This document shows, piece by piece, positions 1 to 64,000 of a stretch of 64,000 nucleotides of DNA. The notes under the pieces are model-generated. The model was not told the DNA's origin, did not search any database, and worked only from the letters and a program-made list of their open reading frames with translations. Source of the stretch: Chiloscyllium plagiosum (taxonomy: Eukaryota); assembly GCF_004010195.1 (NCBI RefSeq), contig NC_057719.1, forward strand, positions 43,926,847 to 43,990,846, in the 5' to 3' direction. Numbering within the stretch: position 1 is the stretch's first letter; each line of letters begins with the position of its first letter. The translations under genes were made by a program, and so were the position numbers.

Positions 1-209
1 TAGGTTCTTATATGAAAAAGAAGTTCAACCATGTGAATTTAAAAAACTTGCTGCTGTTTGGCTGCAAAATTAACCTACTTGGATTCTGAAATACAATATT
101 TGGCTTTATTAAAAGTTACACACCAGCTGTTAGATTATCTTTGCAGACACATGGCTAATCCCAAAGTGACAAAACAACAATGCTGCTTTGGCTAAGTGCC
201 TATTATCTT

Positions 210-1160
210 GTTTTATTCACTAGTGGGACATGGGCATCACTGGCTGACCAGCATTTATTGCCTGGACCTAGTTGCCCTTGAGAAAGTAGCAGTGAGCTGC
301 CTTTTTGAACCTTTGCAGTCCACAAGATTTTGACTAAGAGATAGTAAAGGACTGGCAATATATTTCCAAGTCATGGATGAAGGTTTGCTCGCTGAGCTGG
401 AAGGTTCGTTTTCAGAAATAGAAAGCAGGCTACACCACCAGTGTTTCATTCAGAGACTCACTGAAGATGTTACTGAGTATGGTGACGAAATGTCTGAAAA
501 ATGAACCTTTCAGCTCAGTGAACAATCCTACATCCAGAAGCTCAACCTGAGCTACAAATCTTCTCAAAGCTCATTTGCAAGTCAGGGTGGCGAGTGGCTT
601 GGAGAGGAATTTGCAGGTGGTAGTGGTGCTCCAATGCATCTGCTCTTCTAAACGGAAGTGAATGTAGGCTTGGAAAGTGCGAAGAATTAAGATGAATTTC
701 TGAAGTACATCTTGCAAATAGTACACACTGCTGTGACTGAGTAATGGTGGAGGAAGGAGCAGATGTTCGTGGATGTGGTGCCTATCAAGTGGGCTGCTTT
801 GTCCTGGACGGGGTCAACCTTCATGAGAGATGTTGGAGCTGTACCCATTTAAGTAAGTGGGAGTTTTTCATCACACTCCTATCTTGTGCCTTGTAGATGA
901 TGAACAGGTTTTGGGAGTCAGGTGGTATGTTGCTCTCCGGAGTATTCCTAGCCTCTGACCTGTTCTTGTCGCCGTGTTTTTGTGGCAAGTCCAGTTGAGT
1001 TTTCAGTCAATGGTAACTCCAAGAATGTGGATTAGGGGGTGTTCAATGATGGTAACACCACTAAATGTCAAAGGGCAATGATTAGATTGACTCTGATTGG
1101 ACATAGTCATTGCCTGGCATTTATGTGGCATGCATGTTACTTGCCACTTCTTAGCCCTAT
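210..1160 (-). mobile_element. Degraded non-LTR retrotransposon (LINE) 3' fragment
   Basis: Similar to 7250-8050 and 47500-48430 and carries the same 3' tail (...aaatgctgg...cccatg) as those copies; interrupted by the 374-572 insert. Confidence 0.55.
374..572 (+). mobile_element. Penelope-like fold-back insert (family C) with degenerate hammerhead
   Basis: Inverted arms at about 374-416 and 493-536, then a tail; TSD ATTT(C/G)CAAGTCA at 362-373 and 573-584; CTGAAGA..GAAATGTC core at 461-494. The tail resembles that of the 18.9 kb element. Confidence 0.7.
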
Positions 1161-1789
1161 TGTGGGGATGGAGAGAAAGCTGAAGTATTCATTCTCACAT
1201 CAATTGTTTCTTAGCACCAAGTCATGCAATACCAACTACAGTCTACCTCAAAAAAAAACTTTTGAAAGCTAGATGAGGGGCTAAAACACTGTTGAATAAC
1301 AAAATGTAGGGCAAAATAAAACCAAATGAGTGCTAGGTTTGTCGAGTGATTTTAGGGGAAAGGTTAACACAAAAGATGCACTACTTGGAAAATGACTCAA
1401 CTATTGCACACTTAAGGGAATGCTTAGGCTAAGGTAGAAAGAAGAATACAAAGTAGAAGTTCGGGTGTCACTGTAAGAGTGTAGGAACAAAACAGATTTT
1501 CAAATATATTGACAATCTTCAGAAGATGTATTTTCTTTTATAGAATACAAAATACACCTGGTAATTCCCAGAGAAATGAGGTGATTCATTTTGGTACACA
1601 GTATACGAAGACAATAAGGAGAAAGCAGTGGCATAATATTAACATCACTGGACTAGAAATGCAGACTCCTCCTACAGCAATGTAATTGAGCCTTAACAAT
1701 GCGGGATGGGCAATGCTGGCCTAGCGAGAGAGAACGCCACATATCCCAATGAATTAAGAGAACATATAAAAGCTACAACCCTAAAGGGA

Positions 1790-2700
1790 CCTGGCTATAC
1801 ATGTAGACAAATCAATAAGAAGTGGTACGATGTGTTGAAGTAGTTAATAAAGCATGCAGTATCCTGGGCTTTAACAACATGATAGAGTACAAGAGCAAGG
1901 AAGTTACGTTGACCTTGTAACTTGTAGTAGGCTCAACCTCAACCTTGTTCAACCTCAGCTGCAGCATTGCACCCAATTCTAGATCTTACACTTTAGAAAG
2001 GACGTGAAAATACTGGGGAGGGATTGAAAAGATTTACAAAAAGGACTCCGAAGATGAGGATCTTCAGTTATGAAGATAGACTGGAGCAATTAGAACTGTT
2101 TCCTTTCGAAAAGAGACGGCAGAGAGGAGATTAGGTTAGATTGGATTCCCGACAGTATGGAAACAGGCCCTTTGGCCCAACAAGTCCACACCAACCCTCC
2201 GAACAACAACTCACCCAGACCCATTCCACTACATTTACCCCTGCACCTAGCAATACGGGCAATTTACGCAACCTGCACATCTTTGGACTTCACACAGAGA
2301 GTTGCCCAAGGCAGGAATTGAACCCGGATCCCTGGCGCTGTGAGGCAGCAGTGCTCACCACTGAGCTGCCGTGCCGTCCCATCACTTAGGTGTATTCAAA
2401 TCATGAGATGCCTAGACAAAGCAGACAAGGAGAAACTGATCCCATTCAAAGGGATTGAGAATAAGAGGGCACAGACAAGTAATAGCAAAAAGCAAAGCAA
2501 TACACGAAAACTTGTTCATGCAGTGGTAATCAGGGTCTGAAATATGCTGCCCTGAGAGCATGGTAGACACAGGTTCAATCAAGGGATTCAAAAAGAAAGT
2601 AGACATGCAGGGTTACTAGGAGAAGAAAGGATAATGGCACTAGGTGAAAAGCTCATTTGGAGAGCTGGTGCAGACACAAAAGGGTTTCTGTATTCCATAT
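1790..2700 (+). mobile_element. Degraded CR1 LINE 3' fragment interrupted by a SINE
   Basis: Residual similarity to the ORF2 C-terminus of the CR1 at 24300-24900 (EYKS..., YEDRL...). Confidence 0.6.
2130..2381 (-). mobile_element. tRNA-derived HE1/V-type SINE (internally deleted)
   Basis: Reverse complement begins gggacggcacggcagctcagtggtgagcactgctgcctcacagcgccagggatccgggttcaattcc (A/B boxes) and ends in the CR1-like tail shared with the copies at 21958 and 43607. Confidence 0.8.
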
Positions 2701-3365
2701 GCTATAATATTATGTTCTATGCTATAATAATACTGTGATTTAATAATAATGCACACATTAACTTCCTGTTGCAATGTCAACAAATTTACACAGACAAAAT
2801 TAAAACATGATAACAGTTACTATGCAAGGGGTGCTTTTGACATCCAAGTGAAAATTCCTCTAGCAATGCTGTGAACAGTCTCATATTGGTGTCTGATACA
2901 AATGCAAGATGGGTTCCCTAAAATTTAAAACCTTGAAACTATGCCAATTGGATAATGGATATAAAATGCTGGCACACACAAAGTTAAGGGTACTCACATT
3001 AAAAAAAAACACTAAGCCAAATACTATAATGAAACACAAACATTAAAACCATATTTTGCTTTTACATCTTATAAATGGAGATGATGATATTAGAAGGGTC
3101 AATCCATATCCTATCCGTACTTCACTGCAGAACAGTTATCAACAGGATTTACAACCTAATCAAAGCTTACTTCAAATTATTTAAATTAATTTAAACAGTA
3201 ACTTTGATATTATTTTGTGGCAATTACTGAATAATTCCAAATTAAGTGAAAACAGGTAAAAGCTATGAAGCAATTTTTTGCACACTTACATACAGCACTT
3301 GCTTAAACATATTTGCTTTCAAAGCAAATTTTGGGAAAAATTATAAAACAAATTCTTTACTGCAC

Positions 3366-3636
3366 CTGGGAGCACAAGGGTGCCTATACTGAGCTCGCTT
3401 GTTGATGTGATCAACATAATAAACACCAAATTCAGGTGATTCCACTCGCTCCCACCCAGGTGGCAAGCCTTCTCTTTCAAGTGGATGGCTCCAATGAGTT
3501 GTGTTAGTATTATGGTCTATATAGTATTTTCTTCCTCGAATAGTCCAGTCCGCTGACCAACCAAGAGGAAGAGGCAATTCATCAGTACCATGATTTGTTA
3601 GGTTTCCCATGGATGTTGAAGGAACTCTTCCTATGC
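3366..3636 (-). CDS. SAV1: SAV1 coding exon 3 (two WW domains)
   Basis: Translates (G)[89 protein letters not shown], the tandem WW domains of Salvador. Acceptor tttag| at 3637-3638, donor |gtgcag at 3365; 271 nt, phase 1 in, phase 2 out. The downstream SARAH-domain exons were not found in 1-3365. Confidence 0.96.
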
Positions 3637-5609
3637 CTAAACATGCACAGAAAATAAATTAAATATCCTCCTTTAAAGCAAACAAACCATTATGTTGTTA
3701 TTTCTTAAAATAAAAATATCAAGTCTGAAGTTTCTCCAATATAAAATTGTGGATTAACACCTGCAAGGGAAAAATTTCATTCCAATAAACAGGAATCTGG
3801 AGAGACAAACTTGCATTTACATGGATGGAGTTAGAAAGGAGTCTGACTAGATCGTTATACAGAAAACTATGATAAGTTCAATGGGTCAAATGCCCTCCTT
3901 AAACAGCAAAGAGGCCCTTCAGCCTTCAATAATTTAACTGATATTTATATAAAAATGTGACATGTGATCAAAATCCCAATGTCATAAAACCCACTAATCT
4001 GGAACCATTGTAAACTATGGTAGATATTTGAGATGTACAATTTAGTTAGCTTTCACCGTCTTATTGATTACAATATTTGATGATGATATCAGAATAGTTA
4101 ATTTCAGAACTGACATTCAAACACTGTAGCCAAAACTACATATGCAAGTACAAAATGAATTTCCTGCGAAAGAACATGAAAACGTAATAGTCAAACGTGG
4201 ACTGAATCTATTCATATATCTAAACAACTTTCCTTCATATCAGGTCACAAGTAAATGGTATGGTAAACAACAATAGCTAAGTCATGCACTTAAAAGTATG
4301 GCCTTCAGATGAAGTTATAGGACTGATTACCTTATCCAGATCACAAAGACAAAAAAGCTCACAAATATTCAGCAGAAATTGTGGATACAATGCCAATATT
4401 TTAGAAATTAAGAAAAAGTCAGGTATGTATCTGGACCAATCAGATATGAGCACATCCAATTAGGAGTGAAAACCCAGGATATCAATATTGGCAAAATGTA
4501 AACATTGCTGGTAAACTATTGAATAGCGTCAGTTTCTTCTCCACTCAAAAATCGAATAGTTGGAACATAGTTTCTGTAATTCTTGCCTCTTTCAAAGAAC
4601 TGTCAAAAGGAAAAAAGCTGCTGCATATCGCAGTAGCTAAACATTCTTCAGTTTCAATAGCATGGTCTTCATGTCCAAACTAGCATAATGTCACAATTTC
4701 AACAAGATCTTGTGAACCTCTCGAGATAACCAGAATGGTTTCACTGGATCCATTTATGAGGAGATCTTGTTCTTGGCTAGTGCCTACAACTAGGCACTAT
4801 ATTAACTACAGTAGCAAACAAATGTCCAATGACAATACCACCAGTAGCTGCATGGCATCAAGACAAAGGTCGAAAAGAAATTCCCACTGGCATTAATCTC
4901 AACAATGGAGATAACCAAAGTCGACACCATCCTAGAAATTGTGATGCAGTTGAGTCTTGCCTCCCCATATAACAGAGATACAGACATAATCAGATAATTC
5001 TGACTTTTTAACCGGCAAATTGGTTTGTTGCTGACCATAAAAATATGTGGGTGCTTTTGCAGTTTTACTTTCCTTCACCTTGATTTTCCTACTGCACAAG
5101 TGCATTCAAAATCTGCTAGCTGTCACGATGTGCAGCATTACTAGAACAAATTCAAGGTAAACCAACTGCAGCAAATTACAAACGCAAATTTATCAGCATC
5201 CGTGAAGGGAAAAGGAAAAGACCGAATTATTGCTTTGCTATTTTCCTCAAATATCGTTAGAAGATCCTGATCTTAAAAATGCTGCTGTAGAAAACTTATT
5301 TACTTTCTCCAGCAATACTTCAGCGTGCTGCTCTGAAAATCTGATGTCAGCAAACTCAAATCTCAGCAACACGTCCACTTTTGAACGGTAGAGTGTTTTG
5401 CAATTGTGGGATAGTGCCACACTTTCAAGGGTGGGTGAAAGTGGCAGCTTTAGCCAAAATTAGATTGGAACATGGCATGGAGAGTGTGCTTTCTCTTACA
5501 TTCATCCTTTTAGGGAACATCCAGATTGTCTTCAGCACAGCGTTAGTAAGAGATTTTTGTACTTTGATTTTATTCAATTTTCTTCCTTTATTTGGAAACA
5601 CTGGCTTTC

Positions 5610-5775
5610 AAAGCACTGCTTCTTCATCAGGTGGTTGTGGAGCAGGACCTGCTTCCCCCCTCCCATTTATCTCTCAGCTCTTTGGCATTCCTGATGAAGG
5701 GCTTATGCCCGAAATGTCAATTCTCCTGCTCTTCGAATGCTGCCTGACTTGCTGTGCTTTTCCAGCACCACACAA
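5610..5775 (+). mobile_element. Penelope-like terminal fragments with hammerhead motif
   Basis: CTGATGA-AGGGCTTATGCCC-GAAATGTC at 5691-5718 followed by family-B terminal sequence; preceded by a short inverted family-A piece (cttcatcaggtggttgtggag). Confidence 0.65.
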
Positions 5776-7249
5776 CCAAAATACAACCTGTTTTATTGCA
5801 GATCAGACAGCCGTATCACAAATCAAATAGAATTCTTCATTTTTCTTAACTGTTGCCTTTGCTTTTTGCAGACCAGAGATTAATAATTGCCAAAACAAAG
5901 AAATACTTGAATTTGTATGATGCCTTTAATGACCTCAGGATGTCCCAAAACACTTTAAATCAAGTATATCCGCATTCTGAAGTGTATTTACCACGGAACT
6001 GCAAGACAATGCCACTGAGCTAGTGCTGGAGAAACTCAGGTCTGGCCGGCCCTGTAGAGAGAAAAACAAAGTTTCATTCAGAATTCATCACAACTTTACT
6101 TCTGAATTGGAAATCTTTGAAACAGGAGTTATATTGGATTTCAAATTCTATATCTTTCTTTCTTCACAGAAACAGCCAGACCTAGGAGTTCCTCCAGCAT
6201 TTTCTACTTTTATTCGGATTTCCAACATCTGCAGTTTTTTTTGCTTTTGTGTTTGAAAATGAAATGCAAACATACCACATCTAAGACATTTACATAGCTT
6301 TATGGCAGTTAATTAAGTAACGAATTAAGCAGACAAGCAGAAACAATTAGAAATACAGAAGTGCAATGTGTGGGGGTCAGGATGCTTCATGCTGGAGAGT
6401 AAAATCCTGCTCATCCATAGGTATAAAGCCAGGAATCTCAATTTTCAAGTCTCTTTGAAAAAAAACTTACTTAATGCGAAAAATGTTTGGACTCTTCTCG
6501 AAATTGCAGTGAAACTTCAGATGTAACTCATTTGTTACAGCGAGTTACAAACTGAACCGCATACAATCCCACGCAATGTCTCCTCTTCTTGGAAATAATG
6601 GACAGCATCGCCTGCTCAAATGAAGGCTTATGTTGGTGAAATACCCTGGTTAATCATATGTTGTGAATCTGACTCAAAAGATGCTTCACTTGCAATTTGT
6701 AAAACAGCAGAATCTTCTGAATTTTGCTATGATAGTTTTATAAATAAATAGATTTCAGCTTTTGCAATATTTAAAATTCATCATTATGTTAGTAACATTT
6801 CAAGAGAATCTTATATTAGGAAGTATTACATTCATACTTTGGAGAATTGTCTATACACTAACACTGCATTTGAACTTTAAATGACATGAGAATACCCTTT
6901 TCTCAATTAGCCAAGTCTTATACTTCTTGGCCTCTCCCCAATGCAGCTCTTAAAAACTTTTGAACTCTGGTGACATTCCCAAGTTCATAGACATAGACAT
7001 ATCCTTTTAATTTCACTGAGCTGAAGTACTGATAAAACCCAGCGCAACAACAACAGAAATCATGTCTGATCAACTATTAAACAATCAACTTCAAAAGTAC
7101 AAGCCAATAAAAATTGAAGAGAGGAATGATCAGACTGCAAATGTTCTATTGCCAATGCAGAGTCAGTCATTAAGCCTTGAGCTCGATTCCTAGACTTTGA
7201 TGAGCATGGAAGATGCAACATAATAATCAACCTGTAAATTCATTTTTAT

Positions 7250-9065
7250 TCACTCATGAATATCACTGATTGGGCAAGCATTTATCATCCAACTAGTTGA
7301 CTTTGAGAAGTTGATGGTGGGATGCCCTCTTGAACTGCTGCAGTCCATTAGATATAGGGCGCACTCACAATGCCTTTAGGATGGGAATTCTAGGATTTTG
7401 ATCAAGAGACTGAAGCAATGGCAATATATATCCAAGGCACATGCTGGGTTGTTTGGAAGATAACCTGCAGTGCTATCCAATCCATCTTCAGCTCTCGTCC
7501 TTCGAAATTGTAGCAGCTTGTCCTTCAAAATGTGGAAGGTGCTACTAAGGAGCCTTGGTGAATTTTTACAGTGAATTTTGTACATGGTACAAACTGGCTA
7601 TTAAGCATTGGTGATGGAGGAAGTGAATGCTTTTGGATCTGGTGCTTATCAAATAGGCTATTTATCCTGGATGGTATCAAGATTCAAGTGTTGTTGCAGC
7701 TGTACTCATCCATGCAAGTGGATATTGTAGAAGTAGGTATACAGACTTTAGGAAGACACGAGGTGAGCTACTCACACAGGACTCCTGGCCTCTGATCTAA
7801 TCTTGCAGCTACAAAATTTATATAGCTAGTCCAATACGTTTATGGTCAATAGTAACACCCAGGTTGTTGATAGTGGAGAGGAATTCAGTGATGGTGGTGC
7901 CACTGAATATCAAGGGGCAACAGTAAGATATAATTTTGGAGATGGTCTTGGCCTTGTCTGGCACAAATGTTACTTGCCACTTGTCAGTCCAAACATGGAA
8001 ACTGTGCAGGTCTTGCTACATTTGAACATGAATTGCTTCATCTCCCACACCCTCAACCCTGATCCCTACAGACACTGGTTTTGCTGGGAGTCCTAAATGC
8101 CAGACTGACAAATGCGGCCTTGATGTTTAGGACTCTCACTTTACTGCTTGAATTCATCCCTACTGTCCATGCTTAGAATAGGGCAGTAATAAGTTCATGA
8201 ACTAAATGGCCTTAGTGGAACCCAAACTGAGCACTGAGCAGGTTATCAATGCTTGATAGCATTGTTAATGGCACCTTCCATCACTTTATTAATGAACAAG
8301 GCCAGACTGATGGGCTGTAAATTGACCAGGTTCAATTTATCTTAATTTGTACAGGACATATCTGGGCAACTTTATACATTGTCAGGTAGATGTCGGTTTA
8401 GTAAGTCTACTGGAAAAGCTTGGCTAGGGATATGGCAAGTTCTGGAACATGTATTCAGTACTATTGTTAGAATTTTGCACAGGGTCCATAGCCTTTCCAC
8501 TATTCAGTGCCTCTAGATATTTCTTTATATCACATGGAGTAAATCAAATAGGTTCAAGACTGGCATCTATGATGCTGGGATCCTGGGAGATGGTCAAGAT
8601 GGATTACTGCTCATCACTTTTGGTTGAAGATTGTTGCAGATGCTTCAGCCTCATCTTTTGCACTGATGTGCTGGGCTCCCCCATCATTGAGGATGGGAAT
8701 ATTTGTAGAGATGCCTGCTCCAACAAGTTGCTTAATTGTCCACACTATTCATGACTGAATGTGGCAGGACTGCAGAACAAATCTGGTCCGATTGTGTGGA
8801 ATCGCTTAGCCCCTATTGTGTCACTTGTTGTCTGTGCTACTTGGCATGTATATTCCCCGTTCTGTAGCTCTACCAAGTCAAGATATCATTTTTAGATATA
8901 GCCAGTGCTGGTCCTGGCATGCTTCCCTTCACCCTTCACTGATCCAAGCTAGATGCTCTGCTTGATAGTATGGCAGAATGGGGAACATGCCAGGTCAGAT
9001 GGTTGCAGATTGCGTTGGAGTACTATTCTGTTGCTGATGGCCCACAGCACCTCATGATGCCCATT
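7250..9065 (-). mobile_element. Degraded LINE (clade uncertain)
   Basis: Long decayed sequence similar to 210-1160, 47500-48430 and 52170-52620; no intact ORF. Confidence 0.6.
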
Positions 9066-9375
9066 GGACTTAGGGGACAATCTAGTGACCTATTACTTAC
9101 TATGAAAACATATATAAGCCACTAAATGAGAAAAACTACTGCTCCCAAAATAAAGTGAAAGAAATGCTCAACACTCAATAGTCCTGTATTCAGTCTCAAA
9201 TCTCCATCAAAAGCTGAGTATCATTAAGCACAAGATAATGTACTTCTTATTCAGTTAAGCTTTTTAGTAAGAGATACATAATTGCACGAGTTATAATACA
9301 GTACTTATATCTAAAACCACAGACAACCATTAACAAAAAATCAATTTGCAGGCGAGCTTTTAATGGTGTGCCTTA

Positions 9376-10103
9376 CAGGTAGTTCTGGGATAACGAGTCA
9401 AGATTAGAGTGGCGCTGGAAAAGCACAACAGGTCAGGCAGCATCCTAGGAGCAGGAAAATCAATGTTTCGGGCAGAAGGCATTCTTCAGGGCTTTTGCCC
9501 AAACCATCGCATTTCCTGCTCCTCAGATGTTGTGCTTTTCCAGCACCACTCTAATCTTGACTCTAATCTCCAGCATCTGCAGTACCCAGTTTCACCTAGC
9601 TCTGGGATAATGCGCATTCTGGCAGCATGATTTAGCTATAACATGGCTGAAGAATATGGGAACAACATTTTGGAGAATGCTTACTTCTGTTGGCAATAGC
9701 GCATTTCCAGCTGGGATCAGTTCGCATGCTTCATTCTGCGCATGCATCAACGTGCATGCTGAAATCTCTGCTCTGCATGTGCACTGGTGTCCGTGCATGA
9801 GTGACGCCGGTGCCAGTTTTCATGCCATTCTGTGCATGTGCTGATGTCAGTTGCTGACACAGCAGCTTTCTGTGGGAGGTACTGTATAGAGAGCAGCTTT
9901 CTTTTTTGTTTAAATGTACGGTGCTAAATTTACTTTTCTTTCATTAATAAATATTATTTCAACCTTCATTCAGGATGCATTATACTTTGCTTGACCTTTC
10001 AGTGATTTTTGAATGATAATGAGTAATAATTTTTGGTCTGCCCCAAACCCACTTTTCCCATAGGCCCCATAATGCAACTACAGTGTTACAGGAGAACTAA
10101 CTG
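9376..10103. mobile_element. Probable Tc1/mariner (Tigger-like) non-autonomous DNA transposon
   Basis: TA|CAGGTAGTTCT... and ...AGAACTAACTG|TA imperfect terminal inverted repeats with TA flanks; the left TIR is interrupted by the 9394-9596 insert. Confidence 0.5.
9394..9596 (+). mobile_element. Penelope-like fold-back insert (family B)
   Basis: Inverted arms from gagtcaagattagagtgg (9395) to ccactctaatcttgactc (9563), plus a 33-nt tail; TSD TAG(T/C)TCTGGGATAA at 9380-9393 and 9597-9610. Confidence 0.75.
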
Positions 10104-10126
10104 TATATCCAACTTGACGTTATGTT

Positions 10127-10180
10127 GAATGTGTGGTGCTGGAAAAGCACAGCAGGTCAGACAGCATCCAAGGAGCAAGA
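10127..10180 (-). mobile_element. 54-nt Penelope-like terminal fragment (family B)
   Basis: tgtggtgctggaaaagcacagcaggtcagacagcatcc flanked by a perfect 11-bp TSD GACGTTATGTT (10116-10126, 10181-10191). Confidence 0.75.
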
Positions 10181-11055
10181 GACGTTATGTTAGCCAAGAA
10201 GAACTTTTTACTATTCAATATTACTTTAATATACACCTAAACTACTGCAAAGAGAGGATGGAACATCACAGTTAAAACCAGAATGCAACATTATCTGAAT
10301 ATTGAATGTCAACTTAGTTTGAATTCAAACTATGAGTAGGGTTAAACCTTTAACCTCTGGTTCAGAAGTAAGAATGCTACTGAGCAAAGCTGACAAGCAG
10401 CCTTGCTCATGAACTGCTTGGTAAGTTTACCTCAATTCTGTTATTTCACAGACCATTTCAGTGATTAACAATTTTCAGATTGTAAAGTAGCAGACATTAA
10501 AGACACAGGTCAATGGCAACACTTCACAGTTGGAATGATATACATGAAAACAGCTGTCAGGGATGCACGAGATAAATAACAACCTGACAAATAAGGACCT
10601 GACAAATTGAGAGAGTCATTGAGTAGATCATGGACATAAAGCAACTCTTGAATCATAGACCAATTTTGCTATAGCTTCATCTTCAGCTTGCAGATCTTTA
10701 ACAAATAAATCATAGTGAAACAATAATACAATGATTTACCTTTTAGTATCATGGTGCAATTCTGGACAGCCCTGAAGCAATTAATTTTGTACGCTTTGAA
10801 AACACTTTTGTAGCACAATTGAAAGGTTGTTTAATGTAAGAGCAAACTGGTTGATGTGCAGTGAGTCTGGATACACTAGTGAATCATTTACTTCAAATGA
10901 ACGGCATCACCGTTATACCAAGGAAACCAGATGTCTGAATAAAGTCCTAACTTGAATGTGCATCATTGGAATTACAGAAAAGGAGAGATCAAATATGTAC
11001 AAAGTTAAAAATCACACAACACCAGGTTATAGTCCAACAGGTTTAATTGGAAGCA

Positions 11056-11090
11056 CACTAGCTTTCGGAGCGACGCTCCTTCATCAGGTG
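11056..11090 (-). ncRNA. Minimal type I hammerhead ribozyme (sense to SAV1 pre-mRNA)
   Basis: Minus strand reads CAC-CUGAUGA-A-GGAGC-GUC-GCUCC-GAAA-GC-UA/GUG: intact core, stem II, palindromic AGCU stem III, CAC/GUG stem I. Confidence 0.8.
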
Positions 11091-11244
11091 ATTGTGGAGG
11101 GCTCGATCGTAACACAGAATTTATAGCAAAAATTTGCAGTGTGATGTAACTGAAATTATACATTGAAGGACCTGTATAATTTCAGTTACATCACACTGCA
11201 AATTTTTCCTATAAATGTTGTGTTACGATCGAGTCCTCCACAAT

Positions 11245-11279
11245 CACCTGATGAAGGAGCGTCGCTCCGAAAGCTAGTG
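11245..11279 (+). ncRNA. Minimal type I hammerhead ribozyme (mirror copy)
   Basis: cac-ctgatga-a-ggagc-gtc-gctcc-gaaa-gc-ta-gtg on the + strand. Confidence 0.8.
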
Positions 11280-12184
11280 TGCTTCCAATTAAACCTGTTG
11301 GACTATAACCTGGTGCTGTGTGATTTTTAACTTTGTACACCCCAGTCCAACACCGGCATCTCCAAATCATCAAATATGTAAATATTGAGCATTAGTAGAA
11401 GCTTAATTGAAACTGGCAAAAAATATTGATAACATTATCTTTTGAGGCTCTGACACAGTAAAGCACACCATACCCTCATCCTGTGGTGTAGCTCAACGGA
11501 GACATTTTAATATGACCATTAAAGACTGAGCGGGGGAAAAAAAATCATTAAACATTCAATGCTGCAACATGCCAATTACCAAAAATAGTTAAACCACAGG
11601 CAGAAAAGTCTAAAGTTAGTAGATGCTCATTTTGACTTTAGTCATTTGAAATTGACACAGATCAAACATAGAAATGCTGAAAGTTGAATCAACCTAAACC
11701 AGTAACCCTACTGCTAATTATAAGTCTGATTTTCAGAATATGGCCCTGATTTACTTCAAAAGGAAGAACTCTTTAATGTCGCCATGGATGCAAAGCTACA
11801 ATGCAAATTACTAGACCAACATTGTGAAATTAACATGAATACAGCAAAGATATTGATGCAGTTTCCCCTAAAGAATATACCAGTTCTTTAGTGACAGGAC
11901 GGCTGATCACTTCAAACTTGAAATTTCTTAGACCCTTGTTGAAACATTTAGTTTTAGCTAATACATTGTAGTAGTATATCTGGCAGCCATCTTTCAAATT
12001 ATACCATAAGAATCTAAACTTTAAGAACAAATAATGATGGTGTATTGTTGCACCATGTAACATTTAAAAAATAGCAAGTGAGAAAGGGGCAAAATTACAA
12101 ATCACACAATAACTAAATTCTCCATGTGATTTTGGGAAAAACCAATACCTGCCCCCAAATGATATTCATGAGCAGAAATCTTAC

Positions 12185-12631
12185 CTACTGGAAGTCTGGT
12201 TTGCCCCTGTGGTAAATGTGGAAAAGGATCAGGATTGTGATCATAATATCTATAGTCATTGCAGAACCGCTCAGCTATGTGCCGTCGTCTTTGTCCATCT
12301 TCATAATACGGTTCAGGATAATAGTAACGGGTAGAAGGCTGAACAGCATCACCATTTTCAGAGGAATTAATTTCAGCTAGAAAGGATTGTGACGAGACAC
12401 CATATTCTCGAGGAACTTCGGACAGATTACGTGTGATGTAGGAAGGTCCTGAAGGCCTGCTACTTTCACGTCTAATGATATCACGTGCTGGCCTTTGGAC
12501 TGGGCCGCGCACAAAACTTTGGTTTCGGGAAACAAGATCAATTGAGGGATAAACAGAAGTCCCCGGATCCACTAAAACATCAGTCCGCCTTGGAATGGTT
12601 GGCCCATGGCGAATAAATGAAGGCATTAAAT
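12185..12631 (-). CDS. SAV1: SAV1 coding exon 2
   Basis: (N)LMPSFIRHGPTIPRRTD...QTRLPV(G); acceptor tacag| at 12632-12633, donor |gtaag at 12184; 447 nt, phase 1/1, joins exons 1 and 3 in frame. Confidence 0.95.
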
Positions 12632-12723
12632 CTGTAATTAAGAGACAGACAAGCATTACACAATAGTTTATAGGTCTTTAGTACATGAAATCAAAATATT
12701 TTCTGTGCAATATTCAACATAAA

Positions 12724-13082
12724 GGGAGGGGATGGCCTAGTGGTATCATCGCTAGGCCATTAATCTGGAGACTCTGGGAATGTTCTGGGGCTCAGGATTC
12801 AAATCCCACCATGGCAGATAGCAAAACTTGAATTCGTATAAACAAAGAACTAAAATTAGGAACCTAGCGGCCATGAATCCACTGCTGATTGTTGGAAAAA
12901 ATCCATCTGGTTCACTAATGTCTTTTAGGGAGGGAAACTGCCACCCTTACCTGGTCTGGACTACATTTGACTCCAGACTCTCAGCAATGTGGCCAACTCT
13001 TAACTGCCCTCTGGGATGGGGAATGGGGGATAAATGCTTGTCTCGCCAGCAATGCCCTCATCACATGGATGAATAAATAAAA
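12724..13082 (+). mobile_element. tRNA-derived SINE with LINE-derived tail (second SINE family)
   Basis: A-box tggcctagtgg, B-box ggattcaaatccc, core ccatctggttcactaatgtc; ends in gaataaataa. Related partial copies at about 19550, 39375, 45400, 46500, 48590, 49440 and 58825. Confidence 0.7.
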
Positions 13083-13454
13083 AATAACCCAGGCACTTGC
13101 AGAGTTTAAAAGAGATTGTTACTATTGTGAATATATTGAACTTCATCCAGTTATTACTAGAAAACCACGTATTGAAATACACAGCAAAATTATGCATGTA
13201 GGATGTAGTATTTGCCTTGAAATTAATCAACTTCAATGACAAAACTCAATTCTCTAGTGACCCATATTTACATCTAGCAAAAAGCACACGCTTAATAACT
13301 TTCAGTTTTCTGAATTAAAGTTTTAACTCTAGAAATAATGAATTACCTGATTGAGGTAACTGATAAGCAACCCTAAAATAAATTAAATTTAACCAATCTT
13401 GGAGTTAATCAGTTAAAAGCAAACTTGGATTTATCTTCTCAAGTCAGAGTTCAT

Positions 13455-14030
13455 AGTCAAAAAATGTGGTGCTGGAAAAGTACAGCAGGTCAGACAGCAT
13501 CTGAGAAGGAGAGTCAACGTTTCGGACATACGCTTTTCATCAGGAACACGGAGGCGGAAGGGGGCTGAGAGATAAATGGGGGTTTGGGGAGGAGGTTGGG
13601 GGTTGATGGTGATAGGTGGTCATTCTGATAGGAGGGTGGATTGGATAGATGGAAAGGAAGATGGACAGGTAGGACCGGTCAAGAGGGCTATTTGAGGGTT
13701 GGACCTGGGATGACATTGGGGGGAGATTTGGAAACCTGTGAAGTCAACGCTGATGCCATGTGGTTGAAGGGTCCCGAGGCTGAGGTTGAGGCATTCTTCC
13801 TCCAGTCGGTGGATGGCTTTGATTTAATGGTGGAAGAGGCCCAGGATTTGCATATCCTGGAAGAAGGTGAGGTGGAGTTGAAGCAGTCGGCCACAGGGCA
13901 GAGATGGTGTTTGGTGTGTGCGGATCAAGATGTTCCCTGAACAGCTCAAGCTGGCATCCTGTCTCCCCAATGTACGATACCACATTGAGAACAACTGATG
14001 CAGTACATGAGGTGTTTGGATGTGCAGGAG
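13455..14030 (-). mobile_element. Penelope-like element 3' fragment with GIY-YIG endonuclease remnant
   Basis: Minus-strand ...YIGETGCQLELFREHL... then family-B terminus with a degenerate hammerhead (CTGATGA at 13537-13543); TSD GTC(A/G)GAGTTCAT at 13443-13454 and 14031-14042. Confidence 0.75.
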
Positions 14031-15119
14031 GTCGGAGTTCATGTTGATAAAAACAGGAACAGTGGATGACCTATCAAAGCTAGTGACTTAGCCAAGAAGT
14101 TCAGAGAAAGGAGAATTACATCTTTTAAAAATGTCATACATGCTCATGATTAAAGAGTTGTGCTGAAGGTAGAATTATTTATTTACATTTCTGTTTCATA
14201 TTATCCCATAATCATTCCATACAGTCATAGAAAGAATGATTTAGACTGTAGCCTTAGTTACAAGGTTCTGCATATGTACATTTACCAACAGAAACATGCA
14301 CCTCATTTAGGGTTTTAAGGTAATAACAGTTAGAAAATTTATGATAAGTTTTCGCTAGAAGCAACCTACAGTGGTTCTCATTCAGAATTGTTGCAGTTAC
14401 CAGAATGTTTGGTCAATTAGGTTGGAAAGAATTGCTTAGAAGCTTTGGGAGAAAACTGCTAAAAATGAGTCTCGGGTATCTCTCCAAAGTCAACGAGTTA
14501 AGGGATCTACAACTTTAAAGTCTTCAAAGAAAATCTGAGAATTGTTTAGCCAAGAACTAATGAAGATCTCTATGCTTCTTTTAAAGGCATAAATGGATAG
14601 GAGGAAGTAGAAGAAACAGGGAACTGAGTTAGATGAAAGAATAAAAAAAAGCATATTATTTAAATGGTGTGAGGTTGCGGACCTCTGAGGGTTAAGACTT
14701 TGGAATTCCCCTTCTCAAAAGGCAGAGGAAGCAGAATGTTGAAATATTAAGGCAGAGGTAGATAGTTTCTTGATTACCATGGGGATCAAAAACAATTAGT
14801 AGTATGCAAGAACGTGGAGTGAAGGTTAAAATCAAATCAGCCACGTTGTTATTGAATGGTGGAGCCGGTTCAAACAGCCAAATAGTCTACTCTTGTTCCT
14901 TGTCCGTATGTACAAGTCTATTTAGCTTTCAATGACAAAAGATCAATATTCCAAGTTAGAGGTTATTACACCTAATTATAAATGTTTGGCAAGTATACAT
15001 GTAATAAAAAGATACTAGAAGAATATTTATAGAAACTTTTTATATTAATTATCTGGGCTACATTTCTATAGCAAATAGAAATTTACATCTTGGTTATGAA
15101 GCAATCAATATAAATCACT

Positions 15120-16265
15120 TGACCAGTAAGCCTACATCTGTAGTAGCTAAGTTACTTGAAACGATTCTAAGATATACATGCATTTGGAAAATCAGAGTTT
15201 GATTAAGAATAGTTAGCACAGCTACGTGCATGGAGATCATGCCTGACAAATTAGAGTCCTTTAATGAAGTGACCATGAAAGTTGACGAGGACAGGATGGT
15301 AGACGTGGTCTATGTGGATTTCAGTAAGGTTGGACTTTGTGAGGCCACACTTGGAGTATTGTGTTCACTTTGATCAACTTGTTAGAGGAAGGATGATTTT
15401 GAACTGGAAAGAGGGTAGAAGAAAATTGTAAGGATTTTGCCAGGATTCAACAGTCTGAGTTATAGGGAGAAGTTGGACAAGCTAGGACATTTTTCTTAAG
15501 AGCATAGGAGACTGAGGGGGAATTTTATAGAAGTGTATAAGATCACGAGAGGCATGGATAGAGAGAATGCATTGTCTTTTTCCCACAGTTGGGGAATCAA
15601 GAACTAGAGGGCATCAGTTTAAGGTTAGAGGGGAAAGAATAAAAGGGAAGCTGAGGGGCGTATGGAATGAGCTGCAGAGAAAGTGGTTGAGGTTGGCACA
15701 TTAACAGCATTTAAAAGGCATTTGGACAAATACATGGATAGGAAAGGTTTAGAACAGAGGTGGGGAACCTTTTCATGTCGGAAGGCCGCATTATGTTAGT
15801 TGTAATCTAATAAGGCTGCATCCAAGAAACTTCGATTATATATTCTTCAAAATTCACATTATTTTGTAAATATCTAACTACTAACTAAAAAAAAGAAAAA
15901 ATTGTTAATTCTAAAGTTAACTAACCTTTTAATGACTTTGTTGTGACTGCTTTTTGTAGGAAAGCATTTGAATATTTGGTTGCAGCATGGAGGTCTGCAG
16001 TTTTAGCTGATCCTCTAGATGGGTATCAGTCATTTGTGACCTTAAGGGCATCTTGATTTTGGTTAAGTAAGAGAATGTAGATTCGCAGCAATAAGTGGTT
16101 GAAAAGCAAGAAAGCATTTTTCGTGCATGGCCTAGAAGGCCGCAGGTTCCCACCCCTGGTTTAGAATATGGGTCAAGTGCAGGGAAATGGGGTTAGTGTT
16201 GATGGACATTTTGGTCAGCATGGACTAGTTTGGGCCAAAGGGCCTGTCTCTGTAGGACTCAATGA
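15120..16265 (+). mobile_element. Degraded CR1 LINE with nested hAT element
   Basis: RT-region remnants (RPVSLTS-like, VDVVYVDFSK) and a CR1 3' UTR/tail that resumes after 16166. Confidence 0.75.
15755..16158 (-). mobile_element. hAT (Charlie/SPIN-like) internally deleted DNA transposon
   Basis: TIRs CAGAGGTGGGGAACCT / AGGTTCCCACCCCTG; perfect 8-bp TSD GTTTAGAA (15747-15754, 16159-16166). The minus strand retains the transposase C-terminal dimerisation segment FSTTYCCESTFS...RSQMTDTHLEDQLKL...QQSH*. Confidence 0.88.
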
Positions 16266-18724
16266 CTAATCACGCGATGATTTAACTGCAGTCGTGTGTG
16301 TCCATGCTTGCACGTGTGAGATATTGCACAATATATTCATGGGCAATTTGTCATGCAAAAAATTGAGATAAACCCACAATCCTACAGTACTGTTGCAAGC
16401 TTCTACAGATTCCATGTTTTACATTGTTTACATTGTTTACTAATTGGTTTCTCTGAATTATTCACATTTTGTTTCCATAATGCCAAAGCAGCTTTTAACA
16501 CCAACGTTTTTTCAGGCTAAACTGCTCCTGCTCGAAGCAAAATGAACCAAATGATCCCGGTCGAGGTTCCTTTAGGGTTGGGCGAGAGAGGAAGCTCTTT
16601 ATGGTGAACAATTGAATTGCACTACTGGAGAAGGAATCAGCCAAGCAAGCTGCCAAAATGAGTCTCGATACATCTGCAGTTCCAGACAAATTGCCACACT
16701 CGCAATTAGTGTTAGCTGTGTTAACTGCAACATTGTAGCAATGATCCATTCCTACCAGGAGATAGATGGGGGTCAGATAGTTCAGTTGTCCAGATGGCTT
16801 GTTCATGATGCAGAGTGATGTCAACTGCATGAGTTCAATTGCTGCACTGGCTGAGGTTACCATGGACTCTCCTCCTCAAACTCTCCCCTTGCCCTAGGCA
16901 TGATAATTCTCAGGTTAAACCTCCAATTGTCTCTCTCTAATCAGAGAGCAGCTCTATGGTCCGGTTCAAGAAAAACACTTTACCTTTTACCAGATAGATC
17001 CAGCAAAACTTAGCTTCAACTGCAAAACTGTTAATTGGAGATCTCCAGGAAGACTTGCACAAACACACATACTTAATTCTTCAAGCTACAAGCCCTCTGG
17101 CAGTTGTCTACTACTGAAGGATAAAATTGGTACAATTTATACAGAGTATAGTATGCGATCTTAACTTAAGACTTAATCAGTTTATTACAAGAGTTAATAT
17201 TAAATTTCAACCTGCAAACTTATCTACAATTCTTAGCATATAGCATAGCTCTAACTCCTTTTTTCCCCGGCTTTAGATGGATCACCAGAATAATGATTTG
17301 AAATTCTGCAAAATTGTAGGGGAAGGGGGTCATGAGTGGAAGTGGTGCTGGAATTTTGCAAGTACTTCAAGATTCTGAAGATGGGAAAGCAAAATGTATC
17401 TAATAAGCACAAGGTACAAACTAGCTCTTCTGAAGGAGCTACAATGGTGATTACTTTCATTATGTCAAACTCTAATACTGAGGCATGTGTATTGGGGGTT
17501 CGTCATTGTGCATAATTGGAGAGAATACTGATGAACCAAGTTGGATCTTCAGAATGCACATGTATCTGATGACCCTGGAAATTGTACATCATTCATGCTA
17601 TCTGCCTGGCCTTCAGACAGAATGCCTTCAACAACCTCAGCTCCATTCCCTAGAAATTCTCCTTGTAAACCTTTTCTCTTTACTCAAAGGTTTTCGATCT
17701 TGTTCAAAACCACTAAGATTAATCTTCAAAAACTTACAATCTCTCCTAACTTTCTGACTGTGATGCAGGAGGCACACCTTATAATCCATGCAACACAGCT
17801 TTGGATATTTCTCTACATGAATATACTACAAAAAAGCCATTTGGGTTAAGAGGAACGAGTTTCAAACACTGGGTCAGCACTTTATGAAGAACAGAAAGGT
17901 CACAAACTCCCCAAGACAAGTGACTAGTATGACTATTTCTAAACCATCTCATATTCTGCACACAAGTATGCTTTAAATTGAAAACAAACATACTATGATT
18001 CACTAGATGTGTGATTACAATTAAGAAGTTGCTTGACAGATGCAATCAACAGATGAAAATATGTCTGAGATGGAAACTAGAAAAATATTTGCACTTTGTA
18101 CACTGCACATGAATAGATCAAAAGAGTTACTTTCAGCAAGGAGAACAGTGCATTTTGCAACCATTACTCTATGAAAAAAATTACTCCCGTTCCAAAGGAA
18201 ACCTACTGTGAGACTACAAAACATGTTAAAACACAAACAATAAAAGCTAATCTTTCTGGATGCTTAGGGTCTAAAGGTTTAGTACACGTTATTTAGAACA
18301 AAGAGCTACTGGCCAGTCATTGATCATATGCAGTTTCGTAAAAGGATATCAAAACATATGGATTCAAAAATAAACAGCAACTGTAGCTGTAAATACAACT
18401 TCAAATTCAATGTTCTACATTTGCCAGTTTGACACAAGAATATTCTCATGCCAATTAACATGTGACAGAACTATTAAGACTGCAAGTATTAACAAATCAT
18501 TTCACTTAATCTCCAATGTAATATTTGCTGCACTGCATTTAAGTTTATCTTGGAAGATGAATAAACTAGAAATCTGGAAACAATCGATAGTGAGGTCACC
18601 ACCATGCTGTTTGGATGGAAGTTGCCAGGGTGGGCAAAGTTGTAATAGAAGATAGAGAATTACTAATAAAGCAAGGAAGATAACTGAATCCACCTTCATG
18701 TTACAATTACTATTTTGGGAATGA

Positions 18725-18941
18725 TTAAAAAAAAAGTGTATGGAATGAGCTGCCAGAGGAATGGTGGAGGCAGGTACAACTACAACATTTAAAAGGCACC
18801 GGGATGGGTATTTGAATCGGAAGGGTTTAGAGGGATATGGGCCAAATGCTGGCAAATGGGATTAGATTTATTTAGGATATCTGGCCGAAATGGACAAGTT
18901 AGACCAAAGGGTCTGTTTCTGTACTGTATATCTCTATGACT
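18725..18941 (+). mobile_element. CR1 LINE 3' end
   Basis: WNELP...FKRH.DGYLNRKGLEGYGPNAGKW motif with a (CTATGACT) tail, which continues at 19534-19550. Confidence 0.8.
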
Positions 18942-19533
18942 GTTGTGGTTCTGTTCGCCGAGCTGGAAATTTTTGTTGCAAACGTTTCGTCCCCTGTCTA
19001 GGTGACATCCTCGGTGCTTGGGAGCCTCCTGTGAAGCGCTTCTGTGGTGTTTCCTCCGGCATTTATAGTGGCCTGTCCCTGCCGTTTCCGGTTGTCAGTT
19101 TCAGCTGTCCGCTGTAGTGGCCGGTATATTGGGTCCAGGTCGATGTGTTTGTTGATGGAGTTTGTGGATGAGTGCCATGCTTCTAGGAATTCCCTGGCTG
19201 TTCTCTGTTTGGCTTGCCCTATAATGGTAGTGTTGTCCCAGTCGAATTCATGTTACTTGTCGTCTGCGTGTGTGGCTACTAAGGATAGTTGGTCGTGGCG
19301 TTTCGTGGCTAGTTCATGTTTCAGCCACTACAGCGGACAGCTGAAACTGACAACCGGAAGCGGCAGGGACAGGCCACTATAAATGCCGGAGGAAACACCA
19401 CAGAAGCGCTTCACAGGAGGCTCCCAAGCACTGAGGATGTCACCTAGACAGGGGACGAAACGTTTGCAACAAAAATTTCCGCTCGACGAACAGAACCACA
19501 ACAACGAGCACCCGAGCTACAAATCTTCATCCA
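18942..19533 (+). mobile_element. Penelope-like fold-back insert (family C) with GIY-YIG C-terminal remnant
   Basis: Arms 18941-19121 and 19324-19503. The spacer encodes, on the minus strand, HELATKRHDQLSLVATH...FDWDNTTIIGQAKQRTAREFLEAWHS...INKHIDLDPIY. TSD ATCTCTATGACT at 18930-18941 and 19534-19545. Confidence 0.85.
19428..19467 (+). ncRNA. Minimal type I hammerhead ribozyme (family C)
   Basis: GCA-CUGAGGA-U-GUCACC-UAGACA-GGGGAC-GAAA-CG-UU/UGC: CUGANGA core, stem II, palindromic ACGU stem III, GCA/UGC stem I. Confidence 0.75.
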
Positions 19534-21269
19534 ATCTCTATGACTCTATGAATGCTGAGGCCCAGGTAATGCAATGGGACAATGAAACCATTATCAATTA
19601 TTACAAAAACTTCATTCATGTCCTTTAAAGAAATCTGCTATCCTTACCCGGCTTGGCCCACAGCAATGTGGTCGACTTCTAACTGCCTCTGAAATTGCCT
19701 CACAAGCAGAAAGCTTCCACTCCTGCTCTTAGTTCCTATGTTTCATCATTCACCTATGCTGTTAATCTCCTGCTGCTATTCCAGGCTGATTCACCATCAG
19801 ACAAACCTATAGCTTCCACCTAAAAGATCAAAATGTGTTCATCACTATGATATGAACAGCAACTCTAACTGCTATCCTCTCCCTCATCTTTCCAACTAGC
19901 AAACCCACCAGGGTCTAATGTAACATATTTTCTAGTCTGTCCCAAGGCTGACTTTGCAGATGCTCACTAGAATTTCTTTCCATGTCCTCTCTGAGTTCAA
20001 CTTGTCCACAAAATCCATCTTCTGATCGCAAAATCCTATTCCTGTTAAGTTGTTGACCATTTTCCATTACTTATCTACATGTTTTATTATATTGTACATA
20101 GCTTCAATCCCATTTCCAAAACTGCTGTTATAAAAACCCACCTCAAAAAAGCTACCCTTCGACAGTAAAATAAAACAAAGAACCACTGATTCTGGAAATC
20201 AAACAAAAAGAAAAATTGCAGGAGAAACTCAGCAGGGGCCTGGAAGTATCTGTGGAGAGAAAGAGTTAACATGCTGACCCTTCTTCAAAACACTGCTGTG
20301 TTTCTCCAGAAACTTCTGATTTTTTTACCATTAGACAGTGTTCATGTAAATGATCAGTCCTGCTCCTATTTCTTCTTCAAAGCTCTTGCCAAAATCAGTG
20401 GCCAACTGCTTTACAACAATATTTTTGAATCACCTGCTACAGCACTAAAAACAATGCAAAGTACATCTGTGACTGCGTTGCACAATCACCCCTCAACCTC
20501 CTTAGATCCACTACAGCATCAAGCAATGTTGAGCACACCATTTTGCCTCTCCTTCCCCACCCAGATGATTAGGGTTGCTTTTGTGCTCTCGTTGTAACCA
20601 CTTGCAACAGCTTACCCCCACCTCACTCCCTCCAAAATCCCTAAAATCTATCCATAGCCCCATCATATTTTCATACTCCCCAGCAATCTCATATCTTCAC
20701 ACACATTTTCTATTATCAACCTATTCAGAAATGTTACAACACATATTTGGGACAGGTGGGACTTGAACACAGGTTCACCTGGCTAACAGGTAGGGACACT
20801 CCCACTGTGCCACAAGACCTCTCATGCTTCAACCTCACCAGCTTGCAATCTCTCCACTGCCAGATGTCTAACATCCTATCGCAAGTCCAAACCCATCCTG
20901 ACCACTGTTCCATGGTGAACCAAATTGTTTGCAAATTTGACATCTTTTGAATTCTTTACTGACTCTACGCGCTTCCCATCACAAAGGCCAATTACTTCAT
21001 CCTTCGCAACATCACCCACCTATATCCCTCTCTCAAACTTACCACGGCCGAAACCCCTTTCCATGTTTGTGTGTTTATCGACTGGACTGAGGAGAGATAC
21101 AGTCAAAAAAAAACTTTACAGTCTGGAGACTAGCGGCCAAAAGCTACCTTCTGCTGAAAATAAAATGCTCCGATTCTGCAACTAAGACAACTGATGGTTA
21201 AATTTTAAAAAGGGTTCGTAACAACTGTTGCAACTGAGCCTCAACCACAAGATTAAATACCAACACAAG

Positions 21270-21775
21270 CTCCGCCCGCCAACCCATACAACACCCCTCT
21301 CCTCCCTCATCGCTATTCTCAACTAGCAAATAGCAAGTCCCATTAATAATCATCCCCACAACACTAATGGACCAACGCTTTGGTTAAAAGACGTAAGATG
21401 CATCAAAACATTAAGAGTTAAGAGCCCCCGCCAAGGGGGCGGTTGCTCCGGGAACTTTAAAACGGGCCCCGGCCCAATCCCCCGGACCCCGCACTTACTC
21501 CTCAACAGTGGAGACGTCTCCTTCTTCACGTACTTCCCCTGCACCTCAGGCGGTTTGGACGCTTCGTTTTTACTTTTCTTCCTCGATAACATCTCTTTAA
21601 AGAAGCGCTCCGCCCCTCTAACATGGCGGTGCCCGCATCCTAAGTGCAGCTCATCAGATCAGAGCCAGACGCGGACTCCCTACCGGCCGGCCCGCCCGCG
21701 GAATGCTGGGAATACACCCACGGAATGCTGGGAACTGGGTTGGGGCAATGCTAGGCATGCGCACTGTTCGCCAAT
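21270..21775 (-). promoter_or_regulatory. CpG-rich SAV1 promoter / first-exon region
   Basis: Locally GC- and CpG-rich in an AT-rich, CpG-depleted window. GC boxes (CCGCCC near 21272, 21610, 21692), YY1-like AACATGGCGG (21620-21629), NRF1-like GCATGCGCA (21755-21763), repeated CGGAATGCTGGGAA (21699, 21721). Confidence 0.75.
21499..21592 (-). CDS. SAV1: SAV1 coding exon 1 (start codon)
   Basis: MLSRKKSKNEASKPPEVQGKYVKKETSPLLR, the recognisable Salvador N-terminus; 94 nt ending at donor |gtaagt (21498). Confidence 0.96.
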
Positions 21776-21957
21776 ATTTCCAAGAATGGTTGGTACCAGA
21801 ATTGATTGACAAGACACTTACCCACCTGTACTCTCCATCTTGCCCAGCTCTAACATTGCTACAACTGGTTGGTTCAATGAGGACTTCTGCAGTGAAGTGA
21901 ATAAGACTGACACACTTGTTGCTTATTAAGTGTGAGGTGGTGGAACTTTCCTCTGAA

Positions 21958-22247
21958 CACAGCTGCCTCACAGCGCCAGGGACCCAGGTTCGATTTCAGC
22001 CTTGGGTGACTGGCTGTGTGCAGTTTGCACATTCTCCCCGTGTCTGCGTGGGTTTCCTCTGGGTGCTCCGGTTTCCTCTCACATTCTAAAGATGTGCAGG
22101 TCAGCTGAATTGGCCATTCTAAATTGCCCAGTTTTAGGGGCATTAGTCAGAGGGAAATGGGTCTGGGTGATTTATCTTCGGAGAGTCGGTGTGGACTTGT
22201 TGGGCCAAAGAGCCTGTTTCCACACTATAGGGAATTTAATCTAATCA
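21958..22247 (+). mobile_element. HE1/V-type tRNA SINE (5' slightly truncated)
   Basis: B-box ggttcgatttc; V-domain-like attctccccgtgtctgcgtgggtttcctctgggtgctccggtttcc; (aatct) tail. Confidence 0.85.
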
Positions 22248-22418
22248 AAACACACTGGACTGATTATGATGTCCTCTTAGGAGACCTCCTCACCTTTCCA
22301 GAAGATTTATCCACTTATGTATCACCTCTATTCATTCAAACCTTCTGATGCAGTCTAAGAGAGTTGTCATAAATTTAATGCGTATTTGTGGAGCAAGTAG
22401 TTTTTGCAGCATCCTTGA

Positions 22419-24980
22419 GTTGTGTATAGACCTCCTAACAGTGGTCAGGACCAGGGACGCAACATGTATCGGGAAATAGAGAAGGCATGTCAGAAAGGCA
22501 AGGTTACATTGATCATGGGAGACTTCAATAGGCAGGTGGACTGGGTAAATAATGTTGCTAGTGGATCTAAAGAAAGGGAATTCATAGAATGCTTACAGGA
22601 TGGCTTTTTGGAACAGCTTGTCATGGAGCCCACAAGAGAGCAGGCTATTCTGGACCTAGTGCTTTGCAATGAACCAGACTCTATAAAAGATCTCCAAGTA
22701 AGGGAACCCTTAGGAAGTAGCGACCATAATATGATAGAGTTCAGTCTGCAGTTTGAAAGAGAGAAGGCTAAATCGGATGTAATGGTGTTACAGTTGAATA
22801 AAGGTAATTATGAGGGCATGAGAGAGGAACTGACTAAAATAGACTGGAAGCAAAGGCTAACCGGGAAGACGGTAGAGCAAAAATGGCAGGAGTTTGTAGG
22901 TATAATTGAGGACACTGTACAGAGGTTCATTCCCAAGAAAAGAAAGATTAACAGGGGAGGGACTAGACAACCTTGGCTGACAAAGGAAGTCAGGAAATGT
23001 ATTAAAGAAAAAGAGAGATCCTATAAAATGGCTAAGAACAGTGGGAAATCAGAAGATTGGGAAGGATACAAAAGCAAACAGAGGATAACAAAGAGTGTAA
23101 TAAGAAATGAGAGGATCAAATATGAAGGTAGGCTAGCCAATAATATTAGAAATAATAGTAAAAGTTTCTTTCAGTACATAAGAAACAAACGACAGGCAAA
23201 AGTAGACATTGGGCCACTTCAAACTGATGCAGGAAGCCGAGTGATGGGAGATAAGGAAATAGCAGGAGAACTTAACAAGTACTTTGCGTCAGTCTTCACA
23301 GTGGAAGACATGAGTAATATCCCAAAAATTAAAGGGTGTCACGGGGCTGAGTTGAGTATGGTTGCCATTACGAAAGAGATAGTGCTAGAAAAGTTAAAAA
23401 GTCTTAAAATTGATAAATCTCCTGGCCCCGATGGGATACACCCTAGAGTTCTGAGAGAGGTGGCGGAGGAAATAGCAGAGGCATTGGTTGAGATCTTTCA
23501 AGAGTCACTGGAGTCAAGAAAGGTCCCGGATGATTGGAAGATGGCTGTTGTAACCCCCTTGATCAAGAAAGGATCAAGGCAAAAGATGGAAAATTATAGG
23601 CCAACCAGCTTAACCTCGGTTGTTGGTAAAATTCTAGAATCCATCATTAAGGATGAGGTTTCTAAATTCTTGGAAGAGCAGAGTCTGATTAGAACAAGTC
23701 AACATGGATTTAGTAAAGGGAGGTCATGCCTGACAAACCTGTTGGAATTTTTTGAAGAGGTAACAAGTAGGTTAGACCAGGGAAACCCAGTGGATGTGGT
23801 CTATCTAGACTTTCAAAAGGCCTTTGATAAGGTGCCACACGGGAGGCTGCTGAGCAAGGTGAGGGCCCATGGTGTTCGAAGTGAGCTGCTGGGATGGATT
23901 GAGGATTGGCTGTCTAACAGAAGGCAGAGAATTGGGATAAAAGATTCTTTTTCGGAATGACAAGCGGTGTCCCGCATGGTTCAGTGTTTGGGCCGCAGCT
24001 GTTCATATTATATATTAATGATCTGGATGAAGGGATTGGGGGCATTCTAGCGAAGATTGCCGATGATACAAAGTTAGGTGGACAGGCAGGTAGTACTGAA
24101 GAAGTGGGGAGGCTACAGAAGGATCTAGACAGGTGGGGAGAGTGGTCCAGGAAATGGCTGATGGAATTTAACGTGAGCAAGTGCGAGGTCTTGCACCTTG
24201 GCAAAAAGAATAAAAGCATAGACTACTTTCTAAATGGTGAGAAAATTAATAAAGCCAAAGCACAAAGGGATCTGGGAGTGCTAGTCCAGGATTCTCTAAA
24301 GGTAAACATGCAGGTTGAGCCCGTGATTAAGAAAGCGAATGCAATGTTGTCTCTTATCTCAAGAGGGTTGGAATATAAAAGCAGAGATGTACCACTAAGA
24401 CATTATAAAGCTCTGGTTAGGCCCCATTTGGAGTACTGCGTCCAGTTTTGGTCCCCACACCTCAGGAAGGACATACTGGCACAGGAACGTGTCCAGCGGA
24501 GATTCACACGGATGATCCCTGGAATGACAGGTCTAACATATGAAGAACGGCTGAGGATACTGGGATTGTATGCGTTGGAGTTTAGAAGATTAAGGGGAGA
24601 CTTAATAGAGACGTACAAAATAATACATGGCTTGGAAAAGGTAGATGCTAGGAAATTGTCTCCTCGTTTAACTGAAACTAGGACCCGTGGACACAGCCTT
24701 AGAATTAGACGGGGTCATTTCAGAACAGAAATGCGGAGACATTTCTTCAGCCAGAGAGTGGTGGGCCTGTGGAATTCATTGCCACGGAGTGCAGTGGAAG
24801 CCGGGACGCTAAATGTCTTCAAGGCCGAGATTGATAGATTCTTGTTGTCTAGAGGAATTAAGGGCTACGGGGAGAACGCTGGTAAATGGAGCTGAAATGC
24901 GCATCAGCCATGATTGAATGGCGGAGTGGACTCGATGGGCCGAATGGCCTTACTTCCACTCCTATGTCTTATGGTCTTAT
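22419..24980 (+). mobile_element. Young 5'-truncated CR1 LINE; ORF2 (APE endonuclease + reverse transcriptase) broken by one frameshift
   Basis: ORF 22422-23960 has YRPP, GDFN, LDLVL, SDH, KSPGPDG, YRP.SLTS, QHGF and YLDFQKAFDKVPH. ORF 23957-24895 has SGVP.GS, LYINDL, IADD and the CR1 C-terminus. 3' tail cttatggtcttat. Confidence 0.95.
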
Positions 24981-25367
24981 TAAGTCTTTCAGCTCATTAC
25001 GCACCTCTCCCTGTACAGTGCTGGAACTCTGGAACTCAAATTCTTCTTCTATTATAATACATAGAAATCAGTAGCTGGATAGAAAAGAATCAACAACTAA
25101 TCCGTGAATAGTTGAGAATTGTTTTTAAAAGACCTGCTAGGTGTTGGGAATGGTTTCGTCCTGCTGAACAATACGAGTGAGAAAGTGCTTGGTGAAATGT
25201 GGACCTTCAAACTCCAGAGTTGCATTTTGACTGACATCAGAATCTGTTCAGTCTGCATACCTCTGTTGAACATTGTCAACACGTATGTGTGAATGCCCTC
25301 AGCAAAGTGATACATAACAGAATAGCACCAAAAATATATATGCATCATGAATGTCATTTTATGTCAT

Positions 25368-25640
25368 GCAGGCCATTCAGCTCATCAAGTCCGCACCCAC
25401 CCCTTGAAGAGCATCCCACTCAGACACATCCCCCTACCGTATTCTTGTAACCCTCCATTTCCCATGACTAACCCACCTAGCCCACATATCCCTAGACACT
25501 ATGGGCAATGTAGCATGGGCAATCCATCTAACCTGCACATTTTTGGTCAATGGGAGGAAACTGGAACACCTTGGGAAACTCGTGCAGACGTGGGGAGAAT
25601 GTGCAAACGGCACATACATGGGTGCCTGAGGCTGTGTGTG
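25368..25640 (-). mobile_element. HE1/V-type SINE fragment
   Basis: Reverse complement of the V-domain and CR1-like tail seen at 21958 and 43607. Confidence 0.7.
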
Positions 25641-26039
25641 TGACTAGTCGTGTGACTGCTAATGTGAGAACTTAACTGGGGTATCTGTGTTGCTACCAGT
25701 TTCAGTAAAGTCAGAGAAAAGTTAAGAGTGGTGTTTTGAGCACCCATAATATGGTGTCAGAAGATTAGCTGAGAATGAGTGGTGGAGGGCTGTTAAAAAG
25801 CACAGCTACTGACAAAGGCACAGAAATGTTCAAACCTGTGAAAGCTACTTCAAGTAACTGAAAGAAACTGAAGAAGAATGAAAAAGCATGCCACAGCTGA
25901 AACATAGTGTAAGGCATGATGAAGCATTTTTTTCTCTCCTATAAGTGGCCTAAATGAAAGATTTTATGTAATGGAACTGGCAGTTTTCTTATGTGCATTA
26001 CACAATTCTATAATTACAATAGACCTACTTAACAAACCA

Positions 26040-26285
26040 GGTAAAATTGTTGCTACCTTCCCCCACCCTCCTCCCTGACCTATCACCTTCATCCCCACCC
26101 CCACTCACCTATTGTACTCTATGCTACTTTCTCCCCACCCCTACCCTCCTCTCATTTATCTCTCCACTCTTCAGGCACTCTGCCTCTATTCCTGATGAAG
26201 GGTTTTTGCCCGAAACATCGATTTTCCTGCTCCTCGGATGCTGCCTGAACTGCTGTGCTTTTCCAGCACCACTCTAATCCAGAAT
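26040..26285 (+). mobile_element. Penelope-like 3' fragment (family B) with hammerhead motif
   Basis: CTGATGA-AGGGTTTTTGCCC-GAAACATC at 26192-26219; perfect 15-bp TSD CTACTTAACAAACCA at 26025-26039 and 26286-26300. Confidence 0.8.
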
Positions 26286-26399
26286 CTACTTAACAAACCA
26301 AAGTAGCTAAGAGTAGCTACATTTTTATCATTGTTGGGAATAGATTATTTTGAAGTGTATCCACCCAGAATTTCTCAGAATAAAAGAAGAAAAAAAATA

Positions 26400-26760
26400 G
26401 CCAAAATTTTGAAAGCCCTTAAGACATGTTTTGAATCCCAAGTGATTTCAACTTTTGTATACTCCATATTCATTATTTGGGCCCAGTTTAAACAAGAGTT
26501 CATTGATTGATAAGTGAAGTCATTAATGTAGCTGACAATATTTTGTGACTTTGCTTAACGTTAATCTGATTTAATTAACAACAGGTTTGTATTGAGATAA
26601 GAGCACAATGAAAGCAGATCTACTCAGAGAGGAGAAACCTACTCTCGGGAAAGCAGTAAACATGTCCAGAAGCATTGAGGCTGTAGATAAATAATTAAAG
26701 CAGAAATATGTTAGAACAGACCAGGTTTTGCATTATACTGAACATGCCCAATCCCTACTC
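26400..26760 (+). mobile_element. Possible decayed Gypsy-type LTR retrotransposon gag remnant
   Basis: Partial translation ADLLREEKPTLGKAVNMSRSIEA resembles the LLRE..LTL.KA...CR..E gag motif; heavily degraded. Confidence 0.35.
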
Positions 26761-26972
26761 TTAGATCAAACAATGCTCTTGACTGATAGTGGCAGTACTC
26801 TTACTGACAACAGTCCTCCTAAGGACTATTCCCCTTAAACACTGAGCAATGGCCATTGGTTGAAGCACATTCCGTATGTTGCATAAGTTGCTGGCACAGA
26901 CTGCAGGTGTGACATTGATGAAGCACGATGTCATACTGTTGACTGATCATATAGTGACAACCACAATAAACT

Positions 26973-27008
26973 ATTCCTGATGAAGGGCTTTTGCCCGAAA
27001 CGTCGATT
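26973..27008 (+). ncRNA. Minimal type I hammerhead ribozyme (family B)
   Basis: AUUC-CUGAUGA-A-GGGC-UUUU-GCCC-GAAA-CG-UC/GAUU: canonical core, GUC cleavage triplet, palindromic ACGU stem III. Confidence 0.85.
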
Positions 27009-27070
27009 TTCCTGCTCCTCGGATACTGCCTGAACTGCTGTGCTTTTCCAGCACCACTCTAATCTAGAAG
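26973..27070 (+). mobile_element. 98-nt Penelope-like insert consisting of a hammerhead plus terminus
   Basis: Perfect 11-bp TSD CACAATAAACT at 26962-26972 and 27071-27081. Confidence 0.85.
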
Positions 27071-29113
27071 CACAATAAACTGCCTGGCTTTGTGCCTGCA
27101 CTAAAAGGCAAATTGCGACAGAATTACGGTGAGCTCTGATAGATGCAGCAATGCTCAAAAAGGCAAATGACAGTAAAGGTGACCATTCAAGCAAGCATAA
27201 AATGAGTGAGCACTATAAAAGCAACTGAGAAGTGTGAAATGGGTGCCTCTGTGAGCAATGGCTTAGCAGTAGCATTTAAAGGTGTTTGTTGGCTCCAGAG
27301 TGTAAAACTGAAGTGGTGAACTCTTATTGTGAGGATACCAGTATAATGTGGTGACTTAGTGCATATCCAATGTCAACCTCCAAGAATGGGGCTGGGAATT
27401 GGGCATCTGGGTGTTCTAGTGGTCGCTGTCCATGGAATGTGCCTGAGATGTTAGAGAATGCTAACAGAGACAAACACCTGAGGAGAGATCTGCATCTGCC
27501 AGGTATTTGCTCAGATTTTCATATTAGCAATTCTTGTTATTTAGCTTCTCTGCACTGCCTGAGAAGATAGCAAACTGCATATAATGAGATGAGATTCAGA
27601 AATAGCAAGATGTAATTGAATTTAAATGGACCCTAAGCCACTCCGTAGCAAGATTCCCAATCAGACTGTTTTTTCTCTCGATATCAAGAATTTCAATTTT
27701 CGACCTTGTCATTTTGTCTTCACTCACCATTGTTACAGTATTCAGGGCTGTGTGGATTGCCCCCTAAGTTAATTTAAACAACCATATTTCAGTCCAAAGT
27801 GGCTCTAAATATAAAAATGGTCAAAGTGAAGGACTAAGATTGAGGTGGAGGAAGAATAGGTGTGCTTATACTTGAACTTAGGAATCTTTAATATTAAACT
27901 GGAAATTTAATGCCTCCCACTCCTATTTTGATAGGCACATAATGCAACAAAAATGTGGAAAGTAGTTACAAATTCTGAGCAGTGATGTGCATAGATATAA
28001 TATTTTTGGTACTATTATCAGTCTATTTCTAATGGCAGAGCATAAGACTGACTGTGGTCCTCTGGTGAAGAATGTTAGAATACGAACATAATTGGATTAG
28101 AAAGCATGAATGTAATTCAGTCTACATTGTGAAGTTTTACACTTTGTTCATAGTTTTATGTTTCAATTGTGAATGAAAGATTTACAGCATATCAAGTTTA
28201 GGATGGTGCTTCCTAATTCTTGATTGAGCAATCAATACTGCTGCCCATCATGTTATACAAGCATTGTACTGCTCACTATTAGATCAATTTGATGCCACTG
28301 TCCTCTCTGTGTACAGATGTAAAGGGCTTGCTTCAACTAGTATAGTGGAGGAAAGTTACCTGATAGTCTGAAGAGAAGAGGCTCTTGTTTTAAACAAGAT
28401 GTAGTTTATTACATGGGAACAACTAGGTACACATTACATTGAAGCGATAAACATAGTCAGAGATGATGAGGAAGGTCTAGTTGTTACATCTCACTCCTTT
28501 AAACTGTTTTCCCACCATGTCAAAATGAAACCATCATAGTGGTGGGCACATCTCTGCATTAACACTTCCAGACTCTTACACTCTTCTACAACAAACATGG
28601 AACATCCTAAGGGAAAAAAAATGACAATAAGTTGTGAAAATAAATTATAAAGATATTACACACACATATATACTGAATAAGAAGTAACAGCTACAGCGGT
28701 GAATTGAAGGAACTGATTACCTCAGTTGGATAGATGGCTACGTTGTTCAAGATTATGCCAACAGCAGAGAATTGATTCCTGCTCTGGCTGAGGTAAACAT
28801 GGGACATGCCTCTTCACCCCACAACTGACAAAGATTGCCAAGAATATGGTTCATAATGAAGCATCAGCATACAATGAGACATCTGGCTTTTGACAGAGCA
28901 CATTAGAGAAATGTAACAGGATTCAAATATTGTCTTCAGAATGGATAGTTAATATTATTGGATAATTAGGTTCCCAATTTAATATTTTTCATGATTACAC
29001 ATATTTATCTGTAAAAGAGATCTTACATTTAAGTTGGACCTTCACACGGGCTGTTACTATTAAAGAAGAGCTTTATGTGATTTCCAAAAAGAGCAGTAGG
29101 ACTAACAGACAGT

Positions 29114-29355
29114 ATAATTTAAATGTCACCTACCCAACCTTTTCAATTTCTTTACTTAATTCCGTCTTCTTGATTAAGTTTGAAACAGAATTCAAAGAGC
29201 ACATCTTGAGAAAGCTGCCTGACCTGCTGTGCTGTTCCAGCAATAAAGTTTCAACATAATTTAAATGTCACCTATCCAACCTTTTCAATTTCTTTACTTA
29301 ATTCCGTCTTCTTGATTAAGTTTGAAACAGAATTCAAAGAGCACATCTTGAGAAA
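29114..29355. repeat. 100-bp direct duplication flanking a 42-nt Penelope-like fragment
   Basis: 29114-29213 and 29256-29355 are identical except at one base; spacer gctgcctgacctgctgtgctgttccagcaataaagtttcaac. Confidence 0.92.
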
Positions 29356-29619
29356 TATTTCAAATGACAATCTTCCATGAGTTTCCAACATTAACAAATT
29401 ACACTTAAATAACACCTTCAACATACAGAAATGTCTGGAGCAACATACAATATAGAAATTTGGAGATAGAAATTTGGCCAATAGCTCAGTCAGAAATACA
29501 AGTTTGAAGGAAGGTTTTAGGGAAAATGTCCAGAGTGTAATGTTGAGGCTGTTGAAACATTGGCTGGCAATAATGGTTAGAAGGGAGAATGTAGAAACAA
29601 AAAGCAGCATCAGAGAAAC

Positions 29620-30625
29620 ATACAAACAAATGACTTAGGAGCAGAAGTACACCATTTGGTCTTTCAAACCTGCTTCCATTCATTAGGGTCATAGATATGT
29701 TTGTATTCTGAATTCCACATTCCCATCTACTCCCAACAGCCTTTGATTCCCCAGCAATAATATGAAGTTATCTGCCTCTGTCTTAAAAATATTTAATGGC
29801 TTGGCCTCCCCTGAGGCAGACAATTCTAAAGTCACACAACCAACAGAGAAAACAAAATTCTCATAAAATCTGTCCTAAAAGGGTGATCCCTAATTTTAAA
29901 CCAGTACCTTGTAGTTCTGGACAAGAGGAAATTCCTTTTCATATCCACCTTATTCAGAATCCTATTTACTTCAATCAGGTCACTCCTCACTCTTCCAAAT
30001 TCCAGTATAAACAAGCCCAGCTTGTCCAATCCATCCTCATAAGACCACCCATTCATTCTATGTATCAATGTAGTAAAACTCCTCTGCACAAACTCCATTT
30101 ACAAACGAGGAGACCAAAACTACGTTCAGAATACAAGACTTCCCTAACACCTGTATAACAGAAACATAACACCCCTACTTTTATGTTCAATTCCCCTGGT
30201 AATGAAGGATAACATCCCGTAAGTCTTCTTGCCTCTGGGCTGTAGCTGCATATCAACATTTTGTAACTCATGCACTAGGACATCTAAATTCCTCTGCACC
30301 ACAGAATTCCACTGTCATTATCCATTTAAATTATACTCCGCTTTTAATTCCTCCTGCTAAAATGAACTTCACATTTTCCCATATCATGTGACATTTGCCT
30401 GATTTTTGCCCAGTCAACCTAACTATATCTGTCTGCAACCAATAGCTTGGTCATATCTCCTTCACAATATACATTCCTACTTGTACAGGTATCACCTGTG
30501 AATTTAGCTACCATGCTTTCATTTCTTCACCTAAGTAATTGATATAAAAATTGAGGCATGAACGCAGACCCTTGCAGGATATCATTCATCATGTCATGTG
30601 AATCAGAGATACATTCATTTATGCA
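29620..30625 (-). mobile_element. Degraded CR1 LINE fragment
   Basis: Minus-strand remnant VQRSFTTLI...SYEDGLDKLGLFILEFGRVRSDLIEV and a CR1-like 3' UTR. Confidence 0.7.
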
Positions 30626-31169
30626 CAAGAAAGGTCTCCTTGGACAATGGCTTGCTCTAGGGCTGTGGGAGGTTGGAAGTAATGAGAAATGAGACAATTG
30701 AGAAGTTTAAATATAGATGAAAACCTGAATTTTGCATCTGAATTAAAAGTAGCAATGCCACATTTCAATGTTACAATGTTGTCAAAATAGTAAGAGAACC
30801 TAGTGCTAAAGATACTCTGGCTATGAATATGTAGCCATAGTCTAACATTTTATCCAGAAGGCACAATCCCAATGAATTTTTGAGCTTAAGGTAAATCTAG
30901 GTGTTGAGCTTAACTCAATGTTGTAGTTCCATATCACATCTGTGAAATCTCTGTTGAACGATGCAAAAAAATTAAAACTTTGTGTCATCGTCATTTAAGT
31001 TGAATGTCTAAAGTTCTAAATTGTCCCATCTCAATTTGGAGGGTTTAACACTGATTAGCAAAGGAAAATAGGGAAAATCACCTTCTTTTCATCACTGTGA
31101 CTTTCACTTTTATGATTTCAAATAGATATAAAATTTTCAAATATGGGCTACACATAATGATTTATATGT

Positions 31170-32238
31170 GTATTTATTCTATAAATATTATTCCTATAAT
31201 AAAGTCTATTTAAAAAGCAGAGTTTTATGCAGCTTCAAGTTTGGGTTTAATGCAACTGAAAAAAATTGTTTTTCTATAAACTAGCAGTCAGTATTCATTT
31301 TATGGGAATAACTACTGCTTTAAACAGCTGGGATTTTAATTATCCAGATCAAGTCATGAGAAGTACTGGATTCTTTATCAACAGACAGAGCTACCTTGTT
31401 GAAACTTTATACTTAAAGTTTATAAAAATCATATACAAGTAACGTGTATGATATTAGTTTGAACGTAAGAGGTTTTGTCTTCTGTAACACAAATAATGTT
31501 TATTTAGTACAAAATTAAATATTAGGCATGACACATCTTGAAATTCTGCAAGTTAACAGATCTTCCAGGAATTTGAAATGTGAATACTGTCACAGGCTCA
31601 ATTGGATTGTTCTGCATAGTAAAACATTAAATAACAGTATTTACATTATTTTCTCAAGAACACATGACTTTTTCATTGATTCACATTTACATTCTAACAT
31701 ACAAACTATACAAGTTACACATCCACAATCTTTCATTATGTTTAAATTATCAGCAGTAATACATTAGATAATACAGAAGCCAGAGTTGGTCATATTTACA
31801 GATACATTTATTTTCAGAATGCCAGCATATCAACTGCATCTGATTGGCTTTTACTCCTAGTTATAGCATTCTTTGGCCCGAGATGTTTAAAACTTAATCA
31901 AACCAAATATTTTATTCGTAAACATTTTTCTTAAAAAAATCGACATGCTCTCCAAAGAGTAAGTAGCACTTCATTTCTGATTATTGAACATATAATTTAT
32001 TTTGGAAATTAAATAATGAGTAGTGAAGTGCACCAATCTTTTGAAACCAACAGTTTAGGGCAGTATTTTGTAATACTTGTCCAGCACCTTTATCTATGAT
32101 TTCTTTCTAAAATTCACAAAATAAGTCCTGGAAAAACTAAGCACTTGGTAACAGAAATATTCATCTGATAAAGTGCATTAGTGTTTCAAATGTTGTGATT
32201 CTTTGCTATATATCATATGATCTTTTAAATAGAATGTG
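31170..32238 (-). other. NIN: Probable NIN 3' UTR with candidate poly(A) signals
   Basis: AT-rich sequence with no recognisable repeats after the stop; AATAAA on the minus strand at about 31996, 31911, 31807, 31499 and 31173. The true 3' end cannot be determined. Confidence 0.5.
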
Positions 32239-32451
32239 TTAGGTTGAATAACGGGTTGAGGCCATAGACAATGATGATGCTGATAGGTCCTTGAGAATTT
32301 TATTAAGGCCTGCAATGTTTTCTTCAAGCAGGTAGTTTTTTTTCTCTGTTGTCTTCTGTCTCTGTTCAGACATTTCAAGGGCCTTGAGGAGTTGAGCATT
32401 TTCAACATATAAATCTTTGACTTTTTCATCTGCTTTAGCATTCTTGGACAG
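32239..32451 (-). CDS. NIN: Ninein terminal coding exon (canonical long C-terminus)
   Basis: LSKNAKADEKVKDLYVENAQLLKALEMSEQRQKTTEKKNYLLEENIAGLNKILKDLSASSLSMASTRYST*; the KDLYVENAQLLKALE motif is characteristic of ninein-family C-termini. Acceptor tttacag| at 32452-32453. Confidence 0.95.
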   Translation of the reverse strand: MSKNAKADEKVKDLYVENAQLLKALEMSEQRQKTTEKKNYLLEENIAGLNKILKDLSASSLSMASTRYST

Positions 32452-33128
32452 CTGTAAAGCAACAGTAACTAAAGTTAAAAAAAAACACACTATTATCTCT
32501 GTTGTCTGTTTAAAGAGATTTACATTAGAAAAATCTTTTTTTAAGTTTTACCAGGGCCAAGCTACAAGGTCCTGGTAAGGGGGACGAGAGAATTGGAGAG
32601 CTACTGTAGAAAGACAATGGGGAGGTAACCTTTGATGGGGGATTAATATCAGATCCAGGGAACATGTTAAGAAGGGGCACCAACAACCTGCTAGGGGAAA
32701 GCTGCCTGACTGCTTGTTAAGTATATGCCTTCCTTGACCGATTGGATCTTGGCAACGGTGACCTGAAACCTTTATGTGGCCACTGACTGTTTGCTTAGGG
32801 GCCTCAAAATGACATTACCCCACCCCTCACCCCCAGTGCTGGCTAAATTGCAACAGATGTGGATGGGCAGATTTGTGGAGGACATGTGCCTGCTGGAATT
32901 AATGCCCACACCTACCCATTTCAAACCAGTTGGTGAAGGAGCATTAAATCTAGCTTTATGTTTTTCTTTAATTTAAAAATAAATGCCAGGTTAAAGTATT
33001 GTATATTCCTTTTTTTTGGAAAGAAGTAGAGTTGAAATCTATTACAACATTATCTCATGTTTTAACAGTAATTGAAAATTAGCAATCTAACTCTATTCAT
33101 GAAAGTCTAATTATTAAGCACAACTTAC

Positions 33129-33242
33129 TTGTTCTTTCTGTTGCATGACTTTGTCCTGAAGAAGTAACTTCATGTTCCTTAACTTATTTTCAACATCTTG
33201 CATCCTTTCTTCCATCTTTTTTAGCAGTCGTTCATATGCCTC
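33129..33242 (-). CDS. NIN: Ninein coding exon
   Basis: EAYERLLKKMEERMQDVENKLRNMKLLLQDKVMQQKEQ; tttag| ... |gtaagt; 114 nt, phase 0/0. Confidence 0.93.
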
Positions 33243-35107
33243 CTAAACAATAAAAATTAAACTTACTTCTAATTGTTAAAAAATTATAACAAAATCCTTA
33301 AAATATAGATAACATTTGATGGAAGAAGAGTTCTAATGCTACATGTTTGAACTTCTGCCAAAACAAAACTAAAATGGAAAGCACTATGCTTATGGTATTG
33401 TACACTTTGCTGAAACATTCTCTAAAATATTCCTAAATGACTAATATTTGGAGTGAGAGAAAACTAGGTCAGTTGAGGTTACAAATAAGAGGTCAGAAAG
33501 TTAGGTCAACAACATTTTTGAATTGCTCTAACATTCATTTGAAAGCGAGTTCTGAGTTCAAATCAATTAAGTTGTAACTAACACAAACATTTATGAGATA
33601 AATTAAAAATAAATAACATAAAAAATTTAAATTGAGTAAGGAGATTGTATTGCAGAGAGGCTGGGATTGTGTATCAGTGACACATAAGAACATTAAAGAA
33701 ATTCAACCAGAAGTTCCTAGCCATATTCTGCAGATTCAAATGGCAAGGCTATTGAATGAACACTCATGACTTTCTTGAAGCCAGTTCCATAAGCTTTCAG
33801 GTTAAAACTCCTGCAAAATCAAATTTGATAGATAGAACACTGTGTCCACGCTGAACAACATTTCTATCACCAGGTTCTGTTTTCTCGAATCTTAACTAGC
33901 CTGTGTTCCAGTGGAGGACAAAGAAAGTACTATCCTGACACGCTGCACCATTAACATTCATGACTGTGAAAAACATATCACCAATCTTTCACAAGAATAT
34001 TTCCAAATGTTTCACCTGCCCCACAAACTGCAACGTGCTTTGAGTCCCAATGTCTTACTGATGAGGCTGAGCAGCATCCAAGAAGGAAAGAAAAGGATGC
34101 AAATGTTGCATTTCAGATATTGTGAATATCCCGCCCCGTGTGCCCAAAGATCTGCAGGTTAAGAATCAGCCTGTTAACATCACAAGAAGATTAACAGCAG
34201 AAACTTGTAACCCTGTGTAGACATCATCCTGGAATCAAGGCATAGCTGACTAGTGGAGTTACGTGCATCAACACAGCAATAGAAATCGATTTACCATGGT
34301 TAATGTATACAATGGTTGAGACAAAAAAATTTGAATTGGGAGATTTGATAGTATGGAAATCTGTATACAACATATTTCAAATTGTTTGCACTACATTATT
34401 AATTAAAATGTTGCATCATTTACAGAGAAAAACCAAATTATATAAAAATCACACAGATTCAAATTAAAAACCACAGATTTATTGCAAAACTAAAAAAAGT
34501 GGAAGGGAGGGATCATTGTCAATCAGGAAACTGAAAATGATTATAAAGAAAAGTATTTTCTCATTTAGGCAGTAGGTATACAAAACATTAAAAAATGGAA
34601 TTATTAATAACATCAAAATTCATGTGAAGGTACAGAAAAGAAAGATAAATTTTCAAAATGAGAGGCTAACATTTATAAATCTTTTTTTTCTCAGAACAGG
34701 CACAAATCATGACTATTCATACATTCTCGAAAATACTTATGGTAATAATGTCAAATATAACTCATTGTTCAAAATTTATGGCTGCAAATAAACATAAGAC
34801 AATTTATTCTTGAAGACATGAAATAAATTAAAACAAATTAAATTTATGTGGAAATTGAAAGCTTAAATACATGATTAAGAGTTGTGATGAATACCTACAA
34901 AGCTAGAGAAGTTAAATATTTTCTTAAATAAAATTCAACACACATATTACACAGGACACTTGTACAAAAATTGATCTGATTTCTATGTCAAATACTTAAG
35001 AATAATTTATAACACAATTTATTTCCTCCAAAACTTAAGTGTAAATATTCTTTCAGTTCTGAGAATAATTTTTATTTATGATAAAAAGCTGTTTACAATG
35101 AAAACCT

Positions 35108-35170
35108 TCACAAGTGCCCAATCCTCCTGTAGGTATCAGCATGCACAGCTCGTTGCTCCGGTGGTAGGGC
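35108..35170 (-). CDS. NIN: Ninein alternative stop-containing exon (neuronal-isoform-type C-terminus)
   Basis: Polypyrimidine tract plus acceptor cttccattctttctatag| at 35171-35172, then ALPPEQRAVHADTYRRIGHL-TGA in phase 0. Nearly identical to the human/mouse alternative C-terminus I recall as ALLPEQRAVHADSYRRIGHL, and in the same intron (after ...SNTQQ). Confidence 0.85.
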   Translation of the reverse strand, partial: ALPPEQRAVHADTYRRIGHL

Positions 35171-37091
35171 CTATAGAAAGAATGGAAGTGATGCACTTCA
35201 CCCTGTATTATGTAAGAACTGCCTAAACCCCAACAATTCATTGTTTCAAATCACCAATACAAAACCCATTACAGGCAAAGCAAATTAAACACATATCTGT
35301 TTCAGTAAATTTACCTGCACCAAAATTTAAACTATAACCAGAAAATTGCAATGCTTTGTTTTGATAAAAGCATTTTCTTCATGTATAGGAATAAATGATA
35401 CTTCTGCAAGATAATCACACCAAGGCTGGATCTTTTCATTATGTTCATAATTATCTACATTTTCAGTAGGGGTCCCTTAACATGGGTCAAATTCTGGCAA
35501 ATGCTATCTCCTTAAACCAAGGCACCAAGGCTAACATTACAACCTCCCTTGTGCAAAGCAGTTAATACAGGCAGACTGAAGGTCAAAGTCTGACCTTTCT
35601 GAGTTGCACAGTTTAGTTATTATCAGCTTAATCAGTTGAGTTGAGTCACTGGAGGAGCTCTTGCAAGTAATTTTAATTGATTCAGCTTTCAGATGCAAGC
35701 GTTCAATCTTTTGAATATCCTTTGTTCTCAGAATTCACCTACCTTGTTACTCTACAGAGAAGGAGCTCTCTTTATGCTCACATTTATACAGCTGCTGAAT
35801 TTCATGATTTTTCTGGAGCTCTAGCAAGGTACGTGTGCTGCTAATATGATGTATACAGGCTCTTTGAAATATTTTGCATTGTCACATGCTGATAACTTAA
35901 AGGGCAAACATTTGTGTATGGCATACTTAGGATCTTACAGGAAGCTTTGCAATTAGAGGGAAAGTTAGTATGAATATGTTTCGTTCGCAGTTAACTTCCT
36001 AGGTTTCCTTGGACCATATTCCAACTGCAAACCAAAAGGATATCTCCTATCAATGGTTTATGTTTGGTGGTATGCATATGAACACAACTTATAGATGACT
36101 GATTTTTCTATAACTTGATTAATCAGCCATTATCATCATTTATTTATGTCAATTCAGTTAAAATGGCTGGGTAAATCATGACATGCTAAATTTAGGATAT
36201 ATTTAATATTGGTGAACAATCAAGAATTGCCAAATTACTCTAATGATTGCTCTGAACTTTAAATGGTCTGATTTTTTCATTCACCAGAATGGATGTCGTC
36301 AGCAAGACCTCTGCTAAGCCCAGCTGGTAAGACCAGCTAATGCTACAACAGCTATTCCATTAACATCTATCAATAAAACATGCATTAAAACAGATATGTT
36401 CTATTTTGGGTTTAAAGATAGTTTAACAGACATTAGTACTTTTAAAGGTTATGTGAAAGCGCATGAGTATTACACTTAAACTCATCTCGAGATGAGGAAA
36501 GGCTGTGGGCTTCTGATGACTGGAATGTTGAGTAGATGCATGATAGAGCTGTAAGCTGAGAGATCAGCTGTGTTGCTCAGAATTAAAGATTCCATTCTTT
36601 CATGGAATTAAGATGAAAAATAGTCGAAGCCCTGACAATTGAAGTTCCATCACATTCTAAGTGCCGGAGAATTTTCTTTTGTTGATGATGATCAAAAGCA
36701 TGTGCTCTTATTGCTGATTAAGATCAAATAAACTTAAACACTGAATGAATTAAGAATAAAGTGGCATAATTTAATTATGCAGCTGAAGTATACTTTTATA
36801 AAAGACTAATGATGCCATCAGAAAAAAAACTCCAATAAAATCTCATTTGTCAAGTGTATCAAGAGTATCCTGCAATCTGAGCAATGTATGTGGTATAAAA
36901 TAAACCTATAACCACCGCAATTTTCTTCATCTGAAAACATACAAATGCTGAACTAAATCAACAGCATTCCTTTTCTGATGCAAATAGGCTGGTACAAATG
37001 GAACTAAGTAAACCACACTTTTAGTGTTCCAAGGATTAAAGTAAAAATATTTCATTGAGGTTGGAATAAAAAATGTTTAGTACCACATTGA

Positions 37092-37655
37092 CCATAAGAC
37101 AATAAGATATAGGAGCAGAATGAGGCCATTCAGCCCATCAGATCTGCTCCATCATTCAATCATGGCTGATACGTTTCTCAAACTCATTCTCCTGCCTTCT
37201 CCCCGTAACCCTTGATCCCCTTACTAATTAAGGACCTATCTGAATCTGTCTTAACTACACTCAATGACTTGGCCTCCACAGCCTTCTGCAACAATAAGTT
37301 CAACAGATTTACTACCCTCTGGCTGAAAAAATTCCTCATCTCAATTCTAAAGGGAAGTCCCTTCACTCTGAGGCTGAGCTCTCAGGTCCTACTCTCTCCT
37401 ACTAGTAGAAACATCTTTTCTACGTCTACTCTATCCAGGCCTCTCAGTATTCTGTAAGCTTCAATGAGATCTCCCTCATCCTTCCAAACTCCATAGAGGA
37501 CAGACTCTCAACTGGTCAGAGTTCTCAACTGCTCCTCTAATGAGAGCCCTTCATCCTCAGGATCATTCTTGTAAATGTCACTCCAAAGCCAGCACATCCG
37601 TCCCTACATACGGGACTCAAAACTACTCATAATATTCCAAATGTGGTCTGATCAT
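37092..37655 (-). mobile_element. CR1 LINE 3' fragment
   Basis: FRIEMRNFFSQRVVNL...KGIKGYGEKAG and a (cataagac) tail. Confidence 0.85.
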
Positions 37656-37976
37656 TATTCACACTCCCTGAAAAGCATCAGTAAATATATTGCAGACCTA
37701 ATCTGTTATTTTGTAGTACAAAAATTAAATAATTTCCTTTAAAGAATTGAACACAAATTGTAAAGGAAATGTAAGATTATCGCACAAATTGCCATAATAA
37801 TTTAGAATTTTAATGCTCTTATTGTAATTAACAAAGGATTATTGTCTACTTAAAATCTAAGACAATTATCAGTAAGAATACAAAGTACATCAGCACAGTA
37901 ACTTAGATTTTTCAAAATTACCTGGATTATTTCTAAACATGCAGATGAAATGTTTAGATAATTACTTGGTATTTAC

Positions 37977-38177
37977 CTGTTGTGTATTGCTTTCCATGAC
38001 TTTCTTGTCTAATTGCTCTTGCAGTTGATGACGTTGAACTTCCTCATGGCTTAAACATTGCTGAAGCTGAGCTAATTGGTCTTTTGGAACCATGGTGCAG
38101 ATTTGTTCTCGCAATTGTTGTAGTTCTCGAAGATTCTGTGACTGGCTAAATGTCAGGCTTGAATTTGACTGTAGCAA
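37977..38177 (-). CDS. NIN: Ninein coding exon
   Basis: LLQSNSSLTFSQSQNLRELQQLREQICTMVPKDQLAQLQQ...KVMESNTQQ; ctcag| ... |gtaaat; 201 nt, phase 0/0. Confidence 0.92.
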
Positions 38178-40291
38178 CTGAGTATATAAACAGATTAGGT
38201 AAATGCATCATTATGTAATTATTTAAAATACTTTCATTACATTACATAAAGGCAAAATACTACAGATGCTGGAAACAGGAACTTCAAAATAATCTCTTTG
38301 TTTTATAATTCTCCATTTACAGATATTTTGACTTCCAGCTTGCAGGCTATAAAGGGATCTTGGCTTCCTAAATTGTTCTTCTGACTTCTAGCTAAATTTG
38401 TAGCTATGGTACAAAACAGGAAACCTGTTTTAGATTCCTTCAGTTACAGGTTCCAGCAAAAGTACCGTAGTCAGAAACTTCAGCTTTCACTAAAAGTTAA
38501 TGTTCACATTTGTAATTTTGCTTCATATTGCACACATTGGTGCCTTGTGTTTGGAGAAGGCTAGTGCTGTAATTTCTAATATTCAAATGGAAATGTTATT
38601 TGTGCTCAATATCCAATAGTGCTCACTACCTACAAGCCAGAGTGTGACTTTATACACTCAATAAGACATGATGAACAAAACAAATAACTTTTTTTTTCTG
38701 AATGGTTTCACTGCTATCACTGCCATATAACGTGGTCATATGAGCTATATGTAAAAGAAGCAGCTGACAGAATATTCTTCTGAAGACTGTCATTGAGACA
38801 AAGGAAGTTCTTTGCATGGCAATGAGACATCCCTATTGAAGGCCACGACAGGCCATATTGACTACTGAAGGCAGTCTGGACAGAGGTGGCCGAGGAAGGG
38901 CAGCAACTGTGGATGGCTCAAGAGGACTTAGGTCCAGCGCTACAAGAGGATGAATGTTCTGCTGCACTCTACCATGGAAGGCACTGCTTTCTAGTCAATG
39001 CTCCGAACTCTGATGAGTTTAAGGTAGCATTGAAAGATTGCCATAGCATAGAGCTGCAGCACAGGAGATGAGAGTCAGGCACCTTCATCTGAAATCTCAT
39101 GTGCAATCAATGTCTGCCACTTCAATACAGCTACCAAATAATCAGTTACCAGTGCTGTGGTACCAGAGTGGTGCTGCTTCTCAAATGTCAGCCAAGGTTC
39201 ACATGCAAATCACAAATGGAGCTACATCACTCAGTGGCTCATGCACCATTAGGTTACTGATCTTTCATCATAACTAGGGGACTGGACAAATCTGATAGCT
39301 TTTTACAAAAAGTTGATATGGGACAGAATACAACCACAGAAGAAGATTTCCTTTTGAGTTGAGCTGCCTTTCTTTTTTTCATGGGATGTGGGCATTGTTG
39401 ACTCGACCAACATTTATTGCCCATCCCTAATTGCCCAAGAGTCTGAAGTGATATGTAGACCAGACTAGGTAACGATGGCAGTTGCCTTCATAAAGACATT
39501 AATGAACCAGATTGGCTTTTCCAACAATCAGCATTAATTCCAGATTTGTATTGAAATCAAATTCCATCATCTACCATGGTGGGATTTGAACCTGGGTCCC
39601 CAGAACATCACTTGGGTTTCTGGATTACGAGTCCAGCAATAATGCCACTGGTAATTGCCACCCCCTCAAGGTGAACTTTGCTTGCCTGCTCTGGTCAGGC
39701 TTGCTGGCATTAGCTGTTCCACTTGGGCAGGCTTGTTGACCTTGTCAGGCTTCACTCCTTAACACTGTAAGCATTTAATAAAAATAGAAATACTGTATAA
39801 GACTGAGAATTCTCATGAACTGATCAGCATTGAGAGGCTGCACGCAAATAAGCATGTAAAGAAATGGCTTTGTTATGAAGCAATCAAATTACTGATGAAA
39901 TTTATGCTCACAGGAATTTGGATCAAGAAGTCTACCTTATCAGGTTCACAACACAAATATATAGTTGGATTTGTGAACCAAAGTGTTTCCTGTTTTCTGC
40001 ATTATGGAGAATCCTCAATCCGATGGAGAAACATTGATATTTTTGAATGAACCTATTCAGAGATGTTATCACACATCTCTGGAGCAGGTGGGACTTGAGT
40101 CTTGGCCTCATGGCTCAGAGGTAGGAACATTACCACCTGACTGGGGCAAATGGCACTTCACCCAAGACCTTCTGGCCCAGAGGCTGCACCACAAGACTAT
40201 CAGCTCAGTGTTATAATGGCAATGAACACTAACACCTTCACCATCAGTAGAATCCAGGCTGCTATGTTATTCTGAGTTTTACAGTACATAC

Positions 40292-40405
40292 CTTGTCACC
40301 AGTTTCCATTAATTGACTCTCCAGGTTGGACTGCTTTTTTCGCAGCATTTCATTCTCCACATTGAGGACTTTCAGTTCATGTTCAAGTGAGACAATTAAC
40401 TTAAT
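40292..40405 (-). CDS. NIN: Ninein coding exon
   Basis: IKLIVSLEHELKVLNVENEMLRKKQSNLESQLMETGDK; ggcag| ... |gtatgt; 114 nt, phase 0/0. Confidence 0.9.
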
Positions 40406-41228
40406 CTGCCAGGAGAAACAGTTCTGTGTCAGAAACATAGGCTACATTGAACTCTTAAAAAAACGTGACAGCAGTCTGCCTCGGCTTCCGATTGTGAGGG
40501 CATAGGGGCATCAGAATCTTAAGTAATATCGGCACTGCGCAAGATCTATTTTTGGTGTTGTTTTTGTAAAACGGAATTCAACAGCACTTCATGAAACTCT
40601 AATTTCAAATTACATGCAGTAACCTCTTAAAGGCATATAATAAAATTTATCACAAGATTTTGCCCACGGTCTCAACCCTCTTTCATCCATGTGCATCAAT
40701 TACACACTAGACAAGTACAATTACACTATTTCTTTTGGGTGTCTTTGTGTCATTTGAAAGGATTAATTATTGGATGCCTTTCCTTCACAGTCAACCATAC
40801 TCTTTATGGTTTATATCTGTTCCTAATGAAATCTGGATATTTCCTGCAATGGTTGCAATGCTAGAACAGTCACCTTGGTATACACCAATGCTCCAATCCA
40901 AACCACCCCATACTGCTTTTTGCATATTTATCTTCATGACATACCTTTCAAAAAGGATTTAATATACCAAAGCAAACAAACCTACTCTTTTGACATTAGG
41001 CTGAGGATAAGTTCCTGTCTTGAAGCATGTGAAGTGGTGTCCAGCTAGCCTTTAAAGGTGGCAGTAGAATCTATAACCCCAGAAGGTATGGCTAATAGCA
41101 AGAACTTCTAGTCTCATGTGTGACTAACTTGTCTAAGATAATGAGTAGACAAGCATATGATCATTTGAGCTAGCTTATCCTGGGCTTAGAAGGATTTGAT
41201 GCCATCTAACGAACTTGATGCTGTACCT

Positions 41229-41338
41229 TAATTTCAGAATTGAAAATCTCAGTCATTGTGTGGGACAAGCACTTATATCACTCAAGTTGTCTGCCTGCTT
41301 GTCCCACACGATGACTGAGATTTTCAATTCTGAAATTA
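41229..41338. repeat. 43-bp inverted repeat (hairpin) with 24-nt loop
   Basis: 41229-41271 is the reverse complement of 41296-41338 with one mismatch. Confidence 0.92.
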
Positions 41339-41880
41339 TTTGACTGGGATGGACAAAGTCAGAAGTCAGACAACACCAGGTTATAGTCCAACAGATTTCT
41401 TCGAAATCACAAGCTTTTGGAGCATTGCCTCTTCATCAATTGAAGGGAGAGAAGCACACAGGCACAGAATTTAAAGGCCAAGAGATCAATGGGCAGAGAG
41501 ATTAAAAAAATCATACAAATGGTGCAAGTGGAGTGTCGATAGGGTGAATAATAAGTCTTTGCAGGTGATCAAGAGTGTAAGACCATGTGTGTAAAGTGTC
41601 AAAGCTGACTAACAAGTAAAGGGATGACCTATAATCTGATTAAATAAGGCAGACAATAATTTCAAAAAATTATAAATAAGGTGGTGCTGGAGACAAACCA
41701 AATGACTAGAAAAACATAATAGGTATAAGAGTACAATGCCAAGGGTCTAACCAAAGTAATAAGTAATCCAAAACTGTACAAACTAATTAAGGTAGAGAGA
41801 TCATAACAACTTGACAAGGTGATTTTGTCAAAACAGGACAGTAAGGAAGATTTTGCAGATATAGAACAGTGTGGTGGGTG
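41339..41880 (-). mobile_element. Old Penelope-like terminal fragment related to family A
   Basis: caacaccaggttatagtccaacag...aagcttttggagcattgcctcttcatc resembles the arms at 11.0 and 52.0 kb; hammerhead core decayed. Confidence 0.6.
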
Positions 41881-41893
41881 AAGTACCTGTAAG

Positions 41894-42193
41894 AGCAGCA
41901 CGGTGGCTCAGTGGTTAGCACTGCTGCCTGACAATGCCAGGGTGCCAGGGATCCAGGTTTGATTCCTGCCTCAGAATCTGTGTGATGTTTGCACATTCTC
42001 CTCATGTCTGCGTGGGTTTCCTCCCACAATCCAACAGATGTGCAGGTCAGGTGAATTGGCCATGCTAAATTGTCCATTGTGCATTAGTCAAGGGTAAATA
42101 GAGGATAGGGATCTGGGTGGGTTACTCTTTGGAGGGTCAGTGTGGACTTGTTGGGCTGAAGAGCCTGTTTCCATACTGTAGGGAATCTAATCT
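41894..42193 (+). mobile_element. HE1/V-type tRNA SINE
   Basis: gcagcacggtggctcagtggttagcactgctgcc (A box), V-domain, (aatct) tail. Confidence 0.85.
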
Positions 42194-42807
42194 TCTCTCT
42201 GCTAGCCACATTGTCACAGGGGACATCATTTGGTCTAACTGTACACTTATGCTGGCATCTCAAAAACCTCATAATCTGAAAATCTGAGCATCACATGCAT
42301 GATTTGCACTCAAAGGCTTATACCTATCACATCCTTTCAAAATACCAATTCTTCTTGTTCTGATTCCTACTCACTGGGGACATCTCAATAACTCTCAAGG
42401 TTATGCATGATCACAAACTGCTCACACCAATTCCTATCATGTGAAATTCTTCTCTTGGTCTCATTGCAGGAATAACTGGCTCTCAATTGGGCTTGGTGGG
42501 TTAAAACTGGTTGGGGTGGGGCTTGGATCCAGCTCCTCCCCTTTTTTGAAGAAAGTACCAAACTAGCCAGGTAAAATTGGTACCATTCGTTTGCTGTCAG
42601 AGAGACTCCAATTACCAGTAAGCACTATTGTGTCTGATCTTCTCAGATGTGCAAGAAGGCAAACACATAGCTCTGCGTAAGTCCTTCTGTACCTTTACCA
42701 ATTAATTCACTCTCTAGTGCCACTCAGAACTCCATATGGTGAACGAGGCTGCAACCTGAGGATGTCCTGTCCAGCAGCTCAGAGACTGTCACCTCAGTGG
42801 GTGAACA

Positions 42808-43125
42808 GTCATAGAGTCAGAGTTGTATAGCATGGTAACAGACCCTTCAGTCCAAATCGTCCATGCTGACCAGGTATCTTAAATTAATCCAGTCAATATT
42901 GTATCTGTACCAGCATCCATCACTTCATCTGGAAGATTGTTCCATACACACACCATTCTCTGTGAGAAAAAGTTGCCCTTTAGGTCCGTTTTAAATCTTT
43001 TCTCTCTCACCTTAAACCTATGTCCTCTACTTCTGGACTCCCCTACCCTGGGAGAAAAGACTTTGGCAATTCACCCTATCCATGCCCTTCATGATTTTAT
43101 AAACCTCTATAAGATCACACCTCAA
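42808..43125 (-). mobile_element. CR1 LINE 3' fragment
   Basis: (agtcatag) tail and ORF2 C-terminal remnant on the minus strand. Confidence 0.7.
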
Positions 43126-43605
43126 CATCAGCTAGAGTTGACTCGGGGACACAATCAGGTGAGTACATCTACAGCTGATCGTAGAAGAAATACATGAGAT
43201 CTGTGACATTCAGAGACTGCCAGAGATCAAGCACCTGCTCAGCCCCATGAAGAAGATGGGGCTCTGTATCCTGATCTGACATATATGTTCAACTTGGACA
43301 GAGAGGCAAGGGAACACCAGGCAGCTGTGCCAGAGCCTGTTGGTAGCCTGGAACATCCATGTTGTCATTACAGTGATGACTCCAGCACACGGGTGCTGGG
43401 CTACCACCTTGGAAAAGGTTCAGCAGAATGCTCAAAATCTGCTTGATATACATGTGGACCTACACTCCATTGCTCTGTCAGTAAGGTAACAGGACAGTGA
43501 GGCATCTCAGGGCGACAGGATGATGCCACAGGAAAAATACGTTCTAAACATGTACCACTGTAGCTACATCTCAGGCCACTCCAGAGGTACAGCACCCATC
43601 CAAGA

Positions 43606-43957
43606 GGCAGCATGGTGGCTCAGTGGTTAGCACTGTTGCCTCACAGTGCCAGGGACCTGCGTTCGATTCTTGCCTCGGGCGACTGTCTGTGTGGAGTTTG
43701 CACATTCTCCCCGTGTCTGCATGGGTTTCCTCCAGGTGCTCTGGTTTTCTCCTACAATCTGACTCTATGACTCTATGTGTAGGTTAGGTGAATTGGCCAT
43801 GCTAAATTACCCACAGTGTTCAGGGATGTGTAGCTTAGGTGTATTAGTCTGGGGTAAATATAGAGCGGATAGGGGAATGGGTGTGGGTGGTACTCTTCGG
43901 AGGGTCAGTGTGGACTTGTTGGGCTGAAGGACCTATTTCCACACTGTAGGGATTCTG
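43606..43957 (+). mobile_element. HE1/V-type tRNA SINE, near full length
   Basis: A box tggctcagtgg, B box gttcgattc, V-domain, CR1-like tail; contains a short internal gactctatgactctatg (CR1-tail repeat). Confidence 0.88.
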
Positions 43958-44633
43958 TATCTTCCATATCCACCTGCCCTGACAGTGATCCCATTGCCTC
44001 AATGACCTCCGGCTGGGGAGTGGGAGCAAGTGTTGTGCAGGAAACTCTCAGCAAGCCAGGGCCCTGTAAACATAAAGCTCCAAGAGGTACACACCAATGC
44101 CTTCAACACTATCAGGGTTTACCAGTCAATATGCTCCCTCCGTCTCAGGTCCAGAAGTTGGATCTACACTCAGACATAGTGCAAGTTGGAGGCAAAGATA
44201 AACCTTCTGAGGTGGCTTGGTGTGGAATCATTGAACAGAATAAGCACTTCAGTAAATATATATTTTGCAGGCATCTCAGTTTCACAGCATTACTGAATTT
44301 GCAAGCCTTGCTACAGTCTTAAAATTCCACCTGACCTCTCCAAAACCTCTTTGCAATATGTCCCAGCATACATTCCACTTATCGCAAATCTTTTCATTTC
44401 TCTCCCCCCATCAATAATTGGCATTTCAAATTGAAATCCTTTGCCACCATTGTCCTCTCCAGAGTTTTTCAAAGCTTGCTTCTTGGATCACATATCTCTG
44501 CTCAGTGTGCACCCAATTAAAGTAACGTGGGATGTTGTTGTATCAAAAGGTAGTGTACGGGTTGAAACTTTTCTAGTCTGCTCTAACCTAATCAGAAAAG
44601 AGTGATATTGATTTTCTCATGTTTTTAGTTTAC

Positions 44634-44774
44634 CCTCCTGTTGAGATCTTTCTGAATCTGATCATATTCCTTCTTGAGACAGAGCTTCTCCTGTTCAGCA
44701 GCTTTCAGCGTGGCTGACCTGCTGTAGTGTTTTTGCTGTTTGAGTGTCAAAATTGTAGATTCCAAATGTTTGAT
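44634..44774 (-). CDS. NIN: Ninein coding exon
   Basis: IKHLESTILTLKQQKHYSRSATLKAAEQEKLCLKKEYDQIQKDLNRR; ttttgtag| ... |gtaaac; 141 nt, phase 0/0. Confidence 0.92.
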
Positions 44775-45871
44775 CTACAAAAAAGAGAATTAACTTGAAA
44801 TCATATTCAGAAGCATGCAATCTTACCCTTATGCAAAATTCCACCAATCCCAAACTTGTAATCAATTTACTGTTACATAGAAATCCTTATTGTACGCAAA
44901 ATCATTGCTAGAAACATGCATTGCTGAGGTATTCCAGTGGCAAACAGGCCATTAGACTCACAGCCCTTTCGACTGCATCATCAGGGATAGGTTTTTGTAA
45001 TTCTTGTTTAATAGCTGGCTGTTACAGTATCCTTAATAATACATACTGGATACTAAGCTGAAGCTTGCAGGGTAAGTTCAGAAAGATATTTTACTGAATA
45101 ACTAAGCTTAATTAGTTTGATTCACAATTTTTGTTCGTTTAACATAACCTGAGCAGGCAACTATTGGAGCCTTAAGATTGGATTCTGTGCCACTGGGTTA
45201 GGAAATGAAATATCAGTAGTATTTCAAATATATACCAGATCTTCAAAATCAAAAATATTCCAAGGCAAGCTATAGGGAAGGGAGTACTTAAAAAAAAATG
45301 AAATTAACACCAAGCCACGATGGGAGACTTGGCTGAAATAAAAAGGAATTTTGTAATCGCTATTAAAGCCAGAAGGTTGTTATTTTTGAAAAATTGTTCA
45401 TTGAATGCGGATGTCAATGCCAATGTTAGCATTTGTTGCTCACCCCAAATTTTTCTTAACAGCATTTAAGAGCTACATTCATCTAGGTCCACAGTCACAT
45501 GTAGGCTTGACCAGGTAAAGATGTTAGACACTCTTAGGAAAATTAGTGAACTGAATGGATATTTACAAAACTGATCATTGTTTCATGATCCTACTACTAA
45601 GGCTGGCTTTCAATTTCAGATCTTTGTAAAAATTAATTAACTTAATTCATTGCTCTAGTTACTTTTGTGGGATTTGAATTTGTGTCCCCAGAATATCAGC
45701 ATGGACTTTAGGATTACTAGCCATACTTGCTGTTACTTCAATGTCTCCCCTGTTGAGAGGAATCTCAACATATTTCTGGTCCCAAAGGTGGGACCAAACT
45801 CCTTGAAGAAAATCTAGGCCTGTAACGACAGTCAAGAATTCAGATACTCATTGGTTTATTTTCTCAGTTAC

Positions 45872-46051
45872 CTTCTCCCTGGCCTGCTGAAGCTCCCCTT
45901 TTATTTGCTGTCCTTCTTTCTGCAGCCTCTCATTTTCCTGCCGTAGTAATTTCTGTTCCTCTTCCACCAGCCGAGCCAGGTCATTCTGGTAAAACTTTTT
46001 CTGCTGATGCTGAAAATCTGCAGAGTGCAAAGTCAGCTCTAGCATCTGATT
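45872..46051 (-). CDS. NIN: Ninein coding exon
   Basis: NQMLELTLHSADFQHQQKKFYQNDLARLVEEEQKLLRQENERLQKEGQQIKGELQQAREK; ttgcag| ... |gtaact; 180 nt, phase 0/0. Confidence 0.92.
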
Positions 46052-46788
46052 CTGCAAGTCACAGAAAGGAAACACACAGTTAAGTCATCTGAAATATATT
46101 TCTTCTTGATTGTTTTGAAAGGGACCCTCCCCCTACCACTTTCGTATATATCACAACAATTTCTGAAGTGTATATGATTTAGTAGCATGAGGCACTTCAG
46201 GTATCTACTGCTCACTTAAGGAAAAAGTGGATGGTTAATGGGAGAGAATGCATTCATGTGAACTGTCATGTGCACATTGCAGGGGAAGAGGATTGTGCTC
46301 AGGTGTAATGTTCCCATTGATATTTATGGTGTACGTTTAGTGCTAAAGAAGTTACGTTTAACTGCATGTCATTTAGCAGCTGGCACTGCGATGCACCCAA
46401 TTACAGCAAGCATCAGTATTTGGACTGAGAATTGGAGAGGGTGGAAGTAAATAACTGATGCTGTCACTGCACATTTACACTAAACCACATGGAGCTCTAA
46501 CGGGAACCACTGGTTGTTATAAAAATCAGAATGAATTATGTCCTTTCAGGAAGGAAATCTGCTAACCTTACCTGTCTGGCCTACATATGACTCAAGTCCC
46601 ACAGCAAGGTGGCTGACTTTTAACTGTCCTTTGGGCAATTAAAAATGGACAGTAAATGCTGACCTGGCCAGCGATCCCCACATCCCAAGAATTAATTAAA
46701 ATAGTATAGTCATAAAAAGTTATACATACATTAAACTTTTAAAAATTTTGACGGCAGAAAGAATTCAAGCAACGTTAATGAGTTTTAC

Positions 46789-46935
46789 CTTATCTTTGGT
46801 GGTCTGTAGCTGTTTGTGCAATGACATAACTTCCTGCTTTAATGCTTCATTTTCCTGTTGAGCTACACGGAAGTCTGATTTCAATTTTGCTGTCTGGAGG
46901 TTGATACTTTGTGAGCTTTCCTCCAAACTCTGTAT
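46789..46935 (-). CDS. NIN: Ninein coding exon
   Basis: IQSLEESSQSINLQTAKLKSDFRVAQQENEALKQEVMSLHKQLQTTKDK (contains the conserved ALKQEVMSLHKQLQ); ttttag| ... |gtaaaa; 147 nt, phase 0/0. Confidence 0.95.
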
Positions 46936-48826
46936 CTAAAATATAAAATGTCCCCTGTTTACATTTAAATGTTAAATTCAGCCATTAAAAATTATGTCTT
47001 TCACAATATGGTTATAACCTGGAGAGTGGTGGTGCCCCTACTTCTGGATCAGGAAGCCTGGGTTCAAATCCCACCTGCTCCAGAGGTGTGTAATAGCATT
47101 GATTGATTAGAAAAATAGGTATAAGCTGCAATAGGCTCTTCATAAAAAAAAATAGAAGGCCTGTTTCTTGTGGCTGCTGTTACATTTGTTTTCAAGCTGA
47201 GGTTTTCACCTAATATTTTCAGTACACTGCTAATTTCATTCTTTGAAGCACCATTTTCAATAAATGATAAGGAAAACAATGTCATGAAACTGACTTAAAA
47301 TTGTACCCCAAACGTTTTCCACCGTGGGCAGGTATAAGTGAGACAAGACACTTTCTGAAGAAGGTTGGCTGAACCCGAACCATTAACTCTGATTTCTGTA
47401 CACAGACTCTACCAGACCTGCTGAGCCTTTCCAGCAATTTCTGTTTTAACTTCTAATCTCCAGCATCCACAAATCGGTTTTACTTTCTGATGGGTTTGAG
47501 GATTGAGATGAGTCAACCCACCTACTGTGTGTGGATGGGCTGATAAATGACAAGTTTTTTTGTGCCACACAAGTGGCAGGTAATGACCATCTCCATAAAT
47601 GGGGATTTCTAACCATTTCCCTTGACAGCTAATAGCATTGTCATCATTAAATTTCACTTTATCAACAACCTGGGCAGATCTCTGTTCACTATAAACCTAA
47701 CTGCGCCTGCCATAAAAATACAGTGGCTGTAAGAGCAGTTCAGAGGCTACACATTCTGTGACTAACCTGACAGTACAAAGCCTTTCCACGAGCTTCAAGT
47801 CAGAAGTATAATGGAATCATAACCACGTAAACAAATGGCAAGTATACTGAAGAAACCCAATACAATCTTGCACAAAATAGCAGGCATGATTGGTATCCAA
47901 ACCACCAACTTAAACATTAATTCTCTCCACCACTGGCGCCCAGTACTGTAGTATGTATCACATACAAGATGTACTGCTGCAACCTGCCAATGCTTCTTTG
48001 TTAGCATCTTCCAAATTCTTGACTTCTACTAGAAGAACAAATGCAGCAAGTGCATGGGAACACCAATTCCTGTAAATTTCCTCTCCAAGTCACACACCAT
48101 CTTGACTTCACTGTTACTGAGTCAAAATCCTGGAGCTGGCTACATAGCAGAACTGTGGGAGAATGAACCCTCTAAATTATGCAGCCAAAATGTACTATGC
48201 ATGGGACGGGACGGGCACAACCCTTAGGATGCACACATGCACAATAATATTAAAGAGGTCATGCAGCGTAACAAACGAATCATACACGGCAGAGAGAGGT
48301 TAGATGAAGCATTACTACAGATATACCTTTACAACATGGACTATAGTAAGGAGGCCACTGCCAACTTCTCAAGGGCAATTAGGGATTGTTAATAAATGCT
48401 TGTCTTGCCAGTGATGCCTGTACACCATGAATTAATTTTTAAAAATGTAATAGCTGACTCTACAGCACAGAAAGATACCTGAAAAACAAGTCCTGCCTAT
48501 TCTTTTGGTTCTGGACCAAATGCAAATTAAGTATTTGAAGAGATGGCTCATTATGAATAAAACTGGAATTAAAATCACAACCATATATCCATTGTTGATT
48601 GCGGTAAAAACCCATCTGATTCACTAATGTCATTTAGGGAAGAAAATGTGCCGCCTTTGCCTTCTCTGCTCTGTGTGTGACTCCAGACCCACAGTATTGT
48701 AGCTGACTCCTCACTACCTTCTAGGCAATTAGCAGTGACAATAAACGCTGGTCAAGCCAGGGCCTCCACATCCACAAACAGAAAAAATAGCATTTTCTTT
48801 GTATTTCCTTTTCTTTCATACAGTAC

Positions 48827-48940
48827 CTTTTCTTGTGATGTCATCAGCTGACTTGATAACTTTTGGACCTCTTGCAGTGATGTCTGCCATTCTTGTCTCA
48901 AATGTTCTGCCTGCATTTCCATGATATTCATTTTGGTAAT
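48827..48940 (-). CDS. NIN: Ninein coding exon
   Basis: ITKMNIMEMQAEHLRQEWQTSLQEVQKLSSQLMTSQEK; ttcag| ... |gtactg; 114 nt, phase 0/0. Confidence 0.9.
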
Positions 48941-49076
48941 CTGAATGCAAGCATTTACAGATATATAGTTACAAATACATTGTAAAACAATCATTCCTAA
49001 GGAGTTGAAAGACAGTAAGCAGCCACTAACCAGTGCTCTGAATCTAATTGGAACAGTCCACATTAATGTTTCATAC

Positions 49077-49190
49077 CTTGCCAACGCACCGGTTCACTTC
49101 ATCATTCAATGCTTCTTTCTCCCTTGTCAAGTTTTCATTTATGCGCTTTAGAGCAGTGACTTCATCCTCCAATTTGTTGTATCTGGACAA
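49077..49190 (-). CDS. NIN: Ninein coding exon
   Basis: LSRYNKLEDEVTALKRINENLTREKEALNDEVNRCVGK; ttttcag| ... |gtatga; 114 nt, phase 0/0; followed by a 136-nt intron. Confidence 0.9.
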
Positions 49191-50189
49191 CTGAAAATGT
49201 GAGAAATGTATATGGACTTTTTCAACAAAAGTGGATCCATTCCAAAATGCAAATCTATTCATCACTTTCATTACACTTGCATGAAAGACTTTTGAATATG
49301 TACCATATGTAGCATCATTGTTATGTTATTCGACTAATAACATAAAGACACGATTTCTAATTATGTTACAGTATTTGGGGAAGTGAAATCCAATTTGGAA
49401 TTTGGAATAAAAAAGACTATTATTATTAAATATGACTTAACAATGACTGGATTGTTGCAAAAACCCAACTGGTATACTCATGCCCTTGAGGGAAAGAGAT
49501 CTGCTATCCGTATTTGATCTGGCTAACAGGTAACTACTGACATACAATCATGTAATTGGCTCTTAACTGCCTTTTTGAATGGCTTAGCAAGTCATCATGC
49601 CACTTGGTGATGGTAATAAATGTTAGTCATACCCACAGTCCATGAATAAATTAAAATAACATTTTTTTTCGCTAAGTGCATCAAATTTTTATTGGAGAGG
49701 TTTCTGCTGTGAGGATCAGTAAGATTTCTTGCTGTCTCTGACCCAACCTACTCTGCCCTATGGTGTCCCTCAAGTCTATCCTAGCCTGATAGTACGACGT
49801 GCTATTCACAGAACAATTTGCTTCTTTCTGGTACTCATCAAAAGACAAGCATCCATGACATTTGCACCATATTTAAAAGGCAGCTCGGCACCCAGAGAAG
49901 CACTGGCATACTGGACTTGGCCAACTCTGTCAAGGACATTTTTTAAAGCTGTCTAAGAAGAAGATGGCACTGTGATTCTTGGACCTGGAGGGTCCTGTGA
50001 GAGTGTCTGTAAGAGTGGTGAAAGTAGAAACCTCACAATATTTAAGATGTATTGCAATGCCAAAGCATACAAGACTATGGACAAGTGCTGGAAAATGGGA
50101 TTAGTTTAGTTAAGTGGTTGCTTTTGACTGGTGTGGATGCAATGGGCTGAAGGATCTTTTTCTGTGCTATAGGCCTCTATGACTCTATG

Positions 50190-50382
50190 TCAAGATTAGA
50201 GTGGTGCTGGAAAAGCACAGCAGGTGAGATAGCATCTGAGGAGCAGGAAAATCGACATTTCGGGCAGGAGTTGCCCAAAACGTTGATTTTCCTACTTCTT
50301 GGACACTACCTGACCTGCTGTGCTTTTCCAGCACCACTCTAATCTTGACTCCAATCTCCAGCATCTGCAGTCCTCACTTTTG
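50190..50382 (+). mobile_element. Penelope-like fold-back insert (family B) within a CR1 tail
   Basis: Inverted arms tcaagattagagtgg... / ...ccactctaatcttga (to 50349) plus tail; imperfect 15-bp TSD at 50175-50189 and 50383-50397; CR1 3' end lies at about 49995-50189. Confidence 0.75.
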
Positions 50383-50399
50383 CTCTACGACTATATGGT

Positions 50400-51010
50400 C
50401 AAGGAAGTGGTGCAAACGTGAGTCCTATCCCAATGGATTGACAGAGGAGGTTGCACCACCAGACCTTGGCAGCCTGGTCCGAGGTTGCTACCCAGGTCAG
50501 CGCTAGCTCCGTGATCCAGAGGAACAGCCTGCAGTGCTACAAGAAAGTCAATTTCTTTCTGCTCCACCAGGTCAAGTGTCACATTGTTCCCTCTACTATC
50601 TCACACTCACTCTCTCAGCAACTGCACCAACCTTCCACCAAGGATCTCTCTCGACCACTTTCACTGATGCCTACAACATCTTCCCTGCACTCACACTCAA
50701 CAATATCCCCTACCCTGGCTACCACAGCACTAACCTTGCATGGCCTTTGTGCTGCCTACTAATTTGGGACACCTCACTCCCTACAGCAGCATTAATAGCT
50801 GTGCCAGCCATTTTCACCACTCCCAATGACTCCCCACCTCTCATTCAAGGAGAAGACATTCATTAACAGGGGCAGTACCAGGCCAGGACAGGCTGAGGGG
50901 CGCTGGACAATAGGCTCCGCACTTCAAATCCTGGCCATTGCAGGAGAAGACTGGAACTAGTCCTGAGGGGATGCAAAAACCATCCATGTCCCGCCAACAA
51001 GTAAGTACTA
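50400..51010 (+). mobile_element. Possible PIF/Harbinger Myb/SANT-protein remnant
   Basis: HQTLAAWSEVATQVSASSVIQRNSLQCYKKVN resembles the Myb/SANT-like (AW.EVA..V......R...QC.KK.N) domain; decayed. A weaker similar stretch lies near 38870. Confidence 0.45.
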
Positions 51011-51519
51011 CTACTCATTCCTCTGCAACTCTCACAACCTTGCTGTCGGTGTCATTTATGGCAAACTACTTATAACCACTGGCCACAATGTTTTCTCTCC
51101 TCTTGTCTTACAGCTACCACCAGCATCTTCACCATTACTGCAGTGAAATGCCCAGCACCCCCTGACCCTCCTCCTTGGCCTCCGAGGACAAGCATGCTGA
51201 GGCTGCAGAGGAAGCATTGGCAAGGCTGCCTTCTGCACCAACCAACTGTTCAAATGTAGTCATCTCACTGGGAATGTCACGGTTGGAAAGTGTGGGAGCA
51301 CAATCTGGTGAGGTCATCACATTGCAGCTTTTCAGCTGGCAGAGAAAATGCCCCAAGCTGCTGGCACATGGAGAACTGCCCAAGACCGGGTCCCTGCTCA
51401 CCACTTGCATCATCTTCCCTGATATGTCCTATCCCACTGGCAGGACAGACCCAGTAGAGGTGGTGGCACAGTGGTATACAATTAGAGGGGAATTGCCCTG
51501 GGAGTCCTCAACATTGATT

Positions 51520-52625
51520 CTGGATCCCATGATGTCTCATGGTTTCAGGTTAAATATGGGGAAGGACACCTCCTGTTGATGATCACATACCATGCTTCCT
51601 CAGCTGATGAATCAGTCTCCTCTCAATGTTGAACAACACCTGGAGGATGGAAAAGGAACAAAATGTACTCTAGGTGGGGGATTTCAATGTCCACCACCAA
51701 GAGCAACTTGACAGTAGTATTAGTGATTGAGATGGTTGGGTCCTAAAGGACATAGCTGTGATACTGGGTCTGCAAAAGTTGGTGAGGGAACCAACAAGAG
51801 AGGAAAACATACTTGACCAAATCCTTACCAATCTGCCAGCTGCAGATGCATCTGTCCATGATGGTATCTGTAAGAGTAACCAGCACACAGTCCTTGTAGA
51901 GATGAAGTTCCACCTTCACACTGAGAATCATTTCCATCATGTTAAAAATCACAGAACACCAGGTTACAGTCCAACAGGTTTAATTGGAAGCACACTAGCT
52001 TTCGGAGCGACGCTCCTTCATCAGGACAATCACCTGATGAAGGAGCGTTGCTCCGAAAGCTAGTGTGCTTCTAATTAAACCTGTTGGACTATAACCTGGT
52101 GTTGTGTGATTTTTAACTTTGTACACCCCAGTCCAATACCGGCATCTCCGAATCATTCCATCATGTTGTGTGACTAAATGAGACAGACTTTGGACAGATC
52201 TAACAACTCACGACTAGGCATCCATGATGCAATATAGGCCATCCACAGGGCCAGAATCATACTCCAGCAGAATTTGCAGCCCCATGGCCTGGCTTATCCC
52301 CACTCAACCAATACCATCAAGTGATGCCAAGTAATCAATCCTGATTCAATGGAGAGTGCAGGAGGGGATGCCAGGAGAATGCCTAAAAATGAGATGTGAA
52401 CCTGCTGAAGCTACCAAACTGGACTACTTACATGCCAAACATCATAAGTAGCAAGTGATAGACAGAGCTAAGCAATCCCAAAACCAATGGATCAGATCTA
52501 AGATGTGCAGTCATGCCACATCCAGTTGTGAATGGTGAGGAACAACTAAACAATTCTCCACCTTCTCAACTAGGAACGGTCAATAAATACTGGCTAGTCA
52601 GCGACGCCCACATCCCATGAGTGAA
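51520..52625 (+). mobile_element. Degraded LINE with APE endonuclease remnant
   Basis: GDFNVHHQ, VREPTREENILDQILTNL and S.HTVLVE motifs; interrupted by the 51944-52155 insert. Confidence 0.7.
51944..52155 (+). mobile_element. Penelope-like fold-back insert (family A) with back-to-back hammerheads
   Basis: Arms 51941-52025 and 52033-52117, 7-nt loop; CTGATGA at 52034-52040 (+) and 52018-52024 (-); perfect TSD TTCCATCATGTT at 51932-51943 and 52156-52167. Confidence 0.85.
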
Positions 52626-52639
52626 TAAGACAAAAATTA

Positions 52640-52940
52640 CTATTGTATGTAAGAAATGCAGCAACAAATTTGTATAGAGCAAGCTCTCACAGACATCAAT
52701 GTGATGACTAGACTTTTCTGTGTCACTGATTGAGACATACAAATTGGCCAGAACACCTTGAACAATTCCTTTGTTCTTTAGTACAGTATCATAGGAAGCT
52801 TTATGTCCAACTGAGGGAGCTGACAGAGTCTTGTTTTAACATTTCATCCAAAAGATGATTATTCAATGTTACACTGAAATATTTAGACTTAAGTGCCTCC
52901 ATTTTTAGTCAGACGTGAGCCCACAACTTTCTCACTCAGA
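52640..52940 (-). mobile_element. Old Deu-domain-like SINE (SacSINE/AmnSINE type)
   Basis: Minus strand catcttttggatgaaatgttaaaacaagactctgtcagctccctcagttggacataaa resembles the Deu core as recalled. Confidence 0.5.
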
Positions 52941-53498
52941 TAGGAGATTTCACTAATTTAATCAACCTGAAATAAGTGGAATTGGGCATCATCAGTTCTA
53001 AACATGGAGTGAGGTGTTTGTGTCGAGTTAGGTTGGAGGGCCATAATTGGCAAGAAGGATGTGAAGGGCCATTAAGGTGAATAGATGCATATCGGTCGAC
53101 ATGGAGAGTATAAGGAGCCAGGGGTGGTGGTGGTGGTGAGTGGGTTTGCATGGATAAGACATTTAGAAATTACTTTTCAAAAGGTTCCCTCATCAAGAAT
53201 ATGGTTCACAATTGTGAGAACCCATGAACCATGAATCCTTAAAATTCATTCCCTGCAATTGAATTGGCCAGGTCAGGAAGCAGAGTAGGGTATTCTGTTT
53301 CACACCAGCCTGCACCCTCAACGTGCCACAATGAAAATAGGCAGAGAATATTGTGTAGATATTTCTGAATGGGGAATGAGGTGATCCACTAAAGGCACTA
53401 GTTCTCTGCTGAATTTCACATTGTTCAATGAAATGGAAACATTTTAATGATCATAAGAAATAGAAGATTAAAGTTAACAATGAAGAATTTAATCTTAC

Positions 53499-53705
53499 AT
53501 GGCCATTTTCAATTTCTTGCATTATGTGCATCTTTTCTTGTTCACGTTCTTTCTCTAGGTTCCCAGCCCTTTTCTCCTTCTGGCGAATTAGTTCAGCCAA
53601 CCGCTGCTTCAATTCCAGTACATCAGCTTGGTTCTTTGAGTTTTTGTGGCAAAGATCTTCATTCTCTGCATCTAGCTTTTTGTTCTGGGCTCTCAGCTCT
53701 GCCAT
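53499..53705 (-). CDS. NIN: Ninein coding exon
   Basis: MAELRAQNKKLDAENEDLCHKNSKNQADVLELKQRLAELIRQKEKRAGNLEKEREQEKMHIMQEIENGH; aacag| ... |gtaaga; 207 nt, phase 0/0. Confidence 0.9.
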
Positions 53706-55731
53706 CTGTTTTATGGCACCATTGGAACAAAAGGATTTTCAGAGTTGCAGGAACCATCATTTCTTCAAATTATTACTACTTACACATGTCTCAGATAAAG
53801 GAAACTGCAATTGTTCCTGTTGCACAGTGCTTTAATCATTTGGAATTAGAATTATTTATAATTAATAAACATTAATAATTAATTATTTATAATTACCAAC
53901 AAATTACCAACATATGGTCCTGAAATGGAGTGTCATTATCTTCAGAGTAAACTCAGTGACAACAGAACAATAGATTAATGTCTTCTTACACATTGAATTT
54001 AATTTGACGATTATGAACATTGTGGACTATATTTCCTTGCTAGTTCAGTGTTAGCATATTATGTATAAACACATTGATGCTGATTTATTTTCTCTCTTGG
54101 CTGCAGGGTGTCTTTTCAAATAAAATCTGTATCAGCTGATTACTTCACAACCATCAAAATGCCTGAATGTTTATTAAAATACATTAAAGTAGTGAGAAAT
54201 TTGTTCTTGCCTAAGCTCTCTTACAACATAAAAATGACATGTTTCAAAAGGGCTTCACTGACTTTTAAGTGCTTTCAGAGGCACTGAACCTCTGCAGGGC
54301 ATGATATAAATGCAAATTTGTTCTTTCTTTAGTGGAAATATGGCAAACCATTATGATTTATCCCAGCTTTCTGGTTGCAAAGTTATTTGAAACAACTTAC
54401 AAAGAGTGACAAAGACTGCAGAACACAGAAATAAAAAGCCTTTAATCTTATAGACTCAAGGGAACAGAATCCTGGTCTTTGCAGTTTGACCTCGTAATTC
54501 AACAGCTTTAGTCCTGGTGTCAGTCTATTGAATGTGTGCAGCACCCACCCCCAAGCCATTATATCCATCCTGGTCGCCAGACTGTAGCTGTCTGGTCAGG
54601 AAAGCTGGGATATTGTCCAACTTCTACACTATTTCAGTGGCAGGTGAATTAGTGGGGATGAGGTGTTTTTTTGAAATGGTGGTAACAGATCGAGGAGAGG
54701 GAGGGGGGGGGGGGGGTGATCCACTGGAGGTTTCACTGTGTAGCAGTCAAACTTAAACCGGACATTTTCAATTTTAATATTCCAGGCTCAGGAGAAGTGG
54801 GAATGCTCTTTTTGAGCATACAAAAACATAATACAACATTTTTCTCAGATCTCCAGCATTCCCTTAATAGTTAGACAACTGAATCCGTGATAATAACAGT
54901 TGGCAAAAACTTATGCTCTTCTGTGAAGGAGGTTTGTTGGTTATGATGGTGGGAACTTTGTCAGGTGAAAGACTGACCGGGGTTGGGGGGGGGAACCCCA
55001 TTGCCTTCCTGTCTCCAGACCAATTAAGATCTGTGGTGAAAAAAATCCATGGATAGTAACTTCTGCCCTCCCTTCTATTTAAGGCCCTAAAGGGTCAGAT
55101 CAATGGCCTCTTAAACAGCCTCAATCTGCCACTGTTGGTATATTGTAGCAGCTTGCTGGGAGTACGCTATGCAGCATACAAATAAAGAAAACCCTGATAT
55201 GTATTGTTTGATGACTCCAAGTGAGAATCCTTTGTTTAGAGGCACATAATGCCTGTAAGAGGGCCTGCAATCAGGAATTGAGGAATGGGGGTTTTGGGTC
55301 CACTAAGAGCCAGCTGTTACTCTTACTGTCGACTCCTCTACAGCCTCAGTCTATGATTATTAACCCTAACTCAATGGATGTTGTTCCAGCAGCAGTAACT
55401 GCCTCCAAAGTGGTGCTGTTGTTCAAAAGAACTGTTGGCTGTTGACTGGCTGGAAAGTCTTTGTTTGCACTCTTTCCATTCCCATAGAACGGCCTCCCAA
55501 CTGCTGATTTGAATGTATTACTGGGCATATCTTTCTTTTTGAAAGATATGAACCTGAGACCCCATCACAAGATTCTACCTGAAGTGAAACACATGTGGTG
55601 CAAACTGGTCATTTGCAAACTAATTTCCAAAGCAGTGTTCCATGGCTACTGAAACATCTCAACTTATGCATTTAATACTAAACAATTAATGGGTAATTAA
55701 AATAAAATATTTGAAAGGTATAATAACTTGC

Positions 55732-55801
55732 CTGGTTGTTTAGAAGTTCTATAATTCTCTGAGCAGTTATTTTGTCATCCTGCAAAATCTCCACTTGTTG
55801 C
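55732..55801 (-). CDS. NIN: Ninein coding exon with GC donor
   Basis: (K)QQVEILQDDKITAQRIIELLNNQ; tttacag| acceptor, CAG|GCAAGT donor; 70 nt converts phase 2 to phase 0, exactly as the flanking exons require. Confidence 0.85.
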
Positions 55802-57521
55802 CTGTAAAGATTCAGCCTTTTAATATTGTACCTTAAACCTTAGCCTCACTAACTCACCTGACAAACAGAAGATAGATAGAGTAGAATACTCTTATCATAT
55901 TACCAACAAAGTCTGCAATTTTATACATTGATTTTCTATTTGTGCTATATGTTTAAAACCCTAGCTATAGTTTCAATAAAAAATGTTGAATAATAATGCT
56001 GCTTGACATAGTTTGACGATGAACATGACAAAACCAGTGGATATGTACAAGGGCTTAATCACGATTTTGTGAATGTGACTACATCAGATTGTTATTTGAC
56101 TAACCTTAGCACAGTTTTCCCATGTTGGGATCCCATGCCAGTTGTTAGTGAGGAGGACCTTGCATGATTGACCAAGTTGTGTTTGCTGACATCATGTCCT
56201 GGTACAATGTCTGTGCATCGTGCTATCTTGTTGATGTAGTTTACATTTAATTCAAGACAGCATGGCTGAGGTTCAGAATGGTGTTGCAATGGGGTAGGAC
56301 TTCTGCTTGATGCCACAAATTTTCACAACCAGAATGCACTTCCATGGGAGGTTATTTACAATACATTTCTGTATGAAGAGGGCAATCCCCCAAAGTGCTT
56401 CAGCAACCCTGAGGATGGCCTCCAATGAAGGCTTTCAGCAGGTTGTATTAAACTTGAACTGAAACAAGAGGAGACTGCTGCAAGACTCCTTCCTTGACTG
56501 GGTGACTTCAAAGTCTTTAATATCGCTTCCTTAGGCCTACTGGCAATGTACTCACTCTAGTCCCAGGAAGAAGCAGAAAATTGGGAAACCATTATTTTGG
56601 GTGGGATCACTGAGAATCAACTCTGAGACTGCAGCAATGTCTTTAAAATCCACTGCTGGGGTTATCCATTAAAATGGAAGCCATGGCTGAGATTTCATGT
56701 GAATGAGTTGTCCATCACTGGCCTGAAGCTACAAGTGAATTCTGTGTCATTCATGAAGATGTAGTTTTTCCTTTCTTAAAGCAGGATGTCCTGGTCAATC
56801 ATAACACTTTCATAACACCCCTCTACTGCCACCATTAGGTACAAAACCAAGTGTAATGTCATAGTTTATTTCGACATGTTGTTGCTACTTCTTAGGCTGT
56901 GTCCATCTATACAGCAATAATTAAGGAGAAGTTTTATACATATATTGTATGTTTGTATGAGCAAGAAAACGCAACAAGTAAAAACTGCAAATCAAAATTT
57001 TAAAATGTTCTAAAACAGTCAAATAAATGCTAATTAATAAATTACCTTTTTAAATTATTCTAATGGCACTAAAAACGACAACCTTAATAGTTGAAGCATT
57101 TAAATTCAAATGACCATTCTGGAACTGAATGTTACTGCCTGTAATGGTGACCATGCTGCAACGTTCCAGCAAATCACAGTGCAAACTGGAGGAGTCTTCA
57201 GACGAGGCACTTTACAGCCTTCTGGGCTCAATATTGAGTTCAACACCTTAGATTGTGAACCCACTCCCAATTCCTCCCATTCTTTTTAGCTTTACTTGTT
57301 ACTAATTCTCCATCTTCTCTCCCCTCTTCCCACTCCAAATGGGACTGTTCTTTCCAATCTGGCAGTTGACACACCGTCATACTGTCATTCTCACATTCCA
57401 ATTACTTAATCTGACATCCTTTCTCCCCCTCACTTCATCTTCCCTCTCCCGCTATTGCATAAAATGGTGGATCATCCACTTCACATCAGCTCTGATGAAG
57501 AGTCATCTAGATTGAAATGTA

Positions 57522-58726
57522 GTTGAAAAATGTGGTGCTGGAAAAACACAGCAGGCCAGGCAGCATCCGAGGAGCAGGAGAATCAATGTTTCAGGCATAA
57601 GTCCTTCTTCAGGAATGAGGCTGGTGTGCCAAGCAGGCTGAGATAAAAGGTAGCGGGGATGGAATTTGGGGGAGGGGCGCTGGGAATACGATAGGTGGAA
57701 GGAGGAGGGTGAGGGTGAGGGTGATAAGCCGGAGAGGGGGTGGGGGTGGAGAGGTCGGGAAGAAGATTGCAGGTCAAGAGGGCGGTGCTGAATCCGGGGG
57801 TTGGGACTGAGATAAGGTGGGGGGAGGGGAAATGAAGGAGCTGGAGAAATCTACATTCATCCCGTGTGGTTGGAGGTTCGACGATGCTCTTCACCGCATC
57901 TCCTCCACTTCCTGCTCCTCCGCCCTTGAACCCTGCCCCACGAATCGTCACCAAGACAGAACCCCACTGGTCCTCACCTTCCACCCCACCAACCTCCGGA
58001 TACATCGTATCATCCTCCGTCATTTCCGCCACCTCCACACAGACCCTACCACCTGGGATATATTTCCCTCCCTACCCCTATCATCGTTCCGGAGAGACCA
58101 CTCCCTCCGTGACTCCCTCGTCAGGTCCATACCCCCCCACCAACCCAACCTCCACTCCCGGCACCTTCCCCTGCAACCGCAAGAAGTGCAAAACTTGAGC
58201 CCACACCTCCCCCCTCACCTCCCTCCAAGTCCCCAATGGATCCTTCCATGTCCGTCGCAAATTCACCTGCACCTCCACACACACCATTTACTGTATCTGC
58301 TGCACCCGATGTGGTCTACATTGGGGAGACAGGCTGCCTACTTGCGGAACATTTCAGGGAACACCTCTGGGACACCGACAACAACCAACCCAACCGCCCT
58401 GTGGCTGAACACTTTAACTCCATCTCCCACTCCGCCAAGGACATGCAGGTCCTTGGCCTCCTCCATCGCCAGACTCTGACCACATGATGCCTGGAGGAAG
58501 AGCGCCTCATCTTCCGCCTAGGAATCCTCCAACCACACGGGATGAATGTAGATTTCTCCAGCTTCCTNNNNNNNNNNNNNNNNNNNNNNNNNNNNNNNNN
58601 NNNNNNNNNNNNNNNNNNNNNNNNNNNNNNNNNNNNNNNNNNNNNNGATGCTGCCTGGTCTGCTGTGTTTTTCCAGCACCACATTTTTCAACTCTGGTCT
58701 CCAGCATCTACAGTTCTCACTTTCTC
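57522..58726 (+). mobile_element. Penelope-like element (RT C-terminus + GIY-YIG remnant) with inverted 5' arm
   Basis: + strand remnant PLVLTFHP...FRRDHSLRDSLVRS...GTFPCNRKKCKT...IYC..C..C..YIGETG..L.EHFREH...PVAEHFN; left arm about 57521-57876 inverted; perfect 15-bp TSD CTAGATTGAAATGTA at 57507-57521 and 58727-58741. Confidence 0.88.
58568..58646. other. Assembly gap (79 N)
   Basis: Run of N inside the right arm of the fold-back element. Confidence 0.99.
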
Positions 58727-59133
58727 CTAGATTGAAATGTAAGCTTGCTCCCTCTCAATGGATGTTACCTGACTGATTTCCAGCATTTTTTGGTTTCAGT
58801 CATGAAATTATTATTGAATATCATTGAAAACCCATCTGGTTCACTAATGTTCTTTAGAGAAGGAAATCTCCCATCTTTATCTTTATCTGGTCTGGCCTTT
58901 ATGTAACTTTTGACCTGTATCGATATGCTTGACTCTTAACTGCCCTCTGAAAGGCTTGGTAAGTCACTTAATTCAAGGGCAATAGTAATGGGCAACAAAT
59001 GTTGGCTTTGCCAACCATGTCCACATCCAATGAAAGATTTTTTAAAAAATCATTGAACATATTGAATTTTGTGGCCATGATTTTAACTAAGTTAGATATT
59101 TGGGGACCTCTACTAGACTTTACAGTAACTTAC

Positions 59134-59259
59134 TTTAATTCCTTTCGTGCTTCATTCAATTCTATGATTTTCTCATGATAAACCCCTTCTTTCTCCCTCA
59201 ACGTGGCCTTTTGATCTTTTAAGATGTCATTTGCATCAGTGGGTTCTTCAGATTCACCA
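59134..59259 (-). CDS. NIN: Ninein coding exon
   Basis: (S)GESEEPTDANDILKDQKATLREKEGVYHEKIIELNEARKEL(K); tctgcag| ... |gtaagt; 126 nt, phase 2/2. Confidence 0.85.
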
Positions 59260-59959
59260 CTGCAGAATAAAGAGTAAAAGCTGAAATACTTTTGAGTTTA
59301 ATTTTGTCAAGGTAGGAAAAGAAAGAAAGGAAACACAGGCTGAAAGAAACAGACAGGAACTGAAAAAAAAAAGGATGTTTATGCTCAATGTTTGTAAATT
59401 CAACTTTAGCTGGAGTTTTATACCCTTCCTAAAATAGTTGCCATGAATTGGGTATCAATGCTTTGGAAAGGGCACAGAGGTGATTTGCTGGACTGATACC
59501 TGGAATAATAAATTTCAGTTTTGTCGGGAGGCAATGAAGCTGGGGTTGTCATCCTTGGAACAGAAAAAACTAAGGCATGAGCTAAATGGGACTAGGTCAG
59601 AGTGGGATGTCTAGTTGGTGCGGACGAGTTGGATTGAAGGGTCCATTTTCCATGCTGTTTAACTCTATGACTCTATTTAAAAGGGGTACTTGAAATTATG
59701 AAGAATTTTTATAGATCAGAAAAGGAGAAACATTTCCACTGACAGGAGGGTTGGCAACTTGAGGGCACATCATAAAGATGATTAACAAAAGTTCCAGAGA
59801 GGAGTTAAGGAGAAAGTTATTTACATAGCAAGCTTTTCATATCTGAAATGTGCTACTTCAAAGGAAGTACATTCAATCATAATTTACAAAAGATTATTTG
59901 AAATATACTTTAAAAAAGGGGGAGAAAAGGCTAGGGAAAAGGAAAGCGCAGTGGAACTA

Positions 59960-61545
59960 CATAAAACATGTAACAGTACGGCACAGGGAACAGGCCCTTT
60001 GGCCCACCATGTCTGTACCAACCGTGATGCCATTCTCAACAAACCCCATCTGCCTGCACACGGTATATATCCCTTTATTCCCTGCTTGATCACATTACTG
60101 TTTATGTGCCTCTTAACCAATGCTATCATCTCTGCTTTTACTACCCTCTGTGGCAGCGCATTCCAGGTACTTAGCAACCTCTGCATAAAAAAACCTTCCT
60201 TGCAAACCTCCCTTAAACTTTTCCCCTCACCTTCAACTATCCCCTCAGGAAAAAGATTCTGACTATCCACCCTATCCATGTCACTCATAATTTTATACAG
60301 AGATATAGAGTCATACAGCACAGAAAGAGGCCCTTCGGTCCAACCAGTCCATGCTGAAGATAATCCCAAACTAGTCCCACCTGTCCCAAACCAGTCCCAC
60401 CTGCTTGGTTCTGGCCCATATCCCTCCAAACCTTTCCTATTCATGTATCCATACAAATGTCTTTTAAACATTGAAATTGTACCCGCATCCACCACTTCCT
60501 GTTACACTCCAATCTATGCTTCATCTTGGTAAACCTCTTCTGCACCCTCTCCAAAGCCTCCTCATCCTTCCTATAGTGTGGTGAACAAAACTGCATACAA
60601 TACTCCAAATGTGGCTTAAATCACATTTTAGAGAGCTGCAAGATGTGCTAACAGCCTTCTTTACATTCGATTCACTTGTGTTGCTACTTTCAGGGGGATA
60701 TGGACTTGTACCCCAAGAACCCTCTGTACATCAATGTTCCTAAATGTTTTGCCATTTACTGTGTACTTTCTTCTTGCATTTGGCCTCCCAAAATACATCA
60801 CCTGACACTTGTCCGGATTAAACTGCATCTGCCATTTCTCCGCCCAACCTTCCAAAAGATCTATACTCTGCTGTAACTTTGATAAACATCCACACTATCT
60901 ACAACTCCACCAATTTTTGTGTTATCTGAAAACTTATGAATCAGGCCACCTACATTTTCATCCAAATCATTTAAACATCTCACAAAAAACAGAGATCCCA
61001 GCACTACCATGATGGACCTTGTCAAATGCTTGAGTCAAGTCCAACTAGACAACATCCACTGCCCTAACCTCAATCATCTTCATTACTTCTTCAAAAAACT
61101 CAATCAAGTTTGTGAGACAAGATCTTCACCGCATAAAGCCATGCTGACTATACCTAATAAGTCCATTCTTCTTCAAATGTGAGTAAATTTGGACCCTAAG
61201 ACTCTTCTCCAACAATTTCCCTAACACTGATGTAAAGTTCACTGGCCTATAATTTCCTGGATTAACCCTGTTGCCCTTCCGAAAGGACAGAATAACACTG
61301 GCTGTTCTCCAGTCTTTTGGACCTTGCCTGTGGCGAAAGAGGATCCGAAAATTTACTTCAAGGCCCAAGCAATCTTATCCCTTGCCTCCTTCACTATTCT
61401 ATGACAGTTCCCATCAGACCCAAGGATCTTATCTACCTTAATGTTTTTCTAGAAACCCAACATGTCCTCCTTCTGAATATCAACATGCCCCTGGTTATCA
61501 ACATATCCCTCCCTCATCTTACCATTATCCATATCCTTATCTTTG
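59960..61545 (-). mobile_element. Degraded CR1 LINE with a nested second CR1 3' end (about 60300-60500)
   Basis: Minus-strand DWRTA.V...NPGNYRPV..TSV.GKLLE, QHGF and WAEKWQMQFNPDKC motifs; two CR1 termini. Confidence 0.85.
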
Positions 61546-63311
61546 GTGATGACTCCATCTCGAATACTGGATCTCTTAATTAGGTGGAATGCCTTTGAAC
61601 AAGGCCAACCTCCCCAACTCACAATCACATCTAAGTACCCACAATCAATCCCATGCAGGTTTGCTTGCTTTGTTCCCCTGGAATGCTGTCCATGCTTTTC
61701 TTACCATGGACATAATTGGGATATCTGATTAAATGCCCCCCAAGATGTGCTGCAAGTTTGCAATGGGAAAGGACATTAAAATCATGGAGTGATGTAGATG
61801 CGTACATATTGACAAAAACGTGAAAAAATAGAAAAGTTGAAATTAAAATTGGTACATTTGAAATATTTGCCATTTTAGCTATATATTTAGATATATTAAA
61901 GAACAGTCATGGCCTTTACTTTAAGGCAAGGATAAACATGCAAATGAGAAAATGGCATAGAACAAGAGGGTCACACATGCGGTAGTGCATTTCACCTAAT
62001 GGTGCAATAAACTAAAACATCAACATTCACCATTCTGTCATGCTTTAAGAATAATGCAGAAAGTGGTGCATTTTATAGAGACAGTATACCAGCAAGCAGT
62101 TTTATCATAAAGAAAAGCTCTTTCCCATTCTGAAATATGCTTTGAATGAACACTTGATGTAATCTTGCATTATGTTTCTGCATGCAGTTTATATCAATGT
62201 TATTTCAGTTAAGATAATTTAAAGTTATCCATTTCAGAGATTCATCAATTATAAATATGCCCTCTTCCCATGATCATTTAATTCGGAATACTAAATTTGC
62301 ATATTCCAACTCTTTGTAGTACATTTGGACAGGAATATATGTTATAGATTACAATATGAATATTTGCTCTTGGGAACACAGACCCATCAACAAGAGCAAC
62401 AAAGTAGTAATATAATGCTAAATGCTCATAAATTTAGGTAAAATTAGCACTAAAAGCTCAATTTAAACAAAACCATAAAACAAAATATAATTTTGAAGGA
62501 AAATATTAATCCTCAATCCCAATCCTTCAATTTTAAAAATAAATTCATTTTGATTAATGCACAGCTATTTTATCAGTTTTAAATAAAATAGATTTTTTGT
62601 TCATTTAGAAAGTTCAAATATTTCTGGAATATAATGAAGAAGCTCCAGAGAAAAATATATTGTCCAAGTCTCCCTTCTACACTCAAATAGTCAACGGAAG
62701 TTTAGTTTACAATATTCACCAAAGATGCATTCACTTTAAAATGATGTCAAACAATAGAGTCATAGCAAAGTTTAAAACAAAAAGTGAAAATTTTCAGAAA
62801 AAACTGCAAGAAACCTAATGAAATTATTGCATCTTAACAAGGACTAAACATCCATTTTTCTTATAATAGGCCAATTTCATTTTAAGTAATCATCTGTTGG
62901 ATAATAAGGTAATAAATATTTTGGGACTGATGTGATTCAAAGCATAATTAACTTTCACAATGACTCTCACAACAATCTTTAGGAACAACACTTACAAAGA
63001 AGGACAATACAAGCCTTTAAGCAGAGCAAGAAATCCACCCATTCATAATGAAGGGATGGAAAATCTAGCCTCTATAGTCTAGCTGATACTATAAACAAAA
63101 TGCTTTTTAGTTTAATTTTAACTGAAAATGCACCACCTTAATCCACTAGGATTATCATCTTACCACATTTCAAAGAAGTCAGCTGTCCACATGTTTGGAA
63201 AAGCAAGCATTGGAAATGAAAGTATGTTAATTTCACATTTCAGCCAAAAGACATTTATCACAAAAGAACTGGGAATTGACTAAAATTACATAAAATAACC
63301 ATAACCATTAC

Positions 63312-64000
63312 CTGTTTGTTCTGGCTTGTTGCTGATTTAATTGCTCCTGCAATCTGGCGACAACTGCTTTTAACTCAGCATTCTCTTTTTCTGTTTGATC
63401 ACCTCTCTTGTGAAGTTCTGAAATGGACGCAACCTTCTCTTCCAATTGCTTGGTCCTTTCTTGCAGACTTGTGTTCTGAGCCCTTACTTTTACTATTTCT
63501 TTCTCAGAGCCTTCATATGCAATCTCTAAGTCTGAAAATACCTCTACTTTGTCTTGTAACTGTTTAACTTTTTCTTGAAGTTGTACTTTCTCCTGTATCA
63601 TTTCTAATTTTTCACTGTTAAACAGTTCAATAGCTTTTCGTAAATTTGAGAGCTCCAGAGCTTTTTCCTGAAATTCCTTCATGCTGTCTTTCAAGCTCAC
63701 ATTTTGAAATTTTACTTCTGCCAGCTCTTTCTGAGATTCTTCGAGCAGCTTTGTGAGAACTTCAACTTTCTCTTGCAATGGTTCAACTTTATCTTGACAT
63801 TTTAGCTTCTCCGATTTCATTTTACCCATTTCATTTTTCAACAACTCAATTGTTTTCTGTAACTTTGAAATGTCTAGTGTTTCTTCCTCTAGTTCCTTTA
63901 TCTGCTTGCTCAGATTTGAGTTTTCTGATCTTATTTCCTTTTCTGATGATACAGACACTTTCTCCAAGTTTGTAAGAGTCATCAATTTACCCTGAAGTTG
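63312..64000 (-). CDS. NIN: 3' part of the large central coiled-coil exon of ninein (runs off the window)
   Basis: Open coiled-coil frame rich in E/K/L/Q from the window edge to donor AG|gtaatg at 63311 (phase 2). Its position suggests the equivalent of the >2 kb alternatively spliced mammalian exon 18. Confidence 0.88.

Follow-up and report, generated by a model that had tools for sequence, protein, structure and literature searches.

Truncated Penelope-like element insertions with minimal hammerhead ribozymes in Chiloscyllium plagiosum, and a poly(A) site in use behind the ribozyme of one abundant family

Host genes and inserts in the window

The window, the whole 64-kb stretch of Chiloscyllium plagiosum DNA analysed here, holds two minus-strand host genes. 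SAV1 (3344..21658; exon-containing frames 3344-3658, 12105-12677 and 21353-21658), so named in a first-pass annotation of the sequence, is confirmed by a match with E 2e-46. The second gene (32242..64000) is a chain of coiled-coil exons; its naming as NIN is tentative, from an Atlas lead and these minus-strand exons, and it is called NIN-like here. The introns and the intergenic region contain inserts built from the pseudo-LTRs (pLTRs) of Penelope-like elements (PLEs), as single arms or as two arms joined head to head. At least five pLTR families, A to E, are represented.

Family A forms a two-armed insert at 11000..11368 with a 12-bp TSD (10988-10999 / 11369-11380). Its tail-less arm (11000-11167, minus strand, whole core 11087) is followed by a 5-nt filler and a tailed arm (11173-11368, plus strand, whole core 11248). 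The second two-armed insert of this family (51944..52155; 12-bp TSD; NIN-like intron) has arms ending 1 and 8 nt before cores 52024(-) and 52034(+). Two further minus-strand arms are A-like, and a TSD was found for neither: the old 5587..5649, with C in place of U16.1 at core 5630 and an AATAAA lying 10 nt behind the site, which adjoins a family-B arm head to head, and the decayed 41330..41441, whose core is lost.

The arm adjoining 5587..5649 is tail-less (5650..5772, plus strand); the closing pair of stem I is broken at its core 5691, and a TSD was not found. Family B also forms three two-armed inserts. One lies in a SAV1 intron (9394..9596; decayed core 9489(-); 14-bp TSD); in another (50190..50382) both arms end within stem II, and its 15-bp TSD has 2 mismatches in a tandem-like target. 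The third (57522..58726; 15-bp TSD) sits inside a family-E hammerhead. Its left arm (57522-57876, minus strand) has core 57612, and its right tailed arm (about 57880-58726, plus strand) retains remnants of the thumb, the Cys linker and GIY-YIG; a 79-N gap covers its hammerhead. The single tail-less arms of this family are 10127..10180 (minus strand, coreless, 11-bp TSD); 13455..14030 (minus strand, core 13543 with stem II broken, 12-bp TSD), with a Neptune-type endonuclease remnant at 13630-14022; and two intergenic plus-strand copies. The first of these, 26040..26285, has core 26192 with its palindrome decayed to ACAU, a 15-bp TSD and 15 unexplained bases at its 5' end. The second, 26973..27067, is a 95-bp arm that begins 4 nt before core 26977 and has a structurally whole hammerhead and an 11-14-bp TSD. 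A B-type 42-bp tail-less arm (29214..29255, plus strand) lies between the copies of a 100-bp direct duplication (29114-29213, 29256-29355).

Family C forms a two-armed insert (18942..19533; 12-bp TSD) with a left arm (18942-19321, minus strand) that carries an endonuclease C-terminal remnant and a U4C core at 19014, and a right tailed arm (about 19324-19533, plus strand) with core 19431. The related family D forms the two-armed insert 374..572 (TSD 362-373 / 573-584), with a tail-less arm at 374-417 (minus strand) and a tailed arm at 418-572 (plus strand, core 461). Family E is an old plus-strand copy (57110..57521) with an endonuclease C-terminal remnant (57110-57277) and core 57492; it was split by the later family-B insertion and resumes beyond it at 58742-58800. 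A further subfamily is represented at 47355..47470 (plus strand, approximate ends) by an old and decayed pLTR copy that bears a hammerhead and seems to have a tail.

A TSD was found for 12 of the 14 candidate inserts, 11-15 bp long in 11 and 100 bp in one. The TSD-bounded inserts hold ten of the 12 hammerhead motifs cited in the first-pass annotation, the exceptions being 5691 and 57492. Among 150 random zone pairs 8 reach a score of 9 and 1 reaches 11; because 8 of 150 reach 9, it is the placement at the element ends that supports the three score-9 TSDs (374, 13455 and 50190). The insert at 11000-11368, one of five compared, has an exact empty site in the sister species in two studies, and the suggestion of recent activity thus holds for at least family A. 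Insert 10127 is common to the sister species and 13455 appears to be; these are therefore older.

Hammerhead motifs and coding remnants

The cited hammerhead positions are real: 12/12 have a CUGANGA core with stem II and GAAA after it, with the minus-strand positions originally placed 4-6 nt inside the motif (the true first core C lies at 11087, 13543, 52024 and 57612). A strict core scan of the window gave 11 matches with at least 3 stem-II pairs, compared with a mean of 0.87 and a maximum of 4 in 100 block-wise dinucleotide shuffles; with at least 4 pairs there are 9, the shuffle mean being 0.27. Further cores lie at 5630(-), 9489(-) and 19014(-, U4C) and further decayed copies at 41438(-) and 47355(+). 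All three stem-II families named before (GGAGC/GCUCC; GGGC/GCCC; GUCACC/GGGGAC) are found. The palindromic stem III is a perfect AGCU or ACGU in seven of the 12, but AUGU or ACAU in the other five, changes that are consistent with CpG decay. Six of the 12 (461, 11087, 11248, 19431, 26977 and 52034) are structurally whole: the core and stems II and III are intact, and stem I has at least 2 closing pairs. The other half have decayed, and the decay after insertion is neutral.

The reading of these motifs as minimal type I hammerheads was right. They have the core, a bulged base before stem II, G10.1-C11.1, a palindromic stem III and an NUH site, and the stems of families A, B, C and D differ in sequence yet are base-paired. 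Hammerheads in PLE end pieces are an already known class. The min-HHR of the pLTRs that metazoan PLEs carry (Cervera and de la Pena 2014, PMC4209133), in the parts of that report drawn on here, has the same core, with the extra base between 9 and 10.1, the G10.1-C11.1 pair and the palindromic 15.2-16.2. It likewise occurs mostly as solo copies from truncated PLEs, with some opposite-strand pairs 100-700 bp apart. Helix I does not reach 4-5 bp in the whole copies, which have 2-3 contiguous pairs; that report gives 4-5 bp for Schistosoma and 2 bp for D. virilis. Sharks are absent from the taxa named in those parts, and the top counts there, obtained by a stricter and different method, are ~4,000 (coelacanth) and ~9,000 (X. 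tropicalis). Here, read depth suggests ~2×10^5 family-A arms per genome.

The PLE origin and the presence of several lineages also stand. Families B and E are Neptune-type, as A probably is, and C and D are Poseidon-type. GIY-YIG remnants had been reported in three inserts; all three give coding matches by tblastn, but the one at 18935-19321 covers the endonuclease's C-terminal half and lacks the GIY-YIG motif itself. The remnant at 57110-57277 is a fourth. In their best tblastn segments the remnants are 54-86% identical to shark proteins, one of which (P0002) carries RVT_1 and GIY-YIG. Two carpet sharks supply matching homologues that have RT, Cys linker and GIY-YIG, and Poseidon-like proteins match as well. 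No full-length element occurs in the 64-kb window, which holds thumb and endonuclease remnants, and membership among endonuclease-positive (EN+) PLEs comes through these relatives. The Cys-rich CX2-5CxxC linker before GIY-YIG, given as a Neptune clade feature in the relevant part of Craig et al. (2021, PMC8557442), is present in P0001/P0002 and in frames 57836-58198 and 58133-58324. Family A is linked to a Neptune-type endonuclease and linker through a distant metagenome contig (L002), and family E through a C-terminal match. The proteins that match the family-C remnant at 18935-19321 (P0004, P0006 and P0105) show by inspection no Cys linker between RT thumb and endonuclease, which is the Penelope/Poseidon feature; family D is placed in the Poseidon clade by its DNA likeness to C.

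Arm ends, the copied RNA and a poly(A) site

Arm alignment showed that in each of the seven two-armed inserts a tail-less arm meets a tailed one head to head, with an inverted pLTR copy and a 30-40 bp tail at one end, and that the TSD-bounded single arms are tail-less in 5/5. Genome-wide, contig ends pile at 11369/11370 and 11001/11004, the two family-A termini (24 loose ends listed, with 8,191 more), and these two end classes agree with a one-sided tail. The head-to-head joining is the published PLE pattern: EN+ PLE inserts in the cited parts of Craig et al. (2021, PMC8557442) and Arkhipova et al. (2013, PMC3846280) share the 5' truncation, the inverted adjacent copy, the 30-40 bp tail at one end and the TSDs. 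Compared with these, the whole insert is here often just two short arms, and the lone TSD-bounded arms have no tail. The first-pass annotation was silent on this architecture and on the poly(A) signal described below.

Relative to the core, the 5' ends of the arms lie anywhere between 487 nt upstream and 48 nt downstream. Nine of 19 arms reach 43-487 nt or more upstream, and four copies reach endonuclease coding sequence. Near-identical copies differ in their junctions. The variable ends and coding extensions mark the inserts as truncation products, and the description of them as tiny non-autonomous ribozyme cassettes does not hold as worded: they are 5'-truncated PLE insertions, not a fixed cassette family, and the fixed length and ends and lack of coding remnants of a SINE-like family are not seen in the window. 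The predicted cleavage site is crossed by 16 of the 19 TSD-bounded arms (in one the crossing is assumed, the site being inside the N gap); one ends within 2 nt of it and two end 3' of it. Since none of the 19 starts exactly at the site, the copied RNA was uncleaved. At the ribozyme's front half, a zone of 23 nt takes in the ends of seven of the 19, a clustering that could reflect a defined short template instead of random truncation.

LTRs and SINEs are known to spread working AWUAAA signals with a GU/U-rich downstream stretch. Family A, a very abundant PLE family, carries a poly(A) site in use just behind its ribozyme, which is new. Unlike the LTR and SINE signals, it lies in a PLE pLTR, with the AWUAAA 12 nt behind the hammerhead cleavage site, and upstream of both insertion termini. 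In the tail-less arm of 11000..11368 (11028..11047, minus strand) the signal is ATTAAA at 11047-11042, with the addition site at ~11029-11028, 13 nt after the hexamer, and then a GU/U-rich stretch; a mirror ATTAAA lies at 11288-11293 on the plus strand. Untemplated poly(A) ends 663 of 4,384 aligned reads in one RNA run (12.96 million read), appearing as poly(T) before 11027 / 11030 in 366 + 297 reads. Family-A sense RNA that stops at this site is without both termini, so no copy can be templated from that end. The ~80 aligned bases of the poly(A) reads span the cleavage site, and no pile-up of read starts or ends marks ribozyme cleavage in this one run, single-cell and poly(A)-primed, from which a 30-nt product would be lost. 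RNA pair directions favour the element sense in families A, B and C by ~2-5 to 1 in five of six main bins; in the sixth (18677-19027), which includes a SINE, they are near 1 to 1.

In folding calculations the unpaired probability of intact cores and hexamers is 0.00 in both directions for the two-armed inserts of A and C, from which it is predicted that the ribozyme and poly(A) signal of a head-to-head insert are masked by the insert itself whichever way it is transcribed.

Origin of the inserts and its bearing on Penelope-like elements

The inserts are best explained, with a probability of about 0.85, as abortive, 5'-truncated products of several autonomous endonuclease-positive PLEs whose pLTRs each hold a minimal type I hammerhead. 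By analogy with an anole element in vitro, an RT-endonuclease (a predicted dimer) would cut both target strands 11-15 nt apart, and cDNA would be primed from each 3' end at two adjacent internal sites ~30-38 nt apart on uncleaved RNA. Extension of the cDNAs would end early, in many cases at the ribozyme's front half, and they would then be joined end to end. The ribozyme may serve the master element in weak, dimer- or protein-dependent RNA processing, the genomic stumps being mostly inert. In a read-through transcript of a two-armed insert the antisense arm would be made first, so that the sense ribozyme and poly(A) signal would enter a long hairpin as they emerge and be masked, making the inserts easier for host introns to tolerate. 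This explanation draws on parts of four reports (PMC11167929, PMC8557442, PMC3846280 and PMC4209133). In the first, on Poseidon of Anolis carolinensis (PAc; Frangieh et al. 2024), two RT start sites flank the tail, both strands are cut and extended, the RNA template is uncleaved and RNA-seq reads ending at the cleavage site are absent, as observed or proposed here. In contrast to family A, a poly(A) site between ribozyme and start sites is not described in the portion cited, and the PAc scenario is a multi-copy read-through mRNA.

There is next to no likelihood that the motifs match by chance or that the palindromes are assembly artefacts, MITEs or miRNA precursors. An Rfam search gave no hammerhead match, its best matches on the inserts being miRNA families under gathering scores, but the shuffle control and the unequal ends with a one-sided tail speak against such readings, and the empty site in the sister species together with the PLE coding remnants refutes them. 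It is improbable, too, that the ribozymes are active in place, either as tandem dimers yielding circular RNAs or on SAV1/NIN pre-mRNA. In the parts cited, non-LTR retrozymes (Cervera and de la Pena 2020, PMC7229834; Li et al., bioRxiv 10.64898/2026.07.22.740005) resemble the present copies in their PLE-derived type I hammerheads and in an abundance that can be very high (126,247 motifs in axolotl); they are reported from one chondrichthyan genome (10.64898/2026.07.22.740005), and half of the cited motifs are whole. Retrozymes are, however, head-to-tail tandem repeats giving circular RNA, whereas the shark copies are single or head to head, and the window contains no head-to-tail tandem hammerhead units. 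Head-to-head copies place the ribozymes on opposite strands and so cannot form the dimer in one transcript, and the active dimer of A, B and C lies 4-15 kcal/mol above the co-fold minimum and also above two folded monomers. The read-through poly(A) reads without an end pile-up, and a stem III decay resembling neutral DNA, also count against in-place activity.

A true non-autonomous family, in which a short RNA from just before the hammerhead, transcribed from solo copies or the 5' pLTR, is mobilised in trans by PLE protein, is somewhat less remote but still unlikely. Four of 19 arms begin 1-8 nt before the core, joints 11094-11240 and 11095-11239, among the 15 of 3,450 joints listed, put both arm ends 7-9 nt before the core and recur in all three DNA runs, and the RNA favours the sense strand. 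The nine arms extending far upstream, the four copies that reach coding sequence, the junctions that vary between near-identical copies and the poly(A)-ended RNA without termini argue against it. The head-to-head joints have alternatively been ascribed, in the part of PMC3846280 cited, to self-priming on an antisense template, which may be their source here as well. A serious contender, at somewhat under even odds, is that the poly(A) reads derive from a single host gene, or from a few, with a co-opted family-A copy at the 3' end. The 663 reads amount to the level of a few ordinary genes, and the RNA is dominated by a subset of loci, because its consensus upstream of 11167 differs from that of the DNA and a 2-nt deletion at 11317, rare in DNA, is present in 48 of 242 RNA reads. 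The site is nevertheless used by two sequence variants, and the hexamer is kept behind the cleavage site in all five A-type cores pattern-matched in the window and in a distant metagenome element. Co-option and element-level use are compatible, not exclusive.

With abortive insertion by autonomous PLEs as the preferred origin, this genome provides a very large natural archive of insertions made by a retrotransposition mechanism that is poorly understood, and the records fit the two-start-site result from the sole PLE studied in vitro. The poly(A) site between the ribozyme and the RT start sites constrains the possible template RNA and bears on how PLEs build the pseudo-LTR and tail. A further consequence is that this very abundant repeat is able to terminate host transcripts where its mirror arm does not mask it. 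A doubtful but far-reaching extension is that the family-A pLTR is organised like a retroviral U3-R-U5, the RNA starting a few bases before the hammerhead and ending at the poly(A) site ~60 nt later. In the mRNA the ribozyme region would then stand at both ends, but the two RT start sites would be confined to the 5' copy. After 90-130 nt, synthesis primed at the target would reach the 5' end of the RNA and run off, yielding the flood of short arms in the manner of strong-stop DNA, and long copies with a tailed 3' pLTR would arise only after a jump to the 3'-end repeat. If true, this would explain the missing poly(A) in PLE inserts, the sequence of the element 5' part within the 3' pLTR, and the ~10^5 portable poly(A) signals and ribozymes silenced by head-to-head geometry.

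Hammerhead motifs and the elements that carry them

The stretch is vertebrate DNA with a G+C content of 40% across its length. An exon on the minus strand (3344-3658) matches Salvador homolog 1 (SAV1, E 2e-46), and a chain of coiled-coil exons runs from 32.2 kb to the end of the window on the same strand. The coiled-coil gene may be NIN, a lead taken from an Atlas cluster of that name that ranks second among the matches. In sequencing run X5, a second contig differs from SAV1 exon 2 (12158-12607) at 42 positions, and a matching contig in that run has a depth of 178; the second version may be a paralogue or a processed copy, or may reflect mixed RNA. A near-intact CR1/L2-type LINE ORF2, with endonuclease and RT in two frames, lies between the genes (22419-24895). 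Two hairpin-forming stretches (41234-41333 and 31945-32050) gave sub-threshold Rfam miRNA matches and showed no relation to the Penelope-like element (PLE) families in searches.

The first-pass annotation placed hammerhead motifs at 12 positions. The motif was present at all of these, which bears the annotation out; elements of this class are already known. A strict scan, with one extra base allowed for before stem II, found 11 matches, compared with a mean of 0.87 and a maximum of 4 in 100 shuffles; a pattern lacking this base found only 2. The extra base precedes stem II in every core, as is described for PLE minimal hammerheads in the available text of PMC4209133. Additional cores were found at 5630(-), 9489(-) and 19014(-), and decayed copies at 41438(-) and 47355(+). 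Six of the 12 motifs are structurally whole. In five, stem III has changed from ACGU to AUGU or ACAU, a CpG-decay pattern that argues for neutral ageing after insertion. An Rfam e-value search of the window matched no hammerhead family; all its matches were miRNA hairpins below threshold.

The motifs fall into pLTR families A to E. Family A has stem II GGAGC/GCUCC and the palindrome AGCU, and family B, with several subfamilies, has GGGC/GCCC and ACGU. Family C and its relative D, which were misaligned in a joint alignment of 13 motifs, have a stem II of 7 bp. Family E is represented by the copy at 57492.

A Pfam search of the window's own PLE frames gave no match, so the PLE identity rests on homologues. 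A search with the PLE remnant retrieved three of them, in Chiloscyllium punctatum and Rhincodon typus, which makes a carpet shark the probable host. Family B and E remnants match Neptune-type proteins carrying RT, Cys linker and GIY-YIG; the family C remnant matches Poseidon-type proteins that lack the Cys linker. Compared directly with one homologous protein, P0002, the 13744-14067 frame gave no significant match (E 0.46); tblastn across frames was significant (E 7e-13). Family A has no coding remnant within the window. A metagenome scan found two contigs, both of one element, in one of which a Neptune-type endonuclease lies ~750 nt upstream of a family-A core and stems on the same strand, and family A is therefore tentatively assigned to the Neptune type. 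The element (L001 1-1050, L002 1-1470) is not shark-like, is rearranged with inverted segments, and has AATAAA after the core; the contigs are probably animal DNA in metagenome samples. A scan of viral contigs gave no matches.

Insert architecture, templates and age

A TSD was found in 12 of 14 candidate inserts. Random pairs reached a score of 9 in 8/150 cases and 11 in 1/150; because the null reaches 9 often enough, three of the TSDs rest on their position at the element ends. None was found at 5587-5772, 41330-41441 or the family-E copy. Seven inserts are two-armed, consisting of two 5'-truncated pLTR copies, or arms, that meet at their 5' ends. In all seven, one of the arms has a ~30-38 nt tail, and its partner stops short. 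The five TSD-bounded single arms are all tail-less. Contig ends from three DNA runs pile up at 11369/11370 and 11001/11004 (among the 24 loose-end groups listed, with 8,191 more), thus both termini occur genome-wide for family A. A one-sided tail with an inverted adjacent arm is a published PLE pattern (PMC8557442, PMC3846280, as far as their available text goes). The architecture also fits an anole element that, according to the accessible part of PMC11167929, has two RT start sites in vitro and cuts both target strands.

The inserts had been taken for non-autonomous cassettes. They are better read as truncated insertion products, as the arm 5' ends vary. Among 19 TSD-bounded arms, nine reach at least 43 nt upstream of the core, four start 1-8 nt before it, three end in the stem II region, one ends at most 2 nt from the predicted cleavage site and two end 3' of the site. 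No arm starts exactly at the site, so the templates were uncleaved. Seven of the 19 ends fall in one 23-nt zone, and joints 11094-11240 and 11095-11239 recur in all three DNA runs (among the 15 of 3,450 joints listed). Together, these suggest that copying stops preferentially near the ribozyme front.

The insert at 57522-58726 landed inside the family-E hammerhead; its right-arm hammerhead is hidden by a 79-N stretch (58568-58646). An A-like arm on the minus strand stands head to head with a B arm on the plus strand at 5587-5772, where no TSD was found. If this was one event, RNAs of two different families served as templates; that the arms are neighbours by chance, with a deletion, is as likely. 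Within 29114-29355, a 42-bp tail-less PLE arm is flanked by two copies of a 100-bp stretch that are 99% identical. This is either a target-site duplication of unusual length or a product of assembly or repair. Two inserts of different families share a short tandem motif as their landing place, located where another repeat ends (18930-18941 and 50175-50189); the motif may be a preferred target or may inflate the TSD score. Fifteen bases between the TSD and a family-B arm (26040-26054) match nothing else in the window; they may be filler or an inverted, tailed arm of very small size. All nine intronic inserts with a TSD carry their tail-less arm on the minus strand, the sense strand of the host gene, a post hoc pattern in small numbers; the three intergenic single arms are on plus, and older TSD-less copies at 5650, 41330 and 57492 break the pattern.

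In a sister species, one contig in each of two studies joins 10987 directly to 11369 with no letter between. This species lacks the family-A insert 11000-11368 plus one TSD copy. The exact empty site fixes the ends of the insert and places the insertion after the species split. One contig of the sister species begins inside the insert at 10127, and contigs of this species run into both ends of that at 13455, hence these two look older. In the three DNA runs, the depths of contigs covering 11054 and 11277 add up to 1.4-2.3×10^5 times single-copy depth, which is not a copy number, and not all of the arms so counted have a whole ribozyme. The four young family-A arms in 64 kb agree with this figure in order of magnitude. 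By other methods, the available text of the sources gives ~9,000 hammerheads in X. tropicalis (PMC4209133) and 126,247 motifs in axolotl. Our literature search, which left out most subscription papers, found no paper on hammerhead counts in sharks among the top 15-30 matches of each query.

A poly(A) site beside the family-A ribozyme

The RNA data came from one sample of the same species, sequenced in a single-cell poly(A) run of which ~2% was used. The 4,384 reads that fit the stretch lie almost all on repeats, and depth on SAV1 exon 2 is zero in this fraction of the run. Poly(T) precedes 11027 in 366 reads and 11030 in 297 reads, which are among the largest RNA loose-end groups listed. Read along the family-A sense strand, the two groups mark a single site, present in two variants of the sequence. 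The site is 13 nt after an ATTAAA hexamer (11047-11042, minus) and ahead of a GU/U-rich stretch. A hexamer, then the site, then a GU/U-rich stretch is the usual geometry of cleavage and polyadenylation. The first base of the hexamer lies 12 nt past the predicted ribozyme cut. A pattern search recovered five A-type cores in the window, and all five are followed by AWTAAA, as is the core in both metagenome contigs of the single element; the 11 other window matches to the pattern are not. RNA read depth reaches 1,096 at 11054.

Two other sources of the poly(T) groups were considered. The window DNA at 11027-11030 has no A-run; the groups may nonetheless reflect a genomic A-run in another subfamily, since the DNA loose-end groups listed are 24, with 8,191 more. 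The groups could also be supplied by a few host genes. The reads are not assignable to loci, and the variants in the RNA are unlike those of bulk DNA. A literature search that lacked most subscription papers and Repbase/Dfam listed no report of such a site in the pLTR of a PLE among the top 15-30 matches of each query, and PMC2377424 does not mention polyadenylation or AATAAA.

The poly(A) reads, with ~80 aligned bases each, span the cleavage site. RNA read starts or ends do not pile up at any place in this one run, so there is no sign of ribozyme cleavage; a cleaved product would have only ~30 templated bases and would probably be lost. No clear excess of A-to-I editing was seen (A>G at 59 and T>C at 39 places in RNA, versus 50 and 31 in same-species DNA). 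The poly(A) site is 25-29 nt upstream of the tail-less terminus. Because it lies upstream of both termini, an RNA with its 3' end at this site cannot serve as the template for either of them from that end. A pLTR organized like U3-R-U5, giving strong-stop-like short products, is given about one chance in five, as it needs an RNA start that was not observed.

Folding of ribozyme dimers and two-armed inserts

The predicted active dimers of families A, B and C have energies of -17.7, -13.3 and -15.7 kcal/mol. These are above the co-fold minima (-32.7, -25.9 and -19.8 kcal/mol) and also above two folded monomers. The unfavourable energies agree with reports, in the accessible parts of PMC4209133 and PMC11167929, that PLE hammerheads are weakly active or are assisted by protein. 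When whole two-armed A and C inserts are folded, the intact cores and hexamers have an unpaired probability of 0.00 in both directions; in the single arm at 26973 the value for the core is 0.34. Since the arms are joined 5' end to 5' end, any polymerase that crosses such an insert transcribes the antisense arm first. The folding models suggest that two-armed inserts may mask their own ribozyme and hexamer in cells.

Follow-up and report, generated by a model that had tools for sequence, protein, structure and literature searches.

Which of the alternative 3′ exons of ninein does a shark share with mammals, and what would its use do to the protein? In a 64,000-nucleotide (nt) stretch of the Chiloscyllium plagiosum genome (hereafter referred to as the window), a preliminary description drawn from the sequence had placed a short exon near the 3′ end of the ninein gene, and had identified it with the short RBFOX-dependent exon that replaces the ninein C-terminus in mammalian neurons. 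Here we report that the exon differs from the neuronal exon 29 in position, length and peptide and that, judged from its place and the sizes of its neighbours, it corresponds to mouse exon 31, with which ninein ISO2 and human isoform 1 terminate. The reading that we consider likely is that of a conserved alternative last exon with 63 coding bases, which would swap the C-terminus of ninein, probably lose the CEP250-linked part and possibly gain a degradation signal. The exon and its tail are already in protein databases, and the mouse and human form appeared in a 2025 paper; they are thus not new.

The exon and its place in the ninein gene

The gene in the window is the orthologue of ninein (NIN), matching whale-shark ninein at 92% over 66 residues, and the ninein proteins P0022 and P0027 carry an EF-hand_7 domain at residues 10–70. 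Exon sizes and order agree with this orthology. In shark and mouse, respectively, exons 19 to 25 measure 126/126, 70/70, 207/213, 114/114, none/123, 114/114 and 147/147 nt, and exons 26 to 30 measure 180/180, 141/150, 114/102, none/61 and 201/198 nt; the 63-nt coding exon studied here then stands opposite the 523-nt mouse exon 31, and a 114-nt exon opposite mouse exon 32 (113–114 nt). The mapped shark model lacks counterparts of mouse exon 23 (123 nt) and exon 29 (61 nt). All features lie on the minus strand, with the counterparts of exons 28, 30 and 32 at 40405–40292, 38177–37977 and 33242–33129; in the distal last exon, which corresponds to mouse exon 33, 70 codons followed by TAA occupy 32451–32239.

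The exon itself could be read directly at 35170–35108. Codons 35170–35111 translate to ALPPEQRAVHADTYRRIGHL and are followed by TGA at 35110–35108; they are in frame with the phase-0 donor CAG/GTAAAT at 37977, which chooses between 35170 and 33242, and are identical (100%) to the final 20 residues of the database proteins P0019 and P0022. The acceptor at 35171 sits between the exon 30 and exon 32 counterparts in phase 0, as that of mouse exon 31 does, and its pyrimidine tract and AG (35190–35171, ending in CATTCTTTCTATAG) are 88% pyrimidine across 16 nt, which places it joint top of 13 acceptors compared. Bird sequences recover the exon from the shark intron, with a score of 93 for the tail peptide (reached by 0 of 100 shuffles) and 207 for the exon DNA (0 of 200 shuffles). 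The short exon with a strong acceptor was thus confirmed, and the UGCAUG and AATAAA motifs and the upstream donor were all found where the preliminary description had put them.

The first AATAAA 3′ of the stop, a candidate poly(A) signal, is at 35076–35071, and further copies are at 35023, 34808 and 34483. Lone motifs of this kind, AATAAA and UGCAUG alike, are weak evidence by themselves: 10% of 2,000 shuffles of this 24%-GC stretch place an AATAAA no more than 60 nt beyond the stop, and although four lie within 630 nt downstream of it, three in 508 nt occur in 6.5% of shuffles.

The exon is very probably spliced in and terminal, as judged from annotation and from other species; what can be said of its inclusion, its use across tissues and its 3′ end in the shark draws on database models together with those species. 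In L001, a partly spliced bird-like contig, exon 30 is joined directly to the tail exon, and the contig runs 2.1 kb past the stop without exon 32 (score 26 versus a self-score of 188), its first AATAAA lying about 400 nt 3′ of the stop. Nonsense-mediated decay usually follows a 50-nt rule for the distance between stop and junction. A poison cassette, splicing on to 33242 through a weak donor and leading to such decay, would fit the in-frame stop and the GT dinucleotides at exon ends 35112, 35106 and 35097, but each of these three donors, the closest to the stop, matches only 4 of 9 consensus positions, as weak as had been proposed, and the one at 35106 would leave the stop 2 nt from the junction, too near for the rule. 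Mouse exon 31, moreover, is a 523-nt terminal exon, and L001 continues unspliced past the stop. We consider the poison cassette highly improbable; an alternative last exon, the form first suggested for this locus, is the most likely one given the terminal mouse exon, the weak donors and the lack of onward splicing in L001. L001 may itself be an unfinished pre-mRNA.

Distinction from the neuronal exon 29

In mouse (PMC11422218, tables S3 and S4), the 61-nt exon 29 is flanked by exon 28 of 102 nt and exon 30 of 198 nt. PMC11422218, PMC6429586 and PMC13756106 present exon 29, after Zhang et al. 2016, as an RBFOX-dependent neuronal cassette, and it resembles the shark exon in being short, in lying near the 3′ end of Nin and in that its use removes the long C-terminal coiled coil. 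Beyond this the two differ. The shark exon follows the 201-nt exon 30 counterpart, one intron downstream of the exon 29 site, whereas exon 29 has a donor and shifts the frame to a stop in exon 30. The shark exon was rejected as exon 29 on three counts: it does not lie between exons 28 and 30, it has its own in-frame stop at nt 61–63 with no GT after nt 61, and its peptide is not NSVVG...EIVCE. The proposed identity with the neuronal exon consequently failed in position, length and peptide.

No counterpart of exon 29 was detectable in the shark. The bird-like exon 29 (L001 323–383, 61 nt) encodes NSVVGTSREGCSSLSEIVCE and ends at the donor AAG/GTAGAG, and its peptide was found in mammals, a bird and a lizard, within this analysis amniotes only. 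Against the shark intron expected to hold any 61-nt orthologue (40291–38178), four amniote exon 29 peptides scored at shuffle level (reached by 16–91 of 100 shuffles), in a search that could miss a strongly diverged exon, the lizard peptide P0203 itself scoring below 35 against the bird peptide. The bird exon 29 DNA did no better in this intron, 152 of 200 shuffles reaching its score (19 of 200 with flanks included), and none of the 25 enumerated AG..GT candidates there is 61 nt long. Of the 19 nt of a published primer for mouse exon 29, 16 are matched in the bird exon and no more than 12 anywhere in the shark intron, and the exon 29 peptide scores above 30 in 0 of 52 cartilaginous-fish proteins. 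UGCAUG copies at 39245 and 39207 were discarded as exon 29 signals, no recognizable exon lying ahead of them; the intron also carries repeat pieces at 40136–40047 and 39667–39379.

The earlier identification nonetheless keeps partial support, because exon 31 is also the last exon of the neuronal mouse transcript ENSMUST00000220689, in which it is untranslated, and because PMC6429586 calls an 'exon 29a', contrasted with 'exon 29bc', neuronal and RBFOX-included. This 'exon 29a' may be the counterpart of the shark exon; its primers match neither exon 29, exon 30 nor the UTR of the bird, nor the tail codons (8–14 matches).

These points raise the possibility that the shark exon does the job of amniote exon 29, as a switch, neuronal and promoted by RBFOX, by which ninein is freed from the centrosome. 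Its use would cost the protein the C-terminal region that exon 29 also removes, no exon 29 was seen among the shark proteins scored, the electric-ray models P0015 and P0016 skip the exon-18 counterpart, and ten tetrapod proteins shorter than 1,450 residues bear the tail (loss of exon 18 alignment-checked in one). In both mouse and human, however, the tail isoform is found at the centrosome and outside neural tissue, and the exon is not exon 29 by any of the features above. Exon 29 has an inclusion of 0.86–0.99 in the mouse nucleus accumbens, and exon 31 takes roughly 22–41% of 3′ ends (a rough density estimate), so that most brain transcripts would stop before the tail; furthermore, 33 short proteins carry the long tail, and loss of exon 18 and use of the tail exon are thus uncoupled in the models. 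An intronic UGCAUG at 37943–37938 is found 34 nt beyond the exon-30 donor; of the 12 donors mapped, no other has this motif within 150 nt, and the intron that holds it is missing from L001. Shortly downstream of the shark exon, the usual site for activation, there is no UGCAUG, the nearest downstream on the minus strand being at 30274. Overall, we hold a neuronal switch in sharks to be improbable.

A further UGCAUG, a candidate RBFOX motif, lies inside the exon (35145–35140, within the V-H-A codons, +26 from the acceptor); it is kept in L001 at 2976 and would arise by chance in about 3% of 63-nt stretches at the motif density of the window. Calcitonin exon 4 is a terminal exon. According to PMC2777236, an exonic UGCAUG near its acceptor (+45) represses this calcitonin/CGRP exon; the shark exon, by contrast, lacks a UGCAUG immediately upstream of its acceptor at 35171, the nearest being at 36384. 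By this analogy RBFOX, if bound to the exonic motif, would more likely repress than promote the shark exon.

Conservation of the tail

In PMC12135376, a terminal acceptor after the upstream neighbour exon gives ISO2 and ISO3 a 20-residue tail and a different 3′ UTR; the mouse tail isoform is 90% identical to human isoform 1, and the conservation of the tail between mouse and human is noted. Mouse exon 31 and the shark exon are alike in lying between exons 30 and 32, in phase 0 and in a 20-residue tail followed by a stop. We equate the shark tail with that of mouse and human by position, by lengths (9+66+20=95 residues) and through other mammals. The shark tail is identical at 17–18 of 20 residues to those of eight named mammal species and differs in a P at position 3 and a T at position 13; mouse exon 31 has its own 3′ UTR, and the shark 3′ UTR has no clear similarity to that of the bird.

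Identity to the shark tail is 18/20 in armadillo, beaver, caecilian and birds and 17/20 in oryx and skink, the mammalian tails (armadillo, sheep, oryx, beaver, degu and bats) all falling at 17–18/20. The four neighbouring exons in six tetrapods are identical at 16–20/38, 24–31/67, 20–26/38 and 42–51/70 residues (36–73%), which bears out the proposal that the peptide is better conserved than its neighbours, and the exon DNA is identical to L001 2951–3013 at 51 of 63 nt. The tail ends 12 of 52 fetched cartilaginous-fish nineins, among them the proteins encoded by the window, 50 of 146 other ninein proteins longer than 1,000 residues and, additionally, one bullfrog fragment. Among 1.84 billion representative sequences, five matched, one (bullfrog) with the tail and four unrelated. 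No ray or ray-finned fish protein among those fetched has the tail, in biased searches with 120 of 549 matches listed, and no Pfam family covers it. Chimaera, sharks and tetrapods share the tail, which, on these comparisons, is older than the split between cartilaginous and bony vertebrates, as the preliminary description had supposed. Sharks thus share an ISO2-type terminal exon with mammals, with exon-18 skipping in one ray, which corrects the evolutionary picture.

Because shark and mammal agree over 90% of the tail but over only 36–73% of the neighbouring exons, the tail must, by this comparison, be under strong selection. We found no paper that says what this selection is for, nor any report of the conservation of the exon or of ninein as a case of an alternative last exon in fishes. 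The exon might be kept for its RNA, as a regulated splice or termination element, with truncation as the only effect that matters and the peptide as a by-product. Where their residues agree, shark and bird also share the codon at 11 of 18 sites in the tail exon, compared with 5 of 19 within the final 45 codons of exon 30 (Fisher P = 0.049), although this is a single species pair with a borderline P value; the retained exonic UGCAUG and the untranslated use of the exon in the mouse neuronal transcript point the same way. Against this, 7 of 18 codons have changed without altering the residue, neither the length nor the place of the stop varies, and substitutions among the 63 tails are few and mostly mild, all of which indicates selection on the peptide. 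Conservation of the RNA alone therefore appears quite unlikely.

Anchoring and a candidate C-degron

Use of the alternative last exon would exchange the final 108 residues of ninein for the 20-residue tail, an exchange that would likely cost the protein its region linked to CEP250, the centrosome linker. In PMC6429586 the association with CEP250 is placed in the downstream exons '29bc', whereas PMC12135376 treats CEP250 binding and centrosome targeting as disputed, one cited study favouring the central region and another the C-terminus. In the latter paper, ISO2 is centrosomal, expressed in macrophages, less abundant and dispensable for cohesion. By extension from the mouse work, the short form would rather probably stay on the centrosome through its central region without serving centrosome cohesion, and would leave it only if the big exon 18 were also skipped. 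The lower abundance of ISO2 may arise at the RNA level.

The tail ends in R-R-I-G-H-L (codons 35128–35111), an R-x-x-G-x-x C-terminal pattern. Substrates of CRL2-APPBP2 usually fall into two registers, and this is one of them, as in ASCC3 -RPRGLR (PMC10614623); the tail fits the APPBP2 rule of R-x-x-G plus 0–3 C-terminal residues. The pattern ends 63 of 63 tails, which are kin, and R-x-x-G occurs in the last 0–3 positions of 0 of 120 long tails; it consists of two residues, was spotted after the fact and would arise by chance in about 1.5% of ends over four registers at general residue frequencies. Conservation does not single out the R and G but extends to nearly all 20 positions of the tail. 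In comparison with the APPBP2 C-degrons of ASCC3 and MRPL28 (-RASGQ; PMC10614623), the tail shares an Arg and a Gly two residues apart, a motif two residues before the end and a hydrophobic last residue. It differs from them in being a candidate by sequence, made by exon choice on a dimeric, 1,874-residue coiled-coil protein. The parts of PMC10614623 consulted do not name ninein as an APPBP2 substrate, the main text of PMC10567573 lacks the whole word 'NIN' (its screen data tables, possibly relevant, are separate), and 'RRIGHL' is absent from one PMC10567573 supplement and from the PMC12132302 supplement, data tables aside. From its motif, the end may tentatively be read by the CRL2 receptor APPBP2, which would shorten the life of the isoform. 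Such a C-degron pattern could explain isoform-specific levels and functions of ninein.

A broader scenario, which we regard as doubtful, is that since the jawed-vertebrate ancestor use of the tail exon has let ninein exchange the coiled coil linked to CEP250 for a C-degron of CRL2-APPBP2, with the tail exon and exon-18 skipping forming in sharks an older route of centrosome release that exon 29 joined later. The part of it that makes the tail exon plus exon-18 skipping the older route off the centrosome, and has exon 29 arise later in tetrapods or amniotes, seems unlikely when taken by itself. If the scenario were true, one splice choice would set both the anchoring and the half-life of ninein, a dynein adaptor. 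The G-H-L end presumably also resembles a loose peroxisomal targeting pattern, but we discount peroxisomal targeting as improbable in a protein of ninein's size.

Placement of the exon in the ninein gene

The minus strand of the window carries the 3′ part of the shark ninein gene. As a query, the exon at 38174–37977 gave 18 protein matches, the 17 named ones all from cartilaginous fishes and designated ninein or hypothetical/EF-hand protein (top named match, 92%). The exon sizes, with borders mapped against the long-tailed model P0027, parallel those of mouse exons 19–32 in table S3 of PMC11422218. There, exon 28 (102 nt) is followed by exons 29 (61 nt), 30 (198 nt), 31 (523 nt), 32 (113–114 nt) and 33, and the 61-nt exon 29 is identified as the exon that Zhang et al. 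2016 reported to be neuron-specific. The shark 201-nt (38177–37977) and 114-nt (33242–33129) exons correspond to exons 30 and 32, and the studied exon (minus strand, 35170–35108; 20 codons and TGA) sits between them and is therefore exon 31. The preliminary description had equated it with neuronal exon 29, which is not borne out, since it follows exon 30. The exon, both UGCAUG motifs (35140–35145 and 37938–37943), the AATAAA (35071–35076) and the weak donors do lie where that description placed them. Shuffled sequence never reaches the score of the exon (0 of 100 and 0 of 200), which puts it far above chance, whereas the AATAAA after the stop (present in 10% of shuffles) and the exonic UGCAUG (a chance of about 3%) are not.

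PMC12135376 describes, under its own numbering, mouse isoforms ISO2 and ISO3, in which a terminal acceptor yields a 20-residue tail and a different 3′ UTR; these isoforms, 90% identical to human isoform 1, were sequenced from a macrophage line and are centrosomal. By position, lengths and the tails of other mammals, the shark exon is the counterpart of this event. It is a real, known and very old exon, most likely an alternative last exon, that was mistaken for the neuronal one. It draws its interest from its extreme degree of conservation, from exon 29 apparently having arisen later and from a degron idea that can be tested directly.

The locus has several further features. Window positions 64000–63312 (minus) cover the last part of the large exon that corresponds to exon 18. 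Skipping of exon 18 is annotated in a ray, as models P0015 and P0016 of Narcine bancroftii lack 553–554 residues up to the exon-18 border and keep the long tail. Three UGCAUG (62186, 61942 and 61657) lie in the following intron (63311–59260, minus), which lacks the QKI motif (ACUAAC or ACUAAU) that is reported to follow mouse exon 18. The 126-nt exon 59259–59134 (minus; mouse exon 19) is left out of the window-encoded model P0023, and the 70-nt exon 55801–55732 (minus; mouse exon 20) has a GC donor at 55731 (CAG|GCAAGT), giving a GC–AG intron. At 49190–48827 (minus), the mapped shark model has a pair of exons of 114 nt each in place of three in mouse (114, 123 and 114 nt), with no counterpart of the 123-nt exon. 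Repeat pieces (40136–40047, 39667–39379 and 37493–37094), 68–82% identical to sequence elsewhere in the window, lie in the introns flanking exon 30. A 79-nt run of N occupies 58568–58646, and overlapping stop-to-stop frames of 513 and 325 codons (22419–23960 and 23918–24895, plus), perhaps a retroelement, lie downstream of the gene.

Exon 29 and the neuronal reading

In five fetched proteins (two from beaver, and one each from goat, ptarmigan and skink), the frame is lost immediately beyond exon 28, and a related peptide follows. A bird-like, partly spliced metagenome contig, L001 (79 of 84 residues match bird nineins), the one confirmed case among the 596 pattern matches listed, carries a copy of exon 29 at 323–383: 61 nt between AG and GT, encoding NSVVGTSREGCSSLSEIVCE and agreeing at 16 of 19 nt with the published primer for mouse exon 29. 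It is followed by GCAUG after 32 nt (415) and by UGCAUG at 733. Neither peptide nor DNA searches found exon 29 in shark intron 40291–38178, and none of 52 cartilaginous-fish proteins scored above 30 with the peptide, compared with 68–101 for four amniote proteins. Divergence keeps even the skink peptide below this score, so the absence of exon 29 from the shark is likely rather than proven; the exon is apparently of later origin.

Parts of the literature favour the reading of the studied exon as an RBFOX-dependent neuronal exon, a reading that is unlikely overall. The mouse transcript ENSMUST00000220689, lacking exon 18 and including exon 29, terminates in exon 31; PMC12135376 includes the neuronal isoform in its list of forms with a different 3′ UTR; and PMC6429586 has RBFOX including an 'exon 29a' in neurons, with '29bc' excluded. 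This 'exon 29a' may be the RefSeq number for exon 31, or exon 29 may have been confused with it, and the '29a' primers did not settle which exon is meant. However, in mouse nucleus accumbens, exon 29 inclusion is 0.86–0.99 and exon 31 accounts for roughly 22–41% of 3′ ends, as estimated coarsely from exon counts, so translation of the tail is probably rare in that tissue.

Distribution and probable terminal position of the tail

The tail is already annotated in stored proteins. It ends the window-encoded P0019 and P0022 and named isoforms of Chiloscyllium punctatum, Stegostoma tigrinum, two Scyliorhinus, Mustelus, Heterodontus, Heptranchias, Pristiophorus and the chimaera Callorhinchus. Among fetched nineins of more than 1000 residues, 12 of 52 cartilaginous-fish and 50 of 146 other proteins end with it, the latter from birds, turtle, skink, caecilian, armadillo, sheep, oryx, beaver, degu and bats; a bullfrog fragment also carries it (16/20). 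The fetched proteins that carry the tail included none from rays or ray-finned fishes (biased searches; 120 of 549 matches listed). Its presence in chimaera, sharks and tetrapods suggests that the exon dates to the last common ancestor of jawed vertebrates, in line with the proposed origin before the split of cartilaginous and bony fishes. The tail is also, as proposed, better conserved than its neighbours: identity to the shark tail has a median of 18/20 (63 tails), compared with 36–73% for four adjacent exons in six tetrapods. Five bird models (P0084, P0102–P0104 and P0112) apparently use an acceptor further upstream to read into this terminal exon in a different frame, which gives them a tail of about 58 residues. 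The Callorhinchus ninein cluster also contains two short metagenome peptides (P0204 and P0208) that look unrelated to ninein, with a channel-like TTLGYGD motif, and are a clustering artefact.

The suggestion of an alternative last exon is likely correct. Donors near the stop match at only 4 of 9 positions, L001 joins exon 30 to exon 31 and continues for 2.1 kb without exon 32, and mouse exon 31 is terminal. An upstream intron is, however, still present in L001, which may represent unfinished RNA. Four AATAAA lie within 630 nt after the shark stop; L001 has none at the distance of the candidate at 35076. A weak AT-rich similarity after the stop, including an A run, between shark 34706–34344 (minus) and L001 3107–3459 is reached by 3 of 200 shuffles and is possibly due to chance.

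Possible consequences of the tail

Use of the 35170 acceptor would exchange 108 residues (38 + 70) for 20; P0027 has 1962 residues and the short-form P0022 has 1874. The lost exons are tied to CEP250 (PMC6429586), and ISO2 is on the centrosome yet dispensable for cohesion (PMC12135376). The short form would therefore be likely to keep microtubule anchoring and lose the linker role; PMC12135376 notes conflicting reports on the targeting region of ninein.

No explanation for the fixity of the tail was found in the literature covered. The tail ends in RRIGHL, and R-x-x-G-x-x occurs in 63 of 63 tails, the bullfrog variant included, compared with 0 of 120 long tails. According to PMC10614623, this is the register of CRL2–APPBP2 degrons. 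The motif match was found after the fact, and we consider a functional degron here a tentative, rather doubtful prospect. Constraint at the RNA level may add to the conservation: shark and bird codons are identical at 11 of 18 residues in the tail against 5 of 19 in exon 30 (P = 0.049; one species pair), and L001 retains the exonic UGCAUG. Given the position rule and the example of calcitonin exon 4 (PMC2777236), this motif would sooner repress than promote the exon.
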